From positions 13,341 through 77,340 of the forward strand of contig JALSGV010000024.1 of NCBI GenBank assembly GCA_026982565.1: DNA of 64,000 nt. Reading direction: 5' to 3'. The notes beneath the pieces are model-generated. The model did not search any database, had not been told where the DNA came from, and saw nothing but the letters and a program-made list of their open reading frames with translations. The DNA comes from Gammaproteobacteria bacterium. GTDB lineage: Bacteria; Pseudomonadota; Gammaproteobacteria; SZUA-140. Positions within the stretch are counted from its first letter, which is position 1, and the number at the start of each line of letters is the position of its first letter. Made by a program: the position numbers and the translations under genes. This document shows, in pieces, positions 1 through 64,000 of the stretch.

Positions 1-2240
1 TGCAGCCCATGGGATGGGATGCCTTCGGCCTCCCGGCGGAGAATGCCGCCATGCGGCACAAGGTGCCGCCGGAGGAATGGACCTACAGAAACATCGACTA
101 TATGCGCACCCAGCTCAAGCGTCTGGGATTTGCCTATGACTGGTCTCGCGAGTTGGCGACCTGCGATCCTGCTTACTACCGCTGGGAGCAATGGATGTTT
201 ACCCGCCTGTTCGAGAAAGGTCTGGTGTACAAGAAGACAGCGCCCGTCAACTGGTGTCCCCACGACAAGACCGTGCTGGCCAACGAACAGGTCATCAACG
301 ACCGTTGTTGGCGTTGCGACAGCCTGGTGGAACGCAGGGAAATCCCCCAGTGGTTCATGAAGATCACCGCCTACGCCGAGGAGCTGCTGGCGGATTTGGA
401 CAAGATGGATGGCTGGCCTGAACAAGTACGCACCATGCAGCGCAACTGGATCGGCCGTTCCTCAGGTGTGGAGCTGACTTTCACCATTCCCGGTGAGGAT
501 GAAGGTCTGACGGTCTTCACCACGCGCCCCGACACCCTCATGGGGGTTACCTACGTGGCCGTGGCCGCGGAACATCCTCTTGCCCTGCAGGCTGCGCGGA
601 ACGACCCCGCTCTGGCCGCCTTCATCGAAGAGTGCCGTCATGTCACGACCTCGGAGGCCGAACTGGAGTCCATGGAGAAAAAGGGCATGGCGACAGGCTT
701 GACGGTGCATCATCCCGTGTCCGGCGAAGAGATTCCCGTATGGGTGGCGAATTTCGTCCTCATGGGCTATGGCACCGGCGCGGTAATGGCCGTGCCCGCA
801 CACGATCAGCGCGATCACGATTTCGCCTGCCGTTATCGGCTGCCCATCCGTCAGGTGGTATTTCCCGCCGATGGCGGCAAGGTGGATATCGCCAGTGAGG
901 CATATACGGAACAAGGGGTGCTGAGAAACTCCGGTGATTTCGATGGCCTCACCTCGGCCCGGGCTTGCGAGGCCATCGCGGATTTTCTGGAAGACAAGGG
1001 CAGAGGACGCCGCCGCATCAATTACCGCCTGCGCGATTGGGGCGTCTCGCGGCAACGCTACTGGGGGGCGCCCATTCCCATCATTAACTGCCAGGCTTGT
1101 GGCGCCGTTCCCGTGCCCGACGAGGACCTGCCGGTGGTGCTTCCCGAAGCAGTGCACATCGATGGCGGTGGTTCACCCCTGAAGTCACTGGACGAATTTT
1201 TCTGCGCCACCTGCCCGCGTTGCGGGGCGGCTGCCGAACGCGAAACCGATACCTTCGATACCTTCATGGAGTCTTCATGGTATTACGCCCGTTATACCTG
1301 CGCCGACAACGACGAGATGATGGTGGATGGGCGCGCCAGATACTGGCTGCCGGTGGATTATTACATTGGTGGTATCGAACACGCCATTCTCCATCTGCTC
1401 TATGCCCGCTTCTATCACAAGCTGATGCGCGATGCCGGCCTGGTGGACAGCGATGAGCCTTTTACCCGTCTCCTTACCCAGGGCATGGTGCTCAAGGACG
1501 GCGCCAAGATGTCCAAATCCAAGGGTAATACAGTGGATCCCCAGGCCCTCATCGACCGCTATGGCGCCGATACGGTGCGACTCTTTACCATGTTTGCAGC
1601 GCCTCCAGAGCAGTCCCTGGAGTGGTCTGACAGTGGAGTGGAAGGCGCTCATCGCTTCATCCGCCGTATATGGTCCTTCACCCGCGAGCATGAGGCCGCA
1701 TTGCGGCAGCACCATGCCGCCGGTGACGGCGTGGCGCATGGGCGGCTTCCGGACCGACACAAGGCCTGGCGTCGTGACATCCATGCCACCCTGAAGCAGG
1801 CCAACCACGATTATGAAAAACTACAGTTCAATACCGTGGTCTCGGCCGGCATGAAGATTCTCAATGTGCTGGAGAAGATTCCCGCGAGAGAGGCCATGCC
1901 AGTGATTTCCGAGGGTCTCGGCATATTGTTGCGTCTGCTGGCGCCCGTGGCGCCTCATGTCACCCATGTCCTGTGGCGGGAACTTGATTATGGAGAGGAC
2001 ATCATAAGCGCTGGCTGGCCCATGCCAGACGAGCAGGCGCTGATGCGGGACAGCGTGGAACTGGTGGTGCAGGTCAATGGCAAGCTGCGGGGCAGAATTG
2101 AGATTCCTGCCGACGCCCCACGCGAAGCAATCGAGAAGATGGCGCTGGCAGATGCCAATGTGCAACGCCATGTAATGGACAAGGCGGTCAGAAAAGTGAT
2201 CGTCGTGCCCGGGCGCCTGGTCAACATCGTCGCAGGATAA
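1..2240 (+). CDS. leuS: Leucyl-tRNA synthetase, 5'-truncated at the window edge (C-terminal ~743 aa present)
   Basis: The translation shows class-I aaRS LeuS hallmarks, including a KMSKS motif (KMSKSKGN). A long conserved C-terminal domain is present. The ORF runs off the 5' end of the window. Confidence 0.93.
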
Positions 2241-2244
2241 CCGT

Positions 2245-2778
2245 ATGGCCACGAGACGATATGCGTATGTACTGAGACTGATACTGTGGGCGCTCATTCT
2301 GGGCGTGATGCTGCAGGCCTGTGGTTATCGCCTGAAGGGTTCGGCGGGGCCGCTGTCTTCTCTGCCGCCAACCCTGGTGAGAGGCGATGAGAGCAGCGCC
2401 CTGAATAACCAGGTGCGCCAGATACTGCGGGATATGAAGACGCCGGTGGTGGATGATGTCTCCCAGGCCGTTCTGGTGATCAACTTGTCTCCTGAGAAAA
2501 AGGAGCGCCGGGTGTTGTCCGTCAATGCGTCGGGCAGGGCGGAGGAGTATGAGCTCATCTACTCTTTCATTTATGGCGTCACGGACCCAAAAGGCAAGGT
2601 CTTGGTGAACGAGCAGGTCATCAGGCAGGTTCTGGCCATTCAGTTCGATGAGACCCAGGTCAATTCCATCGTGTCGGAATCCGAGCAGCTCTTTAATGAC
2701 ATGCGCCGCTCGGCTGTGCGCGACCTCGCGCGGCGCCTGCAGAAATTCAGTGACATGCGTGGAGAAGCCGGCCAGTGA
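2245..2778 (+). CDS. lptE: LPS-assembly lipoprotein LptE (RlpB)
   Basis: It is a 177-aa protein with a signal peptide and lipobox (LQACGY). It sits immediately downstream of leuS, as in the conserved leuS-lptE-holA arrangement. Confidence 0.8.
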   Translation: MATRRYAYVLRLILWALILGVMLQACGYRLKGSAGPLSSLPPTLVRGDESSALNNQVRQILRDMKTPVVDDVSQAVLVINLSPEKKERRVLSVNASGRAEEYELIYSFIYGVTDPKGKVLVNEQVIRQVLAIQFDETQVNSIVSESEQLFNDMRRSAVRDLARRLQKFSDMRGEAGQ

Positions 2779-3797
2779 AGCTGGGGGCCCTCCAGCTGGA
2801 CAGGCATCTCCAGCAGGGGTTGGCGCCTGTGTATTGTATTTCTGGAGATGAGCCCCTGCTGGTGCAGGAAGCCTGTGACCTGGTGCGCAGGCATGCGCGG
2901 GCGGCGGGCTGCGAGGAACGGCTGGTGATGCATGCCGATGGCGGTTTCGATTGGAACAGCCTGCTGCGGGAGGCCTGTGGCCTGTCCCTGTTTTCGCAGC
3001 GGCGGTTGCTGGAATTGCGTTTACCTACGGGAAAGCCCGGTGACGCGGGTGGCAAGGCCTTGCAGGCCTATGCAGCCGATGGCGGTGGTGACAATATCCT
3101 TTTGGTGATCTGCGGCAAACTCGATGCCGCCAGCCAGCGTACCCGTTGGTTCAAGGCCCTGGAGGGGGTCGGCGTCATCGTGCAGGTGTGGCCCCTGTCC
3201 TTGCGGCAACTGCCGGACTGGATCACGGGGCGCATGCGTCAGGCCGGCCTGCAGCCGAGTCGCGAGGCCGCCATGGTTCTGGCCGAGCGCGTGGAGGGGA
3301 ATCTCCTGGCCGCGGCCCAGGAGATCGAGAAGCTGCGAATGCTCCGGGGCGAAGGCGCCGTATCCGTGGACGAGGTGCTGGCCGCGGTGACGGACAGCGC
3401 GCGGTACGATATCTTCGGGCTGGTCGATTGCGCCCTGGCGGGCGAGGAAGGCCGTGTCGTGCGTATGCTGGATGGTCTGCGCGCCGAAGGCGTGGAGCCC
3501 ACTCTGGTGCTGTGGGCCATGGCGCGGGAAATCCGCCAGTTGGCAAGCATGTGTGGCGAGGTGGAACAGGGGGCCGCCCTGGGACAGGTGCTGGCCCGTT
3601 ACCGGGTGTGGGAAAAGCGTAAACCCCTTTTTACCCGCGCCTTGCAGCGCAGCCAGCGCCGGGACTGGCTGGCCATGATCCGCGCTTCGGCAAAGATCGA
3701 CCGCTGCATCAAGGGCCTGGAGGCAGGCAGCTGCTGGGACGAACTGTTGCAATTGGCCCTGAGCATGGCAGGGCGAAAAATGACGGAAACTGTCTGA
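2775..3797 (+). CDS. holA: DNA polymerase III delta subunit
   Basis: It is a 340-aa protein with HolA-like N-terminal and C-terminal regions. Its start overlaps the lptE stop (ATGA). Confidence 0.82.
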   Translation: MKLGALQLDRHLQQGLAPVYCISGDEPLLVQEACDLVRRHARAAGCEERLVMHADGGFDWNSLLREACGLSLFSQRRLLELRLPTGKPGDAGGKALQAYAADGGGDNILLVICGKLDAASQRTRWFKALEGVGVIVQVWPLSLRQLPDWITGRMRQAGLQPSREAAMVLAERVEGNLLAAAQEIEKLRMLRGEGAVSVDEVLAAVTDSARYDIFGLVDCALAGEEGRVVRMLDGLRAEGVEPTLVLWAMAREIRQLASMCGEVEQGAALGQVLARYRVWEKRKPLFTRALQRSQRRDWLAMIRASAKIDRCIKGLEAGSCWDELLQLALSMAGRKMTETV

Positions 3798-4007
3798 TCA
3801 CATCAATTCATCACGAAGCGGGCGAAGCCCGGGAAGTGAATGCCCCAATTTCCCTGTAAAATAGTCCATTCAATGTATAATTGGGTGTCTATTTTTCCGA
3901 TCTTGCCTCCAGTCGAGGCGGAGATAGGGTTTTTATTTAATGAAATCAATTAACTATGTGGGTGTGTGGGGCGGCGAGCCCTTGCGGCGCCCGATGCGGT
4001 AATCAGG

Positions 4008-5270
4008 ATGGCAGAGGATATCAAGGCATACATGACAGAAATGGGGCGCCAGGCGCGGGCCGCGGCGGTGGAAATGGCGCGTGCGCCGACTGCGGCCAAG
4101 AACAACGTCCTGGCCGCCATGGCCGATTCCCTGGAGCGGACCCGGGCCGATTTGCGCAAGGCCAACGCGCGGGACCTGGAAGCGGGGCAGGCGCGCGGTC
4201 TTGATGAAGCCTTGCTGGACCGCCTGGCCCTGACGGATGCGCGCATCATTGCCATGGCCGAGGGCTTGCGTGAAATCGCCAAGCTGCCGGACCCCGTGGG
4301 AGAGATCAGTGACATGGCCTACCGGCCTTCGGGCATACAGGTGGGACGTATGCGCGTGCCCCTGGGCGTTGTCGGCATCATCTATGAGTCGCGCCCCAAT
4401 GTGACGGCCGATGCGGCGGGATTGTGTCTGAAATCGGGCAATGCCGCCATCCTGCGCGGCGGTTCCGAGGCCATCTATTCCAATCAGGCCATCGCGACCT
4501 GCATCCGCGAGGCCCTGGCCGAGAACGATCTTCCCGCCAATGCCGTGCAGGTGGTGGCGACCACCGACCGCGCCGCGGTGGGAGAACTGCTGCGCATGAA
4601 GGAATACGTGGACATCATCGTTCCCCGTGGCGGGCAGGGGCTGATCGAACGTGTTTCCCGCGAGTCCCTCGTGCCGGTCATCAAGCATCTCCATGGCGTC
4701 TGCCATGTCTTCATCGACGGCGAGGCCGACCATGACAAGGCGCTGGCGGTGGCCTTCAACGCCAAGACCCAGCGTTACGGCACGTGCAATACCATGGAGA
4801 CACTGCTGGTCGCGCGGGATATCGCCGATGAAATCCTCCCGGCCCTGGGCGCCAAGTACCAGGAGGCCGGCGTCGAGTTGAGAGGCTGCCAGGAAACCCG
4901 GGACATCCTGCCGGGCATTACGGTCGCCAGCGAGGAAGACTGGCAGACGGAGTACCTGGCGCCCATCCTGTCCATCCGCGTGGTGGGTGGCCTTGATGAG
5001 GCCATTGCGCACATCCGCGCCTACGGCTCGTCCCATACGGATGCCATCGTTACTGAGTCCTTCACCAGGGCTCAGCGTTTTCTCCACGAGGTGGATTCAA
5101 GTTCCGTCATGGTCAATGCCTCCACACGCTTCGCCGATGGCTTCGAATATGGCCTGGGCGCCGAAATCGGTATCAGCACGGACAAGCTCCATGCCCGGGG
5201 GCCTGTGGGGCTGGAGGGGCTGACCTCGCAGAAATACATCGTCGTCGGTGACGGGCATATCAGAATATAA
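4008..5270 (+). CDS. proA: Gamma-glutamyl phosphate reductase
   Basis: It belongs to the aldehyde dehydrogenase family and begins with a typical ProA N-terminus (MAEDIKAYM...). The start was chosen at an internal ATG 42 nt downstream of the ORF-track start. Confidence 0.9.
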
Positions 5271-5282
5271 TGCAGGGCAAGG

Positions 5283-5418
5283 ATAAAAGGGCAAAGATAA
5301 AAGTTAAAACACCCTACGGCAAGTTGAGTGGGTATTTGAACATAAGCCCGAATAGCGCTCTCAACTACTGCTGTCAAAGATATTATTATCTCGTAACTTT
5401 TATCTTTGCCCTTTTATC
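5283..5418. repeat. 136-bp intergenic element bounded by 24-bp perfect inverted repeats (GATAAAAGGGCAAAGATAAAAGTT / AACTTTTATCTTTGCCCTTTTATC)
   Basis: The arms at 5283-5306 and 5395-5418 are exact reverse complements. An internal smaller inverted repeat is present (AGTTGAG/CTCAACT). It lies between the proA stop and the nadD start. Confidence 0.55.
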
Positions 5419-5436
5419 TTTACTCTGTTTTCTCTC

Positions 5437-6063
5437 ATGATTGGTATTCTCGGCGGCACGTTCGATCCTGTTCACAATGGACACCTGCGTATTGCACTGG
5501 AACTCCTGCAGGAGCTGCCCCTGCGGGAGGTGCGCTTTATTCCCTGTCATGTTCCACCCCACCGTGGCGGGCCGGTGGCGTCCGCGCGGGAACGGCTGGC
5601 CATGCTGGAGCTTGCCATCGGCGGACAGCCGGGTTTCGTCGTCGACAAGAGGGAACTCGAGCGCCCCGGGCTGTCTTATATGGTAGATACCTTGAGTTCT
5701 CTCAGGGAGGCTTATGGCGATCTTCCGCTGTGTCTGATCTTGGGTGAGGATGCCTTCAACAAGCTGGATACCTGGCATCGCTGGCGCCAATTGACCGATC
5801 TTGCCCATATCGTCGTGGCATGCCGGCCGGATGTGGATGGGCCGCCTTCACCCGATGTTGCCGGCTTGTTGGAGGCCCGCCGTGAAACCGATCCCCTGGT
5901 TTTGCAACAGCGCCCCGCAGGTGGGATATTGATGTGGCCGGTGACCCAGTTGGCGATTTCCGCCACCCGCATACGCACCTTGGCGGCCAAGGGCGAGAGC
6001 CCCCGCTATCTCATGCCGGACAGCGTGTGGTCCTATATGCGGAAAAAATCATTGTATCTCTAA
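5437..6063 (+). CDS. nadD: Nicotinate-nucleotide adenylyltransferase
   Basis: The N-terminus carries the (H/T)xGH motif ([11 protein letters not shown]). It is 208 aa long. Confidence 0.92.
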
Positions 6064-6079
6064 ATCCGGACAGGAACAT

Positions 6080-6439
6080 ATGGAAGCCGAAGAATTGAAA
6101 AACGTTGCCGTCGATGCCCTGGAGGATCTCAAGGCCGTCGATATCACCGTGCTGGATGTCAGGAGCATGACCAGCATTACCGATTATATGATCGTGGCCA
6201 GTGGGAACTCCAGCCGTCACGTCAAGTCTCTTCTCAACAACGTTGTCGAAAAGGTCAAGGATCATGGTGTCAGGCCCCTGGGTATCGAGGGTGAGAAGGA
6301 TGCCCAATGGTGCCTGGTCGATGTGGGTGACGTGGTGGTGCATGTCATGTTGCCCGAGGTGCGTGAATTCTATCAGCTGGAAAAATTCTGGCGTGTGGAT
6401 GCGGCGCCGGGCAGCGAACAGGCCTCGCCGCCTGCCTGA
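6080..6439 (+). CDS. rsfS: Ribosome silencing factor RsfS (Iojap)
   Basis: It is a 119-aa Iojap-family protein located immediately after nadD. Confidence 0.88.
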
Positions 6440-6444
6440 TCCCC

Positions 6445-6915
6445 ATGCGCATACATCTCATTGCGGTGGGGCAAAAGCCGCCGTCCTGGGTCGCTGAAGC
6501 CTGGCGGGAGTATGCGCGGCGCATGCCCCGGGAGTGCGCCATACATCTGACGGAGATTCCGGCCGGGCGGCGTCACAAGAACGCCAGTGTCACGCCTGTC
6601 GTGGCAGCGGAAGGAGAGCGCATGCTGGGCGCGGTGCCACGCGGCGCGTGGATCATTGCCCTGGATGAGAGGGGCCGGGAGTGGGATACCCGCCAGCTTG
6701 CATCCGAGATGACAGGCTGGATGCGCGAAGGGCAGGATGTTGCGCTGCTGATCGGCGGGCCGGATGGCCTGGCGCCGGCCTGCCGGGAAGGGGCCCATCA
6801 CATCTGGTCTCTTTCCCGTCTGACATTGCCCCATGCCTTGGTGCGTATCGTGGTGATTGAACAGCTCTATCGCGCCTGGAGCCTCAATGCCAATCACCCC
6901 TATCACCGTGACTAG
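6445..6915 (+). CDS. rlmH: 23S rRNA (pseudouridine1915-N3)-methyltransferase
   Basis: It is a 156-aa SPOUT-family protein (MRIHLIAVG...) in the conserved nadD-rsfS-rlmH order. Confidence 0.9.
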   Translation: MRIHLIAVGQKPPSWVAEAWREYARRMPRECAIHLTEIPAGRRHKNASVTPVVAAEGERMLGAVPRGAWIIALDERGREWDTRQLASEMTGWMREGQDVALLIGGPDGLAPACREGAHHIWSLSRLTLPHALVRIVVIEQLYRAWSLNANHPYHRD

Positions 6916-7507
6916 CCCTAAAATCATCCTTGCCTCGGCGTCGCCCAGGCGTCGTGCGCTGCTGGAGCAGATCGGCGTTTCATACCGCGCTATACACGCA
7001 GATATCGATGAGACAGCCGAAGATGGCGAGACGGCACAGGCGTATGCCCGGCGGCTCGCTCTGGTCAAGGCGAAAACAGTGCAAGGCATGTTACCAGCCG
7101 ACGTCAGATTGCCCGTGCTGGGCGCGGATACGGTTGTGGAGATCAGCGGTGAGATACTCACCAAGCCTTTGAGCGAAGATGAGGGGATGGGCATGCTGGG
7201 GAAGCTTTCCGGCAAACGCCATCGCGTCTATACTGCAGTGGCGCTGGTCGCAGACAAGGAACTGATACGGCTGAGCGCCACTTCAGTGGTGTTTCGCAAC
7301 ATTTCCGTAAAAGAACGTCGGGCCTATTGGCTCAGCGGCGAGCCCCGCGGCAAGGCCGGGGGGTATGCCATTCAGGGGGTGGGCGCGATCTTCGTGCGCC
7401 ACATCGAGGGAAGCTATTCGGGCGTCATGGGGTTGCCGCTGTTCGAGACGGCGGAGTTGCTGGAGACATGTGGTGTCAAGGTCATGGAAGGGCTGTCTTA
7501 TACCTGA
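6887..7507 (+). CDS. maf: Maf-like nucleoside triphosphate pyrophosphatase (septum formation protein Maf)
   Basis: The Maf N-terminus is present (IILASASPRRRALLEQIG). The start is uncertain: the ORF-track start at 6857 overlaps rlmH. An internal ATG at 6887 was chosen. The gene lies immediately upstream of rng. Confidence 0.8.
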   Translation: MPITPITVTSPKIILASASPRRRALLEQIGVSYRAIHADIDETAEDGETAQAYARRLALVKAKTVQGMLPADVRLPVLGADTVVEISGEILTKPLSEDEGMGMLGKLSGKRHRVYTAVALVADKELIRLSATSVVFRNISVKERRAYWLSGEPRGKAGGYAIQGVGAIFVRHIEGSYSGVMGLPLFETAELLETCGVKVMEGLSYT

Positions 7508-7560
7508 GCCCAGGGGGCGCCGATAAAAAACGGGCGTAGAAACAAGAGCGGAAAAGATCT

Positions 7561-9033
7561 GTGAGTGATGAGATTTTAGTCAATGTAACGCCCCGCGAAA
7601 CGCGGGTTGCCATCGTTGAAAACGGCTTGCTGCAGGAGGTCCACATCGAGCGGGCCAAGAAGCGCGGCCTCGTCGGCAATATCTACAAGGGAACCGTATG
7701 CCGCGTCTTGCCAGGCATGCAGGCGGCTTTCATCGACGTTGGTTTGGAAAGGACCGCTTTCCTGCACGTGGCCGATATCCTGGTGCCGGAGAGCGAGGCC
7801 GACAGCGTCAATGAGGGGAAGAGCGAAATAACCATCTCGGATTTGCTTCAGGAAGGGCAGGAGTTGCTCGTCCAGGTGATCAAGGATCCTCTGGGCAGCA
7901 AGGGGGCGCGTCTGACGACACATGTCACCATACCGTCCCGTTATCTGGTGTTGATGCCGGGCGTGGGGAACATCGGCGTATCCCAGAAAATAGAGGACCC
8001 GGATGAGCGGGAGCGCCTGCGCGGTCTTATCGAGGAAGGGCGCGGTTGCGACGACGGCGATGGCTTCATCATACGTACTGCCGCCGAAGGTGTGGGAAGC
8101 GGTGAAATCCTGGATGATATGGATTTCCTGCGCAAACTATGGGCTTCGACGCAGGAAACCATTGAAGATGGCGGGTCCGGCCGGCTGGTCTATTCCGCCC
8201 TGCCCCTGGCGCAGCGTATTCTCCGTGACCTCCCTTGCGAGGACATTGACAAGGTGCGCATCGATTCGCGGGAGACCTATCAGTCCGTAGTGGATTTTGC
8301 CGCCAAGTTCATACCTGATCTCGTCTGCCGCATCGAGCATTATCCTGGCGAACGCCCAATCTTTGATTTGAACGCCGTGGAGGATGAGATTCAGAAGGCC
8401 CTGGAGCACAAGGTGCAGTTGAAATCCGGTGGTTATCTATACATCGATCAGACCGAGGCCATGACGACGATCGATGTCAATACGGGGGCCTTTGTCGGGC
8501 ATCGCAATCTTGAAGAGACTATTTTCAAGACCAATCTCGAAGCGGCCCAGGCTATCGCCCGGCAATTGCGCCTGCGTAACCTCGGCGGCATTATTATTCT
8601 CGATTTCATCGACATGATGGATGAAGAACACAAGCGCCAGGTATTGCGCGCCCTGGAAAAGAGCCTGGAGGCCGATCGCGCCAAGCACTATATCTGTGAG
8701 GTCTCCCCTTTGGGACTGGTGGAGATGACGCGGGAGCGCACCCGCGAGAGTCTTGAGCATATTTTATGCGAGCCCTGCCCGACTTGCGCTGGGAGGGGGT
8801 CCATCAAGACCAGGGAGACTGCTTGTTACGAGATCTTCCGTGAAATCATGCGCGAGGCGCGCCAGTTCGAGGCTCAACAGTTCCTGGTGCTGGCCTCCCA
8901 GGAGGTCGTCGATATGTTGCTCGACGAGGAATCCACCAGTGTTGCAGAATTGGAGGAGTTTATTGGGAAGCCGGTGAAATTGCAGGTAGAGACGCACTAC
9001 ACCCAGGAACAGTTCGATGTCGTTATGATGTGA
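7561..9033 (+). CDS. rng: Ribonuclease G (CafA)
   Basis: It is 490 aa with an S1 domain and an RNase E/G catalytic core. It uses a GTG start and follows maf. Confidence 0.9.
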   Translation: MSDEILVNVTPRETRVAIVENGLLQEVHIERAKKRGLVGNIYKGTVCRVLPGMQAAFIDVGLERTAFLHVADILVPESEADSVNEGKSEITISDLLQEGQELLVQVIKDPLGSKGARLTTHVTIPSRYLVLMPGVGNIGVSQKIEDPDERERLRGLIEEGRGCDDGDGFIIRTAAEGVGSGEILDDMDFLRKLWASTQETIEDGGSGRLVYSALPLAQRILRDLPCEDIDKVRIDSRETYQSVVDFAAKFIPDLVCRIEHYPGERPIFDLNAVEDEIQKALEHKVQLKSGGYLYIDQTEAMTTIDVNTGAFVGHRNLEETIFKTNLEAAQAIARQLRLRNLGGIIILDFIDMMDEEHKRQVLRALEKSLEADRAKHYICEVSPLGLVEMTRERTRESLEHILCEPCPTCAGRGSIKTRETACYEIFREIMREARQFEAQQFLVLASQEVVDMLLDEESTSVAELEEFIGKPVKLQVETHYTQEQFDVVMM

Positions 9034-9146
9034 CGGCTGCTTGACGCCGGCCTTGTTCACTTGCGAGCTGTATTCTGAGAATGTCTGAAATCAAGACTGG
9101 GCGGATAGAGCCTCCCTGAAATCCCTTAATAGTATATTTTCACTCC

Positions 9147-12100
9147 ATGATAAGAAAGATCGGCTACAGGCTCTGGATGTTTATTGCTGTACTGACCATC
9201 GTACTGGCAATAGCTATTTCTTTTGCCCGCTTCTCACTTCCATTCATGGATGAGTATCGTGATGAGCTCATCACGTTTTTTTCAGAACAGTTGGACCAAC
9301 CGCTTGATGTGACGGCTATTGTCGCGGAATGGCATGGTATGGGGCCGCGCATCAGGCTGGTCGGATTGGCCTTGCTGGACAAGGAAGGCGGGGCGCCGCT
9401 GCTCGTGCTGAACAGCATCGTGGTCGGCATCGACATCCTGGAAACCATATTGACAGGATCTTTGCAGATCAACAGTGTGATACTGGATGGCGTCGGCTTG
9501 ACAGTCACGCGCGATGAGAGTGGCAATATTTTAGTCCAGGGGCTGGGAGCAACGCCTCAGGGGGCATCGGGTCGTGGGGGGCAGCTGTTCGCTGCCTGGT
9601 TGTTGAGCCGCGATCACATCGCCATTACCGCCAATCAGATCAAGTGGCAGGACAAGATGCGCGGTGGTGTCGCCCGTACCATCCGTGAACTCAGCATCGA
9701 ACTGCGCAATGATCGCAATCGCCATCAGTTGGAAGGTAGCGCCCTGTTACCGGATTTCGAGGATCAACGCATCACTTTCGCCATTGATATGCGGGGGGAT
9801 ATCCTGGGGTCCCAGGCCTGGGGCGGCAAGGCCTATATCGAGGCAAAAGCTATTAGAGTCGGGCAGTTGCCTGTAGGGTTGCTGATCCCAGGTTTGCGCG
9901 CCGAGCGTGGTATTGTAACGGCAAAGGTATGGGCAACATGGCGAGATGGTGTTCTACATTCCGTTTCCGGGCGCGCGGAAATTGAGAATCCCCTGCTCAC
10001 AAAGGTGATGGATGACATTTCCGGTTCCAGGAAGCAGGCGCGTCAGTTTGATTTCACGTTGGCCAGAGGGGACTTTCTCTGGCAGCGGCAGCGTCAGGGA
10101 TGGGGGCTGGCGCTGAAGGATTTTGTTCTCGAGCGTGGCGGCCGGCACTGGCCATCTTCAGAGATACAATTCTTCCTGTCCGGGGGGGATCAAGGCGCGC
10201 CGGAAGTGGCCGCGCGTTTATCATATCTGGATGCCAAGGATGCAACGGATTTTTTCAATTTTCTCGGAATCATACCGGGTTCTGCATCCGTCCTGATAGA
10301 CAGGTTGAGGCCTGCCGGGCGCTTGTATAGCGTTTCCGGCAATTTTTCGGGGAAGAGCCGGTTCGATATTTCAGCCTCGTTCCAGGACCTGGAAATAGAA
10401 GGTGATAGCAGGGTTCCCATGATTTCCGGTGTCGATGGGAGATTCATGGCCAATGAACGTACCGGATTTCTTCAGCTCAGCTCGGCAGCTATACGCGTGG
10501 CATACAAGGATGTTCTCCGTGCACCTCTGATTCTGGGACATGTCGATGGAGGCATTGAATGGGAAAAAAGTGGGGGGCAGGGCTGGTTCATCAGTACAAA
10601 GGATTTTCGCATCCAGAATAAGGATATCCAGCTGCGCGCCTCGGGGAGGGGCGAGTGGTCCATGGATGAGGCGCAGTCACCATGGATGGACCTCCTGATT
10701 GGTTTTACGGTGCCCGACATCAGCGTGGTATCACGCTACCTGCCAGCCGGCGTCATGAGGCCGGGATTGGTGGCATGGCTTGATCGTGCTTTCCCGGCCG
10801 GCCATGTCCCCTATGGTGAAGTCATGCTCTATGGGCCGCTCCGCGCTTTCCCCTTCGCGGGCGATGAAGGGGTGTTCGAGGTGCGTTTCAATGTGGAAGA
10901 CGGCATTCTCGACTATGCACCAGGATGGCCGCGCATCGAGGAGGTCGAGGCCGAAGTCGTATTCAATAACAAGAGCATGGCGATCAATATTACAGAGGGC
11001 AAGAGTCTGTCGTCGAGCCTGAAAGGCGCCAGGGCCTCCATCGATGATCTGGCTGCCAACCCGGCCTTACTGGTTGTCGAGGGCGAGGCTGAGGGGCCGG
11101 CGTCCGATATCTTGCGCTATATTCTCGACAGCCCCCTCAATAAGAAATTTGGTCCTTATTTCAACGAGTCCATTGCTACGGGCCAAGCCAATATAAGTAT
11201 GCTGCTGAAGAAGAAACTGGCGCCAGGGACCTTTCCTGAAATCGATGGCCACCTGAAACTGATGGAAAACAAACTCACCCTAAGCCGTGATGGACTATCA
11301 TTCGAGAATCTCGCAGGAGAGCTTGGGTTCACTCATGAGGGGCTCTATGCCCATGATATCGAAGCCACGGTGTTGGGGATGAAAGCGGATATCAATATCC
11401 AGACAGCGCAGGAAGCAGGGCAGCTCGTCACTCATATCTATTCAGTGGGTACGGCAGGGGCGGAAAAAATTGCGGAGTTGCTGGCGGCCCCTCTATTTGC
11501 CAACCTCGAAGGCGAGGCCTTATGGAATGCCGCCATTACCATTCCGCCCGTGGATCCCACAGGGATGATAAATGCCAGTCTTCAGATCCGGTCTGACCTC
11601 AAGGGGGTCGCCATCAATTTGCCCTTTCCTTTGGAAAAAGCCTCTGACGATACGCTTGACCTCAGTCTGAATATCCCTCTGCCGCGCTCCCGTGATGCCC
11701 CTTTGACTTTTCGTCTGGGAGAAGTGCTGCATGGCATTCTTGACGTAGACGAGAAGATGAGCTTGGAACGAGGTGAGATCGTTTTCGGTGATGAGATGGC
11801 GCGCCTGCCCGATCATTACGGCTTGCGCCTGTCAGGCAGCATGCCTTTCTTTTCTTTCAGTAAATGGTTGCCTTACATGGAAGATAGTGAACAGGACTTG
11901 CTGGATAATCGGCAGTCCTTGATCAGAAGTATTTCTGTTGAAGTGGGGCAGCTCGAGATTTTTGGGCATGTTTTTCATGACACAGAGGTGCGCGCCTTGT
12001 GGCGGCCTGATTACTGGGATATTAGCGCCATCAGTGAAGAATTAAAGGGGGATATTGAATATCCCCGCAAGGAAGGCAGGGCGCTGGCCATGGATCTGGA

Positions 12101-12959
12101 ATATCTGCATATCCGGGAGTCCGAAGGCGGTGGAGGGGATGATATGGATCCGCGCGATTTGCCTGAATTGCAAGTCAATAGCAGGCTCCTTACCCTACAT
12201 GATATCCAGTTGGGTGCCTTGGAACTGCGTACGCAGCGGCGTTCCAAAGGCGTACATATTGGAAAGCTCAGCTTGGCGTCCGAGGCAATGGAGATTGCAG
12301 CAACCGGCGATTGGTTGTCAAACGGGCGTGGCGGGCAATGGTCGGACTTCAACGTTGTCCTCGACAGTGACAATCTGGGCAAGGCGCTGGCCCAACTGGG
12401 CTTTGTCGAGAGCATCAATGAGGGCGTGGGTCATATTGAGATTTCTGCGCGCTGGGAAGGGTCTCCCATGTCATTTTCCAGGGAAAAGGCTGCGGGCACA
12501 ATGTCGCTGCGTATCGAGAATGGCCGCCTGGTGGATATCGAGCCTGGTGCGGGACGGGTCTTTGGCCTGGTCAATCTCCGTGCATTACCGCGGCGCCTGT
12601 CCCTGGATTTCAGCGATATATTCAATAAAGGATTCGCGTTCGACCATATTAAGGGAGATTTTGTTTTTTCCAAGGGTATTGCAAGCACCCGCGACCTGAA
12701 AATAAAGGGGCCTGCCGCCAAAATCGAGATCGAAGGAAAAATCAACCTGGTGGAACGCAGCTATGATCAGGTTGTGACGGTAATGCCAGAGGTCTCATCC
12801 GGGCTGCCCGTTGCCGGCGCCGTGGTTGGCGGGGTTGGCGTGGGGGCGGCAATTCTGCTTGCTGAACAGTTGTTCAAGCCTGAAATCGAGAAAGCGACGC
12901 GCGTCAAATATTCCGTGACCGGCTCATGGGACGATCCAGTGATTACCCCGCTTCAATAA
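9147..12959 (+). CDS. yhdP: YhdP/AsmA-like family large inner-membrane-anchored protein (TIGR02099/DUF3971-like)
   Basis: It is 1270 aa with an N-terminal TM anchor. It occupies the conserved position after rng. Its length and architecture are typical of YhdP-type phospholipid transport proteins. Confidence 0.8.
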   Translation: MIRKIGYRLWMFIAVLTIVLAIAISFARFSLPFMDEYRDELITFFSEQLDQPLDVTAIVAEWHGMGPRIRLVGLALLDKEGGAPLLVLNSIVVGIDILETILTGSLQINSVILDGVGLTVTRDESGNILVQGLGATPQGASGRGGQLFAAWLLSRDHIAITANQIKWQDKMRGGVARTIRELSIELRNDRNRHQLEGSALLPDFEDQRITFAIDMRGDILGSQAWGGKAYIEAKAIRVGQLPVGLLIPGLRAERGIVTAKVWATWRDGVLHSVSGRAEIENPLLTKVMDDISGSRKQARQFDFTLARGDFLWQRQRQGWGLALKDFVLERGGRHWPSSEIQFFLSGGDQGAPEVAARLSYLDAKDATDFFNFLGIIPGSASVLIDRLRPAGRLYSVSGNFSGKSRFDISASFQDLEIEGDSRVPMISGVDGRFMANERTGFLQLSSAAIRVAYKDVLRAPLILGHVDGGIEWEKSGGQGWFISTKDFRIQNKDIQLRASGRGEWSMDEAQSPWMDLLIGFTVPDISVVSRYLPAGVMRPGLVAWLDRAFPAGHVPYGEVMLYGPLRAFPFAGDEGVFEVRFNVEDGILDYAPGWPRIEEVEAEVVFNNKSMAINITEGKSLSSSLKGARASIDDLAANPALLVVEGEAEGPASDILRYILDSPLNKKFGPYFNESIATGQANISMLLKKKLAPGTFPEIDGHLKLMENKLTLSRDGLSFENLAGELGFTHEGLYAHDIEATVLGMKADINIQTAQEAGQLVTHIYSVGTAGAEKIAELLAAPLFANLEGEALWNAAITIPPVDPTGMINASLQIRSDLKGVAINLPFPLEKASDDTLDLSLNIPLPRSRDAPLTFRLGEVLHGILDVDEKMSLERGEIVFGDEMARLPDHYGLRLSGSMPFFSFSKWLPYMEDSEQDLLDNRQSLIRSISVEVGQLEIFGHVFHDTEVRALWRPDYWDISAISEELKGDIEYPRKEGRALAMDLEYLHIRESEGGGGDDMDPRDLPELQVNSRLLTLHDIQLGALELRTQRRSKGVHIGKLSLASEAMEIAATGDWLSNGRGGQWSDFNVVLDSDNLGKALAQLGFVESINEGVGHIEISARWEGSPMSFSREKAAGTMSLRIENGRLVDIEPGAGRVFGLVNLRALPRRLSLDFSDIFNKGFAFDHIKGDFVFSKGIASTRDLKIKGPAAKIEIEGKINLVERSYDQVVTVMPEVSSGLPVAGAVVGGVGVGAAILLAEQLFKPEIEKATRVKYSVTGSWDDPVITPLQ

Positions 12960-13077
12960 GCACATCATCATTTTTTCTCGAGCGATGGGATGCTGTTTAC
13001 AGGATGTCCAAGAAATAATAGAAGACAGGGATCTTTAACTCGAAACCGCGAATATGCTATGGTCTGCATGAGTTTTA

Positions 13078-13097
13078 TCTGAATCCACGGATTCAGG
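13078..13097. repeat. REP-like 20-bp palindrome (TCTGAATCCACGGATTCAGG)
   Basis: It belongs to the dispersed CCTGAAYCCRYGGRTTCAGG family. It is intergenic between yhdP and the CN hydrolase. Confidence 0.6.
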
Positions 13098-13133
13098 TTT
13101 TACCAGGGCTTGAAGTGAAATGAGAGGTATGCA

Positions 13134-13958
13134 ATGAGTCGCGTTGCAGCAATACAAATGGCATCTGGTCCCAATATTGGCGCCAACCTGATTGAAGCCG
13201 AGAGGCTGATCGGCCTCGCTGTGGAGAAAGGTGCTGATCTGGTCGTGATGCCGGAAAATTTCGCCATTATGGGATTGGACGAAGAAGACAAGGTTAGGTC
13301 ATGCGAGCAGAGTGGTGTGGGACCCATCCAGGAATTTATTGCGCGACAAGCCGCGCTCCATGGTGTGTGGATTGTGGCTGGCACCATACCCCTGAGGTCT
13401 GGCGATCCAGGCAAAGTATTTGCGGCTTGTATGTTGTACGACGACAGCGGTGAGTGCGTGGCGCGTTACGACAAGATGCACCTGTTCGATGTATATATCG
13501 AAGCCAATATGGAGAGCTACACGGAGTCACTGACCATATTGCCGGGTAAGGATGTGGTGGTGGTCGATACCCCCTTTGGTAAGATCGGCCTGGCTGTATG
13601 CTATGACTTGCGTTTTCCAGAGTTGTTTCGCTGTATGCTGGACAAGGGCGCAGAGATATTTGCAATTCCTTCCGCTTTTACCGCGTATACGGGAAAGGCG
13701 CACTGGGAGTCGCTGGTGCGTGTGCGGGCCATCGAGAATCTCTGTTACGTAATAGCGCCGGCACAGGGCGGGTATCATATCAATGGCAGGGAAACTTTCG
13801 GCGACAGTATGATTGTCGATCCCTGGGGTGTGGTTCTGGACAGAATGCCCACTGGCGCGGGCGTTGTCTGTGCTGACATCGACCTGGAGCATTTGAGTGG
13901 TGTCCGGCGCGGATTTCCTTCCATCAGCCACCGCAAGTTGCGTATCCCCGGAAGCTGA
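13134..13958 (+). CDS. Carbon-nitrogen hydrolase (nitrilase superfamily amidohydrolase)
   Basis: It is a 274-aa protein with the CN_hydrolase E-K-C triad context (MPENF...; AVCYD). Confidence 0.82.
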   Translation: MSRVAAIQMASGPNIGANLIEAERLIGLAVEKGADLVVMPENFAIMGLDEEDKVRSCEQSGVGPIQEFIARQAALHGVWIVAGTIPLRSGDPGKVFAACMLYDDSGECVARYDKMHLFDVYIEANMESYTESLTILPGKDVVVVDTPFGKIGLAVCYDLRFPELFRCMLDKGAEIFAIPSAFTAYTGKAHWESLVRVRAIENLCYVIAPAQGGYHINGRETFGDSMIVDPWGVVLDRMPTGAGVVCADIDLEHLSGVRRGFPSISHRKLRIPGS

Positions 13959-14007
13959 GAGATCTGTTGGTCTGGCGTATGCCTGAAGCCCTGAATACAA
14001 GGAAGCT

Positions 14008-14062
14008 CTGATTAATCCGTCATCCCGGCGCAAGCTGGAATGACAATTTTTGAATTAATCAG
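14008..14062. terminator. Extended hairpin followed by a T-run, after the CN-hydrolase gene (CTGATTAAT...GTCATCCCGGcgcaagCTGGAATGAC-AATTTTT...ATTAATCAG)
   Basis: It has a nested inverted repeat whose inner stem is followed by AATTTTT. It lies 50 nt after the stop at 13958. Confidence 0.45.
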
Positions 14063-14070
14063 GCCTTCCA

Positions 14071-14097
14071 CAATATATATTGTTGCCGGGTTGATAA
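14071..14097. repeat. Solo TIR-like fragment (CAATATATATTGTTGCCGGGTTGATAA) of the same element family
   Basis: It matches one arm of the 29-bp TIR with 2-3 mismatches. It is located in the CN-hydrolase-bolA intergenic region. Confidence 0.45.
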
Positions 14098-14161
14098 TGG
14101 TTTCTTGTTACAATGAGCGCTCCAGATTTTTTAGAACACAAATTAATCGTGTGGACTTACT

Positions 14162-14413
14162 ATGCAATGTGAAGATATTGAGAGGCTGATAGAGTCAGGT
14201 TTGAGCGGCAGTGAAGTGACCGTTACAGGCGATGGTACGCATTTTGAGGCGACAGTCATAAGTCCTTTGTTTGAGGGCAAGAGCATGCTGGAGCAGCATC
14301 GCATGGTCTATGCCACATTGGGTGATCGCATGCAATCTGACATACACGCCCTGTCGATACGCGCCTATACCCCTCAGCAATGGGAACGGGCGCGCCGCTT
14401 GCGCGTTACGTGA
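14162..14413 (+). CDS. ibaG: BolA-family protein (IbaG/YrbA-like)
   Basis: It is an 83-aa BolA-fold protein located directly upstream of murA, as in ibaG-murA. Confidence 0.8.
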   Translation: MQCEDIERLIESGLSGSEVTVTGDGTHFEATVISPLFEGKSMLEQHRMVYATLGDRMQSDIHALSIRAYTPQQWERARRLRVT

Positions 14414-14419
14414 ACATGA

Positions 14420-15679
<1,260 letters not shown>

Positions 15680-15718
15680 TCCGGCAGTTACCCGGCAATG
15701 CGTTGCTGATAATCATAT

Positions 15719-15740
15719 TCCTGAACCCGCGGATTCAGGA
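15719..15740. repeat. REP-like palindrome (TCCTGAACCCGCGGATTCAGGA)
   Basis: It is the same family and lies immediately upstream of the MITE-like element, after murA. Confidence 0.6.
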
Positions 15741-15752
15741 TGTTGTCTGATA

Positions 15753-16032
15753 TTAACCCGGCAACCATATATATCGTATTCAGGACTTCAGGCCTGTGCT
15801 GGAACAAGGCGCGGCGCGCAGGCAATGGTCATTCCATTGGCAAGCGCCGCAACGCCGTGCCAGGGCAGACCTGAAGTCCCTAACAGATTGAAATGAAAGG
15901 ACAGGCCATTGCGTGCCGGCCCGCTGACTGCGTTGGCGAAATTTGCTGTAGAATGACTACAGCGGCCTTTCGCCGCCTTGCAGCGAACCGGCACGCAATG
16001 GCTGAATACGATATATATGGTTGCCGGGTTAA
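15753..16032. mobile_element. MITE-like element (~280 bp) bounded by 29-bp perfect terminal inverted repeats TTAACCCGGCAACCATATATATCGTATTC / GAATACGATATATATGGTTGCCGGGTTAA. It has nested internal inverted repeats.
   Basis: Terminal inverted repeats (TIRs) at 15753-15781 and 16004-16032 are exact reverse complements. Internal 15-bp (GCCATTGCGTGCCGG/CCGGCACGCAATGGC) and longer imperfect palindromes are present. Related collapsed and solo copies occur elsewhere at 24477-24519 and 14071-14097. The element lies in the murA-hisG intergenic region, 40 bp upstream of the hisG start. Confidence 0.6.
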
Positions 16033-16072
16033 TAAAACGACTCAATCTACGACAAGTACCCTATCGATCGAC

Positions 16073-16720
16073 ATGAACACTCCCATAACGGTGGCCCTTT
16101 CCAAGGGGCGCATACTCAAGGATACCTTGCCATTGCTGGCCCATGCGGGCATCACCCTCAAGGATGATCCTTTCACGAGCCGCAAGCTGATTTTCGAAAC
16201 CAGCCGCGAGGACGTCAATGTCATTGTCATTCGGGCGGCGGATGTGCCAACATTCGTGGAAAACGGCGCGGCCGATCTCGGTGTGGCAGGCAAGGATGTT
16301 CTCATGGAATATGGTGGGAACGGCCTGTATGAGCCCCTGGATCTGAACATCGCCCGCTGCCGCCTGATGACTGCCGGGCGAAAAGGATGGGTCGATCAGG
16401 GGACCCGCCTGCGGATCGCCACGAAATATGTGGAGACGGCGCGGCGCTACTATGCCGCCCGTGGCGTCCAGGTTGAGATCGTCAAGCTTTACGGGTCCAT
16501 GGAGTTGGCGCCCCTGGTGGGATTGGCCGATTGTATCGTGGACCTGGTGGATACCGGCAATACGCTGAAGGCCAATGGTCTGGTGCCCATGGAAACCATC
16601 GCCGAGATCAGTTCACGTCTCATCATCAACAAGGCGTCGATGAAAATGAAACATAATAAAGTCAAGCGGCTCGTCGAGCTGTTGTCGGATGCCGTCGAAA
16701 ATCAAAGAGCGGGAGGGTAA
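16073..16720 (+). CDS. hisG: ATP phosphoribosyltransferase (short form)
   Basis: The protein ([15 protein letters not shown]...) is about 215 aa. The ORF-track start at 15893 is an N-terminal extension running through the upstream repeat element. A start at the internal ATG at 16073 is preferred. Confidence 0.9.
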
Positions 16721-16724
16721 GAAA

Positions 16725-18032
16725 ATGCTGGATATCAGGCATATCAAGACCACGGATGATGATTTCGAGGCGCAACTGGAGGAACTGCTGGCCTGGGAAA
16801 GCGTTTCCGACGAGCAGATCAACCAGACGGTGCGGGGCATTCTCGATGACGTCAGAAAACGTGGCGATGCCGCGCTCATCGAATATACCAACCGGTTCGA
16901 TCGCCTCGATGTTGCGGATGCCGGTGAGCTGGAATTGCCGCCTGAGAGATTGCAGGCTGCTCTGTCCGATATTCCAGGGGATCAGCGGCAGGCCCTGGAG
17001 CTGGCGGCCGAGCGTGTCAGGCGTTACCACGAACACCAGAAGGCTTCCTCCTGGTCCTATACGGAGCCGGATGGCACCATGCTTGGACAGCAGGTGACTC
17101 CCCTGGACCGGGTAGGCCTGTATGTGCCGGGAGGCAAGGCGACCTATCCCTCGTCGGTTATTATGAATGCCATACCCGCCAAGGTGGCGGGTGTGCCCGA
17201 ATTGATCATGGTGGTGCCGACACCCGACAAGATGGTCAATCAGCTGGTGCTGGCCGCTGCCGCTGTCGCCGGCGTGGACAGGGTATTCTCCATCGGCGGG
17301 GCGCAGGCCGTGGCGGCTTTGGCTTACGGCACTGAAACGGTCCCCGCGGTCGACAAGGTCGTAGGGCCTGGTAATATCTATGTGGCGACGGCGAAGGGCA
17401 TGGTCTTTGGCGCGGTGGGTATCGACATGATTGCGGGGCCTTCCGAGATACTGGTGGTCTGTGATGGCGATACCCCGCCGGACTGGATCGCCATGGACCT
17501 GTTCTCCCAGGCCGAGCATGATGAGGACGCCCAATCCATTCTGGTATGTCCGGATGCCGAATATATCACTGAGGTGAAAAACAGCATCGATCGCCTTCTG
17601 CCGGAGATGGAGCGGTCCGGGATCATCAGCACCTCCATGTCGCGACGTGCGGCCTTCATTGAGGTCAAGGACCTGGAGGAGGCGGCAGAGGTGGCCAATG
17701 CCGTTGCGCCTGAACACCTGGAGCTGTCCGTTGCCGAGCCCATGTCGTTGGCGAAAAAGATCCGCCATGCAGGCGCTATTTTCCTTGGGCGCTACACCGC
17801 GGAGGCCGTGGGCGACTATGTGGCGGGCCCCAATCATGTGTTGCCCACGTCACGCACCGCGCGTTTTTCCTCTCCACTGGGGGTCTATGACTTTCAGAAA
17901 CGAAGCAGTCTGATCAAGTGCTCGCGCGAAGGCGCCAGGGTATTGGGTGATACCGCTGCCCTGCTGGCGCGCAGTGAGGGGCTCACGGCGCACGCCCGCT
18001 CCGCCGAGTATCGCCGTGACGCGAAAATGTAG
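16725..18032 (+). CDS. hisD: Histidinol dehydrogenase
   Basis: The HisD family starts at MLDIRH. The internal ATG is preferred over the ORF-track start, which overlaps hisG. Confidence 0.93.
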
Positions 18033-18078
18033 ACGACGGGGTTTTCATACAGCTTCCTGATTTCGACAGCAGCATATC

Positions 18079-19239
18079 ATGTCAAAATTGAAACATCCCG
18101 CCGACGGTGGTGGAAACAACGCATCTGATCCGCGGAATGACGAGATACGACGCCGTATCCGGCAATGGGTGCGGCCCGAGATCCTCGACCTGACAGCCTA
18201 TCACGTTCCTGACTCATCCGGCCTCGTGAAGCTGGATGCCATGGAAAACCCGTATACCTGGCCCGATGCAGTCGTGGAGGAGTGGCTGGCGGTGCTGCGC
18301 GACGCCAGTCTCAACCGCTATCCCGACCCCTCTTCACGGGAACTGCGCGCGCGGCTGCACCAGTTGTTTGCCGTGCCTCAGGACAAGGGCGTGATGCTGG
18401 GCAACGGCTCTGACGAACTGATCCAGCTCCTGACCATGGCCGTGACCCAGCCCGGCAGGACCGTACTGGCGCCGGACCCCGCCTTCAGCATGTACCGCAT
18501 GATTACCATTTTCAGTGGCATGGAATACGTTTCCGTCCCTCTGCGACAGGATTTCAGTCTCGACAGGGAGGCCATGCTGGCGGCCATGGCCCGTCATGAG
18601 CCGGCCATTGTATTCATCGATTACCCCAATAATCCCAGCGGCCGGCTGTTTGATGAACGGGACCTGGTGGCCATCATCGAGGCGGCGCCGGGTATCGTCG
18701 TGATCGACGAGGCCTATCATACCTTTGCCCAGGCCACTTTCATGCCCTGCCTGGAACAATATGAGCACCTGTTCATTCTCCGCACCCTGTCGAAAATGGG
18801 GCTGGCCGGCCTGCGCCTGGGTATTCTTGCCGGCGATGCCCTGTGGCTGGAAGAGATCAACAAGATCCGTCTGCCCTACAATATCAATATCCTTGCCCAG
18901 CTCAGCGCGGATTTTGCCCTCAGCCATCAGGCCATGCTGGACGAGCAGGCCGAAGCCATCCGCCGTGACCGCGCATGGCTCGGCGGCGCCATGGCGGCCC
19001 TGCCGGGCGTCACGGTGTTTCCCAGCGATGCCAATTTCATACTCTTTCGTGTGCAAGGTGGAAATGCCGTTGAGGTGTTCGAGCGTATTCGCGCGCAGGG
19101 CGTGTTGATCAAAAATCTGCATCGTGACGATGGATTGTTGCGCGATTGCCTGCGCGTGACAGTCGGAACGGGAGAGGAAAATCGCGCCTTCCTGGCGGCC
19201 CTTGACAAGGCCCTGCAGGACTTGGAGATGGGATCATGA
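18079..19239 (+). CDS. hisC: Histidinol-phosphate aminotransferase
   Basis: It is a 386-aa class-II aminotransferase in the his operon. Confidence 0.9.
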   Translation: MSKLKHPADGGGNNASDPRNDEIRRRIRQWVRPEILDLTAYHVPDSSGLVKLDAMENPYTWPDAVVEEWLAVLRDASLNRYPDPSSRELRARLHQLFAVPQDKGVMLGNGSDELIQLLTMAVTQPGRTVLAPDPAFSMYRMITIFSGMEYVSVPLRQDFSLDREAMLAAMARHEPAIVFIDYPNNPSGRLFDERDLVAIIEAAPGIVVIDEAYHTFAQATFMPCLEQYEHLFILRTLSKMGLAGLRLGILAGDALWLEEINKIRLPYNINILAQLSADFALSHQAMLDEQAEAIRRDRAWLGGAMAALPGVTVFPSDANFILFRVQGGNAVEVFERIRAQGVLIKNLHRDDGLLRDCLRVTVGTGEENRAFLAALDKALQDLEMGS

Positions 19240-19248
19240 TAATCTTTG

Positions 19249-19270
19249 ACCTGAACCCGCGGATTCAGGT
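19249..19270. repeat. REP-like palindrome (ACCTGAACCCGCGGATTCAGGT)
   Basis: Its core is identical to the 15719 copy. It is intergenic between hisC and hisB. Confidence 0.6.
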
Positions 19271-19296
19271 TTGAGCTAAATGGCTGCGCTGCGGCC

Positions 19297-19908
19297 ATGA
19301 ATAAAGGAGCATTGAAATTGGAACGAGTGGCCTCAGTGCAACGCAAAACGGCCGAGACGGACATCGAAGTACGGTTGAGCCTGGATGGGACGGGTAAGGC
19401 GGATTTCAATACGGGAGTGCCTTTCCTGGATCACATGCTCGACCAGGTGGCGCGTCACGGCATGATGGATATTACCATACGGGCACAGGGTGACCTGCAT
19501 ATCGATGCCCACCACACCGTGGAGGATATCGGCATCACCCTGGGCCAGGCCTTCGCCCAGGCGCTTGGCGACAAGCAGGGCATAAGTCGCTATGGTCATG
19601 CCTATGTGCCCCTCGACGAGGCCCTGTCCCGGGTCGTCCTGGACCTGTCGGGCCGTCCCGGCCTGGAATACCACGTGGAGTTTCCCCGTGCGCGCATTGG
19701 CGAGATGGATGTGGATCTGTTTCGGGAATTCTTCCAGGGTTTCGTCAATCATGCAGCGGTGACTCTTCACATCGACGGCCTGCGGGGCGCCAATGCCCAT
19801 CATGTGGCCGAAACGGTCTTCAAGGCCTTCGGGAGGGCATTGCGGGCGGCCTTGGAGAGGGATGCGCGCATGTCGGGTGTCATACCCTCGACCAAAGGGG
19901 CTCTTTGA
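19297..19908 (+). CDS. hisB: Imidazoleglycerol-phosphate dehydratase
   Basis: It is 203 aa and matches the IGPD family ([10 protein letters not shown]...). Confidence 0.92.
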
Positions 19909-19956
19909 TCTCTACCATTTTGGCGCGAGTCTGCGTTTTGGGAAAATAGCAAGTCA

Positions 19957-20592
19957 ATGAATACAGTAGCAGTCATCGATTACGGCATGGGTAATATCCG
20001 TTCCGTATCCAGGGCGCTCGAATGCGCAGGGGAGCGCTGCAAGGTTATTGTGAGTAATGATCCTGGCCGTATCCTGGCGGCCGACCGTGTCGTTTTTCCT
20101 GGCGTTGGGGCCTTGCGTGACTGTATTCAGGAGCTCCAGCGCCTGGAGCTTGTAGGCGTCATCAGGGAGTGTGTTCGCAGCCGGCCATTCCTGGGTATCT
20201 GCCTGGGCATGCAGGCCTTGCTGGACAGCAGTGAGGAAAACGATGGTACGCCTGCCTTGTCGATTATTCCTGGTACGGTAAGACATTTCAGCACCGGCCA
20301 GGGTGAGGCTCGATTGAAGATTCCGCATATGGGATGGAATCACGTGCGCCAGACGCAGCCTCATCCCTTGTGGCGGGGTATTCCACAGGATAGTCGTTTC
20401 TACTTCGTGCACAGTTATTTCGTCTGTCCCGACGCGCCGGCTGTGACAGTTGGAACCACCGATTACGGCGTGCCGTTCACGTCGGCGCTGGCGCACGAGA
20501 ACATATTTGCCGTTCAGTTTCATCCAGAAAAGAGCCAGCACACGGGGCTTGCCCTGCTGAACAATTTTCTCCAATGGGATGGCTCGGCTTGA
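19957..20592 (+). CDS. hisH: Imidazole glycerol phosphate synthase, glutamine amidotransferase subunit
   Basis: It is a 211-aa class-I GATase whose catalytic Cys lies in the GICLGMQ motif. Confidence 0.93.
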   Translation: MNTVAVIDYGMGNIRSVSRALECAGERCKVIVSNDPGRILAADRVVFPGVGALRDCIQELQRLELVGVIRECVRSRPFLGICLGMQALLDSSEENDGTPALSIIPGTVRHFSTGQGEARLKIPHMGWNHVRQTQPHPLWRGIPQDSRFYFVHSYFVCPDAPAVTVGTTDYGVPFTSALAHENIFAVQFHPEKSQHTGLALLNNFLQWDGSA

Positions 20593-20651
20593 GGGTTTTT
20601 TCGATGTATTCATGTATTGGCGTTTCCTTAATGAAGAATTATAAAGAGAGG

Positions 20652-20671
20652 CCTGAGCCCGTGGGTTCAGG
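20652..20671. repeat. REP-like palindrome (CCTGAGCCCGTGGGTTCAGG)
   Basis: It is the same family and is intergenic between hisH and hisA. Confidence 0.55.
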
Positions 20672-20709
20672 TAGAGATACAAATACAATCTGAATTGGGG
20701 TGCTGAAAA

Positions 20710-21447
20710 ATGTTATTGATACCGGCCATAGATCTGAAGGGTGGGCAGTGTGTGCGACTGCGTCAGGGCAGGATGGACGACGATACGGTTTTTTCCGATG
20801 ACCCCGTTGCCATGGCGCAGCGTTGGGTGGAAGAGGGTGCGCGGCGCCTGCATCTTGTGGATCTGGACGGCGCCGTATCCGGGCGGCCGGTCAATATCGG
20901 GGTCATCAGGGAAATCGCGCGTTCTTTCCCCGAGCTGCCGATCCAGGTTGGGGGCGGGATACGAGACGAAGAGACTATCGAAACCTATCTGGATGCGGGT
21001 GTTCGTTATGTCATCATCGGCACTGCCGCCGTGAACCAGCCCCACTTCGTGGCCGATGTGGCCATTGCCTATCCCGGCCATATCATCGTTGGGCTGGATG
21101 CCAGAGATGGCAAGGTTGCCATCGATGGCTGGTCAAAGCTTTCTCACCATGATGTCATCGATATGGCCCAGCACTTTGAGCGTGACGGGGTGGAGGCCAT
21201 CATCTATACCGATATCAACCGTGACGGTATGCTCAGTGGGGTCAATATCGACTCCACGGTCAAGTTGGCCCGTTCCATCACCATTCCTGTCATTGCATCC
21301 GGGGGGATATCCAGTATCGATGACATCCATGCCCTGGGCGCTGTCGCGGAGGAGGGTATCATGGGCGCCATATTGGGGCGCTCACTCTATGAAGGCACCG
21401 TCGATTTTGCCGAGTGCCAGCGCCTGGCGGACGGCTTCGATTCATGA
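20710..21447 (+). CDS. hisA: 1-(5-phosphoribosyl)-5-[(5-phosphoribosylamino)methylideneamino]imidazole-4-carboxamide isomerase
   Basis: It is 245 aa and begins [17 protein letters not shown]. Confidence 0.93.
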
Positions 21448-22217
21448 CCGGATTGGCCAAGCGCATCATTCCCTGCCTGGACGTGGACAAGGGCCGGGTG
21501 GTCAAAGGTGTCCGGTTCGTGGACATCGTGGATGCCGGTGACCCCGTGGTGATCGCGCGGGCCTATGACGAACAGGGGGCCGACGAGCTGGTGTTTCTGG
21601 ATATCACCGCCAGTCATGAGCGGCGTGATACCATGGTGCATGTAGTGGAGGAGGTGGCCAGCCAGGTATTCATCCCCCTGACAGTGGGGGGCGGTATACG
21701 GGAGCAGGAAGATATTCGCCGCATGCTGAACGCGGGAGCCGACAAGGTGGCTATCAACACGGCGGCCATCCACAATCCCGAATTTGTCCACCAGGCAGCC
21801 GAGCGCTTCGGCAGCCAGTGCATCGTCGTTGCCATCGATGCCAAACAGGTGGAGAATGGTGAGACATCCGGGTGGGAGATCTACACCCACGGCGGGCGCA
21901 ATCCCACGGGCATCGATGTGCTGGAATGGGCATGCAGGATGGCCCGCCTCGGCGCCGGCGAGATCCTGCTTACCAGCATGGACAGGGACGGCACGAAGGA
22001 TGGCTATGATCTGTCCCTGACCCGTGCGGTCAGCGAGGCCGTTACCATACCAGTGATCGCGTCGGGTGGCGTGGGCTGCCTGGAGCATTTGGCGGAAGGC
22101 ATTATTGAAGGCAAGGCGGACGCGGTGTTGGCGGCGAGTATATTTCACTATGGCGAATATACCGTGGGCGAGGCCAAGCGCTACTTGGCGGATCGTGGGA
22201 TCGAAGTCAGGTTATAG
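21444..22217 (+). CDS. hisF: Imidazole glycerol phosphate synthase, cyclase subunit
   Basis: The sequence begins [14 protein letters not shown]. The start overlaps the hisA stop (ATGA). Confidence 0.93.
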
Positions 22218-22222
22218 ATGAC

Positions 22223-22624
22223 ATGAACAGAGGCAAAGACTGGCTGGACGAGGTGCGGTGGACTGCCGAGGGTCTGGCGCCCGTCATCGCCCAGGAGCAG
22301 TCCAGCGGCCGGGTACTCATGCTGGCATGGATGAATCATGAAGCCCTGGCGCTCACGGTGGAGACGGGTTACGCCGTGTACTGGTCGCGATCCCGGCAGC
22401 GGCTGTGGCGCAAAGGGGAGCAGTCAGGGCATGGTCAGCAGGTGAAGGAAATCCGCCTGGACTGTGACCGGGATGCTATCCTGCTGCTGGTGGAGCAGGA
22501 GGGCGGGATCGCCTGTCACACGGGGCGCCACCATTGTTTTTTCAGGCGGCTGCGGGATCGCACATGGGAAACCGTGGAGCCGGTAATACGTGTCCCCGAT
22601 GAAATTTATCAAGAGAAACAGTAA
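22223..22624 (+). CDS. hisI: Phosphoribosyl-AMP cyclohydrolase
   Basis: It is a 133-aa HisI-domain protein. Confidence 0.9.
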
Positions 22625-22657
22625 CGAAGCCGTGGGTAGGGCCGATATACGAAACAA

Positions 22658-22972
22658 ATGAGTGATATACTGCAACAATTGACCCGAGTGCTGGAGGCGA
22701 GGCGCTCGGCTGCGCCGGACAGCTCCTATGTGGCGTCACTCTATGATCGGGGGCTGGATACCATCCTCAAGAAAGTGGGGGAAGAAGCCGCCGAGACCAT
22801 CATCGCCGCCAAGAATGGCGACAGAGAGCAGATCATTTACGAAACCGCCGATCTCTGGTTCCATACCCTGGTTATGTTGAGCTACCAGGGGTTGGGGCCT
22901 GCGGATGTCCTGACCGAGCTGGAGCGGCGTTTTGGCACATCGGGCATCGAGGAGAAGGCTGCGCGGGAATAG
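22658..22972 (+). CDS. hisE: Phosphoribosyl-ATP pyrophosphatase
   Basis: It is a 104-aa HisE protein of the MazG-like fold. Confidence 0.9.
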
Positions 22973-23036
22973 TTGCCTGATTCTGGGCAATATATCACAA
23001 TGCGCCTTCATTCAATGAGTTACAGAGGATTTGAGT

Positions 23037-23300
23037 ATGGGTATTAGTATTTGGCAATTATTGATCATCCTGTTGATTATCGTGCTGCTGTTCGGCACCA
23101 AGAAGCTGCGCAGCATTGGCAAGGATATGGGGGGCGCCGTCAAGGGGTTCCGCGACGCCATGGACGATCGTGACGACAAACAGGAAAAGACGCCTCAGGA
23201 ACTGGAACACAGCGAGGCCAGCCGCGTCATCGAGGGTGAGGTGACGAAGGAAGAGACCACGGCCGCTGCCAGCAAGGATAAAGAGAAGGACCAGGCTTGA
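23037..23300 (+). CDS. tatA: Sec-independent protein translocase TatA
   Basis: It begins [24 protein letters not shown]. The ATG start lies 6 nt downstream of the ORF-track TTG, with a GAGGA RBS upstream. Confidence 0.92.
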
Positions 23301-23324
23301 TAGGCGCGGCGCGGTGATGGGCGC

Positions 23325-23717
23325 ATGTTCGATATAGGGTTCTGGGAAATTGCCGTAATTGCAGTGGTGGCGTTGCTGGTCGTGGGACCGGAGGAGTTCC
23401 CCTCGCTGGTTCGCACCATCGGTTCCTGGCTGGGAAAGATTCGTGGATTTATGAACGATGCCAAGAGCGAGTTGGAGAAAGAGGCCGGCAAAGCGGAGGA
23501 GCTGAAGCGGCTTATAGAACAGGAGGCGCGGATCGCGGAACTCCACAAGATCGCCGAACAGGCCAACGTCCGGATCCCCATTGATGGTGAGACCCGTAAG
23601 AAACTCGATGAAATCAGCGCCGCCCAGTCACCGGAAAAACAGGACGGTCAGTTGACCGAGCCCTCACCAACAGCCGCAAAACCAACCCATGGCGCGTCCA
23701 AAGAAGTATCCTCCTGA
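23325..23717 (+). CDS. tatB: Sec-independent protein translocase TatB
   Basis: It begins MFDIGFWEIAVIAVVALLVVGPE and is 130 aa. Confidence 0.9.
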   Translation: MFDIGFWEIAVIAVVALLVVGPEEFPSLVRTIGSWLGKIRGFMNDAKSELEKEAGKAEELKRLIEQEARIAELHKIAEQANVRIPIDGETRKKLDEISAAQSPEKQDGQLTEPSPTAAKPTHGASKEVSS

Positions 23718-24468
23718 GCCGGAACAGCCGCTGATCACTCATCTGATCGAGCTGCGGAATCGCCTGATACGCATGTTGATCGGTATCGGCACGGTGTTTC
23801 TGCTGTTGCTGCCTTTCGCCAACGATCTGTACGAAGCGCTGGCAAAACCCCTGCTGAACGAACTGCCGGAGGGCAGTTCCATGATTGCGACGGAAGTGGC
23901 ATCCCCCTTCCTGGCGCCTTTCAAGTTCACCCTGGTCTTCGCCTTTTTCGTGGCCATCCCCTATGTGTTGCATCAGTTGTGGGCCTTCATCGCGCCGGGT
24001 CTTTATCAGACTGAGAAGCGCATCGTCATGCCCCTGCTGTTCTCAAGCTCGCTGTTGTTCTATTTGGGTATGGCCTTCGCTTATTTCGTGGTGTTTCCCC
24101 TGGTGTTCAGTTTTCTCATTGGCACAGCGCCGGAGGGCGTCGCGGTGATGACGGATATCAGCAAGTACCTCGATTTCGTGCTGAAGCTCTTTTTTGCCTT
24201 CGGAGCGGCATTCGAAGTTCCTGTCGCCACTATTCTGCTGGTGTGGGCGGGCGTGACCACGCCCGACAGGCTGGTTGCCAAACGGCCCTATATCATCGTC
24301 GGCGCCTTCATCATCGGCATGCTGCTCACGCCGCCCGATATGATCTCCCAGACGCTGCTGGCCCTGCCTATCTGGCTGTTGTTTGAACTGGGCGTCATTG
24401 CCGCCCGCATGATGGTGTCGCCACGGGGTGATGAGGATGAGGCAGAGCAGGCGGACCACAAACCCTGA
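23689..24468 (+). CDS. tatC: Sec-independent protein translocase TatC
   Basis: It is a 259-aa polytopic TatC-family protein that overlaps the tatB end. Confidence 0.92.
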   Translation: MARPKKYPPEPEQPLITHLIELRNRLIRMLIGIGTVFLLLLPFANDLYEALAKPLLNELPEGSSMIATEVASPFLAPFKFTLVFAFFVAIPYVLHQLWAFIAPGLYQTEKRIVMPLLFSSSLLFYLGMAFAYFVVFPLVFSFLIGTAPEGVAVMTDISKYLDFVLKLFFAFGAAFEVPVATILLVWAGVTTPDRLVAKRPYIIVGAFIIGMLLTPPDMISQTLLALPIWLLFELGVIAARMMVSPRGDEDEAEQADHKP

Positions 24469-24476
24469 TTGAGTTA

Positions 24477-24519
24477 TTAACCCGGCAACAATATATATCG
24501 TATATTGTTGCCGGGTTAA
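24477..24519. repeat. Collapsed copy of the MITE TIR pair (43-bp palindrome TTAACCCGGCAACAATATATATCGTATATTGTTGCCGGGTTAA)
   Basis: It has 19-bp perfect arms that are near-identical to the TIRs of the 15753-16032 element. It lies between the convergent tatC and degS-like genes and probably also acts as a bidirectional terminator. Confidence 0.6.
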
Positions 24520-24523
24520 TAAA

Positions 24524-24543
24524 CCTGAATCCGTGGGTTCAGG
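24524..24543. repeat. REP-like palindrome (CCTGAATCCGTGGGTTCAGG)
   Basis: It is the same family and is adjacent to the collapsed TIR palindrome after tatC. Confidence 0.6.
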
Positions 24544-24557
24544 TTGTAGCGTTGTCG

Positions 24558-25745
24558 TCAGCGGCCGCGGCTGGCGGGGCGGCGGCCGATGGTGACGTCG
24601 ATGCTGAATTCACCGCCGTTGCGCATGCCATGCAAAGACAGTGTTTCTCCTGGTGTTGCCTGGGCAATCTGGTTCAAGGCGCTGTTGGCATCGAAGACCG
24701 GCTTGCCGCCGATGTCGGTGATGATGTCACCCGCTTGCAGCCCGGCGTGATCTGCAGGGCCGTTGCGCAAGATGCCCGCAATGATGATCCCCTTGATGTT
24801 CTTCAGCCCAAAGGATTCTGCCAATGCGGGAGTCAGCGTCTGGATCTCGATGCCCAGCCAGCCTCTCACTGCCTCGCCATGCTCGATGATCTGTTTCATG
24901 ATGGACTTGACCAGCGTGACGGGGATGGCGAAGCCGATACCCTGCGAGCCGCCCGAGCGGGAAAAAATGGCGGTATTGATGCCCACCAGCGCGCCATAGG
25001 CATTGATGAGGGCGCCACCGGAATTGCCGGGATTGATGGCGGCGTCTGTCTGGATGAAATTCTCGAAGGTTGAGATACCCAACTGGCTGCGTCCCTTGGC
25101 GCTCACGATACCCTGGGTGACGGTCTGGCCGACGCCAAAGGGGTTGCCAATGGCCAGCACCACATCCCCCACACGCAGCTGATCGGAGTCACCCATGACG
25201 ATGCTGGGCAGATCGTCCAGGGATACCTTGAGAACGGCAAGGTCCGTCTCTGGGTCCGTGCCGACGACGGAGGCCTCCACGGTTCGCTCGTCATGAAGGG
25301 CTACCAGAATTTCATCGGAACCATCGATGACGTGGTTGTTGGTAAGAATATAGCCTTCCTCGTTGAGTATCACGCCGGATCCCAGGCTGGTCTGGCGTTG
25401 CCGCCTTGGTTGTGGCGGCGTACCGAAGAATCTGCGGAAAAAAGGATCATCGAAAAAAGGGGTGGCGCGACGGGTGATGACCTTTGTGGTATATATGTTG
25501 ACCACGGCGGGCGCAGCGGCATCCACTGCCATGGCATAGGAAACCACGCCTTCGGGGGGCGCGCCGCTAATAGTGACGGGCTGACTGGTTTCCTTGATTT
25601 CAACCACGTGAGTGGGCTTGAACAGGTCAGTGGCAACCACGAGATAGACAGTGAAACCGATGGCAAAACCGGCGATGGCGCCTTTGAGGAAAGAGGGGTA
25701 GATTTTTATTGGGCTCATGTGGCGATACTCTATCATGAAATCCAT
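24558..25745 (-). CDS. DegS/AlgW-like periplasmic serine endoprotease (HtrA family, one PDZ domain, N-terminal membrane anchor)
   Basis: It has the trypsin-like His/Asp/Ser triad (TNNHV; D; GNSGG) and a single C-terminal PDZ domain. An N-terminal TM helix is present. The start may be an internal Met. Confidence 0.85.
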   Translation of the reverse strand: MDFMIEYRHMSPIKIYPSFLKGAIAGFAIGFTVYLVVATDLFKPTHVVEIKETSQPVTISGAPPEGVVSYAMAVDAAAPAVVNIYTTKVITRRATPFFDDPFFRRFFGTPPQPRRQRQTSLGSGVILNEEGYILTNNHVIDGSDEILVALHDERTVEASVVGTDPETDLAVLKVSLDDLPSIVMGDSDQLRVGDVVLAIGNPFGVGQTVTQGIVSAKGRSQLGISTFENFIQTDAAINPGNSGGALINAYGALVGINTAIFSRSGGSQGIGFAIPVTLVKSIMKQIIEHGEAVRGWLGIEIQTLTPALAESFGLKNIKGIIIAGILRNGPADHAGLQAGDIITDIGGKPVFDANSALNQIAQATPGETLSLHGMRNGGEFSIDVTIGRRPASRGR

Positions 25746-25771
25746 GCAAATGGAGGAGGGGGGCTGGCGTT

Positions 25772-26530
25772 ATGATTGAACTGGATGTGATGTGCCATTA
25801 CCTCGATGATTTGCTCGACGTGTCCGCCTATGCGGACTATGCCCCCAATGGTTTGCAGGTTGAAGGGGCTTCCGAGGTGAAATCCATTGCTGTTGGGGTG
25901 ACCGCCAGTCTGGCCCTGATCGAAGCCGCTGTCGCCATGAAGGCTGATGCCATCTTGGTTCATCATGGATATTTTTGGAAGAATGAAAATCCGTGCGTCA
26001 CTGGCATCAAGAAGCGCCGGCTGGAATTGTTGCTGAAAAACAATATCAGCCTCTTGTCTTATCATCTCCCTCTCGATGCACACCCCCGCTACGGTAATAA
26101 TGTGGTGCTGGGCAAGCGGCTGGATATCGACATAGAGGGGGCGCTGGCCCCACGGCTGGGCGATGGGCTGGTGCTGCATGGCCGGCTTGCAGCGCCTTTG
26201 AGCCCTGCTGAATTTGTGAGTCTGCTTGAAAAGCATCTTGCTCGCCGGCCTTTACATCTGCCGGGTGGTCCTTCCCGTATTCAACACGTGGCGTGGTGCA
26301 GTGGAGCGGCGCAGGGTTATTTCGAGCAGGTTGCCGCAATGGGTGTGGATGCTTATCTTACAGGCGAGGTCTCTGAGCAAAGCACCCATATCGCCCTTGA
26401 AACAGGCACGCATTTTTTTTCCGCGGGTCACCATGCGACGGAACGCTATGGGGTGCAGGCCCTGGCGGAGCACCTGCAGGCACGTTTTTCCATCGATTGT
26501 CATTTTCTGGATATTGCCAACCCAGTATGA
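25772..26530 (+). CDS. Nif3-family dinuclear metal centre protein (YbgI/GTP cyclohydrolase 1 type 2 homolog)
   Basis: It is a 252-aa NIF3-family protein (YAPNGLQVEG ... ILVHHG). Confidence 0.85.
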   Translation: MIELDVMCHYLDDLLDVSAYADYAPNGLQVEGASEVKSIAVGVTASLALIEAAVAMKADAILVHHGYFWKNENPCVTGIKKRRLELLLKNNISLLSYHLPLDAHPRYGNNVVLGKRLDIDIEGALAPRLGDGLVLHGRLAAPLSPAEFVSLLEKHLARRPLHLPGGPSRIQHVAWCSGAAQGYFEQVAAMGVDAYLTGEVSEQSTHIALETGTHFFSAGHHATERYGVQALAEHLQARFSIDCHFLDIANPV

Positions 26531-26802
26531 TGTCAAGGTGTATAAACCCGCCTGTTTCTCCGGGTTTTGTTACTCAAAGAACGAAATGTTGATAGGCATA
26601 CGAGGATATTGACAGGGCGGTTTGAATTAGACTAGCATTGTTCTTTCATGGCCTGAGTAAGGGTGATCATTGTTTGGGGTGGTCTGCCGGACTGTCGGAA
26701 GATACTTAATAACGAATGATTATTAAAAACAGGGCCGGTGGCAGTATCCAAAATGACGTTGGAGTTGTACACTCTCTGGGTATGAAGATATGTAATGCTG
26801 GC

Positions 26803-26816
26803 TTGATAAGCATCAA
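26803..26816. promoter_or_regulatory. FNR/CRP-family binding site (TTGATaagcATCAA), perfect match to the FNR consensus TTGAT-N4-ATCAA
   Basis: It is a perfect 5+5 palindrome located about 150-160 nt upstream of the actA start codon, in the 430-bp nif3-actA intergenic region. Confidence 0.55.
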
Positions 26817-26963
26817 GCCAGAAGGGACGCTGATTGCCAGCGGCACCCAGCAGAGTGGACAACAATAATAATAAGCAGTTGCCACCAACTGTATAAGAAT
26901 GGGTTGGCTGACCAGTATGGAAATACTGGCGGCTTCTGCTAAATATCAAATTCAAAATAGGTA

Positions 26964-27617
26964 TTGAGGGGGGAGATGTTTAATACTCTGCAATTGCCGT
27001 CAGGGCATATCACTCACTGCGGTGCACGTTTCGTTAATCGTTTCCTGACACCATCCTTGTTTCTGCTGGTATTCTCTGCGCTGCTGGTTCTCTCGGCCGG
27101 TGCGGCCCATGCGGAAAGCGTGGTGCCTAACGCCGTGCCTCCAGTGGGCACACACGATGGTGATGACGTGCCACAACCGATCGAATTTCCTCACAATACC
27201 CATGTGGATGTCAATAAGATCAACTGCATGTATTGTCACACCTACGCAAGGCGCAGCCCGGTGGCGGGTATCCCTCCCACGAGCAAATGCATGGGCTGCC
27301 ACAGCGTCATCGCCACAGACAAGCCACGCATCAAAAAACTCACCGAGTACTGGGAAAACAAGGAACCGCCTCCCTGGAGGAAGGTTCATGATGTGCCCGA
27401 CTACGTCCACTTCACCCATGAGAAGCACCTGAAGCGGTTTGTGTTCGACAACGAGGGGATGGAGGTAGAAAACGTCTCCGAGGTCTGCGCATTCTGTCAT
27501 GGTGACGTCAAGAATATGACCGTTGCCCACAAGGTCAAGCCGCTGAATATGGGGTTCTGCAGAAGGTGCCACGAAGCCAATGAAGGGCCTTTCGACTGCT
27601 GGAAGTGTCATAAGTAA
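26964..27617 (+). CDS. actA: Alternative complex III subunit ActA, pentahaem cytochrome c
   Basis: It has five CxxCH motifs (CMYCH, CMGCH, CAFCH, CRRCH, CWKCH) and an N-terminal signal anchor. It is the first gene of the act operon. The start is possibly at MFNTLQ, 12 nt downstream. Confidence 0.82.
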   Translation: MRGEMFNTLQLPSGHITHCGARFVNRFLTPSLFLLVFSALLVLSAGAAHAESVVPNAVPPVGTHDGDDVPQPIEFPHNTHVDVNKINCMYCHTYARRSPVAGIPPTSKCMGCHSVIATDKPRIKKLTEYWENKEPPPWRKVHDVPDYVHFTHEKHLKRFVFDNEGMEVENVSEVCAFCHGDVKNMTVAHKVKPLNMGFCRRCHEANEGPFDCWKCHK

Positions 27618-27666
27618 TTCACGTTGTACACACGCAATGTGTGTGACGAAAACGGGGTGATACACA

Positions 27667-29868
27667 ATGAGTAATAAAGTAAACCGCAGGGATTTTCTGA
27701 AGATCATGGGCTGGGGTGGCGTCGGCGCCACACTGGCCGGCTGCGACATGCCAACGACTGTGACACTGGAGGAAGGGAAGGAGCAGGTCACTTCCTATCT
27801 GGTGCCGGAAGAATACGTCATTCCAGGCGTGGGCGTTTATTATGCGTCCACATGCTTGCAGTGTCCGGCGGGGTGCGGGCTGCACGGCCGCGTCAGGGAA
27901 GGGCGCATTTTGAAGCTGGAGGGCAATCCCGAATCACCTGTCAACCAAGGCAAGCTGTGCCAGATGGGGCAGGCCGGGGTTCAGACCCATTACAATCCTG
28001 ATCGCTTGACCCGCCCCATGGCCCGCAAGGGCAGCGGTTTGACCCCGGTTTCCTGGGATGAAGCACTGAGCATGATTCAAAGCAAGACTTCCGGGCTGGC
28101 GGGTGAGCGCTTTGCTTGGTTTACCGATACGGTCAGCGGGCATCAGGCTGTGTTGATGGATGCCTATCGGGAGAGCATCGGATCCAGCAGGCACTATGTG
28201 CATGAAATCATCAATAACAGCGTTGCGCGGCAGGTGAACCAGGACATGCTGGGTGATCCGCAACCCCATCTGCGCTTCGACAAGGCGCGTGTCGTGTTGT
28301 CTTTCGGCGCGGACTTCCTCGGCACCTGGCAGTCGCCGGTGCATAACGCTGTCGAATACGCAACATTCCGCGAAGCACCCCGTGGGGTGCTGGTCCAGGT
28401 AGAACCGAAGATGACCCTGACGGGCGCCAATGCCGACCTGTGGGTGGCGGTGCGTCCGGGTACCGAGGGGGTCTTTGCGCTGGCAGTCGCCAATGCCCTG
28501 TCGGCCAAGGATCCTGCCAGGCTGGACGGCCTGCCTGACAAGGCAAGGCAGTTGATCAGGCGTTATGACATCAAGAAGGCCAGCCGCATCACTGGCGCCT
28601 CGGGCGATCACATCGTCAAGGTCTCCGGCTGGCTGGCCGAGCGCTCGCCCAGTCTGGTGATAGCTGGCGCTTCTGCAGAAGGGCATGAGCATGGCTACGA
28701 TACCGTGGCGGCCACCATGCTGTTGAATATTATTCTCGGCAACATTGGCAAGACCATAGAGTCATCCGGGACCTTTCCCTTTCCCCAGTTGGCTGCCAGG
28801 ACGGGCGGAACCAAGGATTTAATTGATTTTGCAAAGGCCGTAGACGACAAAGAACTGGATGTTGTTTTCTTCCGGGGCGCGAACCCTGTCTTCACGGCGC
28901 CCGAGACGCTGGGACTCAAGGAGAAACTCAATAAGGTTGGTTTCAAGGTGGCCTTTTCCATGTTCGAGGATGAGACCACGCGCATGGCCGACCTCGTGCT
29001 GCCCATGTATTCGCCCCTGGAGGATTGGGGTACGCATGTTGCGGCCTACCAACCAGGGCCTTCAGTCATTGCCATTCAACAGCCGCTCATGCAACCGCTC
29101 TATGATCAGACCCGCGGATTTGGTGATGTCATGTTGAGCCTGCTCAAGATGCAGAAGGCCGCGGGATATTCAGATTATCCAGATTACTATGCCTATTTGC
29201 GTGACGCATTCAGCGCCATGCCTGGCAGCCTGAAAAATGGCGCCAGCGACGATGAATTCTGGGCAAGTGTCATGCAGAAGGGCGTATTGGCTGTTGATAC
29301 AGGTGAGGGCAGACTATCCGCCAACGTGATCGATTTCGATTTGCCTGAAAATCCCGCTAAGGAGGGCGCCTACCATCTCGTACCCTCCGCGCGCCTCGGT
29401 ATGTGGGATGGCCGCCATGCCAATATTCCATGGTTACAGGAAGCGCCTGACCAGATCAGTAAGGTGGTGTGGGATTCATGGGCCGAGATTCATCCCAACA
29501 CGGCCCGCAAGCTGGGGGTCAAGACCGGCGACGCCATCAAGATTACGTCCGCCAGCGGCACTATCGAGGCTAATGTCTATGTCTACAAGGGGATTCACCC
29601 TGATGCCATCGCGGTGCCTATGGGGCAGGGACACGAAGCCTATGGCCGGTATGCCAAAGGGCGTGGTGTCAACCCTTTGAAGATTCTGGCCCTGAATACG
29701 GAAGGCAAGACCGGCGAGTTGGCGCACCATGGCACTGAAGTGCAGGTGAGCAGGACCAGTGTCAGAGACGCCATGGTTCAGTTCGGTGGCAGCGAGACAC
29801 AGATGGGCCGTAAGATTATCGCAACAGTGACTGCAGACGTCTATGAGCGTACTGAAGGAGAGGCATAA
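27667..29868 (+). CDS. actB1: ACIII subunit ActB1, molybdopterin-oxidoreductase-like domain (cofactor-less), Tat-exported
   Basis: It has a twin-arginine signal (RRDFLK) followed by an LAGC lipobox-like motif. A Cys cluster follows (CLQCPAGCGLHGR). The protein is 733 aa, typical of a complex-iron-sulfur-molybdoenzyme large subunit. Confidence 0.82.
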   Translation: MSNKVNRRDFLKIMGWGGVGATLAGCDMPTTVTLEEGKEQVTSYLVPEEYVIPGVGVYYASTCLQCPAGCGLHGRVREGRILKLEGNPESPVNQGKLCQMGQAGVQTHYNPDRLTRPMARKGSGLTPVSWDEALSMIQSKTSGLAGERFAWFTDTVSGHQAVLMDAYRESIGSSRHYVHEIINNSVARQVNQDMLGDPQPHLRFDKARVVLSFGADFLGTWQSPVHNAVEYATFREAPRGVLVQVEPKMTLTGANADLWVAVRPGTEGVFALAVANALSAKDPARLDGLPDKARQLIRRYDIKKASRITGASGDHIVKVSGWLAERSPSLVIAGASAEGHEHGYDTVAATMLLNIILGNIGKTIESSGTFPFPQLAARTGGTKDLIDFAKAVDDKELDVVFFRGANPVFTAPETLGLKEKLNKVGFKVAFSMFEDETTRMADLVLPMYSPLEDWGTHVAAYQPGPSVIAIQQPLMQPLYDQTRGFGDVMLSLLKMQKAAGYSDYPDYYAYLRDAFSAMPGSLKNGASDDEFWASVMQKGVLAVDTGEGRLSANVIDFDLPENPAKEGAYHLVPSARLGMWDGRHANIPWLQEAPDQISKVVWDSWAEIHPNTARKLGVKTGDAIKITSASGTIEANVYVYKGIHPDAIAVPMGQGHEAYGRYAKGRGVNPLKILALNTEGKTGELAHHGTEVQVSRTSVRDAMVQFGGSETQMGRKIIATVTADVYERTEGEA

Positions 29869-30740
29869 TGTCGCTTAGTAATATTCTTGAAGACTGGAGT
29901 AGATACCGCAAGGACCGTGAAGATGGCGGTTTCCATGACTATGAGCATATGTGGGGTATGGCTATCGACCTCAACAAGTGCATTGGTTGCAATGCCTGCT
30001 CTGTCGCCTGTTATGCTGAAAACAATCTGCCCGTCGTCGGGCGGGAAAAGTTTTCCAAGGGACAGGCCATGCACTGGATGCGTATCGAGCGTTACTGGGA
30101 CGAGCCTGATTTGGGGGACGACAGGATCAGTGAATTCAATCAGCACGGCGCCAACTTCATTCCCATGAATTGTCAGCAGTGTAACGCCGCAACCTGTGAG
30201 CCGGTGTGCCCGGTTGCCGCCACCTACCATACCCCGGATGGCCTCAATGCCCAGGTCTACAACCGCTGTATCGGCTCGCGTTATTGTTCCAACAACTGCC
30301 CCTACCGCCTGAGATTCTTCAATTTCTATTCATATTACGAAGACGCATGGCCTGCACCCCTGGAAATGCAACTCAATCCCGATCTCAGTGTGCGTGACAA
30401 GGGCGTCATGGAGAAATGTACCTTCTGTGTACAGAGAATCAGGTCAGTCAAGGACAAGGCGAAGATGGATAACCGTCCCGTCGCTGATGGTGAGGCCATG
30501 CCGGCCTGTGCGCAGACCTGTCCAACTTCGGCCATCGTTTTTGGCGACCTGCTCAAGCACTACGATCCGGATACGAACGCACCTGAAACCAAGGTCACCA
30601 AAATGTGGCGCGCCCACCAGGTCGAACTGGGCAAGCCACGTCAAAACAAGCAGAATCCGGAATTGCGTGGTTACCGTGTGTTCGAAGGCTTGAACACGGA
30701 TCCCTGTGTGATGTTCCTGGAGCGCGTACGCGAAGTCTGA
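29868..30740 (+). CDS. actB2: ACIII subunit ActB2, 4Fe-4S ferredoxin-type iron-sulfur subunit
   Basis: It has multiple CxxCxxCxxxCP ferredoxin motifs, like PsrB/NrfC. Its start overlaps the actB1 stop (TAATG). Confidence 0.82.
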   Translation: MSLSNILEDWSRYRKDREDGGFHDYEHMWGMAIDLNKCIGCNACSVACYAENNLPVVGREKFSKGQAMHWMRIERYWDEPDLGDDRISEFNQHGANFIPMNCQQCNAATCEPVCPVAATYHTPDGLNAQVYNRCIGSRYCSNNCPYRLRFFNFYSYYEDAWPAPLEMQLNPDLSVRDKGVMEKCTFCVQRIRSVKDKAKMDNRPVADGEAMPACAQTCPTSAIVFGDLLKHYDPDTNAPETKVTKMWRAHQVELGKPRQNKQNPELRGYRVFEGLNTDPCVMFLERVREV

Positions 30741-30799
30741 ATGTAGTGAAAACCGCAACGGGTATGTGATAACAATATATAAATGGAATCGCGATAGTC

Positions 30800-32209
30800 A
30801 TGAGCAAAGATATCAACGAAGACATTAAATGGGCGAAGATCAATGAGGATGTGCTCCGCTCCATGGAGAACCCGCGCAAGGGATACTGGCTGGCCATTGC
30901 GGGATGCCTGTTCCTGCTTGCTTTTGCCGTAGTGGCGGAGATTTACCAGTACAACGTGGGCATGGGGCCGGCCAACCTCAACTGGCCTCACATGTGGGAT
31001 TTGTATATCGCCACCTTCATCTTCTGGATCGGCATGAGTCACTCCGGAACGTTGCTGTCAGCCATTTTGCATATCATCCATGCTGACTGGCGCAAGCCCA
31101 TCTACCGCTTTGCCGAGGCCATGACAACTTTTACGCTCATGACTGCTGGTCTGTTCCCCATCATCCATATCGGGCGTTTGTGGAACATGTACTGGGTGCT
31201 TCCGTACTTCAGCGATCGCGGCATCTGGCCCAACTTCCGTTCCCCACTGGTATGGGACGCTTTTGCCATATCCACCTATCTGACTTCATCGGCTCTTTTC
31301 CTCTACATGGGGTCTATTCCCGATCTGGCCATCTGCCGCGACTCGGCAAAGGGATGGCGTAAGAAGCTCTATACCGTCCTGTCCTTGGGTTGGCGCGGTG
31401 ACGATCGTCAGTGGCGTCACTTCCGCAAGGCTTACCTGCTCATGGCGTGTTTTCTGATACCCTTGGCGGTGTCGGTGCATTCGATCGTATCCTCCGACTT
31501 TGCTGTCTCAATCATGCCGGGGTGGCACGTGACCACGTTCCCGCCATACTTCGTGGCTGGCGCGCTGTATTCAGGCTGTGCGGCTATCATCACGCTGTTC
31601 ATCATGCTGCGCTATTTCTTCCGCTTTGAGGATTACATGACGATCCCCATCTTGGAGAAGACCTGCAAACTGACCTTCGCCATCGCCATGGTTTGGACCT
31701 ACCTGAACATCATCGAGTTCAGCTCTGTATGGTACGGCCATGACCCCATTGCCAAGGAGCTGTTGTTGGCCAAATTCACCGGCCCCTATGCACCCTATTT
31801 CTGGGCAATGATATTCCTGGGCTCGGTGCTGCCATTTACCCTAGCGTTCGAGAAACTCAGGCGGAACATACCTGCGATGATGGTTGTATCGTTGTTACTT
31901 AATCTCGGTATGTGGCTGGAGCGCTGGATGATCGTAACGCCCACATTGTCGCTGGCCTACTCACCTGCCGCGCATGATGTCATGTGGCCCAGTTGGGTGC
32001 AGTGGTTCATCGTCCTGGGCAGCTTTGGATGGTTTGGCCTGCTATTCCTGATTTTTGTGAAGATCATACCTTCTGTGTCCATGTATGAAGTGAAGGAAAT
32101 GATCTTCCACCGCCGTCACATGGCCAAAAAGGATATAGCAGAGGTCATGCACCGCCGCGCAACAGATAAAAAACCAGCCTCAGAAACACCTGGATTGGAG
32201 GGAGCGTAG
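30800..32209 (+). CDS. actC: ACIII subunit ActC, NrfD/PsrC-like quinol-interacting membrane subunit
   Basis: It is a 469-aa polytopic membrane protein of the NrfD family, located after the Fe-S subunit. Confidence 0.8.
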   Translation: MSKDINEDIKWAKINEDVLRSMENPRKGYWLAIAGCLFLLAFAVVAEIYQYNVGMGPANLNWPHMWDLYIATFIFWIGMSHSGTLLSAILHIIHADWRKPIYRFAEAMTTFTLMTAGLFPIIHIGRLWNMYWVLPYFSDRGIWPNFRSPLVWDAFAISTYLTSSALFLYMGSIPDLAICRDSAKGWRKKLYTVLSLGWRGDDRQWRHFRKAYLLMACFLIPLAVSVHSIVSSDFAVSIMPGWHVTTFPPYFVAGALYSGCAAIITLFIMLRYFFRFEDYMTIPILEKTCKLTFAIAMVWTYLNIIEFSSVWYGHDPIAKELLLAKFTGPYAPYFWAMIFLGSVLPFTLAFEKLRRNIPAMMVVSLLLNLGMWLERWMIVTPTLSLAYSPAAHDVMWPSWVQWFIVLGSFGWFGLLFLIFVKIIPSVSMYEVKEMIFHRRHMAKKDIAEVMHRRATDKKPASETPGLEGA

Positions 32210-32211
32210 TC

Positions 32212-32739
32212 ATGCAAAAAGCCCGTATATTGGCGCTGTTCAGTAATTTCGATGAGGCTTTTGCAGCCATATCGGATATCCGCCACTACAAGATACCGGG
32301 GGTATCAGTGGATGATGTCACCGTGATATCGCCCATAGAACACCCGGAAATCGAGGAAATTCTGGGTGAACGCCCGGCTCACGTGCCAAAGTTCACGCTG
32401 GTTGGGGGTATTTTTGGAATTGTGTTCGGTTTTACTTTCCTGGCAGCGGCACAGGCGAACTTCACTGTACAACCGCAAGGTGGAAAGCCTGTAATACCGA
32501 TACCTTCCAATATTGTGCTGACCTATGAAATGATGATTCTCTTCAGTGTGCTGTTTACACTGGTGGGAATGATGCTGGGGGCGCGCCTGTTGCGCCGGCG
32601 TAAGAGCCTGTACAGCGAGAAGGTGACACTGGATCAGGTCGGTATTGAGCTTGAAGTCGACGAGAAATATCTGGAACCACTGAAAAGCCTGTTCAATGAG
32701 CACGAGGCGCTGGAAATAAGACATGAGGTTATTAGATGA
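32212..32739 (+). CDS. actD: ACIII subunit ActD (DUF3341-like membrane subunit)
   Basis: It is a 175-aa protein with two TM segments at the conserved position in the operon. Confidence 0.7.
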   Translation: MQKARILALFSNFDEAFAAISDIRHYKIPGVSVDDVTVISPIEHPEIEEILGERPAHVPKFTLVGGIFGIVFGFTFLAAAQANFTVQPQGGKPVIPIPSNIVLTYEMMILFSVLFTLVGMMLGARLLRRRKSLYSEKVTLDQVGIELEVDEKYLEPLKSLFNEHEALEIRHEVIR

Positions 32740-33287
32740 AAACTAAGCTTTTACTGGGTCTGATTCTTTTTCCAACGCTGGCCTTTGCCTGGCCATGGTC
32801 CATGGACATGGTCAACCAGCCGAGTATCAAGCCACAGGAAGGCGTGATGACGCCTTTTCCCAATCGCTCTGTGCCCGTTGCTGGTGTCCCCACGACGGTA
32901 AGCAACCGCGACGAGGCAAAGCCACTCACCAGCCCCATACCTGTGAGTGATGCCTCGCTGAGCGAAGGCCGAACCTTGTTCAAGATCTATTGTGCCGCCT
33001 GCCATGGCCTAACGGGTAAAGCGGACACCCCGATTGCGGGCAAGATCGGCGCCATCAGCTTGGTAGACAGCTATGTTCAGGAAACTCTTACTGAAGGCTG
33101 GATTTTTGGCACCATCACTTTTGGCAGTTTTGTCATGCCCGCTTATGGCAAGCCGCGCGGCCGTGACGATCTGCGTGGATCGAATGATCTTTCCGTCGAG
33201 GAGCGCTGGCATGTGGTCAACTACGTCAGGCATGGTCTGCTGAAAGATTCTCAGGCATCGAGCGCGCGAACGGCATCAGCCAACTAA
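32736..33287 (+). CDS. actE: ACIII subunit ActE, monohaem cytochrome c
   Basis: It has a signal peptide and a single CAACH haem-binding motif. It is 183 aa. Confidence 0.78.
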   Translation: MKTKLLLGLILFPTLAFAWPWSMDMVNQPSIKPQEGVMTPFPNRSVPVAGVPTTVSNRDEAKPLTSPIPVSDASLSEGRTLFKIYCAACHGLTGKADTPIAGKIGAISLVDSYVQETLTEGWIFGTITFGSFVMPAYGKPRGRDDLRGSNDLSVEERWHVVNYVRHGLLKDSQASSARTASAN

Positions 33288-33335
33288 CACAATACATAAT
33301 CAAGGCAAGTTATAAATAAAGAGGCGAGGGATAAA

Positions 33336-34376
33336 ATGGAAGATTTCGGCAGTTGGTCAGTCTTGACGACAAACTTTTTAGTTATCCTGTACATTGCGCT
33401 GGGTGGCGTGACCCTGTCTTCCGTCCTTCATCTGTGTAATGGACAGTGGCGTTTTCAGATTCGCAATCTGGCCTGCTCCTTCGCAGCCCTGTTTCCCATT
33501 GCAGGTGTACTGTTGCTCATCCTGTTGGCCAACGGTGATGCCACCTTTCAATGGTTGGAAGGCGCCCATGATGAGGGGGTACACCTCAATGGTTGGCACA
33601 ACTATACGTTTCTTGTGGTACGTGAAATACTGGGCTTCATAGCAGTTGCCGTATTGTACGGACTGTTCATCAAATACCAACATCAAAGCGAAATTGACAA
33701 GTCATACGCTGCCCAGCGCCGATTCCGGAATATCGCCTTGTTGATACCCTTTGCTTACTTTGCTTACGGCTCCATGGTGGCTTGGGATTTCGAAATGACC
33801 ATGGTGCCTAACTGGCACAGCGCCAGTTATGGAGCGTATCATTTCCAGAGCGGCTTCCATATGTTCTTGGCGGCCTTTACCGTTTTCCTCTATTTCATCT
33901 ACCGTTCTGGCAAACTGACGAAACCTTTCCAGCCGTATATCTTCAACTATATGGCTCAATTCATGCTGGCCATGACCATATTGTGGACCTATCTGTACTT
34001 TACCCAGTACCTGATCATGTGGTACGGCCGACTCCCTGAGGAAATGCACCGCTTCAACAGCATGATGCTGGAAGGTTTCGGACCGCTCTGGTGGACATTC
34101 CTGTTCCTCAAGTTCGTCTTTCCCTTTGTGACACTGATATTCACAGGCAATAGGCATAACCCGACGATCATCGCCATGGTTGCATTCTCCATTGTATTGG
34201 GATACTGGATAGAAAGGTATACCTGGATTGCAGGTTCGGTAGACAGTCAGTACTATCACTATCCCATGACGTCGATGTTCGATCTCATTGTCACCCTGGC
34301 GGTGTTCGGTGCGGCGTGGTGGGCCATGCAGAAGGCGCTGGTGCGTTACGGCTTGATCCGCAGCAGTGGTACATGA
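33336..34376 (+). CDS. actF: ACIII subunit ActF-like NrfD-type membrane protein
   Basis: It is a 346-aa polytopic membrane protein and the last gene of the act cluster. A strong terminator follows it. Confidence 0.7.
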   Translation: MEDFGSWSVLTTNFLVILYIALGGVTLSSVLHLCNGQWRFQIRNLACSFAALFPIAGVLLLILLANGDATFQWLEGAHDEGVHLNGWHNYTFLVVREILGFIAVAVLYGLFIKYQHQSEIDKSYAAQRRFRNIALLIPFAYFAYGSMVAWDFEMTMVPNWHSASYGAYHFQSGFHMFLAAFTVFLYFIYRSGKLTKPFQPYIFNYMAQFMLAMTILWTYLYFTQYLIMWYGRLPEEMHRFNSMMLEGFGPLWWTFLFLKFVFPFVTLIFTGNRHNPTIIAMVAFSIVLGYWIERYTWIAGSVDSQYYHYPMTSMFDLIVTLAVFGAAWWAMQKALVRYGLIRSSGT

Positions 34377-34403
34377 GGGTTCATTGCTTCGAAAGGCTGG
34401 AGA

Positions 34404-34436
34404 GAAAAAGGGGCCGCCAAGGCCCCTTTTCTTTTT
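34404..34436. terminator. Rho-independent terminator after actF (GGGGCC-gccaa-GGCCCC followed by TTTTCTTTTT)
   Basis: It is a GC-rich 6-bp stem with a 5-nt loop followed by a T-run. An A-run precedes it, so it may be bidirectional. Confidence 0.75.
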
Positions 34437-34516
34437 AGGTAGTATGCACGGCAGTTACATGCCAGTGCAATTGATGTGAAATGTTTGCCTTGATCGGGTA
34501 AAGTTAACGGGCGTTT

Positions 34517-34591
34517 AATAACAAAGCTTCTTCAAAGGAAAGCTGGCGCGTATTCTTGCAGCAGCTTTGTTATTGATCGAGTTGGTTTTTT
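34517..34591. promoter_or_regulatory. Structured leader/terminator-like inverted repeat upstream of rpe (AATAACAAAGC ... GCTTTGTTATT followed by a T-run)
   Basis: The 11-bp perfect arms at 34517-34527 and 34564-34574 enclose about 36 nt. A T7 run follows at 34585-34591. Confidence 0.35.
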
Positions 34592-34616
34592 TAGCAATTT
34601 ATCGAAGAGGGTTGTC

Positions 34617-35291
34617 ATGAAAGATTTTTTGATCGCACCATCCATTCTGTCTGCTGATTTTGCCCGTCTGGGCGAAGAAGTGGATCGAGTATTGACCTCT
34701 GGCGCCGATATCGTCCATTTCGACGTGATGGACAATCACTATGTTCCCAATCTGACCATTGGCCCCCTGGTCTGTGAGGCGCTGCGCAAGCATGGTGTTA
34801 CGGCCGATATCGATGTGCATCTCATGGTCAAGCCTGTGGACAGGATTATTCCCGATTTTGCCAAGGCTGGCGCCAGCTATATTACTTTTCATCCCGAGGC
34901 CAGTGAGCATATCGATCGTAGCCTGCAGCTGATCCGCGATCATGGCTGCAAAGCAGGCCTGGTATTCAATCCAGCCACGCCGCTGGATCATCTGAAGTAT
35001 GTTCTGGACAAGGTGGACATGGTCTTGCTGATGTCTGTAAACCCGGGATTCGGCGGCCAGAGCTTCATCCCCGCCACGTTGGACAAGCTGCGCGAAGCGC
35101 GCCAACTGATTGATGCCAGTGGGCTGGATATCCGTCTTGAGAGTGATGGTGGTGTCAAGGTGGACAATATCCGTGAAATCGCGGAGGCAGGCGCCGATAC
35201 ATTTGTTGCCGGTTCCGCCATTTTCAATACCGATGACTATAAGGCGACTATCGACGCCATGAGGCGGGAATTGGCCAAGGTGGCGCAATGA
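34617..35291 (+). CDS. rpe: Ribulose-phosphate 3-epimerase
   Basis: It is a 224-aa RPE-family protein ([13 protein letters not shown] ... [12 protein letters not shown]). Confidence 0.95.
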
Positions 35292-35319
35292 AACAATCCG
35301 GCAATATGGTTGTTATACC

Positions 35320-36009
35320 ATGAGCGAAACTTTGCAGTCTCTGCCAGTTCGCCCGGAGATGATACTCGTCGATCTCGATGGCACCATGGTGGACAGTGTG
35401 CCCGACCTGGCGCTTTGTGTGGACATCATGATGCGAAAGTTGGGAATGCCAGAACATGGAGAGGCGCGTGTACGCGAATGGATCGGCAACGGGGTGGACC
35501 GTTTGGTAAAGCGCGCGCTGGTGGGCGCCTATGAAGGCGAGCCCGATGAGGCATTGTTCAGGAAGGCGCTTCCCATTTTCCTCGAGGCCTATGAAGAAAA
35601 TGTCTGCGTTGACAGCCGCCCCTATCCGGGTGTGGAGGCCGGGTTGGAATATTTGCACGATGCCGGATATTTTCTGGGTTGTGTCACCAACAAGGCTGCC
35701 CGTTTTACCGAGCCGTTACTCGAAAAACTGGGCTTGGCGAAATATTTCAAGATCATCGTGAGTGGTGACACCTTGCCGGTCAAAAAGCCGGATCCTGGGC
35801 CCTTGTTGCATGCGGCGTCTTTTTTTCAGGTGGCGCCTGAGGAGAGCCTTCTGATTGGCGACTCCATCAGCGATGTGAAGGCGGCGAGGGCGGCGGGTTT
35901 CCAGATCATCTGTGTAAGCTATGGCTACAATCATGGTATGGATATACGTGATGCAGGTCCTGATAGGGTCATCGACAGTATGGAGCAGCTCCGTACGGTA
36001 CTCGGATAG
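35320..36009 (+). CDS. gph: Phosphoglycolate phosphatase (HAD superfamily)
   Basis: It has the DxDGT HAD motif I (LVDLDGTMVDS). It sits in the rpe-gph-trpE arrangement. Confidence 0.85.
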   Translation: MSETLQSLPVRPEMILVDLDGTMVDSVPDLALCVDIMMRKLGMPEHGEARVREWIGNGVDRLVKRALVGAYEGEPDEALFRKALPIFLEAYEENVCVDSRPYPGVEAGLEYLHDAGYFLGCVTNKAARFTEPLLEKLGLAKYFKIIVSGDTLPVKKPDPGPLLHAASFFQVAPEESLLIGDSISDVKAARAAGFQIICVSYGYNHGMDIRDAGPDRVIDSMEQLRTVLG

Positions 36010-36012
36010 CCC

Positions 36013-37503
36013 ATGACTGTCACACCGGAACAGTTCGAGTCATTCAGGGGGGCGGGCTATACGCGAATCCCTGTTATGCGGGAGGTATTGGCCGATTTCG
36101 ATACGCCCTTGAGTACATTTCTGAAGCTTACTGGCGACCGGCCGTTCTCCTACCTCCTCGAATCGGTTCAGGGTGGTGAAAAATGGGGACGTTACTCAAT
36201 TATCGGCCTGCCCTGTACGCGCCTGGTGCGCGTGACGGGCAATGAAATTGTTGTCGAGCAGGATGGCGCAGTCATCGAGCAGTACAGCAGTCACGACCCC
36301 TTGGGCTGGATCGATGACTATATTCATGGTTTCAAGATCCCCGAAATAGCGGGGATGCCGCGTTTTTGCGGTGGCCTGGTCGGCTATTTCGCCTATGATA
36401 TCATTCGCTATATAGAGCCCAGACTGGCGGCGGGATCAGCACCGGACCCCCTGGGAACGCCTGATATCATGTTGCTGGTTTCCGAGGCCGTGGTGGTTTT
36501 CGACAACCTTTCTGGAAAACTCCATTTGATCGTGCATGCCGATACATCCTCGGCAGATGCATGGGATGCAGCGCAGCAACGTCTTGACGAGCTTGTTTCA
36601 AGATTGCGCGAGCCTCTCAACCATCCCCCTCGTACCGCTTGTTCAGAGGAGGCCGTCGATGAAAAGGCCTTCATTTCAGGTTTCACGCGCGAGGGCTTCG
36701 AGCATGCCGTGCTGCAAATCAAGGACTACATCGTCGCAGGGGATGTAATGCAGACGGTGCTGTCGCAGCGCATGTCGATTCCTTACACAGCATCCTCACT
36801 GGATCTCTATCGTGCCCTGCGTACGCTGAACCCTTCGCCTTATATGTACTATATGAACATGGGTGACTTTCATATCGTGGGCTCCTCACCCGAGATTCTG
36901 ACGCGTCTGGAAGATGGTCTGGTGACCGTGAGGCCCATCGCCGGCACACGCCCACGTGGTGCTGACGAGGAGGAAGACCACAAGCTGGAGGAAGACCTGC
37001 TGTCTGATCCCAAGGAACTGGCCGAGCATCTCATGCTGATCGACCTGGGGCGCAATGATACCGGGCGTGTGGCGCGAACGGGCAGTGTAAAATTGACCGA
37101 GAAGATGGTGGTGGAGCGCTATTCCCATGTCATGCATATCGTTTCCAATGTAACAGGGGAACTCAAGCCGGAGATGACGGCCATGGATGTACTGCGCGCC
37201 ACCTTTCCCGCAGGAACCGTGTCTGGCGCGCCCAAGATACGTGCAATGGAAATCATCGATGAGCTTGAACCCGTCAAGCGTGGCATCTACGCCGGCGCTG
37301 TCGGCTACATCGGCTGGCAGGGAAATATGGATACGGCCATCGCAATCCGCACCGCGGTTATCAAGGACGGGATGCTTCATATCCAGGCGGGGGCGGGTAT
37401 CGTGGCCGATTCAGTACCGGCAAATGAGTGGGAGGAGACCCTGAACAAAGGGCGTGCCATGTTCAGAGCGGTATCCATGGCGGGGGGTGGCGGGCTGGTT
37501 TGA
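36013..37503 (+). CDS. trpE: Anthranilate synthase component I
   Basis: It is 496 aa with a chorismate-binding domain (the C-terminal motif GAGIVADS). Confidence 0.93.
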
Positions 37504-37506
37504 TTT

Positions 37507-38511
37507 TTACGGGCGCCTCAGTGTTACCTCATGCAGCCTGAGTGACACTTCTCCCATGAAGCCCAGGCTGCCACGCAATTCCAGTGGAATTCCCAGTTCC
37601 CTGTCCACGAATAGTTTAACAGGAGGTTCCAGTCCGGCTATTTGTAGTGTACTTTTTTCCCTGGGATGCCCTAATGGATGGGCGTGTATGATGAGCTGCG
37701 ATGCATCACGATAGCTCATAATGTGTTGTGGCGGGGCGCCGCCACCTTTCTGTGCCGTAAAATCCGCCCGGATGCTTTCCAGGCCTGCGTATTCGATGGT
37801 GATGACATGGAAATCGTCATCAAAATAGGCAATAAATCTTTTTTTGTCATTGGGTTTGTCGAATGCCGCCGTGGAGCCAATATAGAGCAGTGCGGAAGTA
37901 TCGGAAATGATCTGGTATTGATCCAGTCGCCCGGGGTAGGGTTCGAAATATGTCTTGATGTCAGACCAGTGACCGTATGGGTGATTGTTTTCACGTGGTC
38001 TGGGTTTGCGGCGCAAAATGAAAATGCCCTCATCCGTGAAGCGGTAAGCCTTGTAGCGCTCATCCCCCTTGGTAAGTTCGAGGCGTGTGCGTTGCAGTAC
38101 TGATGCATCGTCCGGGTTGAGAAACAATCGGGTATGAATATCCTTGTCACTGATAAATGATGAAGTAATATCCAGCATGAGCACAAAATGGCCCGGTGGG
38201 ACGCCTTGACCCTGTTCCGGGTCAATCAGCCGTGATTTTATTTCATTGTTATCCAGGATGCTTAATCCTATTTTTGCATGGAGTGGCAAGCCCATGATGG
38301 ACATCTTGAAATGAAGTTGGCTCCAGGCCAGCCTGTCCAGGCGGTGAGCAGTGGCATGACCTGCTTTGCTGGCGAGAGTGGGGGCGGAAATGGCCGAGAA
38401 AGAGAGACCTGTCATGATAAGGGATAGCAGCGGGAGCATAACCTGCCATTCCATCAGCCTGCGCTTCTTGGGCTTGGTTGGCTTATCCTGGAAATAGTGT
38501 CGTCGAGTCAC
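37507..38511 (-). CDS. Hypothetical exported protein (signal peptide; unknown function)
   Basis: It is a 334-aa ORF with an N-terminal hydrophobic signal (MLPLLSLIMTGLSFSAISA). It is convergent with trpE. No family was recognised with confidence. Confidence 0.5.
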   Translation of the reverse strand: MTRRHYFQDKPTKPKKRRLMEWQVMLPLLSLIMTGLSFSAISAPTLASKAGHATAHRLDRLAWSQLHFKMSIMGLPLHAKIGLSILDNNEIKSRLIDPEQGQGVPPGHFVLMLDITSSFISDKDIHTRLFLNPDDASVLQRTRLELTKGDERYKAYRFTDEGIFILRRKPRPRENNHPYGHWSDIKTYFEPYPGRLDQYQIISDTSALLYIGSTAAFDKPNDKKRFIAYFDDDFHVITIEYAGLESIRADFTAQKGGGAPPQHIMSYRDASQLIIHAHPLGHPREKSTLQIAGLEPPVKLFVDRELGIPLELRGSLGFMGEVSLRLHEVTLRRP

Positions 38512-38558
38512 GTTGTCGTATCTGCAGCGTTTGCTCAGGGCATGTCAGCATGCCCTAG

Positions 38559-39371
38559 CTAGTTCTTGTCGGCCTGGCGGTTGCCCCCTGCTATCTTGTC
38601 GGCCAATTTCCAGTCTGCAACAGTATCAATGTCGATGGCGGCTTGCGCTTGGGGAAGAATCACCACGCCGATACGCAGGTTCAGGCGTTTGGAAATGCGC
38701 TGCAGACCCTCTTCCAGCGTCAGCTGTCCCAGCGCATAACGCAGTACAGCCATCCACCCGGCAGCGCTGACAACGCGGAATGGATTTTTCCGCTGTTGCT
38801 CGATTTGGCGCCAGAAATTGGTGATACGGCGACCTGCAGGGGTAGTGAAGGCAAAAAGGTTGCAGCCACTGTAACGGCCGTCGCGGAATTTCAGGGCGGT
38901 TCTGCGGGTATCTGGATAGGCCCGGATGATGTCATCATAGCAGGCGAGGCCGGCTACGACGTCATAATCACCGCGCACCGCCTGGGCACAGAAGTTGTCG
39001 AGGATATCCGGGCTCAAGAGGGCATGGTCAGCGGTGGTGAGCAGAACAGGCTGGGTATCCGCAACGGACTGCATGGCATGCGTGGCGCTGAGGCTGGGCG
39101 AAGCCTGGTTTTCCAGCCAATCCACTTTGCCTGTCCTGATGATCTCTTTTAGCTGCGGTGCGCCTTGAACAGCGCTTGCGGGTGGCCCGCAGAGTATGCG
39201 TTCGCCAATATGGCAACTGTTGCCCAGCGCATCCAGTACCCGCAGGACCATCGGTGTGCCCGCAACAGGAATCAGAGCCTTACATTGCGTGCCCGCCTCC
39301 CGCACCAGGGGATCATCAGGTGTACGGTCGCCGGCCAGAATGATGGCGGTGAAGCGGGGCTTGACGGGCAT
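38559..39371 (-). CDS. MobA-like/NTP_transf_3-family nucleotidyltransferase
   Basis: Its N-terminus (AIILAGDRTPDDP ... ALIPVAG) resembles nucleotide-diphospho-sugar or cytidylyl/guanylyl-transferases. It is 270 aa. Confidence 0.55.
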   Translation of the reverse strand: MPVKPRFTAIILAGDRTPDDPLVREAGTQCKALIPVAGTPMVLRVLDALGNSCHIGERILCGPPASAVQGAPQLKEIIRTGKVDWLENQASPSLSATHAMQSVADTQPVLLTTADHALLSPDILDNFCAQAVRGDYDVVAGLACYDDIIRAYPDTRRTALKFRDGRYSGCNLFAFTTPAGRRITNFWRQIEQQRKNPFRVVSAAGWMAVLRYALGQLTLEEGLQRISKRLNLRIGVVILPQAQAAIDIDTVADWKLADKIAGGNRQADKN

Positions 39372-39413
39372 GACTCTGAATCGGCAGTGTATGGAATGGC
39401 CAGAGTGGGAGTA

Positions 39414-40556
39414 CTACTGGCGCAATGGTTTCTGATAGATATTGTAGCGCTTATAAACGGCGCCGCCCGTTGTTTCGATGATGTTGCGCATGCCGGCATT
39501 GTTTTCCAGTATCCAGGACATTTCCACTTCCTCGATGCCACGCTTCCTGACAGCGTCCTGTACGGCGGCTATAACCAGGTACGCCAACCCCGGACCCAGG
39601 GTGGTGTGGTGATAACGCTTGCGTACGCCCATGAGAGGAATGCGCCCACTGCTTGGGTATTTCGCCTTGAGGCGCCACAGCAACTTTAGCCAGCCCAAGG
39701 GGAACAGCCTGCCATTGAGATCCTTGATGGCTTCGTTGACATTGGGCAGGGCCACGATCATGGCCACGGGTTCGCCGTCGATTTCCGCTATCTGCACGAA
39801 GTCATCGCCCACCAGCATTAACAGGTTGCGGCCGATTTCCTTGAATTCCGCCGCGGTGAAGGGGACATAGCCCCAATTATTGGACCAGGCATCGTTGAAG
39901 ATATCCTGCATGATTTCCAATTCTTCATCGATCTGCTTGCGGCGCAGTGGGCGCACCGTCGCCGTCCGGCTGGCCTTGTGGACCAGTTTGCGCATCAATG
40001 CGGGTGGTTCGAAATCCGAACTAATGCGGTAGGCGAGCAGCTGCTTTGCCAGAGAAAAAGACAGGTTTTCGATATGGGCCGCATAGTAGGGACGTGCATG
40101 CCCCATCATTAGAGAAGGCGGGGTTTCAAAGCCCTCTACCAGCAATCCACATTCCTCATTGATTGAAAGGTTGAAGGGGCCGCGTATGAGCGCCATGCCC
40201 TGTTCGCGTAGCCATTGCCCCGCTGTTTCCAACAGCAAGGCAAAAACGCCTGGATCATCTATGGCCTCCAGCATGCCGAAATAACCACATTTGTCATCGT
40301 AGCGATCCTGGTACAGTTCGTCGACCTGGGCAGTGATGCGGCCTACAGGCCGCTCACCTTCCATGGCCAGCCACGCCTGCCAGCGGGCGTGTTCGAAAAA
40401 CGGGTTTTTTTCTGACAGGTGTTGTCTGCGTTCGAGTATCAGGGGGGGGATCCAGGCGGGATCCTCCTGGTAGATCGACCACGGCAGGCGGATGAAAGTT
40501 TCCAGAGCCTTTTTACCCTCGACAGGGACGATGTGATATGCGGATTGAACAGTCAT
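39414..40556 (-). CDS. GNAT-fold acyltransferase, candidate bacterial ceramide synthase (bCerS-like)
   Basis: It is a 380-aa protein with a C-terminal GNAT-like region. It is transcribed divergently from the spt/acp/cerR/acyl-ACP-synthetase cluster. Its size and context match bacterial ceramide synthases. Confidence 0.5.
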   Translation of the reverse strand: MTVQSAYHIVPVEGKKALETFIRLPWSIYQEDPAWIPPLILERRQHLSEKNPFFEHARWQAWLAMEGERPVGRITAQVDELYQDRYDDKCGYFGMLEAIDDPGVFALLLETAGQWLREQGMALIRGPFNLSINEECGLLVEGFETPPSLMMGHARPYYAAHIENLSFSLAKQLLAYRISSDFEPPALMRKLVHKASRTATVRPLRRKQIDEELEIMQDIFNDAWSNNWGYVPFTAAEFKEIGRNLLMLVGDDFVQIAEIDGEPVAMIVALPNVNEAIKDLNGRLFPLGWLKLLWRLKAKYPSSGRIPLMGVRKRYHHTTLGPGLAYLVIAAVQDAVRKRGIEEVEMSWILENNAGMRNIIETTGGAVYKRYNIYQKPLRQ

Positions 40557-40947
40557 GGGAATTCTACCCTAGGTCATTCAGAAAAAATGTGGGAAACGAA
40601 GGGCTAAAAGTGGATTGTGAGGCAATGCGGTTTTTTTCATGATGGCGGTAGTGTAACGGCAAATGCCGACCAATGGCAGCTTCAATTGCTCTGTTCTGGT
40701 TCAGCATATTCAAGTTGGAGCGCCTCCAGGCCGATAAGTCTTTTCTTATATTAGGGCGGGTTAATTTCCGTTTGCGTGGAACATTCACTATAAAGTCAGC
40801 GTTATAGATAAAGTGTTTGTTGTTCCGGCTGAATGCGGAGCCCATGCGATGCCTGAAACTCCCTGGAACAAACCTGGGATCTTATAAATCATAGGGTCCG
40901 TCATGGAGTGAGCAAATATCACCCAAGTCCCGGCCAAATTATTAAAT

Positions 40948-40972
40948 TTGCGTTTTTAATGGAAAAACGCAA
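40948..40972. promoter_or_regulatory. Candidate operator palindrome TTGCGTTTTT-aatgg-AAAAACGCAA in the divergent promoter region of the sphingolipid cluster
   Basis: It is a perfect 10-bp inverted repeat with a 5-nt spacer. It lies in an AT-rich 640-bp region between the GNAT gene (- strand) and the acyl-ACP synthetase gene (+ strand). A second palindrome, TGTTGTaaaaaaaACAACA, occurs at 41046-41063. Confidence 0.4.
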
Positions 40973-41198
40973 GAATGTGCCTCCAAATACGAGGGGTGAA
41001 CGGAACGGAGTGTGTCAATCCTCCGGCAAACGAGCGCGCATTATATGTTGTAAAAAAACAACATTCGGGGTGCTAAATTCGCACACCAAAATAATTTTAT
41101 TAACCGCTTGATATGGCTAAGTATTACATGTATATTTGCCAAAATTTGATGTTTGCTGGGGACAGAAACCAACAGGAAAAGTATTAAAGGAGGTTAAT

Positions 41199-42959
41199 TT
41201 GGATCCGGAGACTACACCTACCCATAATACTTTGCCCTTTCGAGCGGCCGACTTTTCCAATCTGGCAGAAGCCCTGGATTATGCGGCGCAAGGTGAGACC
41301 GGATGTAATTTCTATACCGGGAGGGGCGAGGTCTATGCTGTACTCTCCTATGCCAAGTTGCGCCGGGAAGCTCAAGCCCTGGCGCGCCGCTTCCTGGGCC
41401 TGGGGCTGGAGCGCGGCGCCCGGGTTGCCTTGATTGCCGACACCCACCCTGATTTCCTGCGGTTTTTCTTTGCGTGCCAGTATGCGGGCCTGGTTCCTGT
41501 GCCTCTCCCCATACCCATCAGTCTGGGTGGTCATGGGGCCTATGTCGCCCATCTGCATTCCATGCTGCGCAGTTGCAATGCCGCTGTCGGTATTTCCACC
41601 GCGGGTTTTCTGCCCTATCTGGAGGAGGCGGCCGAGGGTTTGGCTATGAGCTTTGTTGGTGATCCCGTCGATTTTGAGAATTTCCCCGAGGCTCAGGAAT
41701 CCTTCGCCCCCCTGCAGGCCGCGGAACTGGCTTACATACAATATACCTCTGGCAGTACGCGATTCCCTCGTGGCGTCATGATCACTCAGGAAACGGTGCT
41801 GAGCAATTTGGCGGGCATTATCAGGCATGGCCTCAAAATGGGGCCGGGTGACCGCTTTGTTTCCTGGTTGCCGTTCTATCACGATATGGGATTCGTTGGC
41901 TTGGTGCTGGTGCCGGTGACCTCGCAGGTGTCTGTCGATTACCTTGGTACACGCGAATTTGCCATGCGTCCGCGCCAGTGGTTATCCCTCATGAGCAAGA
42001 CCAAGGCGACGATTTCATTCGGGCCGCCCTTTGGTTACGAGTTGGTGGAGCGCTGCATACGCGCCGGAGAGGCAAGCAAGCTGGACCTGAGCACCTGGCG
42101 TATTGCCGGGGTGGGAGCGGAAATGATCCGTTCGGAGCCGCTGTTGCGCTTTGCCAAGGCGCTGGAGCCCAGTGGTTTCGACCCCAAGGCCTTTCTTGCC
42201 TGCTATGGCATGGCGGAATGTTCCCTGGCCGTCAGTTTTGCCCCTCTCGACAAAGGGCTGGAAGTGGATCGCATCGATGCCGATCATCTGGCCAAGTGCC
42301 ATGAGGCGCGGCAGGTGCCTGGCGGCAACAATGAGGATCTTTCGCCACGCACCCGATCTTTCGTGGTTTGTGGCAGACCGATTCCGGGGTTCGAGGTGGA
42401 AATCCGGGACGAGCAGGGTAATGCACTTCCCGAGCGCCATAGCGGCACCATCTTCCTGCGCGGTCCCAGCGTGATGTCCGGCTATTTCAATGAAACAGAG
42501 ATTACCAGCCGCACCCTGTGCGGTGATGGTTGGTTGAATACAGGCGATATCGGCTACCTTCTCGATGGCCAGTTGGTGATCACCGGCCGGGAGAAAGACC
42601 TCATCATCATCAATGGGCGCAATATCTGGCCCCAGGACCTGGAATACCTGGCCGAACAGCAACCCGAAGTCCGCACCGGTGATGCCCTGGCATTTTCCGC
42701 GCCTGGTCCGTCAGGAGAAGAAACAACGGTCATGGTGGTACAGTGCCGCAAGAAGGATCCCGCCGTGCAGGCCTGCCTCGTCAACCGCCTGAAGCAGCGC
42801 GTGCGTTCCGAACTGGGTATCGACTGCTATGTCGAACTGGTGCCCTTGCATACGCTGCCACGCACCTCGTCCGGAAAGCTGTCGCGCTCCAAGGCCCGCC
42901 AGAACTTCATTGAGGCCCACGTCTGGGACGCCCAGCCCGCAGTCGCTGGCGACCAGTAA
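41199..42959 (+). CDS. Fatty acyl-AMP ligase / acyl-ACP synthetase (AMP-binding family)
   Basis: It has adenylation motifs (YTSGSTRFPRGVMITQ; GDRFVSWLPFYHDMG). A probable TTG start at 41199 lies 5 nt after an [11 protein letters not shown]. It is about 586 aa and sits upstream of cerR-acp-spt. Confidence 0.82.
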   Translation: MDPETTPTHNTLPFRAADFSNLAEALDYAAQGETGCNFYTGRGEVYAVLSYAKLRREAQALARRFLGLGLERGARVALIADTHPDFLRFFFACQYAGLVPVPLPIPISLGGHGAYVAHLHSMLRSCNAAVGISTAGFLPYLEEAAEGLAMSFVGDPVDFENFPEAQESFAPLQAAELAYIQYTSGSTRFPRGVMITQETVLSNLAGIIRHGLKMGPGDRFVSWLPFYHDMGFVGLVLVPVTSQVSVDYLGTREFAMRPRQWLSLMSKTKATISFGPPFGYELVERCIRAGEASKLDLSTWRIAGVGAEMIRSEPLLRFAKALEPSGFDPKAFLACYGMAECSLAVSFAPLDKGLEVDRIDADHLAKCHEARQVPGGNNEDLSPRTRSFVVCGRPIPGFEVEIRDEQGNALPERHSGTIFLRGPSVMSGYFNETEITSRTLCGDGWLNTGDIGYLLDGQLVITGREKDLIIINGRNIWPQDLEYLAEQQPEVRTGDALAFSAPGPSGEETTVMVVQCRKKDPAVQACLVNRLKQRVRSELGIDCYVELVPLHTLPRTSSGKLSRSKARQNFIEAHVWDAQPAVAGDQ

Positions 42960-42993
42960 ACCGGCCTTCTCCCTTATTTCCGGTTTTCAGCCC

Positions 42994-43926
42994 ATGTCCC
43001 GCATAGTAGCGGTAACCGGGGCGACAGGATTCATCGGTGGCGCGCTCCTCAAGGCCTTGTTGGCGCAGGGCTGGGAGGTGCGGGCCCTGACGCGCGGCGC
43101 CCGGACTTCTGCCCCGGCGAAGAATCCACGTCTCCACTGGGTAACGGGCGATCTGGACGATCAGGACAGTCTTGAACGCCTTGTTCACGATGCCCATGCG
43201 GTGGTCCATTGCGCCGGTGCGGTGCGCGGAATAACCCAGGCCCAGTTCGACCACGTCAATGAGACAGGCGTAAGGCGCATTGCCAATGCCATCCTGGCGC
43301 AAGCTCATCCTCCCCGCCTGGTTGCGCTTTCATCCCTGGCGGCACGCAAGCCATCTCTGTCACCCTATGCGGCCAGCAAGCGCAAGGGTGAGAAAGTGCT
43401 GCTGGAACTGGGGGACAAGGTGGATTGGCTGGCCTTTCGTCCTCCTGCGGTCTACGGGCCGGGTGACCGTGAACTATTGCCCTTGTTCCAGTGGATGGCG
43501 CGGGGGCTGGCCATTCTTCCCGGCCCCGGCGAGGCGCGTTTTTCCCTTATTTATGTTGACGATCTCGTCCAGGCTATTCTGCAGGGGCTGGAGATTGCGC
43601 CCGGCCATTCGGGAATCTACGAACTGGACGACGGGCGCAGCGGGGGTTACAGCTGGGACGATGTTGTTGCCATTTTCTCCCGCCTGCGTGGCAAGAGGGT
43701 GGTGAAATGCGCCATCCCGGCATGGTTGCTGCGCGGCCTCGGAGAAGCCAACCTTCTCATGGCTCGTATGGGAGGATATGCGCCCATGTTGACGCCTGGC
43801 AAGGTGCGTGAACTGCGCTACCTGGACTGGGTCTGTCACCATACCGGCTCATGGCGTGATATCAGTGGCTGGTCGCCACAGGTTTCACTGCCTGAAGGGC
43901 TGAAAAATACGCTCCACAGCCTTTAA
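42994..43926 (+). CDS. cerR: NAD(P)-dependent epimerase/dehydratase-family reductase, CerR-like (putative 3-keto-sphingoid/oxidised-ceramide reductase)
   Basis: It has a Rossmann GxxGxxG motif (VTGATGFIGG) and the NDUFA9/NmrA-like SDR architecture. It lies between the acyl-ACP synthetase and ACP/spt. The start is at an internal ATG (MSRIVAV). Confidence 0.65.
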   Translation: MSRIVAVTGATGFIGGALLKALLAQGWEVRALTRGARTSAPAKNPRLHWVTGDLDDQDSLERLVHDAHAVVHCAGAVRGITQAQFDHVNETGVRRIANAILAQAHPPRLVALSSLAARKPSLSPYAASKRKGEKVLLELGDKVDWLAFRPPAVYGPGDRELLPLFQWMARGLAILPGPGEARFSLIYVDDLVQAILQGLEIAPGHSGIYELDDGRSGGYSWDDVVAIFSRLRGKRVVKCAIPAWLLRGLGEANLLMARMGGYAPMLTPGKVRELRYLDWVCHHTGSWRDISGWSPQVSLPEGLKNTLHSL

Positions 43927-44145
43927 TGCGCATTTCTCACCAAGTGGTGAGAAATACGGCTTAAGCCATCTCTTGACCAGTCTTGCACGAGACAGTCTCG
44001 TATATTTTCCGATGTTGTCCGAAGGGTTAGAATTGATGGGCGATTCGCGCTAAAATGCCGCCTTTCCCAGGCTGGCTATGATCAGTGCTTGTTTTTAAAA
44101 TCAGAATCGGACAAGCTGAACCTTATAATTGGATACAAGACAGAT

Positions 44146-44391
44146 ATGAAACGATACCAGGAAATATTGGATGCGCTTTATGAGGTTTTGACGCCTTTTG
44201 CCAACGAGGCCAACAAACAGCTTTCCGAAGAGACCGAGCTTGTCGCCGATCTGGATATCGATTCCGTCAGGTTGCTGGAGTTGCTGATGGAAATCGAGGA
44301 TCACATGGATATTTCCATTCCACTCAATGTCTTGCCTGATATCAATACGGTCAGGGACCTGGCGGTCAGTCTCCAGGAACTGAGTGAATGA
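44146..44391 (+). CDS. acp: Dedicated acyl carrier protein
   Basis: It is 81 aa with a DLDIDSVRLLEL phosphopantetheine-attachment motif. It lies immediately upstream of spt, which it overlaps. Confidence 0.85.
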   Translation: MKRYQEILDALYEVLTPFANEANKQLSEETELVADLDIDSVRLLELLMEIEDHMDISIPLNVLPDINTVRDLAVSLQELSE

Positions 44392-45590
44392 CGCAGTCGA
44401 TTTTCGACAAGTTCCAGTATTATGCCAATCTGCGTGAAGACGTTGCGAGACTGGATACCAATCCTTTCAACGTTGTCGTGGAACAGGTGCTTTCCGAGAC
44501 GGAGGCCATCGTCAATGGCCGCCGCACCATACTGGCCGGCACCAACAACTATCTGGGCCTGACCTTCGATCCGCGCTGCATCGCCGCGGGGCGCAAGGCC
44601 CTGGAGGAGGAGGGGACGGGCACCACAGGATCCCGCATGGCCAATGGCACCTATGCCGGTCATCTGGCCCTGGAAAGGGAATTGGCCGATTTCTTTGGCC
44701 TGCCATCTTCCATCGTTTTCTCGACCGGGTATATTGCCAATCTTGGCATTCTGTCCACCATCCCGGGTCCATCGGATGTCGTCCTGCTGGATGCGGACAG
44801 CCATGCCAGCATCTATGATGGCTGCCGCCTCGGCAGCGCCGAGGTCATCCGCTTCCGTCACAACGACCCCGGTGACCTGGACAAGCGTCTGAAGCGCCTG
44901 GGGACCAAGGCGGAATCGGCCCTCATCGTCGTTGAAGGTATTTACAGTATGATCGGTGACCAGGCGCCACTCCAAGAGATCGTCGAGGTCAAGCGGCGCC
45001 ATGGCGCCTATCTGCTGGTTGACGAGGCACATTCCCTGGGCGTGCTGGGCGAGCATGGCCGGGGGCTGGTGGAGCAGGCAGGCGTACAGGAGGACGTGGA
45101 CTTTATCGTTGGCACTTTCAGCAAGAGCCTGGGCGCCATCGGCGGCTTCTGTGTCAGCAAATGGAAGGAACTGGAAAATGTACGCTATGCCATGCGTCCC
45201 TACATATTTACCGCATCCTCCTCGCCTTCCATCATCGCATCCACCCGGGTGGCCTTGCATATCCTGCGGGAGCAGGGGGCGGAACTGCGCAAGCGGCTAT
45301 GGGACAATGCCCACCGCCTCTATCTGGGCTTGCGGGAGCTTGATTTCAAGCTGGGCCCGGAGTCCAGCCCTGTGGTTGCCATCACCCTGGGTGAATCCAA
45401 GGAACAGGCCCTGGAAATCTGGCACGACCTTCTGGACAAGGGGGTCTATGTGAACCTGGTCATGCCGCCTGCCTCGCCAGGCGCGGGGTGCCTGCTGCGC
45501 TGCAGCCTGAGTTCCGCCCACAGCGCCGTTCAGATCGATGCCATCATCGATGCGTTCAGATCGTTACGCAATAATATCCTGGAAAGTTGA
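44388..45590 (+). CDS. spt: Serine palmitoyltransferase (alpha-oxoamine synthase family, PLP-dependent)
   Basis: It is a 400-aa alpha-oxoamine-synthase-family protein with a PLP lysine in GTFSKSLG. It is co-located with the ACP, acyl-ACP synthetase and reductase, which is typical of bacterial Spt loci rather than bioF or kbl. Confidence 0.8.
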   Translation: MTQSIFDKFQYYANLREDVARLDTNPFNVVVEQVLSETEAIVNGRRTILAGTNNYLGLTFDPRCIAAGRKALEEEGTGTTGSRMANGTYAGHLALERELADFFGLPSSIVFSTGYIANLGILSTIPGPSDVVLLDADSHASIYDGCRLGSAEVIRFRHNDPGDLDKRLKRLGTKAESALIVVEGIYSMIGDQAPLQEIVEVKRRHGAYLLVDEAHSLGVLGEHGRGLVEQAGVQEDVDFIVGTFSKSLGAIGGFCVSKWKELENVRYAMRPYIFTASSSPSIIASTRVALHILREQGAELRKRLWDNAHRLYLGLRELDFKLGPESSPVVAITLGESKEQALEIWHDLLDKGVYVNLVMPPASPGAGCLLRCSLSSAHSAVQIDAIIDAFRSLRNNILES

Positions 45591-45638
45591 CCCGCTTGTT
45601 TACGACAGGTTGAGGCCGGCCTGCCGCCCCTGATATCC

Positions 45639-47393
45639 ATGCACATACTTCTAAGATTCTTCCGCGTATATCCCTGGCAGTCCGCTTTGATGCTGCTGGC
45701 CCTGCTACTGGCTGGTGTTGCCGAGGGGGTCAGTTTGTCCGCCCTGCTGCCACTTCTCAGTCTGGCCCTTGAACAGGGGAGCCGCAAGGAGGCAACGGAT
45801 GCAGAGGCCAGTGCACAGGGAGACGGGGGGCTGGAAGAGATGGTGCGCAATGCCCTGGAAACCATCGGTTTGACGCCTGGCATTGGCGTACTGCTGGTCA
45901 TCGTGATGCTGGGGATCGTGGTCAAGAATCTGCTCCTGCTGGCGGCGCGCAAGCAGATCGGTTATACCGCGGCGCAGGTGACCACGGACCTGCGTTTGTC
46001 TCTATTGCGCGCCGTCCTGGCTTCGCGCTGGGAATATTTCATCAGACAGCCTGCCGGGCGCATGGCCAATGCCATGACGACGGAGGCCATGCGCGCCTCG
46101 GAAGCCTATATTTACGGCACCACCATGATTGCACGCTGCATCGAGGCCGTCGTCTATATCATCGTGGCGCTCTTGATTTCTTGGCAGGCCACTCTGGCGG
46201 CGCTGGGCGCCGGCCTGCTGGTGCTGGTCGTTACCTATGCCTTGGTAAGAATGTCGCGGCGTGCCGGCAAGCGGCAGACCAAGCTGCTGAAATCCCTGCT
46301 GGGACGCCTGACGGATACCCTGCAATCCGTCAAGCCCCTCAAGGCCATGGGCAGGGAGGATCTGGCCGATGAGGTGATGGCCGCTGAAACAACGAAGCTG
46401 AACCGCGCCCTGCAGAAGGAGGTGTTCAGCAAGGCCGTACTGCAGGCAATCCAGGAACCCATGTTCGTCGGTTTGATCGCCATCGGCATCTATGTGGCGC
46501 TGGTGCTGTGGGAAGTGCCCGCTTCCACCATGCTCATGCTGGCCCTGCTGTTGGGCCGCATCATGGCGCAGATGGGCAAGATCCAGCGCTGGTACCAGAA
46601 GATGGTGACGGCGGAAAGCGCCTTCTGGTCCATTGACGAGACCACACGGGAGGCCCAGGAGACGCGCGAAATTTCTTCCGGCACCCTGCCGCCCAGATTC
46701 GAACGCGCCATCGAATTGCGGGATGTCGATTTTTCCTATGGGGAAAAGGCAGTTTTGCGCCAGGCCTGCCTGCTCATTCCCAAGGGCTCTTTGATTGCGC
46801 TGACCGGCCCTTCCGGCGCCGGCAAGACCACCATTGTCGACCTCATTACCGGGTTGCTGCAGCCGCAGCGTGGGGCTATTTTGATCGATGGCGTGGATCT
46901 GAAGGAGATCGATCTGCGGCAGTGGCGCCGCAAAATCGGCTATGTGCCACAGGAGAACCTGCTTCTTCACGACGATATTTTTCACAATGTCACCCTGGGT
47001 GACCCCAAGCTGGATGAGTCGGATGCCGAATATGCGCTGCGCGCGGCCGGCGCATGGGATTTCGTTTCCGAATTACGGGAAGGGATGCACAGTGTCGTTG
47101 GTGAACGTGGCGCGGGGCTGTCCGGTGGACAGCGCCAGCGTATCATGATCGCCCGCGCCTTGGTGCACAGGCCCGATTTGTTGATCCTCGATGAGGCGAC
47201 CAGTGCCCTGGATCCCAAGAGCGAGGCGGCGATTTGTGACACCTTGAAACAACTGGCCGGGCAATTGACGGTTTTGACCATCTCTCATCAAACTGCCCTG
47301 GTGGATATCGCCGACCGGATCTTTCGCCTCCAGGATGGGCAGCTCGTTCCAGTGGGGCACGGTATCGATAGGCGGTCAGCGTCCGAGCAATGA
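45639..47393 (+). CDS. ABC exporter, fused permease/ATPase (MsbA-like lipid exporter)
   Basis: It has a 6-TM domain followed by a Walker A motif (GPSGAGKTT) and the ABC signature LSGGQRQR. A Walker B motif (LILDEATSALD) follows. It is 584 aa. Confidence 0.88.
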   Translation: MHILLRFFRVYPWQSALMLLALLLAGVAEGVSLSALLPLLSLALEQGSRKEATDAEASAQGDGGLEEMVRNALETIGLTPGIGVLLVIVMLGIVVKNLLLLAARKQIGYTAAQVTTDLRLSLLRAVLASRWEYFIRQPAGRMANAMTTEAMRASEAYIYGTTMIARCIEAVVYIIVALLISWQATLAALGAGLLVLVVTYALVRMSRRAGKRQTKLLKSLLGRLTDTLQSVKPLKAMGREDLADEVMAAETTKLNRALQKEVFSKAVLQAIQEPMFVGLIAIGIYVALVLWEVPASTMLMLALLLGRIMAQMGKIQRWYQKMVTAESAFWSIDETTREAQETREISSGTLPPRFERAIELRDVDFSYGEKAVLRQACLLIPKGSLIALTGPSGAGKTTIVDLITGLLQPQRGAILIDGVDLKEIDLRQWRRKIGYVPQENLLLHDDIFHNVTLGDPKLDESDAEYALRAAGAWDFVSELREGMHSVVGERGAGLSGGQRQRIMIARALVHRPDLLILDEATSALDPKSEAAICDTLKQLAGQLTVLTISHQTALVDIADRIFRLQDGQLVPVGHGIDRRSASEQ

Positions 47394-48521
47394 TCTGACC
47401 CGTTCAACGGTGCATCTGATACTGTCGGGCACGGTCTGCTGAGGGGAAGGAGACTTCTCGTCACCCAGCCATACCGCCTGCCCGGAAGCGATCAGTTGTC
47501 GATGTACCAGGCGAATATCCCGGGTCAGCCGCTGGTGGCCGAATCGCATGAGCATTTTGTATAAAAATGCCCCGAGACGGAAATCGGTTTCTTCCTCGCT
47601 TGCGGCTCTTGCCGGCAGGGTGGCCGACGGCCAGCGCATGGCGTCTTGGCCCGTGCCGAGGTCGAAGATATAGACAGGTTTGCCCGTGGCGCAGGCTTCC
47701 GAGAGCATGGCGATACTGTCCCCGGTGACGATAATGGCCCTGGCCAGGCCCAGATAGGCATAATAGGGGTTGGCCGGGTCATCGGGTTTCCAGCGATAGA
47801 GCTGCATGGGGCAATCGACAGCCGATGCAAAGGCCTCGATGGCGGAGGGGGGGGTGCGTGCGCTGGTGGTGACGAGAAGAGAGCCGCCTTGTGATTGCGC
47901 CAGTTCGCAGGATTGGCGGGCAAGTCGTCGCGCAGCGTGGCGTCCCAGGGTATAGGGGCCGCTGTTACCGCCCATGACGACGGCGATGTATGGCTGGGGC
48001 AGGGATCGCAGATTCTGTGCATGGCCAGCCGCCGCTTCCTGTAAAAGTGCGTCAGTGACCCGGTGCAAGGTGGTGGTATTGTGCAGGATTCGGGGGGCAT
48101 GGGGCAGGCGGTATTGCGGCGTGGTGACGACGAGGTCGAAGTGCCTGAGCTGCGCCCAGTGCCTGCCGAGCAGGACAATGCGGCTCTTTCCTCCCGATTG
48201 TGCCTTGATCCAGCGGCATACGGGCTCGTTGCGCATGCCCGCCGAGATGATCAGGTCGGGCCAGGGGGGGGTGAGGGGGCTCGACCGTTCACGATCGATG
48301 CCCATCAGTGAACTGAGGCGCAGGAGCCCCGGGACAAAATCGTGGTGGCGGTACACGAGGCGCTTGACGGTAAAGGGCCAGCCGAGTGCCTCCGCCAAGG
48401 CGAGAATCTGCACGTTCTCGCCGGCGCGATATCCTGTGACGAGCCATACAGAGGGGGGTGGGGTTTCGTCGCTGATGTCTTCCGGTGGCGCTGGCATGTT
48501 GTTTGGTTTCATCGTGGGCAA
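47376..48521 (-). CDS. ELM1/DUF1022-family protein (predicted GT-B-like glycosyl- or phosphotransferase), paralog 1
   Basis: It shares the motifs PPWPDLIISAGMRNEPVCRWIK, GGNSGPYTL and IVTGDSIAML with two other ORFs in this window. Confidence 0.7.
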   Translation of the reverse strand: MPTMKPNNMPAPPEDISDETPPPSVWLVTGYRAGENVQILALAEALGWPFTVKRLVYRHHDFVPGLLRLSSLMGIDRERSSPLTPPWPDLIISAGMRNEPVCRWIKAQSGGKSRIVLLGRHWAQLRHFDLVVTTPQYRLPHAPRILHNTTTLHRVTDALLQEAAAGHAQNLRSLPQPYIAVVMGGNSGPYTLGRHAARRLARQSCELAQSQGGSLLVTTSARTPPSAIEAFASAVDCPMQLYRWKPDDPANPYYAYLGLARAIIVTGDSIAMLSEACATGKPVYIFDLGTGQDAMRWPSATLPARAASEEETDFRLGAFLYKMLMRFGHQRLTRDIRLVHRQLIASGQAVWLGDEKSPSPQQTVPDSIRCTVERVRSLLGR

Positions 48522-48571
48522 AGGATGTTGTAGAGATGCCGGGTTGATATGTCCCGGCGATTTTATTGTAA

Positions 48572-48602
48572 CCTGAATCCATGGGCTCAGGGCGGATTCA
48601 GG
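48572..48602. repeat. REP-like palindrome, 1.5 copies (CCTGAATCCATGGGCTCAGG+GCGGATTCAGG)
   Basis: It is the same family. It lies in the divergent intergenic region between ELM1 paralogs 1 and 2. Confidence 0.55.
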
Positions 48603-48642
48603 TGTAAGCTATTATACGGCCACCGGGCAATTTCAAACGATC

Positions 48643-49758
48643 ATGTCATCGCAAACCAACAATACCTGTACTCCATCTCCCCGCATCTGGCTGGTCCTCA
48701 GTGACAAACTGGGAGACAATGCCCAGGTAGAGATCATCGCCGATGCGCTGGGTCTGCCCTATGTGACGAAGCGGGTGTACCCCCTGGAGCAATACGTGCT
48801 GGGCAAGCCCCCCTTCAAGGCTTCCCTCTATCATATCGACAAGGTCCGGTCCGACAGCCTGGAGCCGCCATGGCCCGATCTCATACTCACCATCGGGCGC
48901 CGCTCGGCCATGGTGGCCATGTGGATACGAGAACAAAGCGGAGGCCGGACCCGGGTGGTCCTGGTGGGGCGCCCCAAGCGGGATCTGGATCAATATGCCC
49001 TGATCATCGCGCCTTCCCAATATCATCTGCCTGACAGGCCTAACGTGCTGCGCCTCGACCTGCCCCTCATGCGGCCCGACGAGGCGGCCATCGGGAAGGC
49101 GGTGACCTTATGGCGTGAACGTTTTTCCACCATGCAACGCCCCATGTTCGCGCTCATGGTGGGAGGGGCCACCAAGCCTTTCGTTTTCGATGAAAAGGTG
49201 GCGCGGGAATTGACGGCCCGGGCCGCCGCCCTTGCCGCATCCGCCGGGGGAACACTCTATGTCACCACCAGCAGACGTACGCCGCCCGCAGTGGTGGAGG
49301 CCATCAAGGCGGCATTGCCTGAGCACTCACAGTTCTATCAGTGGCGCAAGGATGGCAAGGATAATCCCTATCTTGCCCTGCTCGGGCTGGCCGACTATTT
49401 CATCGTGACGGGCGACAGTGTCTCCATGATGGTGGAGGTGGCCCGGCTGGGCAGGCCCCTGGCTATATTCAGTTTGCCGGTCAGGGATGGGTTCGCAAGC
49501 CGCTTCCAACAGTGGATCTCAAGCCCGAAGATCGGAAAATATAACAGAATCCTCAGCAGATTAATTGTCTCGGCGATATCTCGACTGGGAATACTGGGTT
49601 ATACTCGCGATCTGACGGCCTTGCATCGCGTTTTGGTCGATAGGGGGCTGGCAGTACCCTTTGGCAAGCCTTTCCCCATAGCAGGAGAAAGGGCCCTGGA
49701 TGAACTGCCTCTGGTGGCCGCTCGAGTAAGGAAGCTGTTGGATGAAGAAAATGCATGA
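48643..49758 (+). CDS. ELM1/DUF1022-family protein, paralog 2
   Basis: It has PPWPDLILTIGRRSAMVAMWIR, MVGGATKPF and IVTGDSVSMM motifs. It is divergent from paralog 1. Confidence 0.7.
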   Translation: MSSQTNNTCTPSPRIWLVLSDKLGDNAQVEIIADALGLPYVTKRVYPLEQYVLGKPPFKASLYHIDKVRSDSLEPPWPDLILTIGRRSAMVAMWIREQSGGRTRVVLVGRPKRDLDQYALIIAPSQYHLPDRPNVLRLDLPLMRPDEAAIGKAVTLWRERFSTMQRPMFALMVGGATKPFVFDEKVARELTARAAALAASAGGTLYVTTSRRTPPAVVEAIKAALPEHSQFYQWRKDGKDNPYLALLGLADYFIVTGDSVSMMVEVARLGRPLAIFSLPVRDGFASRFQQWISSPKIGKYNRILSRLIVSAISRLGILGYTRDLTALHRVLVDRGLAVPFGKPFPIAGERALDELPLVAARVRKLLDEENA

Positions 49759-50681
49759 CAGGGTCTACATCGGTGTATCATAACAATATGCCTTTTCTGA
49801 ATATAAAAAGACTTAAGTTATGGCGTTCCGGAAAACGGCGCAGGGCCCACATTTCACTACGCTTCTGTTTCAATGATCTGCGTCTTTTCAGGCGTTATCG
49901 CCAGCCTGTGGAGTCTTTGCTCCACGAGCTTCCGGTGGTTGGAGGTGAGTGGCCGCGGCGCAGTGGTCCACTGCTGTTCACAGTCTGTGATCCGGAATAC
50001 TTCTATTTGCATGCCGAGGCTCTGATGGCATCAATCAATGAGAATGCTTCCGGGACGGCATTGCATTTGCATATGTATGATCCAGGCAAGGCTCAGTTCG
50101 ATGAAGTTGAGCGCTTGGCGCGGAAGTTTGATGGGGTCAACTTGAGCTATACCTGGGAGGAGACCGATTTGTCCTCTCTGAGCGAAGACAAGCGCATTGT
50201 TTACTACCAGTCCGCGCGCTTCATTCGTGTCTACTCCGCGCTGAAGTCCACCCGTACTCCCATCATCGTTCTGGATATCGACAGTCTGATTCGCGGCCCT
50301 GTGGATCAACTCGTCCGCGCGGCCCATGGCGCGGATATCGGCTTGATATTTCGTACAGAACTTTGTCATCCTGGCAAGAATATTTTGGCCTCAACGGTTT
50401 ATGCCGCCCCGACGAGCGCCAGCCTGGTTTTTTTTGAAAGCGTCGTAAAGCGTCTGTCTGTCCATCTGCTGGCGCGCGCCCAGACGGAGATGCTGGATCA
50501 ACGTTGCTTGTGGAGGTGTTACCTGTCCAATAAATCGCGGCTGAAGGTTTGGGGGATACCGCAACGTTTCAGCGACTGGAATCTCACCGAGGACAGCATT
50601 ATCTGGCATGGCAAGGGACCTCGCAAAGGGTGTGACAAGTTTATTCAGGAGAAAAACAAGCTTCTGGTGGTGCAAAATTAG
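49755..50681 (+). CDS. Hypothetical protein, possible DxD-type sugar transferase
   Basis: It is a 308-aa protein with no confidently recognised family. It has a VLDIDS motif. Its start overlaps the paralog-2 stop (ATGA), so the two are likely co-transcribed. Confidence 0.35.
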   Translation: MTGSTSVYHNNMPFLNIKRLKLWRSGKRRRAHISLRFCFNDLRLFRRYRQPVESLLHELPVVGGEWPRRSGPLLFTVCDPEYFYLHAEALMASINENASGTALHLHMYDPGKAQFDEVERLARKFDGVNLSYTWEETDLSSLSEDKRIVYYQSARFIRVYSALKSTRTPIIVLDIDSLIRGPVDQLVRAAHGADIGLIFRTELCHPGKNILASTVYAAPTSASLVFFESVVKRLSVHLLARAQTEMLDQRCLWRCYLSNKSRLKVWGIPQRFSDWNLTEDSIIWHGKGPRKGCDKFIQEKNKLLVVQN

Positions 50682-50732
50682 CCTGCATTTACCAGCTGGC
50701 TGAGGAGATATATTCTGGTCTTAGGGATGTAT

Positions 50733-51989
50733 TTATGAGGTGTTATCTTCTTTCTGGAAGTCGGTGGTCATCAAGTGCTCATATTGCTTGATTGCTTTGT
50801 CGAAAGAGAAAATCCTGGCTCTTTCCACGATTTTATCACGGGGTGGGGGCGATTCCAGTGTTTCAATAATGGCCTCCGCCATGAATTTTTCATCTCCAAC
50901 AGGCACCAGCTTTCCGATCGAGCCATTGTCAAGTATTTCCGCCGGGCCACTGGGGCAGTCGGTACTGACGACAGGGCAGCCACACGTCATTGCTTCAATT
51001 AACGCATTTGGCAGTCCTTCCCATGCAGAAGACAACACAAAAAGCGAGGCCCGGCTATAGAAGCTATGAGGGTTTTGTACATAACCGGCAAAATCGACGT
51101 CAGAACTGATCATCAGTTCTTTGGACAGTCCCATCAGTTCAGTGCGGCACCGCCCTTCACCAAGGATTATCAGTCGTACTGGTCGCTCGGATCGTACCAG
51201 GGCGAAGGCACGCAGGAGGGTCTTGAAGTCTTTTTGTGGCTTCAACTTGCCAGCGGCCACGATTACCGGAATCTTGTCCTGATTCAACCAGGGGTGTTCA
51301 ACGGGTTGCTTGGCCTGGGTCAGGATCTCCGGTCTGAAAACAGGATTATGGATGACGGTGATATGATCTAAAGGCAACCCTGTTATTTTGGCGATATCTT
51401 CTGCCACCCCATAGGAGGGCGCAACGATTTTGTCTGCCAGATGGTAGTAGCAGCGCATGATACGTGGTACGCTGCGCATCCACTTTGATTTGGCATTTTT
51501 TGCCGAACTTGAGATATGGTTGCGCACATTCACAAAAAACCTGGTTTTGTTCCCGCATAGCTGCGCGGTCAGGAGCAGAACCAGGTTGGGATAATTCAGG
51601 AATGACATAATGGTGTCCGGCCGGTGTTGGTGGATATAGCCATAAAGTGAATGGATGGGCGGTTTTTCTTTTATGATGGTTCTGATGAGGGGGGCAAGGC
51701 AGGAGTCGCCTCTTTGAATGAGGGTGTATGGCGCCGATGCAAGGTTTCTCAATATGGCGACTGCCAGAAAGCAATAATGGAACATCCCAGAGTAATAGTA
51801 TGGGCGCAAGTTAATTATATTGATATTGCTGTTATATGACCTGAGCGTGTCCAGGAGCCAGCCGCGGTCTTCTTCAACCAGGAGATCGACGGCGTGTCCA
51901 TTCTGAGAAAGACCCTTGACGATGCTGGCCACTACTTGCTCGGCGCCACGTGCAGATTCTATGGTTCTTATGTATATCGCAAATCTCAT
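50733..51989 (-). CDS. Glycosyltransferase family 4 (GT-B, retaining)
   Basis: It has the C-terminal GT4 motif SSAWEGLPNALIEAMTCGCPVVSTD and is 418 aa. Confidence 0.85.
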   Translation of the reverse strand: MRFAIYIRTIESARGAEQVVASIVKGLSQNGHAVDLLVEEDRGWLLDTLRSYNSNINIINLRPYYYSGMFHYCFLAVAILRNLASAPYTLIQRGDSCLAPLIRTIIKEKPPIHSLYGYIHQHRPDTIMSFLNYPNLVLLLTAQLCGNKTRFFVNVRNHISSSAKNAKSKWMRSVPRIMRCYYHLADKIVAPSYGVAEDIAKITGLPLDHITVIHNPVFRPEILTQAKQPVEHPWLNQDKIPVIVAAGKLKPQKDFKTLLRAFALVRSERPVRLIILGEGRCRTELMGLSKELMISSDVDFAGYVQNPHSFYSRASLFVLSSAWEGLPNALIEAMTCGCPVVSTDCPSGPAEILDNGSIGKLVPVGDEKFMAEAIIETLESPPPRDKIVERARIFSFDKAIKQYEHLMTTDFQKEDNTS

Positions 51990-52286
51990 GATAGATTACA
52001 GTTTGCCGCAGGCTGAATTGCCTTTTGACAGGGTCATTCGCTCGGGCTCGTCTCTTCCAATGACCCAAGCCGAAGTATTATTCAATAAAGACGGCGTCAA
52101 GACAACTTCAAGAGAAGTTCTCCTGTTCTCGCAAGTCAAAGTTGCAAACCGGAGGAGCTAGGTATGTCTATAACTAATTGGCGCCGGGGAATATTACCAC
52201 AATTACAACGCACTGTTTCCGTATATCGGTTTTGCAAGGGAATATTCCGGTTTGCAGGAAGTGTCAGAATCAGGTTAAGCGAATAA

Positions 52287-54263
52287 ATGTGCGGGATCGC
52301 TGGTTTTCTGAATTATTACGGGGAAAAGGCGGGGCCGGACGCGAAGGCGGTCATGTTACGGATGACAAATACCCTTGTGCATCGTGGCCCTGATGCCGGT
52401 TCGGTTTGGACGGATGCCGTTCATGGAATAGCTTTGGGTCACCGTCGCCTGTCTATTATAGATTTATCAGAAGCAGGTGTTCAGCCCATGGTATCTGCGA
52501 GCGGACGTTATGTCATTACCTACAATGGCGAGATCTACAATTACCGGGCGTTGCGCCGCGAATTGGAAATTTCCGGTTATCCTTTTCGTGGTCATTCCGA
52601 TACTGAAGTACTGCTCGCCGCCGTAGAGCACTGGGGTTTTGAAAGGGCCTTGCACCGCATCAGCGGCATGTTTGCTCTTGCAGTCTGGGATCGCAAGGGC
52701 CGTGTATTGATCCTTGCCCGTGACCGTGTGGGAAAGAAGCCGCTTTACTACGGTTGGTGCAATAATACACTGCTATTTGCGTCCGAGCTAAAGGCGCTCC
52801 GCTGCCATCCTGATTTTGACAACACCCTGGATCATAGCGCTTTGGCCCAATATATCCAGTACGGGTGGCTGGCTCAGCCCGCTTCTGTTTTCAGGAATGT
52901 AAGGAAATTGCCGCAGGGAAGCTTTATCCGGATTTCCATGGATGACCGGCCCTGGTCACCCAAGCCCAGACGGTATTGGTCGGCCAAGGATGTAATGCAA
53001 AAGAGGCGCAGGGCGTTATTCTCTGGCAGCTACGAAGAGGCCCTGGAGCGCCTGGAGGATATCCTGGTCGCATCAGTACATGACAGAATGGTGGCGGATG
53101 TGGATCTCGGGGCGTTGTTGTCCGGAGGTGTTGATTCATCGCTTGTTGTTGCCCTGATGAGGCAGTCTGGCAGCAGGCCGGGAGCGACATTCTCCATTGG
53201 TTTCTGGGAGCCGAAATACAACGAGGCAGAATATGCCGCCCAGGTTGCCCGACACCTGGGAACACGGCATCATGAGTTGTATGTGACGCCAGAGCAAAGC
53301 CTGGATATTATCGGTAGATTGCCACAGATATATGATGAACCTTTTGCAGATATTTCCCAGATTCCTACCTATTTAGTATCGGAGCTGGCGCGGAGCGAGG
53401 TGAAAGTCGTTCTGTCAGGAGATGGCGGTGATGAGCTTTTCGCCGGATATACACGGTATTTTGAGTGTCTCCGGCGTTGGAGGCGCAGCTCTCGCCTGCC
53501 TTTAAAAGCACGTCATATTCTGGGCGCCGCCATTGACTCATTAGGACGCTATAGCTGGGAATTGTGCAAGCCGCTTGATTATTCCCATGAGCGTAAGCTG
53601 CCAAAATGGCGGCGCTTGGGGAGCAAGTTGCAGCGCCATGCATGTGACTGGCATGTGGAGCATCCACAGCAATTGATTGCCAATACTTTTACCCACGGGC
53701 TCTATGGGTGTCAAATGATTCGTGGCGCTGGACATCAAGACACACTTCTTGGTGATTCATCGCAGTGGGTTGAGGGTGTAGACCCTCTTCATGCCATGAT
53801 GCATTACGATTTTGGTTCTTATCTGGCAGATGATATTTTGGTTAAAGTTGACAGGGCGAGCATGGCGGTTGGCCTGGAGGTGCGCTGCCCGTTACTGGAT
53901 AGCCGGCTGATAGAATTTGCCTGGTCACTGCCGAATCATTACCTGGTTGATGACCGGGGAGGCAAACGAATCCTCAAGGATGTGCTCAGGCGACATGTGC
54001 CGCAAACATTGATCGATCGTCCAAAGCGTGGTTTCAGCGTCCCTGTCGCAGACTGGTTGCGAGGTTCTTTACGCCCTTGGGCGGAGGATCTCTTGGATAT
54101 ATCCACATTGCAACGGCAGGGAATTTTTAATGCCGGGAGCGTGCATCGGCTTTGGAGGCAGCACTTATGTCGCTGGCGAAACCATACCAATCAATTGTGG
54201 GCCATATTGATGTTTCAGGCGTGGTTGCTTGAAACGGAAACAAGCAGGCGGGACGAACTCTGA
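52287..54263 (+). CDS. asnB: Asparagine synthetase (glutamine-hydrolysing)-family amidotransferase
   Basis: It has the N-terminal MCGIAG nucleophile and an Ntn-GATase domain. An adenylating synthetase domain with the SGGVDSS PP-loop follows. It is 658 aa. Confidence 0.85.
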   Translation: MCGIAGFLNYYGEKAGPDAKAVMLRMTNTLVHRGPDAGSVWTDAVHGIALGHRRLSIIDLSEAGVQPMVSASGRYVITYNGEIYNYRALRRELEISGYPFRGHSDTEVLLAAVEHWGFERALHRISGMFALAVWDRKGRVLILARDRVGKKPLYYGWCNNTLLFASELKALRCHPDFDNTLDHSALAQYIQYGWLAQPASVFRNVRKLPQGSFIRISMDDRPWSPKPRRYWSAKDVMQKRRRALFSGSYEEALERLEDILVASVHDRMVADVDLGALLSGGVDSSLVVALMRQSGSRPGATFSIGFWEPKYNEAEYAAQVARHLGTRHHELYVTPEQSLDIIGRLPQIYDEPFADISQIPTYLVSELARSEVKVVLSGDGGDELFAGYTRYFECLRRWRRSSRLPLKARHILGAAIDSLGRYSWELCKPLDYSHERKLPKWRRLGSKLQRHACDWHVEHPQQLIANTFTHGLYGCQMIRGAGHQDTLLGDSSQWVEGVDPLHAMMHYDFGSYLADDILVKVDRASMAVGLEVRCPLLDSRLIEFAWSLPNHYLVDDRGGKRILKDVLRRHVPQTLIDRPKRGFSVPVADWLRGSLRPWAEDLLDISTLQRQGIFNAGSVHRLWRQHLCRWRNHTNQLWAILMFQAWLLETETSRRDEL

Positions 54264-54418
54264 AACCCGGTTTCACTGAGAGTGGCTTTAGCGGAGAGCG
54301 TGACGCGGGATGCCGGATTCCGATATAATCAGCCATCCTCAAGCGCCGTGATCTAACGCCTGTCCCCTAATAACATACTGTATGTGCGAGAGAATATATT
54401 GAGAATGCAGGAGAGCTG

Positions 54419-55354
54419 ATGCAAGTTTTTTTGAAAAAAATCACCCGGGAACTGGTCCTGCTACTGATGTTTTTCTTCCCGGAGGAAAAGAAGATCGCCG
54501 TCGAGCGCTGGCTGCGCGGGCGCGAGGAATTCCGCAAGCTCAAGCAGGCCGATTGCGTGGTGGTTTCCTTTGGCAAGAGCGGACGTACATGGCTGCGGGT
54601 CATGTTGTCGCGCTTCTACCAGGTGCGTCATGGGCTCTCGGAGAAACACCTGATGGGTTTCGATAATCTGCACCGCAAGGTCCCGGAGATACCGGTGATT
54701 TTCTTTACTCATGACAACTACCTCAAGGATTACACGAAACATTTTGATTCAAAAGAAGATTATTTGAGCAAGAAAGTGGTTCTGCTGGTGCGCGATCCGC
54801 GCGATGTAGCGGTTTCGCAATTTTTTCAGTGGAAATACCGCATGCGCGCCAAGAAAAAGAATCTCAACCAGTATCCTGAACATGGCAAGGACGTCCCCAT
54901 CTATGATTTCGTGATGGACCCTCAGGCCGGACTACCCAAGATCATAGATTTCATGAATCTGTGGGCAAAGGAAATGCCGCGTATAGAGAATATACTGGTG
55001 GTGCGTTACGAGGACCTGCGTGCCAGGACTGCCGAAGTCCTGAGGCAAATCGTTGAATTCGTTGGTACTCCCGGTACAGAAGAACAGATCCAGCAGGCTG
55101 TGGAGTTTTCATCCGTGGAAAACATGAAGAAGCTGGAAGAAAAGCGGACTTTCTGGCTCAGCGGCAGCCGCATGGTGCCCAAGGACCGCAAGAATCCCAA
55201 TTCCTACAAGGTGCGGCGCGCCAAGGTGGGCGGCTACAGCGACTACTTCGATGAGCAACAGATTGCCGCCATCGAACAGGTGGTTAACGAAACCCTGTCC
55301 CCCGTCTACGGTTATGGTGCGACGCAGAGGGACGACCGCGTTGCCAGTGCTTGA
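54419..55354 (+). CDS. PAPS-dependent sulfotransferase (NodH/Sulfotransfer_3-like)
   Basis: It has a 5'-PSB motif (SFGKSGRTWL) and a 3'-PB motif (LLVRDPRDVAVS). It is 311 aa. Confidence 0.75.
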   Translation: MQVFLKKITRELVLLLMFFFPEEKKIAVERWLRGREEFRKLKQADCVVVSFGKSGRTWLRVMLSRFYQVRHGLSEKHLMGFDNLHRKVPEIPVIFFTHDNYLKDYTKHFDSKEDYLSKKVVLLVRDPRDVAVSQFFQWKYRMRAKKKNLNQYPEHGKDVPIYDFVMDPQAGLPKIIDFMNLWAKEMPRIENILVVRYEDLRARTAEVLRQIVEFVGTPGTEEQIQQAVEFSSVENMKKLEEKRTFWLSGSRMVPKDRKNPNSYKVRRAKVGGYSDYFDEQQIAAIEQVVNETLSPVYGYGATQRDDRVASA

Positions 55355-55452
55355 AACCCGCCCCAGAACGGGGAATGTGTGGAACAAGTATATTAAACCA
55401 CACATTCAGTGTGATATATTTTGCTGTATTTATATTCTAAGGGAGTCTGACA

Positions 55453-56361
55453 ATGGACTATTGTGTATTCATTCAAACCAATCATAAGCAATATATTGGC
55501 GCGTTGGTTGCAGAATACGCGCTGAAAAGGAACTCCAGGCACGCGGACAAATTCGACGTTCGCATCATGCACATGAAAGATTATCCTTTCTTTGAAGCGA
55601 AGGAAGGCCAGCTTTATCTGCGCGACGGCGCCAAGCGTACCTGGCTCAATGACGACCTGCAATCCTTCACGCTCACCCGTTTCATGCCTCCCGAACTGAT
55701 GGGTTACCAAGGACGTGCCGTGGTGATCGATCCCGATGTCTTTGCCGTGGGTGATGTATGGGAGCTGTTGTCCAGGGACATGGAGGGCAAGGCCATTATG
55801 TGTCGTCCCCGCTCAGGAAGAAAGGGAAAGGTCTATGGCTGTCTCGCCAGCAGTGTCATGTTGCTGGACTGCGCCAAGCTGACGCATTGGCGTGTTGAAG
55901 AGCAATTCAACGAAATGTTCGAGTTCAAGCGGGATTACATGGACTGGATCTGTGTCAAGCTCGAGCCCCGCGAGACCATCGGTTTGCTGGAGAACGAGTG
56001 GAACGACTTTGACAAGTTGACCGAAAAGACCAAGATGCTCCACACCACCAAGCGCAAGACCCAGCCATGGAAAACAGGGCTGCCGGTGGATTTCAGGCCT
56101 CCTGAGCGGGTGAGGGGATTTTCACCCCAGGGTTGGCTGCAATCCTTGCGGCGGCAGTTGTTTGGGGAGTATGGGCTGATGGGGCACTACAAACCTCATC
56201 CCGATCCCAATCAGGAAAAATTCTTCTTCGGGCTGCTGAAGGAGTGCGTTGAGAAGGGCATCGTTACGGAAGAAATGATCCGGGAGCAGATGCGCCTCAA
56301 CCATGTACGCCATGACGCCCTGGAGGTGCTGGAGCGTACGCCGCCGCTGGCTGCCGCCTGA
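55453..56361 (+). CDS. GT8-like (GT-A fold) putative glycosyltransferase, tandem paralog A
   Basis: It has a DxD-like VVIDPD motif and a C-terminal H..K..QPWK motif resembling the GT8 HxxGxxKPW motif. It is 302 aa. Confidence 0.45.
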   Translation: MDYCVFIQTNHKQYIGALVAEYALKRNSRHADKFDVRIMHMKDYPFFEAKEGQLYLRDGAKRTWLNDDLQSFTLTRFMPPELMGYQGRAVVIDPDVFAVGDVWELLSRDMEGKAIMCRPRSGRKGKVYGCLASSVMLLDCAKLTHWRVEEQFNEMFEFKRDYMDWICVKLEPRETIGLLENEWNDFDKLTEKTKMLHTTKRKTQPWKTGLPVDFRPPERVRGFSPQGWLQSLRRQLFGEYGLMGHYKPHPDPNQEKFFFGLLKECVEKGIVTEEMIREQMRLNHVRHDALEVLERTPPLAAA

Positions 56362-56376
56362 TACCGCTGGCCAATC

Positions 56377-57297
56377 GTGGAGACTGATACCGTGGAACAT
56401 TGTGTTTTTATCCACACCAATCACAAACAGATCGTCGGCGCCCTGGTGGCCCAGCATGCCTTGCGGCGCTATTCTCGCCACAACGACAAGTTCGATGTGC
56501 AGATCATCCATACCAAGGATTATCCTTTCCTGCGCGAGCGCGAGGGGCAGGAATATCTGCGGGATGGCGTGAAAAGAACCTGGCTCTATGATGACCTGCA
56601 GTCCTTTACGCCGTTGCGCTTCATGCCGCCTGAATTGATGGGCTACAGCGGGCGCGCCGTGGTCATCGACCCGGATATCTTTGCCGTCAGTGACGTTTGG
56701 GACCTGCTGTCCCGCGACATGGATGGCAAGGCCATCATGTGCCGCATGCGCGCCGGCCCCAAGGGATTTATCGACCGCTGCTGGGCCAGCAGCGTCATGC
56801 TGCTGGATTGCGCCAGGCTGACACACTGGCGGGTGGAAGAGCAGTTCAACGCCATGTTCGAGTTCAAGCGCGATTATTCCAAATGGGTCTGCCTCAAGCT
56901 CGAGCCTCGTGAGACCATCGGCGTCCTCGAGGATGAATGGAATGACTTCGATAAATTGAGCAGCGAAACCAGGATGCTGCACAATACGCGGCGACTGACC
57001 CAGCCGTGGAAGGCCGGGCTGCCCATTGATTGGCGGCCGGCGGAGAAATTCCGCCTGTTTCCTCCTCTGGGCTGGCTGATGCGCGCCAGGCGCAAGTTGT
57101 TTGGGGAATACGCCCTGCTGGGAAGCTACAGGCGCCATCCTGATATCAAACAGGAACAGCTTTTCTTTGGGTTGCTGAGGGAGTGCCTGGAAGAGGGAGT
57201 GGTAACGGAAGAGATGCTGCGCACAGAGATGCGGCAGAATCATGTAAGGCATGATGCCTTTGAGGTTCTGGAGCAGACACCACCTCTGTCTGCCTGA
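56377..57297 (+). CDS. GT8-like (GT-A fold) putative glycosyltransferase, tandem paralog B
   Basis: It is a 306-aa protein about 65% identical by eye to the upstream ORF. The VVIDPD and HNTRRLTQPWK motifs are both conserved. Confidence 0.45.
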   Translation: METDTVEHCVFIHTNHKQIVGALVAQHALRRYSRHNDKFDVQIIHTKDYPFLREREGQEYLRDGVKRTWLYDDLQSFTPLRFMPPELMGYSGRAVVIDPDIFAVSDVWDLLSRDMDGKAIMCRMRAGPKGFIDRCWASSVMLLDCARLTHWRVEEQFNAMFEFKRDYSKWVCLKLEPRETIGVLEDEWNDFDKLSSETRMLHNTRRLTQPWKAGLPIDWRPAEKFRLFPPLGWLMRARRKLFGEYALLGSYRRHPDIKQEQLFFGLLRECLEEGVVTEEMLRTEMRQNHVRHDAFEVLEQTPPLSA

Positions 57298-57336
57298 TGT
57301 GGACTGGCGCCCTCCCGGTTCAGACGCCCGGGATTC

Positions 57337-58233
57337 TCAGCACTTGTAGCGTTTGAAGAACTTCCTGTTGCGTAAAGCATGTTTCCGGGCCTGCATGACA
57401 TGGCGCCTGATTTCCTGCCAGAATGTCAGGTAGGTGAATGATGTTCGTGGGGATCCTGATCCACCATGGTCTGGCGACGCCCTTCCGGTCTGTTTCTTCC
57501 GGTGCTGATCCCAGGTCACGGCATAGTCACTTTGCATGGGGGGTGTCTGGAATAATGGTTTTTGCCCGGTCTTCCTCGCGTGTACCCACAGCATTAAGGG
57601 GCGGGCCGTTATGACGCGCATTCTTTTGCCTGCGATGCGGGGGTCGGCAACACGGTAACAGCGATGCCTCCTGCTGGCCTCTACGGAGGTGAACGGGGAT
57701 TCGATGACGCTGACCGATTCAGTGACGAATCCATTGTCATGGGAAAAAACCCGGTAGAACAGCTCCGGGGAAAACTGATAGAGGCCATGGCCGAGGAGAT
57801 TGTTTGCCGGAACATTGATGAAAATGCTGCCACCCGTTTTGACCATCTCCATGTAGTTCATCAGTACCTGCCGCACATCGAAGATATGTTCCATGGTGCC
57901 GCCATCGATGAGTACATCGAAGGCGCCATGGAACGTCTTTGGAACGGGATGGTTGAAATCATGGGTGATGTCGGCGCCCTGATAGTCGGAATAGTCGAAT
58001 GACGTAACAGTCTCTGCGTCCAGTACCTGGCGGATGAATTCGTCGGCAAATCCGTTACGGAACAGGGAGGCGGGCGGTTCAGGGTTCGTCATGCCCCTGC
58101 ATTTTTGCAGGCGTTCCAGGTCTTCCCGGGGTATACAAAGGGAAAGCCGTCCAATCGTGGCGGTTTTTCTGAAATTGGTTCCCCGATTCCGTGCATCGAC
58201 AAGATGTGTGCCTGTGATTGTGGTGATCCCCAT
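57337..58233 (-). CDS. Putative SAM-dependent methyltransferase-like protein
   Basis: Motif II/III-like segments are present (FDVLIDGGTMEHIFD; MVKTGGSIFINVP). Motif I is not clear. The start is uncertain. Confidence 0.35.
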   Translation of the reverse strand: MGITTITGTHLVDARNRGTNFRKTATIGRLSLCIPREDLERLQKCRGMTNPEPPASLFRNGFADEFIRQVLDAETVTSFDYSDYQGADITHDFNHPVPKTFHGAFDVLIDGGTMEHIFDVRQVLMNYMEMVKTGGSIFINVPANNLLGHGLYQFSPELFYRVFSHDNGFVTESVSVIESPFTSVEASRRHRCYRVADPRIAGKRMRVITARPLMLWVHARKTGQKPLFQTPPMQSDYAVTWDQHRKKQTGRASPDHGGSGSPRTSFTYLTFWQEIRRHVMQARKHALRNRKFFKRYKC

Positions 58234-58251
58234 CTCTAATCCTTGTTTTTC

Positions 58252-59238
58252 TCAGTGATAATGCGAATACCTGTATCCCAGCAGGCTGGTGAACATGCCC
58301 AGTCCTTCCGATACACGGAAGGCCCCCGAATAGAATCTGCCTTTGTTCCGGTTCCAAGGCAGGAATGATCCTACCATGATGAGCGAACCTGACACTATGT
58401 TGGTGATGGAACGGGTAAGGGTCTTGAATAACAGTTTTGCCTTTTTCCAGTTGCTGCCGGCATATCTGGTGAGTTGAAGTTTGGTGATGAGCTTGAGGTT
58501 GCCACGGCGGAATTCCGTTTGCAACAGGTAAGTGAAGCGGGCCCGTTGCGGCGGCACCCTTTCAATGGCCCTGGCCTGCGGCGCCCAAAAGATGCGATAG
58601 CCTTGTTCCCGGACTTGCCTGAAGAACAGTTTGTCCTCGCCGCCACTCAGGGCCAGCCTGTTATCGAAGCGCAGCCCCGATTTCCTGAGCATGGTCTTGA
58701 GCAACAGGCAGTTTCCCGTGGCTGCCGAGTTCAGTTCCTGCCCCTCGTCTAGCTCCTGATGCCAGCGGGGGGTTGCAAAGAAGCCACCTTCCCTCATCCA
58801 CTGCGGGACATGGCCCGTGAAGGAGGGGAGAACCGGGCCGAAGATGACTTCGCCTTGTGTGCGGGTCTGGATTAGCAGCAGCTGTTCCAGCCACGTTGGC
58901 TCGGGAATTTCGTCATCGTCGAGAAAGGCAATGAAGTCGGTCTGAGGTGGCGCCTGATCCAGACAGGCGTTGCGCGCATGGCTGATGCCACGCTCGATCA
59001 CAGGCACGTAGATCATGGGAATGGAGGTGAACTGGTGAAAATCCCGGCAAATCTGCTCATTGACCTCACTGGCCTCGTTGTCAGCGATAAGGACCGTAAT
59101 GGCGGGGGTTGATATGCGTTCGAAAGTCAGAGCAGAGATGCCGTCCAGCAGGTCTTTCAATCCCCGCGGTCGCTGGTAGGTGCATGCGCAGATACAGACA
59201 TGAACATTGCCCGTTGTCGGAGGCGTTTCACTGGACAT
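58252..59238 (-). CDS. Glycosyltransferase family 2 (GT-A)
   Basis: It has CICACTYQRP, an acidic FLDDDE motif and a GGEDKLFF segment. It is 328 aa. Confidence 0.82.
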   Translation of the reverse strand: MSSETPPTTGNVHVCICACTYQRPRGLKDLLDGISALTFERISTPAITVLIADNEASEVNEQICRDFHQFTSIPMIYVPVIERGISHARNACLDQAPPQTDFIAFLDDDEIPEPTWLEQLLLIQTRTQGEVIFGPVLPSFTGHVPQWMREGGFFATPRWHQELDEGQELNSAATGNCLLLKTMLRKSGLRFDNRLALSGGEDKLFFRQVREQGYRIFWAPQARAIERVPPQRARFTYLLQTEFRRGNLKLITKLQLTRYAGSNWKKAKLLFKTLTRSITNIVSGSLIMVGSFLPWNRNKGRFYSGAFRVSEGLGMFTSLLGYRYSHYH

Positions 59239-60475
59239 GAGGTGATACAGGCCTTGCCATATGCCGGGGTTCGGTGCGGAACATTCCCTTTACACGTTGT
59301 ACTGTCCGAGTCAGATCATCCTGAGGTGCGGAATCGTTTTCTCCGAGTGGTTCTCCCAGCCATGCCGCCCGGCCTGCCTGGATCAGCCGCTCATGGAGGC
59401 CGCGCACTTCACGCCGCATGCGCTTTGGTCCCAGCCACATGGCCAGGCGGTGTGAGAGGGGGCGCAGGCGGAAGTTATAGCCATAACGCCACCAGGGAAG
59501 CCTGTCTCCAGGCGCGGGGGGGCGGTGAGCGCCAGGATCGTCGGCAAGATCGAAGATATAGACGGGTTTTCCCGTCTCGCAGGCCTCACAGACCATGGAG
59601 ACGCTGTCTCCCGTAACGATGAATGCATCGGCCAGGGCGAGAAAGGCGAAGTAGGGGTTGTCCTTGTCATTTGCTGACCAGCAGTGGTAGTAAGCAGGTG
59701 ACTGGATCAGGTCCCGCAGTGCCGGCATGGCGTGGAGAGGCGTCCGCGCGCTCGAGGTAACCAGCAGGGAGCCGCCGCACCGTTTTGCCAGTGCGTCGGC
59801 GCTTCGTGCCAGGGTGCGGATCTTGATGTCATTGAGGGTGAAGGGGCCACTGTTGCCTCCGACGAGCAGGGCGATAAAGGGATGGGGCAGGTGCGAAAGC
59901 CTGTCCGTCCATGCGCGGGCTGCCGAGGCAAGCCGCTGCTCAGTAATGCGGTGCAGTGGAAGCATGTTGTGCAGGATATTTGTGGCCTGGGGCAGGCAAT
60001 ATTGAGGGGTTGTGACGATGAGATCGAATTGCGCCAATGGAGCCCAGGGACGGCCAAGATGGACGAGGCGTGTCTGTCCATGGGATTGTTGCCGTATCCA
60101 GCGGGCAACGGGCTCGTTGCGGCGCCCGGCAGTAATCACCAAGTCTGGCCATGGTGGAGCCAGTGGTGTGGATTCGTGCTGTTTTATGCCCGCCAGCGTC
60201 GGCCCCAGCAGCAGGTTGCTCAACAACTCGCTTTTCCGATACACCATGTGCTTGCTCTCGTAGGGCCAGCCGAGCGCTTCGGCCAGGGCAAGGACCTGGT
60301 TGTTGTCTCCCGCCTTGTGTCCCATCAGCAGCCATGTCTGGGGAACTTTTTCCCGATTGGCGTAGATGTTGCCATGGGGAAACGGTGTGGAGCTGGGTGG
60401 GGGTGGAAACGGGGCAGGCATTGTTACATTATAGCAAGCATTCAACGGAACACGCCCTGGCGGTACAGACGCCAC
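59228..60475 (-). CDS. ELM1/DUF1022-family protein, paralog 3
   Basis: It has PPWPDLVITAGRRNEPVARWIR, VGGNSGPFTL and IVTGDSVSMV motifs. It is 415 aa with a longer N-terminus. Confidence 0.7.
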   Translation of the reverse strand: MASVPPGRVPLNACYNVTMPAPFPPPPSSTPFPHGNIYANREKVPQTWLLMGHKAGDNNQVLALAEALGWPYESKHMVYRKSELLSNLLLGPTLAGIKQHESTPLAPPWPDLVITAGRRNEPVARWIRQQSHGQTRLVHLGRPWAPLAQFDLIVTTPQYCLPQATNILHNMLPLHRITEQRLASAARAWTDRLSHLPHPFIALLVGGNSGPFTLNDIKIRTLARSADALAKRCGGSLLVTSSARTPLHAMPALRDLIQSPAYYHCWSANDKDNPYFAFLALADAFIVTGDSVSMVCEACETGKPVYIFDLADDPGAHRPPAPGDRLPWWRYGYNFRLRPLSHRLAMWLGPKRMRREVRGLHERLIQAGRAAWLGEPLGENDSAPQDDLTRTVQRVKGMFRTEPRHMARPVSPHVQ

Positions 60476-61398
60476 ATGAGGCCCCAGATGAATATCAGGG
60501 GATAACGGCGCAGGCGTGGCGTGATTTCAATAGTGGCGCCCGAGTGCCGCTCCAGTTTCCAGATGAGGTAGTCCAGCCCGCCTTCGAAGGTGAAGAAGGC
60601 CTTCAGCAGGCGCGCCACTGACAGCAATTTTCCCTGGACGATGCGCAGGCGCCAAGCGGCCTTGTTGCCAAGGCTTTGATGTCTTGCAACGGGTTCTTGG
60701 CAAAAGGCGGCGCCATTTCCATTTGCCTGATGAATTCCCGGGAACGAGGTCAGGGCAAGGCCCGTGATTTCATCGAAATAGGTTTCAAAATGTTGGTAAA
60801 TCTCCTTGCCGCGTTGTCCCTTCTCCACGCGCAACTCCGCACGATAGGTAAGGCCGAGCCCTTTTTCCCATATGTCGGCAATGGTGAAATTCGGGGGGAG
60901 TGATGGCAAGACGCGCGCCATAAAGGTCATAATCGCTTGTCCCAGACTGGAGTGGATCTGGCTGGTGGCGGCCTGGTCGCGCGCATACAGCAATCCCGTG
61001 GGCTGGGCGAAACGCGCCCAGACATAGGAGTGAAACCAATGTGCGCAGCCTCTGTGCAGGTCCTGCCGGGAGAGCACGGCGTATTTGCTGCGCAAGACTC
61101 CTTGGGGATGTCTGGCTTCCAGGTAGAATACGTTGGGCGGCAGCAGGGTGTTGAGAATGGCCAGCCGCCTTTTTTCAAAGGCTTTGTGGTAGTCATCGAC
61201 AATGACATAGAGATCCACCAGCCCATCGAAGGGGTCGCCTCCTCGCAGGCATGAGCCATAAAACAGGATGGCCAGCAGGGAATCGCCGTAACGTTCCCGC
61301 AGGGCATCCCGCAATGTATCCAGGGCCGGATCATGTGGCAGGCCGGTTTGTTTGGCAATGGTTGCAATGAGGGCGGGTGGCGGGGCAGGGATCTTCAT
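60442..61398 (-). CDS. Nucleotidyltransferase-fold protein, Tam41/Mmp37-like (putative CDP-lipid synthase type)
   Basis: It has the Pol-beta-like NTase signature (LLAILFYGSCLRGGDPFDGLVDLYVIVDD). It is 318 aa and overlaps the paralog-3 start. Confidence 0.45.
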   Translation of the reverse strand: MKIPAPPPALIATIAKQTGLPHDPALDTLRDALRERYGDSLLAILFYGSCLRGGDPFDGLVDLYVIVDDYHKAFEKRRLAILNTLLPPNVFYLEARHPQGVLRSKYAVLSRQDLHRGCAHWFHSYVWARFAQPTGLLYARDQAATSQIHSSLGQAIMTFMARVLPSLPPNFTIADIWEKGLGLTYRAELRVEKGQRGKEIYQHFETYFDEITGLALTSFPGIHQANGNGAAFCQEPVARHQSLGNKAAWRLRIVQGKLLSVARLLKAFFTFEGGLDYLIWKLERHSGATIEITPRLRRYPLIFIWGLMWRLYRQGVFR

Positions 61399-62474
61399 CG
61401 GGCTTTTTCGCTGAAACGCAGGAAATGGAGGGGCTCCCCATGGCCGATGCGCAGGGGGCCGGCGGCCAGGCGCGCCGGATACAGCTCGCCGTCGATGGTG
61501 AAGGTCCCCTCCATGGCCAGTTCCAGTGTATCCACCTTGCGGCTCCAGTAACCGTTGCGGGCCGTCACGTGGCGGTTGGTGCGGCCCCAGAAAAGGCGCG
61601 GCAAGGTGCGCAGGGCATGACGGGCGCCTGAGCGGATGGCGGTGAAGTGCAGGGTGCCTGCATCATCCCCCCAGTAAGGGTGCGTGCCGAGAAACAATCT
61701 GTTCAGGGCGGAGACCATCAGCAGGAAATAGTCTTTTTCCCCTTCCATGCCGGGCATCTGCGGGCGCATCTGTAACGACATGGGTACGGGCGCCACGTAG
61801 CGGTGATCATTGCGCGCCATGGCATAGAGTACACGCAGGGCGCACAGACCGGGGCCCAGGCTGTCGCGCAGGCCGGGGCGCAGGACCTTCCGGTGGCAGT
61901 ATTCGATCCCTTTGATGATGGCGCCGGCGCCGAAGAACATGCCATATAAGGGCGCTTCGTCACCGGCCACTACCCGAATTGGGGCGCGGCGGATTACCTC
62001 CAAGGCGGGCGTGGTGGCATCCGCCCAGCACAGGAGTCGTTCCAGGCTGTGCGCTGCCTTGCCTGTCAACCCTACATCTCCCGCCGTCATGTTGGTCGTG
62101 CCGCCACGCAACAGCGCCAGTAGAGGGGGGTGTCCGAATGGCCGCTTCTCCATCAAGGCAGTGAGCACGGCGGCAATGGTGCCGTCGCCGGCGTTGATGG
62201 CCAGCACATCGGGAGGCGCGGCAGCCATGTTTTCCAGTGCGGTCAGAATCTCGGCCGGGTTCCTGGATAGGTGGTGGGTGACGCCAGGGTGGCGCCCGAG
62301 GATCGCCTCGACCCACGCCATGCCCCGGCAGTTTCTGCCGCTGCCTGGATTGGACAACAGGGCAACGCGCAGGGAGCGGCCAGCGGGAACAGGGATGTTC
62401 TGTGAGGTGTGAATGGGATTTTCCTGGTTAAATATCCTGATTCGACTGCATATCGTATACTGGATGCATGACAC
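61395..62474 (-). CDS. DAGK_cat/sphingosine-kinase-family lipid kinase (candidate ceramide or sphingoid-base kinase)
   Basis: It has the DAGK catalytic-domain motifs (RVALLSNPGSGRN; LAINAGDGTIAAV; LRGGTTNMTA). It is 359 aa. Confidence 0.65.
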   Translation of the reverse strand: MSCIQYTICSRIRIFNQENPIHTSQNIPVPAGRSLRVALLSNPGSGRNCRGMAWVEAILGRHPGVTHHLSRNPAEILTALENMAAAPPDVLAINAGDGTIAAVLTALMEKRPFGHPPLLALLRGGTTNMTAGDVGLTGKAAHSLERLLCWADATTPALEVIRRAPIRVVAGDEAPLYGMFFGAGAIIKGIEYCHRKVLRPGLRDSLGPGLCALRVLYAMARNDHRYVAPVPMSLQMRPQMPGMEGEKDYFLLMVSALNRLFLGTHPYWGDDAGTLHFTAIRSGARHALRTLPRLFWGRTNRHVTARNGYWSRKVDTLELAMEGTFTIDGELYPARLAAGPLRIGHGEPLHFLRFSEKAR

Positions 62475-63427
62475 AGGTAAAACACAATGATGTCGTTCAG
62501 GCTGAGGGCATACCGGTCTACACGCTTGCCCATTTATCTGATCCGCACCTGACCTCCCTCGACGACGTCAAGATGAGAGAGCTGCTCAACAAGCGCCTGC
62601 TGGGTTATCTGTCATGGCGCAGTCACCGCCGCGAGGAGCACCGCGCGGAGGTCTTGCAGGCACTGGTGAACGATCTGCGGGAAATACAGCCAGACCACAC
62701 GGTGATCACCGGCGACATGACCCATGTGGGTCTGCCGCAGGAGTGCCGGGAGGTCAGCGCCTGGCTTTCATCCCTTTCCGATGCCCGGTGTCTGACGGTG
62801 ATTCCTGGAAACCATGATGCCTATGTGGCGGCGCCGTGGGGGAAAACCATGGGATTGTGGACATCATATATGGCGTCGGATACTGCCGCTTCACTGACGC
62901 GGGATGCGCTCTTTCCTGCGCTGAGGGAACGCGGACCCCTTGCCCTTATCGGTCTTTCCAGCGCCTCTCCCACTCCTCCTTTCTTCGCCACGGGGCGGTT
63001 GGGAGTGGCGCAGTTGGCGGCCCTTGAGCGCTTGTTGCAGGAAACCGGGGCCCGGGGTCGGATTCGCGTTCTGCTCATTCACCATCCACCCATGAAGCAT
63101 GCCATTGGCTGGCGCAAGCGATTGACCGATGGCGACGCGCTATGCGGCATCATCGCCAAGCACGGGGTAGAGATGGTGTTGCACGGGCATACTCACCGTT
63201 CCGTGATGGATAAGCTGCAGACGGATTCCGGGGAGGCGCCCGTGATCGGCGTGCCGTCTGCCTCGGGCATCGGTCTCAAGCCCGGCAAGCGGGCGCAATA
63301 TCATCTTTACCACTTCTACGACGGCCCTTGGGGGCGGCGGCTCCGTATCTCCGTGAGGGGTTATGATGTAGAGGAAGAACGCTTTGTCGCCCAGGGGACT
63401 CGGCAGTCCTCCCTTCCCGCGGAATGA
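62468..63427 (+). CDS. Calcineurin-like metallophosphoesterase
   Basis: It has the motifs DPH, GDMTH, GNHD, IHHPP and GHTHR. It is 319 aa and divergent from the lipid kinase. Confidence 0.8.
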   Translation: MTQVKHNDVVQAEGIPVYTLAHLSDPHLTSLDDVKMRELLNKRLLGYLSWRSHRREEHRAEVLQALVNDLREIQPDHTVITGDMTHVGLPQECREVSAWLSSLSDARCLTVIPGNHDAYVAAPWGKTMGLWTSYMASDTAASLTRDALFPALRERGPLALIGLSSASPTPPFFATGRLGVAQLAALERLLQETGARGRIRVLLIHHPPMKHAIGWRKRLTDGDALCGIIAKHGVEMVLHGHTHRSVMDKLQTDSGEAPVIGVPSASGIGLKPGKRAQYHLYHFYDGPWGRRLRISVRGYDVEEERFVAQGTRQSSLPAE

Positions 63428-63439
63428 TGGTGGAACGGT

Positions 63440-64000
63440 CTACCTGAACTTGCGCAATAGATAGAAGCAGGCGAGAGAGACTACCAATACAGGCGCCGCC
63501 GCCACCGCCAGGGCATTGATATTGAACAGCAGGCCCAGGTTCCCCATGAACTGATTGAACAAGGTGTAGACCAGGCCCGTGACGATGCCTAGAACGATTC
63601 TCAGGCCGAAACTGGCGGAGCGCAGGGCGCCAAAGGCAAAGGGCAGGGCCAGCAGCATCAGCGCCACCAGGCTGACGGGGCCCATGATTTTCTGCCACAG
63701 CATGATCTCGTAGCGTTGCGTGTTCTGCCCGGCGTTTTTCAGATATTCGATGTACTTGTGCAGATTGTAGGGTGACAGGCTGTATGCCGGGAGTTCCAGC
63801 CGTCCCAGTTGGGTCAGGGACGAGAAAGGCCGCCAGGACATTTCCTTCAGCCGGGTATTGGCGACCCCCGAGGGGGTAAACGTCTTGCGCACCACTTTCT
63901 GCAGTTTCCATAGGTTCTTGTCGCTGATGTCGGCATGTTCCGCGTGGGTATAGGTGATCAGCTTGCCTGTCTTATCGAAGGTAAAGATGCTGATATCGGA
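63440..64000 (-). CDS. lptG: LptF/LptG-family LPS export permease, C-terminal part (gene continues beyond the window end)
   Basis: The C-terminal TM segments are typical of YjgP/YjgQ permeases (…LALPFAFGALRSASFGLRIVLGIVTGLVYTLFNQF…LLRKFR). The N-terminus lies off the window. Confidence 0.7.
   Translation of the reverse strand, partial: SDISIFTFDKTGKLITYTHAEHADISDKNLWKLQKVVRKTFTPSGVANTRLKEMSWRPFSSLTQLGRLELPAYSLSPYNLHKYIEYLKNAGQNTQRYEIMLWQKIMGPVSLVALMLLALPFAFGALRSASFGLRIVLGIVTGLVYTLFNQFMGNLGLLFNINALAVAAAPVLVVSLACFYLLRKFR

Follow-up and report, generated by a model that had tools for sequence, protein, structure and literature searches.

The murA-hisG junction lies within a 64,000-nucleotide stretch of gammaproteobacterial DNA, the whole of which we call the window. 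Both murA (14420-15679) and hisG (16073-16720) were confirmed by NCBIfam equivalogs, and the 393-nt spacer between them comprises 109 nt and an element of 284 bp on the plus strand (15751-16034, with the TA at each end counted; 280 bp without these flanking dinucleotides), whose right end lies 38 nt short of the hisG start codon (ATG at 16073). A sequence-only reading of the window had described this element as 280 bp long, with 29-bp perfect terminal inverted repeats (TIRs) and an end 40 bp before the hisG start codon. The perfect repeats and the placement just upstream of hisG hold, with corrected figures of 33 nt for each arm, 284 bp for the unit, and 38 nt for the distance. The left TIR (15751-15783, plus strand) consists of TA followed by TTAACCCGGCAACCATATATATCGTATTCAG and is 100% complementary to the right TIR (16002-16034, plus strand); the left arm reads TATTAACCCGGCAACCATATATATCGTATTCAG, and the right arm is its perfect reverse complement. 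The termini are fixed as TA-TTAACCCGGCAAC...GTTGCCGGGTTAA-TA. The arms are not self-palindromic except for an (AT)4 tract, and arm matches were found in none of 100 dinucleotide-preserving shuffles of the window, even with up to three mismatches allowed.

The interior is organized as two hairpins, which by our orientation convention are numbered such that hairpin 1 comes first. Hairpin 1 (15783-15879, plus strand; helices 2-5 of the RNAalifold structure computed from the alignment) has covarying stems, is bounded by a 23-nt repeat with 83% complementarity (15783-15805 and 15857-15879), and encloses a core at approximately 15805-15857 that is found superfamily-wide, as described below. An unpaired 25-nt linker, CTAACAGATTGAAATGAAAGGACAG (15880-15904, plus strand), joins it to hairpin 2 (15905-16002, plus strand; helices 6-8), which carries the conserved apex TTGCTGTAGAATGACTACAGCGGC and a 15-bp perfect repeat (15905-15919 and 15988-16002) nested in a 22-nt repeat of 91% complementarity. 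The nested internal palindromes reported earlier, including the 15-bp repeat, were thus recovered both by repeat search and by folding; the RNA fold that had been proposed as a check yielded two long hairpins, with a free energy for the whole element, as a single strand, of -179 kcal/mol (z = -15 relative to shuffled sequences).

The element has no coding capacity, and its size, 284 bp, is below the approximately 600-bp limit for MITEs. Neither of the open reading frames (ORFs) within it (15893-16072 on the plus strand and 15788-16045 on the minus strand) matched a protein family in NCBIfam. The first of these is a 60-codon upstream extension of hisG; because it has no family match, and because HisG homologues are 211-216 amino acids long, it is regarded as an artefact, as the initial reading had supposed. 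A scan of positions 13900-16400 on both strands against Rfam 15 (E ≤ 1) gave no match, the His leader included, and no tRNA-like gene was found by ARAGORN.

A search of one genome per species with the TIR core, AACCCGGCAACMATATATAT, gave at least 86 matching stretches, spread over 10 or more gammaproteobacterial MAGs, and the hosts of the listed matches are nearly all uncultured Gammaproteobacteria of vents and sediments. One Sedimenticola MAG contains at least 45 TIR-core loci and MAG JALSIC01 at least 14; further loci occur in MAGs of Chromatiales, Thiohalobacter, and Thiotrichales and in unclassified MAGs. Pairing of arms among the matches listed delineated 39 complete copies with constant ends. 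All of these are intergenic, they lie in both orientations relative to flanking genes, and some elements are nested within one another. A copy that is 97.7% identical to that of the window is found at an unrelated site in MAG JALSIC01, upstream of an unrelated minus-strand gene. The check on copy number therefore came out clearly, the element being far from unique, and the suggestion of a family of non-autonomous palindromic elements is borne out by sequences that are multi-copy, TIR-bounded, and non-coding. In the literature searched, neither the TIR nor the core sequence turned up in a pertinent setting, and no MITE of Sedimenticola or Azotobacter was described. The window element represents one copy of a miniature transposable element, not described before, and several uncultured sulfur-oxidising Gammaproteobacteria carry this element dozens of times per genome.

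Complete copies fall into size classes of 40, 161-165, 194, 212, 217-222, 234, 245, 279-285, 304, and approximately 335 bp. The 279-285-bp class has 17 members, including the window copy, to which the other 16 are end-to-end homologues (73-83% identity, in either orientation); 15 of these 16 were taken into alignment A2. Conservation among copies is 88-100% in the TIRs, versus approximately 73-83% in the interiors, and the remaining size classes have hairpin 1 or hairpin 2 modules in common. In the 335-bp class (L039, 4265-4599; L021; L023; L054; L027; L033), an extra palindromic insert of approximately 51 nt, beginning GTCGCTCCAGTGCATCCATGCACTCGCGAC, is present at the apex of hairpin 1.

Many TIR-core matches are found no more than 300 nt from the end of a contig. 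The sole metagenome contig encoding an identical HisG stops within the element, at window position 15814 (positions 1-221 of this contig, L001, are identical to window positions 15814-16034). Both observations are as expected of a dispersed repeat in short-read assemblies. An assembly artefact at the window locus was ruled out by the identity of this independent contig over 15814-16034, together with the homologous copies present in many assemblies. Many of the short-read contigs among L002-L087 end inside the element, which is hence a practical cause of MAG fragmentation.

The window contains further traces of the family. A collapsed copy, in which nothing but the two TIRs is left (24475-24521; strand unassigned), forms a 21-22-bp stem with a 5-nt loop; it had been noticed before as a pair of abutting TIRs, and it is real, with the extent given here. 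Collapsed copies are also present elsewhere (L055, 3062-3101; L024, approximately 5316-5357). The copy at 24475-24521 is most likely an internal-deletion derivative, and the likeliest origin of such copies is an internal deletion that joined the (AT)n tracts, themselves self-complementary, of both TIRs; the long form is taken to be ancestral because relatives with other TIRs share the full interior. The solo arm reported near 14 kb is likewise genuine (14069-14096, with 5 mismatches in 29 nt) and proved to be part of a decayed partial copy on the minus strand (13967-14096) that also retains the start of hairpin 1 (13967-14000) and is split by a 69-nt mini-element of another TIR family (14001-14069). 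A possible short remnant of a TIR end, GCCGGGTTGATA, lies on the minus strand at 48537-48550, where the match is weak.

Other repeat families were encountered alongside these copies. The mini-element at 14001-14069 belongs to a family with the TIR GGAAsCTCTGATyAAT that was also found at L170 (2241-2405) and L049 (335-350); the copy of approximately 165 bp in the murA-hisG spacer of WGFB01 has a hairpin 1-like interior. A further, unrelated family is a 20-nt REP-like palindrome, CCTGAAyCCGyGGrTTCAGG, which occurs at six intergenic sites in the window (13078-13097, 15720-15739, 19250-19269, 20652-20671, 24524-24543, and 48572-48591) versus 0.01 expected. Two of these sites adjoin window copies of the TIR element, and among the MAG loci this palindrome is present only in L001, the contig from the same genome.

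Of 80 related metagenomic loci, 79 have murA next to hisG, and the TIR is found in none of the 79 spacers. Among the closest relatives, which were reached via HisG, L168 (93% HisG identity), L169 (93%), and L088 (87%) have spacers of 58, 49, and 113 nt, respectively, all of them lacking the element; in most of the closest relatives the spacer measures 0-58 nt. L170 (WGFB01; 90% HisG identity) has a spacer of 305 nt occupied at 2196-2500 by a solo right arm of the family and by an element with a different TIR, GGAACCTCTGATCAATTC. An exact empty murA-hisG site was not recovered, the spacers of the closest relatives being too diverged for base-by-base alignment, but the comparison of related strains that had been suggested is informative: the complete element is absent from the murA-hisG spacer of all relatives examined. 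Since it is absent at this locus in relatives and multi-copy elsewhere, rather than unique and conserved in place, the comparison favours a mobile element. Other spacers around hisG are also occupied. In L091 a window-type copy (3131-3255) directly follows hisG in the hisG-hisD spacer, and a related element lies in the same spacer of L121 (3222-3470), L118, and L128. Together with the window and L170, these loci indicate that the surroundings of hisG are recurrent landing sites, which suggests that the junctions there are tolerated or preferred. No Shine-Dalgarno-like motif precedes the hisG ATG in the window (16035-16072) or at the homologous positions of L168-L170.

The flanks and junctions of the copies bear on how they were inserted. 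TA directly precedes TTAACCC at 149 of 163 element ends, and position -3 is a T in 118 of them all, against a background T frequency of 20%; because TA is itself palindromic, its presence at the ends cannot alone tell a target duplication from an extension of the TIR. At the five junctions between abutting copies, the sequence is GCCGGGTTAA-TA-TTAACCCGGC, with exactly one common TA, the expected result of insertion into a TA beside a resident copy. A filled site (L067, 6200-6620) and the corresponding empty one (L041, 7060-7240) differ by the element plus one dinucleotide at TA, precisely what a TA duplication would leave. In L006 (373-1000; empty in L002, 30-330, and L070, 2420-2720) and in L077, an extra ATA lies beside the right TA; this exceeds a simple TA duplication and could reflect a longer-ended subfamily or (TAA)n slippage. 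The sequence-only reading had named TA or TTAA as flanks to be examined for duplication, and of the two, only TA fits. TTAA was rejected as a target duplication on three counts: position -3 is T, not A; the junctions read TTAA-TA-TTAA; and the altered ends of L079 (TCAA...TTGA) are a mirror-image change, not a direct one, so TTAA is part of the TIR. Several flanking ORFs run 6 nt into the element before they terminate, as they would at a TAA codon supplied by the terminal TAT-TAA. The Sedimenticola and Thiotrichales MAGs also hold further MITE-like families with CTAG ends (TIR beginning CTAGGAGTCTGTCGG), into copies of which the window-type element has inserted.

A search for the source of mobility found no TIR pairs at IS-like spacing (0.4-4 kb) in 86 loci, and no autonomous insertion sequence (IS) with these TIRs in approximately 0.5 Mb of MAG DNA around the copies, in PLSDB, or in IMG/VR. 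IMG/VR yielded 0 TIR matches, and PLSDB yielded no TIR match but matches to the core, none with an adjacent transposase. No transposase gene was seen next to any of the copies. Mid-contig solo arms are truncated copies beside ordinary genes, and transposase families, RAYT/Y1 included, were absent from the 25 listed of the 68 Pfam families matched by window proteins. IS630/Tc1-mariner transposases characteristically duplicate TA, and TA specifically, within a palindromic NTAN target, and because the copies here are flanked by TA in such a context, we infer mobilisation in trans by an IS630/Tc1-like enzyme; as no autonomous IS was found, this assignment of a transposase family is drawn from the TA flanks. 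The best explanation, and in our judgement a probable one, is that the element is a MITE, non-autonomous and TA-duplicating. Its approximately 30-bp TIRs would be recognised and bound by an IS630/Tc1-mariner-type DDE transposase supplied from another locus, which would cut and paste the element into TA, preferably T-TA-A, duplicating the TA; the collapsed hairpin at 24475 and the 14-kb fragment would be deletion and decay products of the same family.

Constraint on the interior is evident from the alignment of 16 full-length copies, for which RNAalifold predicted 102 pairs in a Y shape, comprising the TIR stem and the two hairpins, with 97.2% of alignment cells paired. Compensatory double changes occur at 32 of the 102 pairs, compared with 16.2 ± 2.2 in shuffled alignments (a count of 32 was reached in 0 of 500) and with 4-9 after sliding the partners relative to one another. 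The two strands fold equally well (mean minimum free energy of -182.4 vs. -182.9 kcal/mol), and the shared pairs include 15 G.U and 18 A.C cells; a strand-specific RNA spanning the whole element was ruled out by this equality of folding and by the near parity of G.U and A.C. Equal strands and mixed orientation imply that what is kept is palindromy of the DNA, or of both strands, and not the fold of a strand-specific RNA. This symmetry could stem from selection for a hairpin or cruciform, or from quasi-palindrome template-switch correction, an established mutational mechanism. Whatever the cause, the combination of covariation, invariant loops and bulges, and conservation independent of the TIRs is unusual for a MITE and is not predicted by plain transposon decay. 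The interior would be a Y-shaped hairpin pair whose symmetry is maintained at the DNA level, with the core of hairpin 1 predicted to be a probable protein-binding site.

The core also extends beyond elements with this TIR. Window positions 15805-15857 match an Azotobacter chroococcum plasmid in PLSDB with 90.6% identity over 53 nt, and the match lies in an unannotated element of approximately 270 bp on pAcX50f (L172, 1446-1716) that has the same Y architecture and TIRs, CTAGGGTCTGTTGACG, ending in CTAG, the classical IS630 target. Homologues with 73-81% identity are present on the IncP plasmid of Pseudomonas aeruginosa PA83 (L173, 4001-4270) and on a replicon of Halomonas PA16-9 (L174, 4001-4270), where they too are unannotated, measure approximately 270 bp, and have CTAG-ending TIRs (CTAGGGTCTGTTGACG); the P. 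aeruginosa copy fills the gap between genes for a CoA-transferase and an acyl-CoA dehydrogenase. The order TIR stem, hairpin 1, linker, hairpin 2 thus recurs with different TIRs in P. aeruginosa, Halomonas, L121/L118/L128, and L170. Alignment and profile search identified invariant unpaired motifs across this superfamily (AACAAGGCG, CAAG, and GCAACGC) and an almost invariant inner palindrome, GGCAAnGG-N5-CCnTTGCC, giving the hairpin 1 motif CAAGGCG...GGCAAnGG-N5-CCnTTGCC-AAG...GCAACGC, whereas a 6-bp stem shows up to five pair types per position.

Three other explanations were weighed against a MITE mobilised in trans. The most distant takes the element for a his-specific structured RNA, either a leader acting in cis or a non-coding RNA, or else for an insertion that brought a promoter hisG now relies on. 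The closeness of the element to the hisG start and its very stable fold would suit such a role, as would the weak terminator-like hairpin that follows murA (15719-15740), which, if functional, would make a start for hisG downstream of it necessary. However, the element is missing at this locus from every relative examined, even where HisG is 93% identical; copies lie at unrelated loci in both orientations; the plus strand is without a sigma-70-like promoter; the -10-like TAGAAT is not conserved; and the His leader is among the Rfam families that gave no match. The version that posits a conserved his leader is largely refuted, and we consider the explanation as a whole very improbable. Somewhat less remote, yet still unlikely, is a host palindrome of the REP/BIME or ERIC kind, whose spread would be due to recombination, or to a RAYT/Y1 (HUH) transposase that works on hairpins in single strands, instead of to DDE cut-and-paste. 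The extreme hairpin richness and the symmetry on both strands are what this would lead one to expect; the modular size classes, the nested copies, and the failure to find a DDE parent element in MAG flanks, PLSDB, or IMG/VR also speak for it, as does the separate REP-like palindrome family adjoining two of the window copies. Against these stand the long, perfect, non-self-palindromic TIRs, the constant ends, the TA flanks, and the single TA shared at junctions, all hallmarks of DDE transposition of the IS630 type; REPs, moreover, are 20-40-nt head-to-head units, unlike this element, and no RAYT gene is among the 25 listed Pfam families.

The third alternative refines the MITE reading without excluding it: the conserved interior, that is, the hairpin 1 core and the hairpin 2 apex, would be a selected module, either a structure-specific site bound by the transposase or by a host protein, or a small structured RNA, carried by elements whose TIRs have been swapped or have diverged. 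Its case is made by the Azotobacter core match, by the recurrence of the architecture with different TIRs, and by stems that covary with up to five pair types per position around invariant bulges and loops. On the plus strand of the window, the core hairpin taken alone has 17 G.U against 2 A.C pairs, an excess that comes largely from one related subfamily, so that these counts are not independent events. Copies of the 284-bp class between co-directional genes are in the sense orientation in five of five cases, but orientation is mixed across the superfamily (the window and L091 sense; L121, L170, and L173 antisense), the whole element lacks strand asymmetry, and no Rfam family matches. Template-switch correction could, in addition, produce apparently compensatory changes without selection. 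We hold this refinement to be possible but rather doubtful. A broader form of it is a little more tentative still: that elements with the Y-shaped interior of approximately 270-290 bp form a superfamily of mobile palindromes that is widespread in Gammaproteobacteria but has not been described, spanning vent MAGs, Azotobacter, Pseudomonas, and Halomonas, in which the core rather than the TIR is selected and travels behind interchangeable TIRs as a structure-specific module or small RNA. As such a module, the core would be, for example, a hairpin to which a transposase or host factor binds when the DNA is single-stranded or cruciform.

Under the preferred reading as a TA-duplicating MITE, the consequences for the his operon would follow from where the element landed. 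It had been proposed that the element might supply the his promoter; this finds no support, as a scan of the plus strand from 15400 to 16300 detected no sigma-70-like site. Manual reading of two candidate hexamers, TTGCCG near the right end and TAGAAT in the hairpin 2 apex, led to their rejection as lacking a partner hexamer or not being conserved, TAGAAT reading TAGGGT in many copies. From the sequence, then, the element appears to bring no promoter of its own. A single terminator-like site was identified, the weak 22-nt palindrome after murA (15719-15740), which coincides with the REP-like site at 15720-15739. The 0-58-nt spacers of most of the closest relatives suggest co-transcription of murA and hisG as the likely ancestral state. 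The element would thus have landed in a normally short, co-transcribed junction, and the his genes are most likely transcribed by readthrough from murA, so that their transcripts would contain a very stable hairpin of 284 nt. By analogy with Correia elements, this hairpin may be a target of RNase III or a determinant of stability, through which transcript processing or stability could change.

Among known systems, the nearest are the IS630-derived MITEs and the Correia elements (CREE/NEMIS) of Neisseria. Like the window family, Correia elements are small, non-coding, many-copy, and intergenic, have TIRs of approximately 26-33 bp with TA at both ends, fold into long hairpins, and are frequently co-transcribed with neighbouring genes, a feature that is putative for the window family. 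To our knowledge, no cognate transposase is known for Correia elements, and the same is true of the window family. The two are nevertheless unrelated in sequence (the Correia TIR is TATAGTGGATTAACAAAAATCAGGAC, compared with TTAACCCGGCAACMATATATATCG here), and the Correia unit, at approximately 100-155 bp, is about half the length of the 284-bp unit described here. The window family differs further in its Y-shaped interior with two covarying hairpins, in a core kept across TIR-divergent relatives, in its vent and sediment gammaproteobacterial hosts, and in having no evident outward promoter. Correia-containing transcripts are cleaved by RNase III at the TIRs (PMC10969869).

MITEs of the IS630/Tc1-mariner type, such as RUP and Nezha, share TIRs and non-autonomy with the window family and duplicate a TA target in a palindromic NTAN context, as the window family probably does in T-TA-A, and the Azotobacter-type relatives of the element end in C-TA-G. 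In contrast to those MITEs, no parent with matching TIRs was found in MAG flanks, PLSDB, or IMG/VR, and the interior is conserved across differing TIRs, which is unexpected if each MITE is an internal deletion of its own IS. ERIC/IRU sequences of the Enterobacteriaceae and Vibrio are likewise long, imperfect, intergenic, transcribed palindromes with indel size variants at fixed positions, and we know of no transposase for them; they differ in their length of approximately 127 bp, in lacking long perfect TIRs, in having no sequence similarity, and in their taxonomic range. The RAYT-mobilised REP/BIME sequences resemble the family as abundant extragenic palindromes, but are single hairpins of 20-40 nt rather than a 284-bp unit with TIR ends and TA flanks. 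The window family is not a sequence member of the Correia elements, IS630-derived MITEs, ERIC, or any Rfam family, although it probably works like a TA-duplicating bacterial MITE.

For MAGs of sulfur oxidisers from vents and sediments, the family explains long "empty" intergenic spacers, spurious ORFs such as the extended hisG, and frequent breaks between contigs, and a family model would improve the assembly and annotation of these genomes. The independent occupation of hisG spacers in several lineages indicates that junctions in essential operons tolerate, and may be affected by, insertions of very stable hairpins. The covarying interior could reveal what such elements need in order to move or to persist.

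Follow-up and report, generated by a model that had tools for sequence, protein, structure and literature searches.

The 64,000-nucleotide stretch of DNA analyzed here (the window) very probably carries, as judged by homology, a canonical proteobacterial dihydroceramide cluster of the Caulobacter, E. coli yghO and Nitrosomonas type in an uncultured gammaproteobacterium. All five genes are genuine and correspond to the bacterial ceramide-synthesis toolkit known from the literature. Such clusters are widespread and have been described before, and the host is gammaproteobacterial, so this is an ordinary new example.

Organization of the five-gene cluster

The first-pass annotation described five genes within 6 kb, and every one of them is present where it was drawn (Table 1), with a span of 6177 bp. 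The starts of the fatty acyl-AMP ligase (FAAL) and reductase (SDR) genes were taken from a gene caller run on the identical ENA contig. The FAAL open reading frame (41136-42959, +) is longer than the called gene, which starts at 41199; the SDR frame opens at 42829, with the called start at 42994, and the alignment with E. coli Epi begins at residue 1 of the 310-aa form. The proposed overlap of the ACP gene with spt is confirmed, as the stop codon of the ACP gene and the start codon of spt share ATGA (44388-44391, 4 nt). The FAAL gene had been placed immediately upstream; it does precede the ACP gene and spt, but it is not adjacent to the ACP gene because the reductase gene sits between them, as was also stated at the time. 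A single sigma-70-like match was located in the bCerS/FAAL intergenic region (41108-41136, +), but sigma-70-like matches in the promoter scan were overall not above those in shuffled sequences; therefore, the match is no evidence of function.

Table 1. Features of the cluster and its surroundings in the window
Feature	Coordinates	Strand	Length	Remarks
MobA-like NTP transferase, CC_1153-like head-group gene	38559..39371	-		Directly downstream of bCerS; Pfam NTP_transf_3 6.2e-13
bCerS/YghO-type tandem-GNAT N-acyltransferase, candidate ceramide synthase	39414..40556	-	380 aa	Divergent from FAAL operon
Divergent intergenic region bCerS/FAAL operon, presumed promoters	40557..41198	.		Gap in gene calls
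AasR-type fatty acyl-AMP ligase / acyl-ACP synthetase	41199..42959	+	586 aa	Called start
CerR-type SDR/NDUFA9-like reductase	42994..43926	+	310 aa	Called start
AcpR-type dedicated acyl carrier protein	44146..44391	+	81 aa	
Serine palmitoyltransferase (Spt), predicted	44388..45590	+	400 aa	
ABCB-type half-transporter exporter, candidate lipid flippase/exporter	45639..47393	+		Pfam ABC_membrane, ABC_tran
ELM1-family (PF06258) predicted GT-B glycosyltransferase	47376-48512	-		Pfam
ELM1-family (PF06258) predicted GT-B glycosyltransferase	48643-49758	+		Pfam
ELM1-family (PF06258) predicted GT-B glycosyltransferase	59228-60475	-		Pfam
Tam41/Mmp37-like protein (CC_1161/CpgC-like)	60442..61398	-		Weak Pfam Tam41_Mmp37
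DAGK_cat lipid kinase, candidate ceramide kinase (CpgB/CC_1160-like)	61395..62474	-		Pfam 37.4 bits, cut-off 23.6
Metallophosphoesterase	62468..63427	+		Pfam Metallophos 2.8e-13
LptG-like permease, 3' half, possibly LptG2	63443..64000	-		Cut by window end; Pfam LptF_LptG 1.8e-31

Family assignment of the cluster proteins

Of the Pfam domains expected in the first-pass annotation, AMP-binding, Epimerase/NAD_binding_10, PP-binding and Aminotran_1_2 were found, and the domain matches of FAAL, SDR, ACP and Spt are far beyond chance; the GNAT protein had no Pfam or NCBIfam match in profile searches.

The 400-aa alpha-oxoamine synthase (AOS) protein is predicted to be a member of the serine palmitoyltransferase family. 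Its Aminotran_1_2 match has an E value of 8e-52, and it passes the curated SPT equivalog of NCBIfam (NF047599) with a score of 618.2 bits (cut-off 500; Spt model match, E 4.5e-186). Other AOS models in NCBIfam scored lower: BioF 319 (cut-off 426), Kbl 304 (cut-off 460), HemA 221 and CqsA-type 215. The best solved relatives in the PDB are the SPTs of Sphingomonas wittichii (2x8u, 451 bits) and S. paucimobilis (2jg2, 433 bits), aligned over residues 23-392, with the Sphingobacterium SPT at 268 bits. The non-SPT enzymes follow, with Kbl at 227, cysteate-C-fatty acyltransferase at 195, BioF at approximately 180, ALAS at 175 and CqsA at 130 bits, such that the solved Sphingomonas SPTs score about twice as high as Kbl or BioF. 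PLP-site segments align with these structures, and GTFSKS, DEAHS/G, DADSHASIYDG and the C-terminal LLRCSL are kept in the alignment with 2x8u; we take their catalytic and PLP-lysine roles to be those of established SPT structural work. The E. coli Spt is 57.5% identical.

The FAAL is assigned to the AasR type by family and by spt-locus homology, and its loading of AcpR is putative. It matches the NCBIfam fatty acyl-AMP ligase model NF006624 with 784.5 bits (cut-off 600; E 4.8e-236) and Pfam AMP-binding (1.6e-56), and it shares 47% identity over 562 aa with the FAAL of the E. coli spt locus (ECD_02851), which is itself 42% identical to CC_1165. The reductase matches Epimerase (2.3e-30), NAD_binding_10, 3Beta_HSD and NmrA in Pfam, carries a GATGFIGG motif near its N terminus and has 9g83_P and NDUFA9 subunits as its nearest PDB relatives. 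Its alignment with E. coli Epi (ECD_02852), the published orthologue of CC_1164 (34% identity), covers 307 aa at 43% identity. The ACP has the features of an AcpR: it is a small PP-binding protein (Pfam, 3.9e-08), includes an attachment-type Ser (DSV motif) in LDIDSVRLLE and is encoded directly upstream of spt in the operon; the ACP in the AcpR position of the E. coli spt locus is 42% identical.

Since Pfam and NCBIfam give no match, the GNAT assignment rests on YghO homology and a structure model. Aligned over 373 aa, the protein and E. coli YghO share 50.4% identity (E 6e-139); YghO (ECD_02850) has in turn been published as the Aca/CerS orthologue of CC_1154 (44% identity, E 1e-107, 98% coverage). 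The AlphaFold2 model is confident (pLDDT 89.8, pTM 0.88) and confirms a predicted GNAT-superfamily fold. Its top Foldseek matches in the PDB are tandem-GNAT acyltransferases throughout (best E 5.5e-16) and include 5kf1, 2wpw, 7q3a and MshD 1ozp, with E values from 1e-16 to 1e-12. A homologue search recovered more than 7900 proteins, many of which carry a precomputed PF00583 match. The earlier proposal that this protein is the bacterial ceramide synthase thus has the YghO homology, the tandem-GNAT model and the expected genomic setting in its favor, and against it that no curated family model was matched; we regard the protein as a candidate bacterial ceramide synthase, tied to CC_1154 through YghO.

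Comparison with characterized sphingolipid loci

The five-function toolkit proposed in the first-pass annotation (Spt, AcpR, AasR, bCerS and CerR) holds, each protein having a single best E. coli match and the matches being collinear. In E. coli, itself gammaproteobacterial like the host of the window, the order is yghO<>FAAL-epi-acp-spt, with all five genes in the same orientation as in the window and the GNAT gene divergent; identities are 50% for GNAT, 47% for FAAL, 43% for SDR, 42% for ACP and 58% for Spt. The reference locus was that of E. coli O121, presumed from gene names and position to correspond to BL21 ECD_02850-02854. According to published tables, the five E. coli genes have their Caulobacter orthologues in CC_1154 and CC_1162-1165 (34-53% identity), and published work on 3-oxo-sphinganine used cloned E. 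coli aasR, acpR and spt. The loci diverge downstream: in E. coli, lptG2/lptF2 and the Wzx-like YghQ come after spt, whereas in the window an ABC half-transporter takes that position and the LptG-like gene is found at a distance of 18 kb. A locus of this type is also found in UTI89, and an spt match was present in 2824 of 5426 complete E. coli genomes.

The Caulobacter crescentus locus CC_1152-CC_1168 (CCNA_01210-01226) holds the same five dihydroceramide functions (spt, acpR, cerR, aasR and cerS) together with cpgA-C and lptF2/G2; its similarity to the window was established through E. coli only. In both, acpR immediately precedes spt, cerS has a MobA-like NTP transferase gene (CC_1153 in Caulobacter) as its partner, and the region also includes genes for a Tam41-domain protein, a lipid kinase and an LptG-like protein. 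The window differs in its order aasR-cerR-acpR-spt, with a divergent cerS right beside it, and in the genes inserted between its two halves, namely the ABCB-type exporter, three ELM1-type glycosyltransferases, GT4, GT2, an AsnB-like gene and a sulfotransferase. No homologues of CC_1166 (Wzx-like), CC_1167, CC_1168, CC_1158 or CC_1159 were seen within the window.

Nitrosomonas eutropha C91 (Neut_0458-0461 and Neut_1100-1106), likened here by published description, has the order aasR-cerR-acpR-spt of the window and likewise has a CC_1153 orthologue following cerS, and the top-scoring NCBIfam Spt model for the Spt of the window is the 'BetaP' one. The N. eutropha genes, however, lie in three separate regions, whereas cerS in the window abuts the spt operon, and N. 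eutropha is betaproteobacterial, unlike the host of the window. In Sphingomonas, aasR is far from acpR-spt, again unlike the window.

Proposed pathway and alternative products

The pathway steps for this organism are inferred by homology. The AasR-like acyl-AMP ligase would activate a long-chain fatty acid and load it onto the dedicated ACP (AcpR), and the PLP enzyme Spt would condense L-serine with acyl-AcpR to give 3-ketodihydrosphingosine. N-acylation of this intermediate by the tandem-GNAT bCerS/YghO homologue and reduction of the C3 ketone by the CerR homologue (SDR) would then yield dihydroceramide, although the order of these last two reactions is disputed even for Caulobacter, in which dihydroceramide experimentally requires all five genes. 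The neighboring genes (CC_1153-like NTP transferase, DAGK-type kinase, Tam41-like protein, LptG-like permease and ABC exporter) probably supply a phosphorylated, perhaps glycosylated head group and export of the lipid to the outer membrane.

A different substrate for the AOS enzyme would change the product: with alanine or glycine the enzyme would produce 1-deoxy-sphingoid bases, and with cysteate a sulfonolipid, rather than a serine-derived ceramide. The solved cysteate-C-fatty acyltransferase is a detectable relative, sulfotransferase genes lie nearby in the window and, according to a published survey, 1-deoxy- and sulfono-ceramides are abundant in environments with related Spt-like clades. 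We nevertheless consider this improbable, given 433-451 bits for the SPTs against 195 for the cysteate enzyme and a score above the curated Spt equivalog cut-off. Sulfotransferases, moreover, form sulfate esters and not the C-S bond of sulfonolipids.

FAAL, ACP and AOS modules also occur in secondary metabolism, and CqsA-type synthases are detectable relatives of the Spt, so the module could in principle serve a product other than a membrane lipid, for instance an alpha-hydroxyketone signal of the CqsA type or an aminolipid natural product, with the GNAT and SDR proteins as tailoring enzymes. This is very improbable: CqsA falls far below SPT (130 versus 451 bits in the PDB and 215 versus 618 in NCBIfam), the gene set, order and orientation are those of experimentally defined ceramide loci, and the co-occurring LptF/G-like, lipid-kinase and Tam41-like genes fit a membrane lipid product. 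Least credible of all is a housekeeping BioF or Kbl with coincidental neighbors. Both share the Pfam family Aminotran_1_2 with the AOS protein and their models score significantly, but neither reaches its NCBIfam cut-off, whereas the Spt model passes, and the neighborhood is kept across 52 loci. The cut-offs and PDB scores effectively refute this identity, and the AOS protein sides with the solved SPTs, as the first-pass annotation had it.

The wider sphingolipid island

The cluster belongs to a larger sphingolipid island, which spans at least 26 kb and also carries CC_1153-, ceramide-kinase-, Tam41- and LptG-like genes. CC_1153 is the MobA-like NTP transferase beside cerS in Caulobacter, and N. 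eutropha has its counterpart, Neut_1101, beside Neut_1100. The ABC exporter gene begins after a 48-nt gap behind spt; the PDB relatives of its product include ABCB4, PglK and MsbA, and it shares the general ABCB-type half-transporter architecture with MsbA. It scores below the curated model cut-offs for MsbA (TIGR02203, 267 against a cut-off of 602; PRK11176, 200 against 867) and HepA (311 against 725). We propose it as a candidate, worth following, for the still-sought inner-membrane sphingolipid flippase.

The DAGK_cat kinase gene adjoins the Tam41-like gene, and the kinase is likened by description to CpgB, a ceramide kinase that has sphingosine-kinase domains and a GGDG motif in common with hCERK. 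The Tam41-like protein matches Tam41_Mmp37 weakly (E 3.2e-4; 20.6 bits, under the Pfam cut-off of 24); CC_1161 has the same InterPro domain, IPR015222. The LptG-like permease scores 171 bits across half of the NCBIfam LptG model and is 32.5% identical to the second, spt-linked LptG of E. coli. The three ELM1 genes match Mito_fiss_Elm1 in Pfam (2.4e-56, 4.2e-57 and 2e-68), a family whose members are regarded as glycosyltransferases in Acinetobacter loci for the LOS outer core, and we infer that they may decorate the sphingolipid.

Conservation and host

Synteny was sampled in 52 related genome loci. FAAL, CerR and Spt genes lie together within 10 kb in 42 of these and all five genes in 18; the NTP transferase-GNAT pair is retained in 17. 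The ABC exporter is directly beside spt in 22 of the 45 related loci with sufficient downstream sequence, and beside it in all three informative metagenome loci. Tam41-like homologues lie at most 10 kb from spt in 15 related loci and ELM1 genes near spt in 14. Homologous kinase/Tam41-like pairs occur beside FAAL/Spt in four related loci, and metallophosphoesterase homologues adjoin LptG2/LptF2-NTP transferase-GNAT in five.

The adjacent ACIII respiratory operon noted in the first-pass annotation is real, and nothing was found that links it to the lipid cluster. The betaproteobacterial chromosome (Nitrosomonadales or Gallionellaceae) suggested there does not agree with the relatives found. Named relatives among the best 120 MurA matches are Chromatiales, Thiotrichales, Endothiovibrio, Ca. 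Tenderia and Gammaproteobacteria MAGs, with no Nitrosomonadales or Gallionellaceae among them, and the nearest Spt loci come from Gammaproteobacteria, Methylococcales, Ectothiorhodospiraceae and Sedimenticolaceae MAGs. By its MurA, the host appears to be an uncultured Chromatiales/Tenderiales-like gammaproteobacterium. Nor is the cluster unusual for such an organism, as had been thought: dozens of related MAGs share it, and the literature already covers the gene set in alpha-, beta- and gamma-proteobacteria, including N. eutropha (beta), E. coli, Azotobacter vinelandii and Pseudomonas luteola, with one survey placing potential producers across 40 phyla.

A predicted ceramide-synthesis gene cluster

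The ORF map of the window places five genes within a span of 6177 bp, encoding a GNAT-like protein of the YghO type (bCerS), a fatty acyl-AMP ligase (FAAL/AasR), an SDR protein (CerR), an ACP (AcpR) and an AOS-family protein (Spt). Starts of the FAAL and SDR genes were taken from gene calls on ENA metagenome contig ERZ27262642 k141_255236, which carries the same DNA. The first-pass annotation had described five genes within 6 kb and an overlap between the ACP and spt; both were borne out, with the ACP gene ending and spt beginning in a common ATGA at 44388-44391. The Pfam check proposed there supported four of the five families (AMP-binding, Epimerase/NAD_binding_10/NmrA, PP-binding and Aminotran_1_2; E 4e-08 to 2e-56) and gave no match for the 380-aa protein. 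The 219-nt gap between cerR and acpR (43927-44145) contains a weak terminator-like hairpin at 43987-44001, pointing to transcription in two units, one of aasR-cerR and one of acpR-spt-ABC. A promoter and terminator scan showed no enrichment over shuffles; therefore, operon boundaries are not claimed from the scan.

Features of the window in and around the lipid cluster
Feature	Coordinates	Strand	Remarks
Alternative Complex III (ACIII) operon	26964-34376	+	multihaem cytochrome, molybdopterin-type, 4Fe-4S and NrfD-type membrane subunits
Protein of 310-334 aa	37507-38439	-	signal-peptide-like N-terminus; directly downstream of NTP transferase
MobA-like NTP transferase	38559-39371		downstream of bCerS
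GNAT-like protein (bCerS), 380 aa	39414-40556	-	ORF map
FAAL	41136-42959	+	ORF map; called start 41199 (ENA), 586 aa
SDR (CerR), 310 aa			called start 42994 (ENA)
ACP, 81 aa	44146-44391		ORF map
Spt, 400 aa	44388-45590		ORF map
ABCB-type half-transporter	45639-47393	+	starts 48 nt after spt
ELM1 family (PF06258), paralogue 1	47376-48512	-	
ELM1 family (PF06258), paralogue 2	48643-49758	+	
GT4 glycosyltransferase, asparagine-synthase-like amidotransferase, sulfotransferase	50733-55354	-, +, +	
Tandem paralogue, 302 aa	55453-56361	+	3' of sulfotransferase
Tandem paralogue, 306 aa	56377-57297	+	
ELM1 family (PF06258), paralogue 3	59228-60475	-	
Tam41-like gene and DAGK_cat kinase	60442-62474	-	CC_1161/CC_1160-like
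Metallophosphoesterase	62468-63427	+	
LptG-like gene, truncated	63443-64000	-	

The AOS-family protein scored 618 bits on NF047599 (cut-off 500), one of the NCBIfam curated equivalog models for bacterial serine palmitoyltransferase, 488 on the alphaproteobacterial Spt model and 344 on the CFB model. It fell below the cut-offs for BioF (319 against 426) and Kbl (304 against 460) and also failed the HemA (221) and CqsA (215) types. Among all PDB sequences its eight best matches were Sphingomonas SPTs (430-451 bits), followed by Sphingobacterium SPT (268), Kbl (at most 227), cysteate acyltransferase (195) and BioF (approximately 180), and the GTFSKS, DEAHS and DADSHAS segments were kept in the alignment. 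Both sets of scores favor the SPTs over BioF and Kbl, the families named in the first-pass annotation as the competing assignments; the putative Spt assignment was retained, and an identity as BioF or Kbl was rejected.

FAAL reached 784 bits on the curated fatty acyl-AMP ligase model (cut-off 600). The nearest solved relatives of the SDR protein were 9g83_P, an NAD-dependent epimerase/dehydratase chain, and NDUFA9 subunits, in agreement with its earlier description as NDUFA9/NmrA-like. The GNAT-like protein produced no significant PDB sequence match (best E 0.32) and belongs to a very large family with more than 7900 matches; the best 120 all exceeded 540 bits, and many carry a precomputed PF00583 assignment. 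A confident AlphaFold2 model (pLDDT 89.8, pTM 0.88), for which 38 members of the family were used, was matched by Foldseek to tandem-GNAT acyltransferases (E 5.5e-16 to 1e-12), namely glucosamine N-acetyltransferase 5kf1, the clavulanate tandem GNAT 2wpw, MAB_4324 (7q3a) and MshD (1ozp).

When 5426 complete E. coli genomes were searched with acpR-spt by distant blastn, 2824 had a match carrying the annotation "spt: serine palmitoyltransferase", indicating that the cluster is widespread even in a model species. In E. coli, yghO (380 aa, minus strand) is followed by FAAL, an NAD-dependent epimerase, ACP and spt (plus strand), and the five-gene order and orientation are identical to those in the window; the example locus (L055) reads yghO<>FAAL-epi-acp-spt-lptG-lptF. 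E. coli K-12 reportedly lacks the four genes that lie between yghO and yghQ. Local BLASTP against this locus gave a single best match for each window protein: GNAT to YghO (50.4% identity, E 6e-139), FAAL to FAAL (47%), SDR to Epi (43%), ACP to ACP (42%) and Spt to Spt (57.5%). The E. coli genes, yghO/ECD_02850 and ECD_02851-02854, correspond to aca(cerS), aasR, epi(cerR), acpR and spt and are orthologues of Caulobacter CC_1154 and CC_1165-1162, with identities of 44, 42, 34, 41 and 53%, respectively (Padilla-Gomez et al. 2022, PMC9386255). Dihydroceramide formation in Caulobacter requires all five (PMC11324152). By sequence identity, the window proteins are therefore no more distant from the E. 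coli set than that set is from its Caulobacter counterparts; the link to Caulobacter runs via E. coli, and the strain compared was O121, with its locus assumed equal to that of BL21. The earlier functional reading of the cluster as a ceramide-synthesis toolkit was correct, judged by homology to proteins of Caulobacter, E. coli and Sphingomonas, and it is from these that a putative mechanism would be read.

Host and distribution

The ceramide genes were previously considered unusual for a chromosome described as beta-proteobacteria-like. The window contains ordinary housekeeping genes (leuS, lptE, holA, rng, yhdP, murA, the his operon, tatC, rpe and trpE) as well as the ACIII operon. Among the 120 best MurA matches, the closest named relatives were a Chromatiales MAG (90%), Gammaproteobacteria MAGs and a Thiotrichales MAG; Endothiovibrio diazotrophicus (74%) and Ca. 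Tenderia electrophaga (73%) were also near, betaproteobacteria were absent, and a betaproteobacterial origin was rejected on these relatives. The closest genome locus (L003; WGFB01000014.1, "Gammaproteobacteria bacterium S146_68") shares rpe-gph-trpE and the entire lipid cluster with the window at 57-90% protein identity. Both lines of evidence are gammaproteobacterial; therefore, neither the label nor the argument from unusualness is supported. The ACIII operon reported near the lipid cluster was confirmed; in addition to the subunits tabulated, it holds one further ORF and genes for ActD and a cytochrome c. Nothing was found to link the operon with the lipid cluster. A chemolithotrophic lifestyle of the host is plausible.

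One genome per species was scanned with Spt peptide patterns, which reached close relatives, and 52 loci were recovered with Spt identities of 57-88%. The hosts are labeled Gammaproteobacteria, Methylococcales, Ectothiorhodospiraceae, Sedimenticolaceae, Pseudomonadales, "Ca. Azophilus" and, for many, Deltaproteobacteria/Desulfobacterota. Local tblastn searches with the proteins of the window showed that, no more than 10 kb from spt, FAAL, CerR and Spt occur together in 42 of the 52 loci and all five genes in 18; the NTP-transferase and GNAT pair was counted in 17 loci, LptG/LptF-like genes in 20, a Tam41-like gene in 15 and ELM1-family genes in 14. The literature reports the five genes as conserved in alpha-, beta- and gamma-proteobacteria. 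A published table lists Neut_0458-0461 of N. eutropha in the order aasR-cerR-acpR-spt, as in the window, and also Neut_1100-1106. In the Black Sea alone, spt-like genes were reported in MAGs of 38 phyla, giving 40 potential sphingolipid-producing phyla. The cluster is thus one more instance of a system already well described, here in a gammaproteobacterial MAG, and is neither rare nor unexpected. It adds, unsurprisingly, one uncultured gammaproteobacterial lineage to the many bacteria already predicted to make ceramide, and it helps in annotation and in the interpretation of sphingolipid records from the environment.

A wider sphingolipid island

The pairing of bCerS with an NTP transferase is the same as in Caulobacter (CC_1154/CC_1153) and N. 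eutropha (Neut_1100/1101). At 57-64 kb, the window holds one gene of no assigned family, a GT2 gene, the third ELM1 gene, and then the Tam41-like gene, the DAGK_cat kinase, the metallophosphoesterase and the 3' half of the LptG-like gene, these last four being 15-18 kb from spt. The Tam41-like match is weak, yet it is to the same domain as Caulobacter CC_1161. The Caulobacter ceramide kinase is CpgB/CC_1160, and LptF2/G2 have lately been implicated in sphingolipid transport. Because in many of the 52 loci homologues of the 57-64 kb genes, including these four, adjoin the ceramide genes, the sphingolipid island reaches the window end and probably extends beyond it.

Between the island halves lie the ABC exporter, two ELM1 genes, the GT4, asparagine-synthase-like and sulfotransferase genes and several genes of no assigned family. 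In the LOS outer-core loci of Acinetobacter, ELM1 proteins are regarded as GT-B glycosyltransferases of the LOS core. G+C content is 0.50-0.52 across the GT4-to-sulfotransferase stretch and 0.55-0.61 in the flanking stretches; such a low-G+C stretch is typical of variable surface-glycan loci.

An ABC exporter adjoining spt

The exporter is related to lipid and lipid-linked-glycan flippases. It directly adjoins spt in 22 of the 45 related loci with enough downstream sequence and in all three informative metagenome loci; the metagenome scan with the ABC protein returned six loci, all close relatives, and is therefore of little use as an independent test of linkage. Five homologues (57-60% identity) were also sampled without reference to spt. 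Two are one gene from ACP-Spt, directly after LptF-LptG; another has an AOS gene 7.5 kb off, with LptF/G and ELM1 genes between; a fourth sits among sulfotransferase, Wzy_C and ELM1 genes and lacks spt within 8 kb; and the last has neither spt nor LptF/G, ELM1 or sulfotransferase genes nearby. In total, four are beside ELM1 and LptF/G-like genes, three are within 8 kb of an ACP/AOS gene, and two are in sulfotransferase/Wzy_C/ELM1 clusters resembling LPS-core or other glycolipid loci. No homologue of the Wzx-like CC_1166/YghQ was found in any of the related loci.

In the literature consulted, to 2026, no protein is named as the flippase for bacterial sphingolipids at the inner membrane. The potential of this locus lies in the comparative signal: in many Gammaproteobacteria and Desulfobacterota, spt is accompanied by a distinct ABC exporter, LptF/G-like permeases and ELM1 glycosyltransferases, which provides a concrete candidate for the inner-membrane crossing of these lipids. 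To regard the exporter as a candidate sphingolipid flippase is reasonable. The data are equally compatible with its belonging to an export module for LPS core or another glycolipid that happens to lie close by. Together with the LptF/G genes, it could be the host's ordinary LPS machinery, because two of the five homologues are in LPS-core- or glycolipid-like clusters, of which one lacks spt within 8 kb, and a third has neither spt nor sulfotransferase, Wzy_C or ELM1 genes nearby. That the exporter fails the curated cut-offs for MsbA, and was rejected as its orthologue, counts for the flippase reading. We consider doubtful the fuller form of the flippase reading, in which the exporter would be the missing inner-membrane flippase for sphingolipids or an oxidised-ceramide precursor, acting upstream of LptB-LptF2G2 as MsbA does for LPS, and the ELM1 glycosyltransferases and sulfotransferase between the island halves would build an undescribed glycosylated or sulfated head group.

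Conserved proteins of no assigned family

The protein encoded just downstream of the NTP transferase matches no family; its conservation is 57% in L003 and weak, at 25-26%, in three other related loci (L018, L019 and L049). For the tandem 302- and 306-aa paralogues, searches of Pfam, NCBIfam and the PDB gave nothing. Their counterparts in L003 share 98 and 92% identity with them, against only 88% for the Spt of that locus, and those in four further loci (L009, L020, L029 and L031) share 75-79%, an unusually strong conservation for proteins without a family match.

Follow-up and report, generated by a model that had tools for sequence, protein, structure and literature searches.

A candidate head-group decoration and export block within a gammaproteobacterial sphingolipid super-locus

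Judging from gene content, the segment at positions 45639–63427 of the window (the 64,000-nucleotide stretch of contig JALSGV010000024.1 analyzed here) is most likely the head-group and export part of a sphingolipid super-locus of about 28 kb, which starts with nucleotidyltransferase and bCerS genes around 38.5 kb and reaches as far as an lptF2 gene just past the window. The segment encodes an ABC exporter, three ELM1-family GT-B proteins, three GT-A-fold proteins (a GT8-like tandem pair and one singleton), a GT4, a GT2, an AsnB-type amidotransferase, a PAPS-type sulfotransferase and a weakly matched methyltransferase-like protein, and further holds Tam41-like, DAGK-family and metallophosphoesterase genes. 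A first-pass annotation had read this block as a candidate new pathway for decorating ceramide. Every gene that it named was found where it had been placed, and the tie between the core tailoring genes and ceramide loci stands, whereas the novelty of the Cpg-like part and the orthology of the exporter to MsbA do not. The features of the locus are as follows:

37507–38511, minus strand: secreted 334-aa protein of an unnamed family, left edge of the locus (context); N-terminal hydrophobic segment
38559–39371, minus strand: MobA-like nucleotidyltransferase, similar to CpgD or CC_1153 (context); NTP_transf_3, E 6e-13
39414–40556, minus strand: bacterial ceramide synthase, bCerS/YghO-like (context); 50% identity to E. 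coli YghO
41136–42959, plus strand: AasR-like acyl-ACP synthetase (fatty acyl-AMP ligase) (context); AMP-binding, E 2e-57
42829–43926, plus strand: CerR-like NAD(P)-dependent reductase (context); Epimerase, E 2e-30
44089–44391, plus strand: AcpR-like dedicated acyl carrier protein (context); PP-binding, E 4e-8; end overlaps the spt start by 4 nt
44388–45590, plus strand: serine palmitoyltransferase, spt; NCBIfam SerpalmtaseBetaP equivalog, 618 bits (cutoff 500)
45639–47393, plus strand: exporter-type ABC half-transporter, candidate flippase for a decorated lipid
47376–48521, minus strand: ELM1-family GT-B, orthogroup a, adjoining the ABC exporter; PF06258, E 2e-56
48643–49758, plus strand: ELM1-family GT-B, orthogroup b; PF06258, E 4e-57
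49755–50681, plus strand: GT-A-fold glycosyltransferase-like singleton with a DID motif, variable low-GC cassette
50733–51989, minus strand: GT4 glycosyltransferase, variable cassette; Glycos_transf_1, E 1e-34; Glyco_transf_4, E 4e-13
52287–54263, plus strand: AsnB-type glutamine amidotransferase, variable but recurrent accessory gene; Asn_synthase, E 1e-110; GATase_7, E 2e-46
54419–55354, plus strand: PAPS-type sulfotransferase; Sulfotransfer_1, E 1.8e-28
55453–56361, plus strand: GT8-like GT-A protein, copy 1, of a highly conserved family without a Pfam model
56377–57297, plus strand: GT8-like GT-A protein, copy 2, tandem paralog; 72% identical to copy 1
57337–58233, minus strand: possible SAM-dependent methyltransferase (weak); Methyltransf_23 and Methyltransf_12, E 0.004–0.006, below the Pfam cutoff
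58252–59238, minus strand: GT2 glycosyltransferase; Glycos_transf_2, E 1e-11
59228–60475, minus strand: ELM1-family GT-B, orthogroup c; PF06258, E 2e-68; public gene call starts at 60421
60442–61398, minus strand: Tam41-like nucleotidyltransferase, CpgC/CC_1161 counterpart; Tam41_Mmp37, E 3e-4; PDB 6ig2 (Tam41), E 0.008
61395–62474, minus strand: DAGK-family lipid kinase, CpgB (ceramide kinase) counterpart, start codon uncertain; DAGK_cat, E 2e-9
62468–63427, plus strand: calcineurin-like metallophosphoesterase, CC_1158 counterpart; Metallophos, E 3e-13
63440–64000, minus strand: lptG2, C-terminal part in the window, gene running off the end with lptF2 next; LptF_LptG, E 1e-23

The ceramide core has counterparts in the annotated spt locus of E. 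coli, to which the yghO gene itself belongs. The spt product shares 57.5% identity with the annotated E. coli Spt, the AasR-like protein 47% with the fatty acyl-AMP ligase of that locus, and the CerR-like protein 43% with its epimerase-family member; the true start of the CerR-like gene probably lies downstream of the maximal ORF start at 42829. The MobA-like nucleotidyltransferase recurs at 38–46% identity across related sphingolipid loci, and CDP-glycerate is the product of Caulobacter CpgD (PMC12275187). From this core, spt leads into the ABC exporter gene on the same strand after a gap of 48 nt, and the genes of the block are so tightly packed that there is no room for an additional one. 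On the minus strand, ELM1c, GT2 and the methyltransferase-like gene share a transcription unit with the ceramide-kinase-like and Tam41-like genes: the DAGK gene stop overlaps the Tam41-like start by 4 nt, ELM1c lies directly downstream within about 20 nt, the ELM1c end overlaps the GT2 start by 11 nt, and the methyltransferase-like gene follows after 18 nt. As the first-pass annotation had it, the block ends at lptG (start at 63440) and lptF, beyond which unrelated genes follow.

The genes nearest to lptFG correspond to a characterized system. In Caulobacter, CC_1160/CpgB is a proven ceramide kinase, the Tam41-like CC_1161 is needed for ceramide-phosphoglycerate (CPG) synthesis, and the phosphoesterase CC_1158 contributes to CPG2 formation; LptF2/LptG2 of sphingolipid loci is a published sphingolipid transporter that is required for export (PMC11324152 and its S1 Text; PMC10331486; PMC12275187; bioRxiv 10.64898/2026.04.12.717747). 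CpgB homologs are nearly confined to sphingolipid-producing or -encoding genera (PMC10331486). The Tam41-like, DAGK-family and metallophosphoesterase genes resemble CC_1161/cpgC, CC_1160/cpgB and CC_1158, respectively. The Tam41-like assignment is weak in the window itself, and an ortholog with 52% identity in locus L089 has a confident Tam41 Pfam match. The kinase carries AGDG at residues 95–98, in contrast to GGDG at that place in Caulobacter CpgB; in the shorter public call of its gene (308 aa), the NPGSG loop of the domain would be lost. The metallophosphoesterase is found at 44–71% identity in related loci. CPG2 is unlikely to be the end product, because CpgA is absent from the locus. The earlier statement that no such combined pathway had been described thus fails for a third of the block: this trio and lptFG belong to an already published system and are not new, whereas the glyco-sulfo part appears to be undescribed so far.

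The exporter had been called MsbA-like, which is apt for its architecture (ABC_membrane plus ABC_tran domains, six hydrophobic segments); MsbA orthology was rejected at 267 bits against an equivalog cutoff of 602. Its best NCBIfam family is HepA (311 bits, cutoff 725), and homologs with 46–91% identity occur in about 35 related loci. On sequence similarity, the adjacent LptF is of the sphingolipid-paralog (LptF2) type, scoring 199 bits (37% identity) to E. coli LptF2 versus 87 bits (25%) to canonical LptF. LptG is not clearly nearer the E. coli sphingolipid-locus paralog than canonical LptG (176 versus 188 bits); with the LptG model, the full-length gene in locus L001 reaches 348 bits.

The three ELM1 paralogs share 36–48% identity with one another, and all three orthogroups were recovered in related loci. 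In the sulfotransferase, the 5′-PSB and 3′-PB motifs can be read from the translation, which contains SFGKSGRTW at residues 50–58, His98, RDPRDVAVS at 125–133 and RRAKVGGYSDYF at 266–277; sequence matches to cytosolic sulfotransferases in the PDB reach down to E 4e-10. Its homologs adjoin a GT8-like gene in most related loci. Among the accessory proteins, AsnB passes the asn_synth_AEB equivalog (486 bits, cutoff 267), with an XrtA/PEP-CTERM amidotransferase as the nearest model, and begins with MCGIAG, so that Cys2 is present. For the methyltransferase-like protein, the best PDB match is an O-methyltransferase (E 0.056), and a 45%-identical homolog exists in L006/L022.

The comparative-genomic search for co-occurrence that the first-pass annotation had suggested was positive. 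A glyco-sulfo core comprising the three ELM1 orthogroups, a GT8-like gene, usually a sulfotransferase and a non-MsbA ABC exporter lies inside spt/ceramide loci of many species, mainly Gammaproteobacteria (including the cultured Thiogranum longum) and some Alphaproteobacteria, frequently with sphingolipid-specific genes on both flanks. For example, one gene order is common to the close relatives L002 and L003: lptF-lptG, metallophosphoesterase, DAGK, Tam41, ELM1, two GT8-like genes, sulfotransferase, variable glycosyltransferases, two ELM1 genes and ABC exporter. In T. longum (L005), the order is aasR, cerS, nucleotidyltransferase, metallophosphoesterase, DAGK, Tam41, ELM1, two sulfotransferases, two GT8-like genes, GT4, Wzy_C, ELM1, lptF, lptG, ABC exporter, ELM1, acpR and spt. 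Sphingolipid-specific genes are present in the fetched flank of 30 of the 78 species-level GT8-like loci, and in 11, spt/acpR and Tam41/DAGK bracket the GT8-like gene; orphan GT8-like copies also occur in housekeeping contexts. ELM1 is contained in 28 of the 40 full-flank loci, of which 16 are sphingolipid-linked and three more have an ABC exporter or LptG homolog. Among randomly placed 20-kb windows, by our own estimate, about 1% would overlap such a locus. Given its recurrence across species, the arrangement cannot be put down to chance.

From these comparisons, we consider it fairly probable that the product of the locus is an anionic, sulfated glyco-phosphosphingolipid put together on the cytoplasmic side, which the ABC exporter would then flip and LptF2G2 extract. 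In such a pathway, Spt, AcpR, AasR, bCerS and CerR would supply ceramide, which the CpgB-like kinase would phosphorylate and the Tam41-like CpgC homolog, the CpgD-like nucleotidyltransferase and the CC_1158-like phosphoesterase would process further, as in the Caulobacter ceramide-phosphoglycerate pathway. Still at the cytoplasmic face, the three ELM1 proteins and the retaining GT8-like enzyme may place a conserved proximal oligosaccharide (an “inner core”) on this anionic anchor, and the sulfotransferase may sulfate the oligosaccharide-bearing lipid. Strain-variable extension or modification could follow through the second GT8-like copy, the GT-A singleton, GT4, GT2, AsnB and the possible methyltransferase. 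Two points fit assembly before flipping: strong hydrophobic segments are missing from all tailoring enzymes of the block, and the donor PAPS is cytoplasmic. The scheme builds on the gene identities, operon packing and cross-species synteny established in this analysis and, for ceramide kinase activity, the need for the Tam41-like protein in CPG synthesis and LptF2G2 transport, on the literature on homologs; from there we infer the ceramide acceptor, the order of steps, the sugar identities, the sulfation itself and its target, and the target of amidation, possibly a sugar acid. The outer membrane of these bacteria thus probably receives a decorated sphingolipid that resembles LPS and has so far gone undescribed.

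Alternatively, the glycosyltransferases, sulfotransferase and amidotransferase could act on the LPS/LOS core (Kdo-lipid A) from an outer-membrane lipid supercluster merely shared with sphingolipid genes, with the ABC exporter and LptFG serving LPS or both lipids. This is unlikely, though it is the likeliest of the alternatives. So far, experiments tie bacterial ELM1 proteins solely to LPS/LOS core assembly: in Acinetobacter baumannii, a family member acts in the third Kdo/GlcNAcA addition on Kdo2-lipid A (PMC10936431), and inner-core extension needs the ELM1-family protein A1S_2903/GtrOC1. In fold comparisons, the GT8-like protein comes closest to the LOS galactosyltransferase LgtC, and nine of the 28 ELM1-containing loci are mini-modules of ELM1 and GT8-like genes, with or without a sulfotransferase, that lack spt within 10 kb. 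Relatives commonly carry a Wzy_C gene (O-antigen-ligase- or WaaL-like), and LpxL-like, LpxO-like and PAP2 genes lie near ELM1 in L004, as an LPS locus would hold; in L089, however, such lipid A modifier-like genes are embedded among Tam41, DAGK, ELM1, GT8-like, sulfotransferase and LptG genes, and their context is therefore part of the same system. Although LptF and LptG pass the NCBIfam LPS-transporter equivalogs, these cutoffs are non-discriminating, as PGAP names the E. coli sphingolipid-locus paralogs identically. Further arguments against an LPS-core role are the LptF2 type of LptF, the exporter score far under the MsbA cutoff, and the operon that joins ELM1c, GT2 and the methyltransferase-like gene to cpgB-like and cpgC-like genes. 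No waaA, kds, lpx or heptosyltransferase genes were found in the block or in the related-locus gene tables inspected, and the compact loci L035, L060 and L069 consist solely of ceramide and Cpg-like genes, three ELM1, one GT8-like, lptFG and the ABC exporter, with a sulfotransferase-like gene in L069 only.

Somewhat less likely still, only the conserved core (three ELM1, GT8-like, sulfotransferase and ABC) would be sphingolipid-related, and the low-GC cassette (singleton, GT4 and AsnB), perhaps with GT2 and the methyltransferase-like gene, would have arrived by horizontal transfer as a module for another glycan and inserted here by chance. The three cassette genes have GC3 values of 0.55–0.60 (0.57 for GT4, 0.55 for AsnB) versus 0.64–0.76 in the rest of the block, the singleton has very few close homologs, and the cassette differs between close relatives: the closest, L002 and L051, lack its genes and carry a GT11 and a different GT2 instead. 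Yet AsnB (nine related loci, 49–57% identity) and GT4 (T. longum and others) recur in other sphingolipid-linked loci, the singleton and ELM1b, transcribed in the same direction, overlap by 4 nt, and the initiating transferase, flippase and polymerase of a separate glycan were not found in the block. A conserved inner and a variable outer gene set is moreover the usual pattern for surface glycolipids, such as in LPS core/O-antigen loci. Very improbable is a conventional exopolysaccharide, capsule or O-antigen locus working on undecaprenyl phosphate and coincidentally adjoining spt. Such loci commonly have GT2, GT4, AsnB and sulfotransferase genes, polymer export by an ABC exporter is conceivable, and in NCBIfam the top models for AsnB and GT4, although all below cutoff, are associated with EPS (XrtA/PEP-CTERM) or protein glycosylation (PglJ). 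The block nevertheless lacks genes for Wzx, Wzy, Wzz, an initiating phosphoglycosyltransferase and nucleotide sugars, in agreement with the first-pass annotation; Wza and a KpsMT-type two-component ABC transporter are likewise absent, and none of these lies just outside either. The wzx/wzy-type neighbors that it had named as counterevidence are thus missing (relatives often do carry Wzy_C); trpE flanks the locus on the left, and a Na+/H+ exchanger, DUF1451 and an OEP-family protein follow on the right. The same tailoring genes are, furthermore, interleaved with sphingolipid genes in dozens of species.

An opposite-strand ORF at 56122–57252 gave no matches and was taken as a shadow ORF. At the left edge of the locus, Pfam and NCBIfam searches gave no match for the 37507–38511 protein, weak homologs of which (22–24% identity) adjoin the locus in L052, L069, L076, L078 and L079.

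The genes that the first-pass annotation had named for the block at 45639-63427, which extends from the ABC exporter downstream of spt to the edge of lptG, were all found by sequence and domain search. From left to right, beginning at about 37.5 kb, the locus comprises the following features:

37507-38511, minus strand: secreted protein, 334 aa
38559-39371: MobA-like nucleotidyltransferase
next in order: bCerS, AasR-like protein, CerR-like protein, ACP and spt
left end of the block: ABC half-transporter
47376-48521, minus strand: ELM1a, first of three ELM1-family proteins
48643-49758, plus strand: ELM1b, second ELM1-family protein
49755-50681: 308-aa protein
next, minus strand: GT4 glycosyltransferase
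middle of the block: AsnB-type amidotransferase, then a Sulfotransfer_1 protein
55453-56361: 302-aa protein, first of the tandem GT8-like pair
56377-57297: 306-aa protein, second of the pair
minus-strand run: methyltransferase-like protein, then GT2 glycosyltransferase
59228-60475, minus strand: ELM1c, third ELM1-family protein
end of the minus-strand run: Tam41-like protein, then DAGK-family kinase
right end of the block: divergent metallophosphoesterase, then lptG
just outside the window: lptF

Past lptF and lptG lie genes for a Na+/H+ exchanger, a DUF1451 protein and an OEP-family protein, and the proposed end of the island at lptF/lptG thus stands. Upstream of 36 kb the genes are of the housekeeping type (leuS, holA, RNase G, YhdP, murA-like, hisD, hisC, molybdopterin oxidoreductase and trpE). 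Among them, the full-length YhdP gene (9147-12959, plus strand; 1270 aa, AsmA-like phospholipid transporter, Pfam E 8e-269), 25 kb upstream, is another outer-membrane lipid-transport gene and probably unrelated to the locus. The secreted protein at the left edge gave no family match; weak homologs (22-24% identity) lie beside a sphingolipid locus in five other species, and it may represent a periplasmic or outer-membrane component not yet characterised. The window, chromosomal DNA of an uncultured bacterium, matches the metagenome contig ENA ERZ27262642 k141_255236. Where homologs of its genes carry organism names, Gammaproteobacteria predominate (for example Thiogranum, Thiohalobacter and Competibacteraceae). 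Neither an Rfam scan nor a tRNA scan of the window returned a match. Because a promoter and terminator scan of the window gave no excess over shuffled controls, transcription units were assigned by spacing and strand only.

The spt product scores 618 bits against the NCBIfam SerpalmtaseBetaP equivalog (cutoff 500), is of the proteobacterial type and shares 57.5% identity with the Spt annotated in E. coli. Adjoining spt are homologs of ACP, acyl-ACP synthetase, bCerS and CerR, with PP-binding, AMP-binding and Epimerase matches; the ceramide-core proteins are 42-50% identical to their counterparts at the E. coli spt locus, with bCerS 50% identical to YghO. That E. coli yghO-spt locus (L086; NZ_CP119441.1, 4033959-4045383) likewise encodes bCerS (50%), a fatty acyl-AMP ligase (47%), a reductase (43%), ACP and Spt, followed by lptG/lptF paralogs, YtfJ, yghQ and yghRST. 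Unlike the present locus, it lacks ELM1, GT8-like, sulfotransferase, DAGK and Tam41 genes and instead carries the Wzx-like YghQ together with YghR, YghS and YghT, which are small kinases. The spt locus occurs in 2824 of 5426 complete E. coli genomes.

A closer counterpart to the right-hand third is the Caulobacter locus CC_1152-CC_1168. There, ceramide is phosphorylated by the DAGK-family kinase CC_1160/CpgB; conversion of ceramide-1-phosphate to ceramide phosphoglycerate requires the Tam41-like CC_1161/CpgC; the calcineurin-type phosphoesterase CC_1158 contributes to formation of CPG2, for which the CDP-alcohol phosphatidyltransferase CpgA is needed; CpgD acts as a CTP:phosphoglycerate cytidylyltransferase; and CC_1155/CC_1156 are LptG2/LptF2, on which sphingolipid export depends (PMC11324152 and its S1 Text; PMC10331486; PMC12275187; bioRxiv 10.64898/2026.04.12.717747). 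The two loci share the ceramide genes (bCerS, CerR, AcpR, AasR and Spt), a MobA-like nucleotidyltransferase, a probable lptF2/lptG2 pair, a DAGK-family kinase beside a putative Tam41-like protein, and a calcineurin-like phosphoesterase. The kinase in the window (DAGK_cat, E 2e-9) carries AGDG at residues 95-98, a match to the GGDG-type ATP motif of CpgB (PMC10331486), and lies beside a cpgC-like gene within an spt locus, as CpgB does; its putative ceramide kinase activity is taken from the work on CpgB, and the roles in CPG formation and Lpt export are likewise ascribed by analogy with published homologs. The public 308-aa call for this kinase gene would cut off the NPGSG loop. Assignment of its Tam41-like neighbor is weak: the predicted protein matches Pfam Tam41_Mmp37 at E 3e-4 with 20.6 bits, under the cutoff of 24, and PDB Tam41 at E 0.008; its ortholog in the related locus L089 (52% identity) gives a confident Tam41 match. 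The MobA-like nucleotidyltransferase (NTP_transf_3, E 6e-13) could correspond to CpgD or to the CofC-like CC_1153.

The Caulobacter locus and the present one also differ. The CpgA motif DGx2ARx7-9Gx3Dx3D was found in no frame of the window or of the related loci L001-L084, except in an unrelated gene of L004, and no PF01066 (CDP-alcohol phosphatidyltransferase) match occurs among the locus genes of the window and its tabulated relatives. Because CpgA is missing, CPG2 is probably not the product, and the donor made by the CpgD/CC_1153-like nucleotidyltransferase would have to serve a different transferase. No HIT protein or LptC2 was seen, and an ABC half-transporter takes the place of the Wzx-like flippase candidate CC_1166. 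Furthermore, the present locus has an insertion of ten to eleven genes for glycosyl, sulfo and amido tailoring, none of which is named among the 17 genes of the locus in the Caulobacter papers. The earlier statement that no such combined pathway had been described thus fails for the right-hand third, the counterpart of the Cpg module and LptF2G2, and appears to hold for the glyco-sulfo part, for which no report was found in the literature searched.

Among the export proteins, LptF scores 199 bits (37% identity) against E. coli LptF2 versus 87 bits (25%) against K-12 LptF, and in L002, L003, L005 (Thiogranum longum) and L006 it is also nearer the sphingolipid-locus paralog than the canonical protein. 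For LptG the pairwise score is ambiguous, with 176 bits to the E. coli paralog versus 188 bits to canonical LptG. NCBIfam cutoffs were tried as a test and set aside in favor of pairwise scores to both E. coli pairs: all pairs pass, and HMM cutoffs cannot separate paralogs from canonical lptFG because PGAP names the E. coli paralogs LptF/LptG too. RefSeq similarly labels the E. coli spt-locus paralogs plain LptG/LptF, and by annotation alone they are indistinguishable from the canonical pair. An lptF-lptG pair at the edge of a sphingolipid locus is also found in Caulobacter, Sphingomonas wittichii and UTI89-type E. coli loci. An exporter gene does follow spt, as the first-pass annotation had it, but the product is far under the MsbA equivalog cutoffs (TIGR02203, 267 bits versus 602; NF008381, 200 bits versus 867), and the description as MsbA-like is to that extent too strong.

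Between these two parts lie the tailoring enzymes. The three ELM1 proteins score 191, 194 and 231 bits against PF06258, a GT-B clan family (gathering cutoff 27). At this Pfam-family level they resemble A1S_2903/GtrOC1 of Acinetobacter baumannii, a protein that acts near the lipid anchor and whose glycolipid core locus also encodes GT2, GT4 and GT8-type transferases. The acceptor of A1S_2903/GtrOC1 is Kdo2-lipid A and its locus has one ELM1; in contrast, the genes partnered here are those for ceramide and ceramide phosphate, and three conserved ELM1 orthogroups are present. The tandem GT8-like pair has no Pfam, NCBIfam or PDB sequence match, Glyco_transf_8 included. By structural match, both proteins have a GT-A fold with a DxD motif, located after a beta-strand in a Rossmann-like N-terminal half, and their best matches are Neisseria LgtC and other GT8 retaining glycosyltransferases. 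Their family, very large and unusually conserved, lacks a Pfam or NCBIfam model; it counts over 6300 homologs, and in species-representative genomes identity is 68-98% over no fewer than 584 matching stretches. Orphan copies occur in unrelated housekeeping contexts in several genomes, for example in Thiogranum BWSM_145 (L044, also L058 and L081). A 376-aa ORF antisense to the second gene of the pair (56122-57252, minus strand) gave no family match; the likeliest explanation is a shadow ORF opposite a GC-rich gene.

The sulfotransferase was correctly described as having intact 5'-PSB and 3'-PB motifs for PAPS: GKSGRTW occupies residues 52-58 and RDPRDVAVS residues 125-133, H98 is the candidate catalytic residue, Sulfotransfer_1 is matched with 100 bits (cutoff 22) and PDB sulfotransferases at E 4e-10. 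PAPS is a cytoplasmic donor, and none of the tailoring enzymes has a strong hydrophobic segment. The AsnB-type amidotransferase likewise bears out its earlier assignment, with the N-terminus MCGIAG, GATase_7 at E 2e-46, Asn_synthase at E 1e-110 and TIGR01536 at 486 bits versus 267; its predicted substrate is a sugar acid or aspartate. The public call for this gene (591 aa) begins about 200 nt inside the ORF, omitting 52287-52490, so that the Cys2 nucleophile and some of the glutaminase domain are lost; the true gene is likely the ORF of 658 aa that starts at 52287. The methyltransferase-like prediction is weak. For most tailoring proteins NCBIfam gave no useful match, and sequence searches of the PDB gave either no match or insignificant ones for the GT8-like family, ELM1c, the DAGK-family kinase and the methyltransferase-like protein.

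Gene packing and synteny, which like gene identity could be observed directly, tie the glyco-sulfo part to the sphingolipid genes. On the minus strand, the DAGK and Tam41-like genes share 4 nt, ELM1c is next, within about 20 nt, and overlaps the GT2 gene by 11 nt, and the methyltransferase-like gene lies 18 nt further on; spt and the ABC gene are separated by 48 nt on one strand. Relatives were sought by a GT8-like alignment scan of species-representative genomes, which yielded 78 loci, fetched with flanks of up to 10 kb; a scan of genome contigs with ELM1c alone gave no loci. Two relatives, L002 and L003, have the whole frame: lptF-lptG, phosphoesterase, DAGK, Tam41-like, ELM1, two GT8-like, sulfotransferase, variable transferases, two ELM1 and ABC. 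An equivalent set lies between aasR-cerS and acpR-spt in the cultured Thiogranum longum, and another, with AsnB and methyltransferases, on a 3.1-Mb MAG contig. Sphingolipid-specific genes were found in the fetched flank of 30/78 GT8-like loci, and in 11/78 the GT8-like gene sits between the spt/acpR side and the Tam41/DAGK side. Among full-flank loci with ELM1, 16/28 are sphingolipid-linked and three more have an ABC exporter or LptG homolog. These counts are lower bounds, because the 10-kb flank is short of the full locus of about 28 kb. The co-occurrence with spt that had been suggested as a check is therefore borne out, island genes recurring inside sphingolipid loci. In addition, compact loci, among them L035, L060 and L069, contain only ceramide genes, Cpg-like genes, three ELM1, one GT8-like gene, lptFG and an ABC exporter; of these three, L069 alone also has a sulfotransferase-like gene. 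The orthogroups of their three ELM1 copies are those found in the window. Taken together, this is strong evidence, not proof, of functional coupling. Around spt-less ELM1/GT8-like loci and orphan GT8-like copies, the neighbors are mostly housekeeping genes; only Lip_A_acyltrans, LptF_LptG, GT2, methyltransferases and 2OG oxygenases recur, two or three times.

The conserved core of the family is ELM1a, ELM1b, ELM1c, a GT8-like protein, usually a sulfotransferase, the ABC exporter and LptF2G2. Over 44089-64000, identity to L002/L051 is high for the GT8-like pair (93-98%), the ABC exporter (88-91%), spt (88%) and LptG (84-85%), and low for ELM1a/b/c (69/74/65%), Tam41/DAGK/phosphoesterase (69-71%) and the sulfotransferase (78%); such a mosaic suggests either that segments were replaced or that the locus is under diversifying selection. 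Several relatives carry additional genes. A Wzy_C (O-antigen ligase/polymerase-like) membrane protein is common in related sphingolipid loci, being present in at least 14 (for example L003, 16910-17953; L005, 13362-14543; L006, 11954-13276; and about 11 further loci), and none was detected in the window by tblastn with the relatives' Wzy_C proteins. Genes for an LpxL-like acyltransferase, an LpxO-like Asp/Arg hydroxylase and a PAP2 phosphatase, none of which occurs in the window, are added in several relatives (L089, 1-16100; L004, 9058-14590), and an LpxL-like gene lies near the module in 11 further genome loci. L004, in which ELM1 lies beside these three genes, was considered as a link to lipid A and dropped, as L089 has the orthologs embedded with Tam41/DAGK, three ELM1, GT8-like and sulfotransferase genes and LptG. 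Such neighbors hint at lipid-A-style remodelling of the sphingolipid.

The main rival explanation, that the transferases act on the LPS/LOS core, is one we consider unlikely. It draws on the sole experimental datum for a bacterial ELM1, the third Kdo/GlcNAcA addition to Kdo2-lipid A in Acinetobacter baumannii, on the role of LgtC as a LOS enzyme, and on the ELM1/GT8-like modules that have no spt within 10 kb. However, the block contains no waaA, kds, lpx or heptosyltransferase genes, the compact loci hold sphingolipid genes only, and the operon also includes the cpgB-like and cpgC-like genes. The LptF2-type LptF and an ABC exporter that is not MsbA also argue against it, as does the setting of the LpxL/LpxO/PAP2 genes in L089.

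A narrower alternative, that only a low-GC cassette is foreign to the pathway, appears more doubtful still. The genes for the 308-aa GT-A protein, GT4 and AsnB have a GC3 of 0.55-0.60 (rest of the block, 0.64-0.76), and the closest relatives lack all three, with a GT11 and a different GT2 in their stead; AsnB and GT4 homologs are nevertheless found again in other sphingolipid-linked loci. A conventional polysaccharide locus is highly improbable: genes for Wzx/Wzy/Wzz and nucleotide-sugar synthesis, whose absence from the block had been noted, are missing from 37.5-64 kb and from the 5 kb past the window, as are those for an initiating phosphoglycosyltransferase and KpsMT/Wzm-Wzt.

We favor assembly and export of a decorated ceramide head group, a pathway that as a whole we regard as reasonably probable; inferred in it are the acceptor, the sequence of reactions, the nature of the sugars, and what is sulfated and amidated. 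Ceramide would be made and then phosphorylated by the CpgB-like kinase, and the Tam41-like enzyme, nucleotidyltransferase and phosphoesterase would turn ceramide phosphate into an anionic anchor. On the cytoplasmic face, the ELM1 and GT8-like enzymes may add an anchor-proximal oligosaccharide, on which the sulfotransferase would place sulfate, and the variable enzymes may extend, amidate and perhaps methylate the head group. The ABC half-transporter would flip the product, and LptF2G2 would hand it to the Lpt bridge. More tentatively, the product could be a ceramide-anchored counterpart of LPS ("sphingo-LOS/LPS"), a possibility we hold to be less likely than not: an anionic ceramide phosphate would bear an inner core built by three ELM1 and the GT8-like enzymes, would be sulfated, would have a strain-variable outer part and would use its own MsbA-like flippase and LptF2G2, with LpxL-, LpxO- and PAP2-like acylation, hydroxylation and dephosphorylation and WaaL-like (Wzy_C) capping in relatives. 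If so, two glycolipid pathways would serve the outer leaflet in parallel, the second of them widespread among environmental Gammaproteobacteria, sulfur oxidisers included, and present in some Alphaproteobacteria, with bearing on outer-membrane evolution, Lpt substrate specificity, and cationic-peptide and phage resistance in environmental Proteobacteria.

How bacterial sphingolipids replace or cooperate with LPS is an active question. Their known head groups are small, consisting of one to a few sugars, phosphoglycerate, phosphoglycerol or phosphoethanolamine. Sphingomonadaceae and Caulobacter also use glycosyltransferases to decorate ceramide for the outer membrane; ceramide glucuronosyl/galactosyl transferases and Sgt1/Sgt2 are examples, and the first-step enzymes are of the GT4 type and act on free ceramide. 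These genes are not known to cluster with a kinase/Tam41 module, and in the searched literature no report places ELM1, GT8-like, sulfotransferase or ABC exporter genes alongside them; the synthases themselves are cited in the S1 Text of PMC11324152. A bacterial locus for sphingolipid synthesis and Lpt-type export is already known; the new element here is a predicted large glyco-sulfo head-group module with an ABC flippase. In literature of partial coverage, thin in subscription journals, no paper was found to describe a module with sulfotransferase, ELM1 or GT8-like genes at a bacterial sphingolipid locus; within similarly partial coverage, ELM1/PF06258 appeared in Acinetobacter LOS papers only, and no report was found of sphingolipids in Thiogranum, Thiohalobacter or Competibacter.

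From the perspective of function, the product predicted by the locus family is a sulfated sphingolipid, far more elaborate than those known and variable among strains, for which a separate flippase and separate Lpt permeases are provided. The family also offers a testable genomic context for bacterial ELM1/PF06258 proteins, for which the Acinetobacter LOS locus is the one genetic link so far, and likewise for the GT8-like family. Since Thiogranum longum is cultured and carries the full locus, lipidomics and heterologous expression are feasible. A complete ELM1/GT8-like/sulfotransferase sphingolipid locus also occurs on a contig binned as "Klebsiella pneumoniae" (L079; CAMAXE010000013.1), with proteins 35-69% identical to those of the window; it is probably a mis-binned contig or a case of horizontal transfer.
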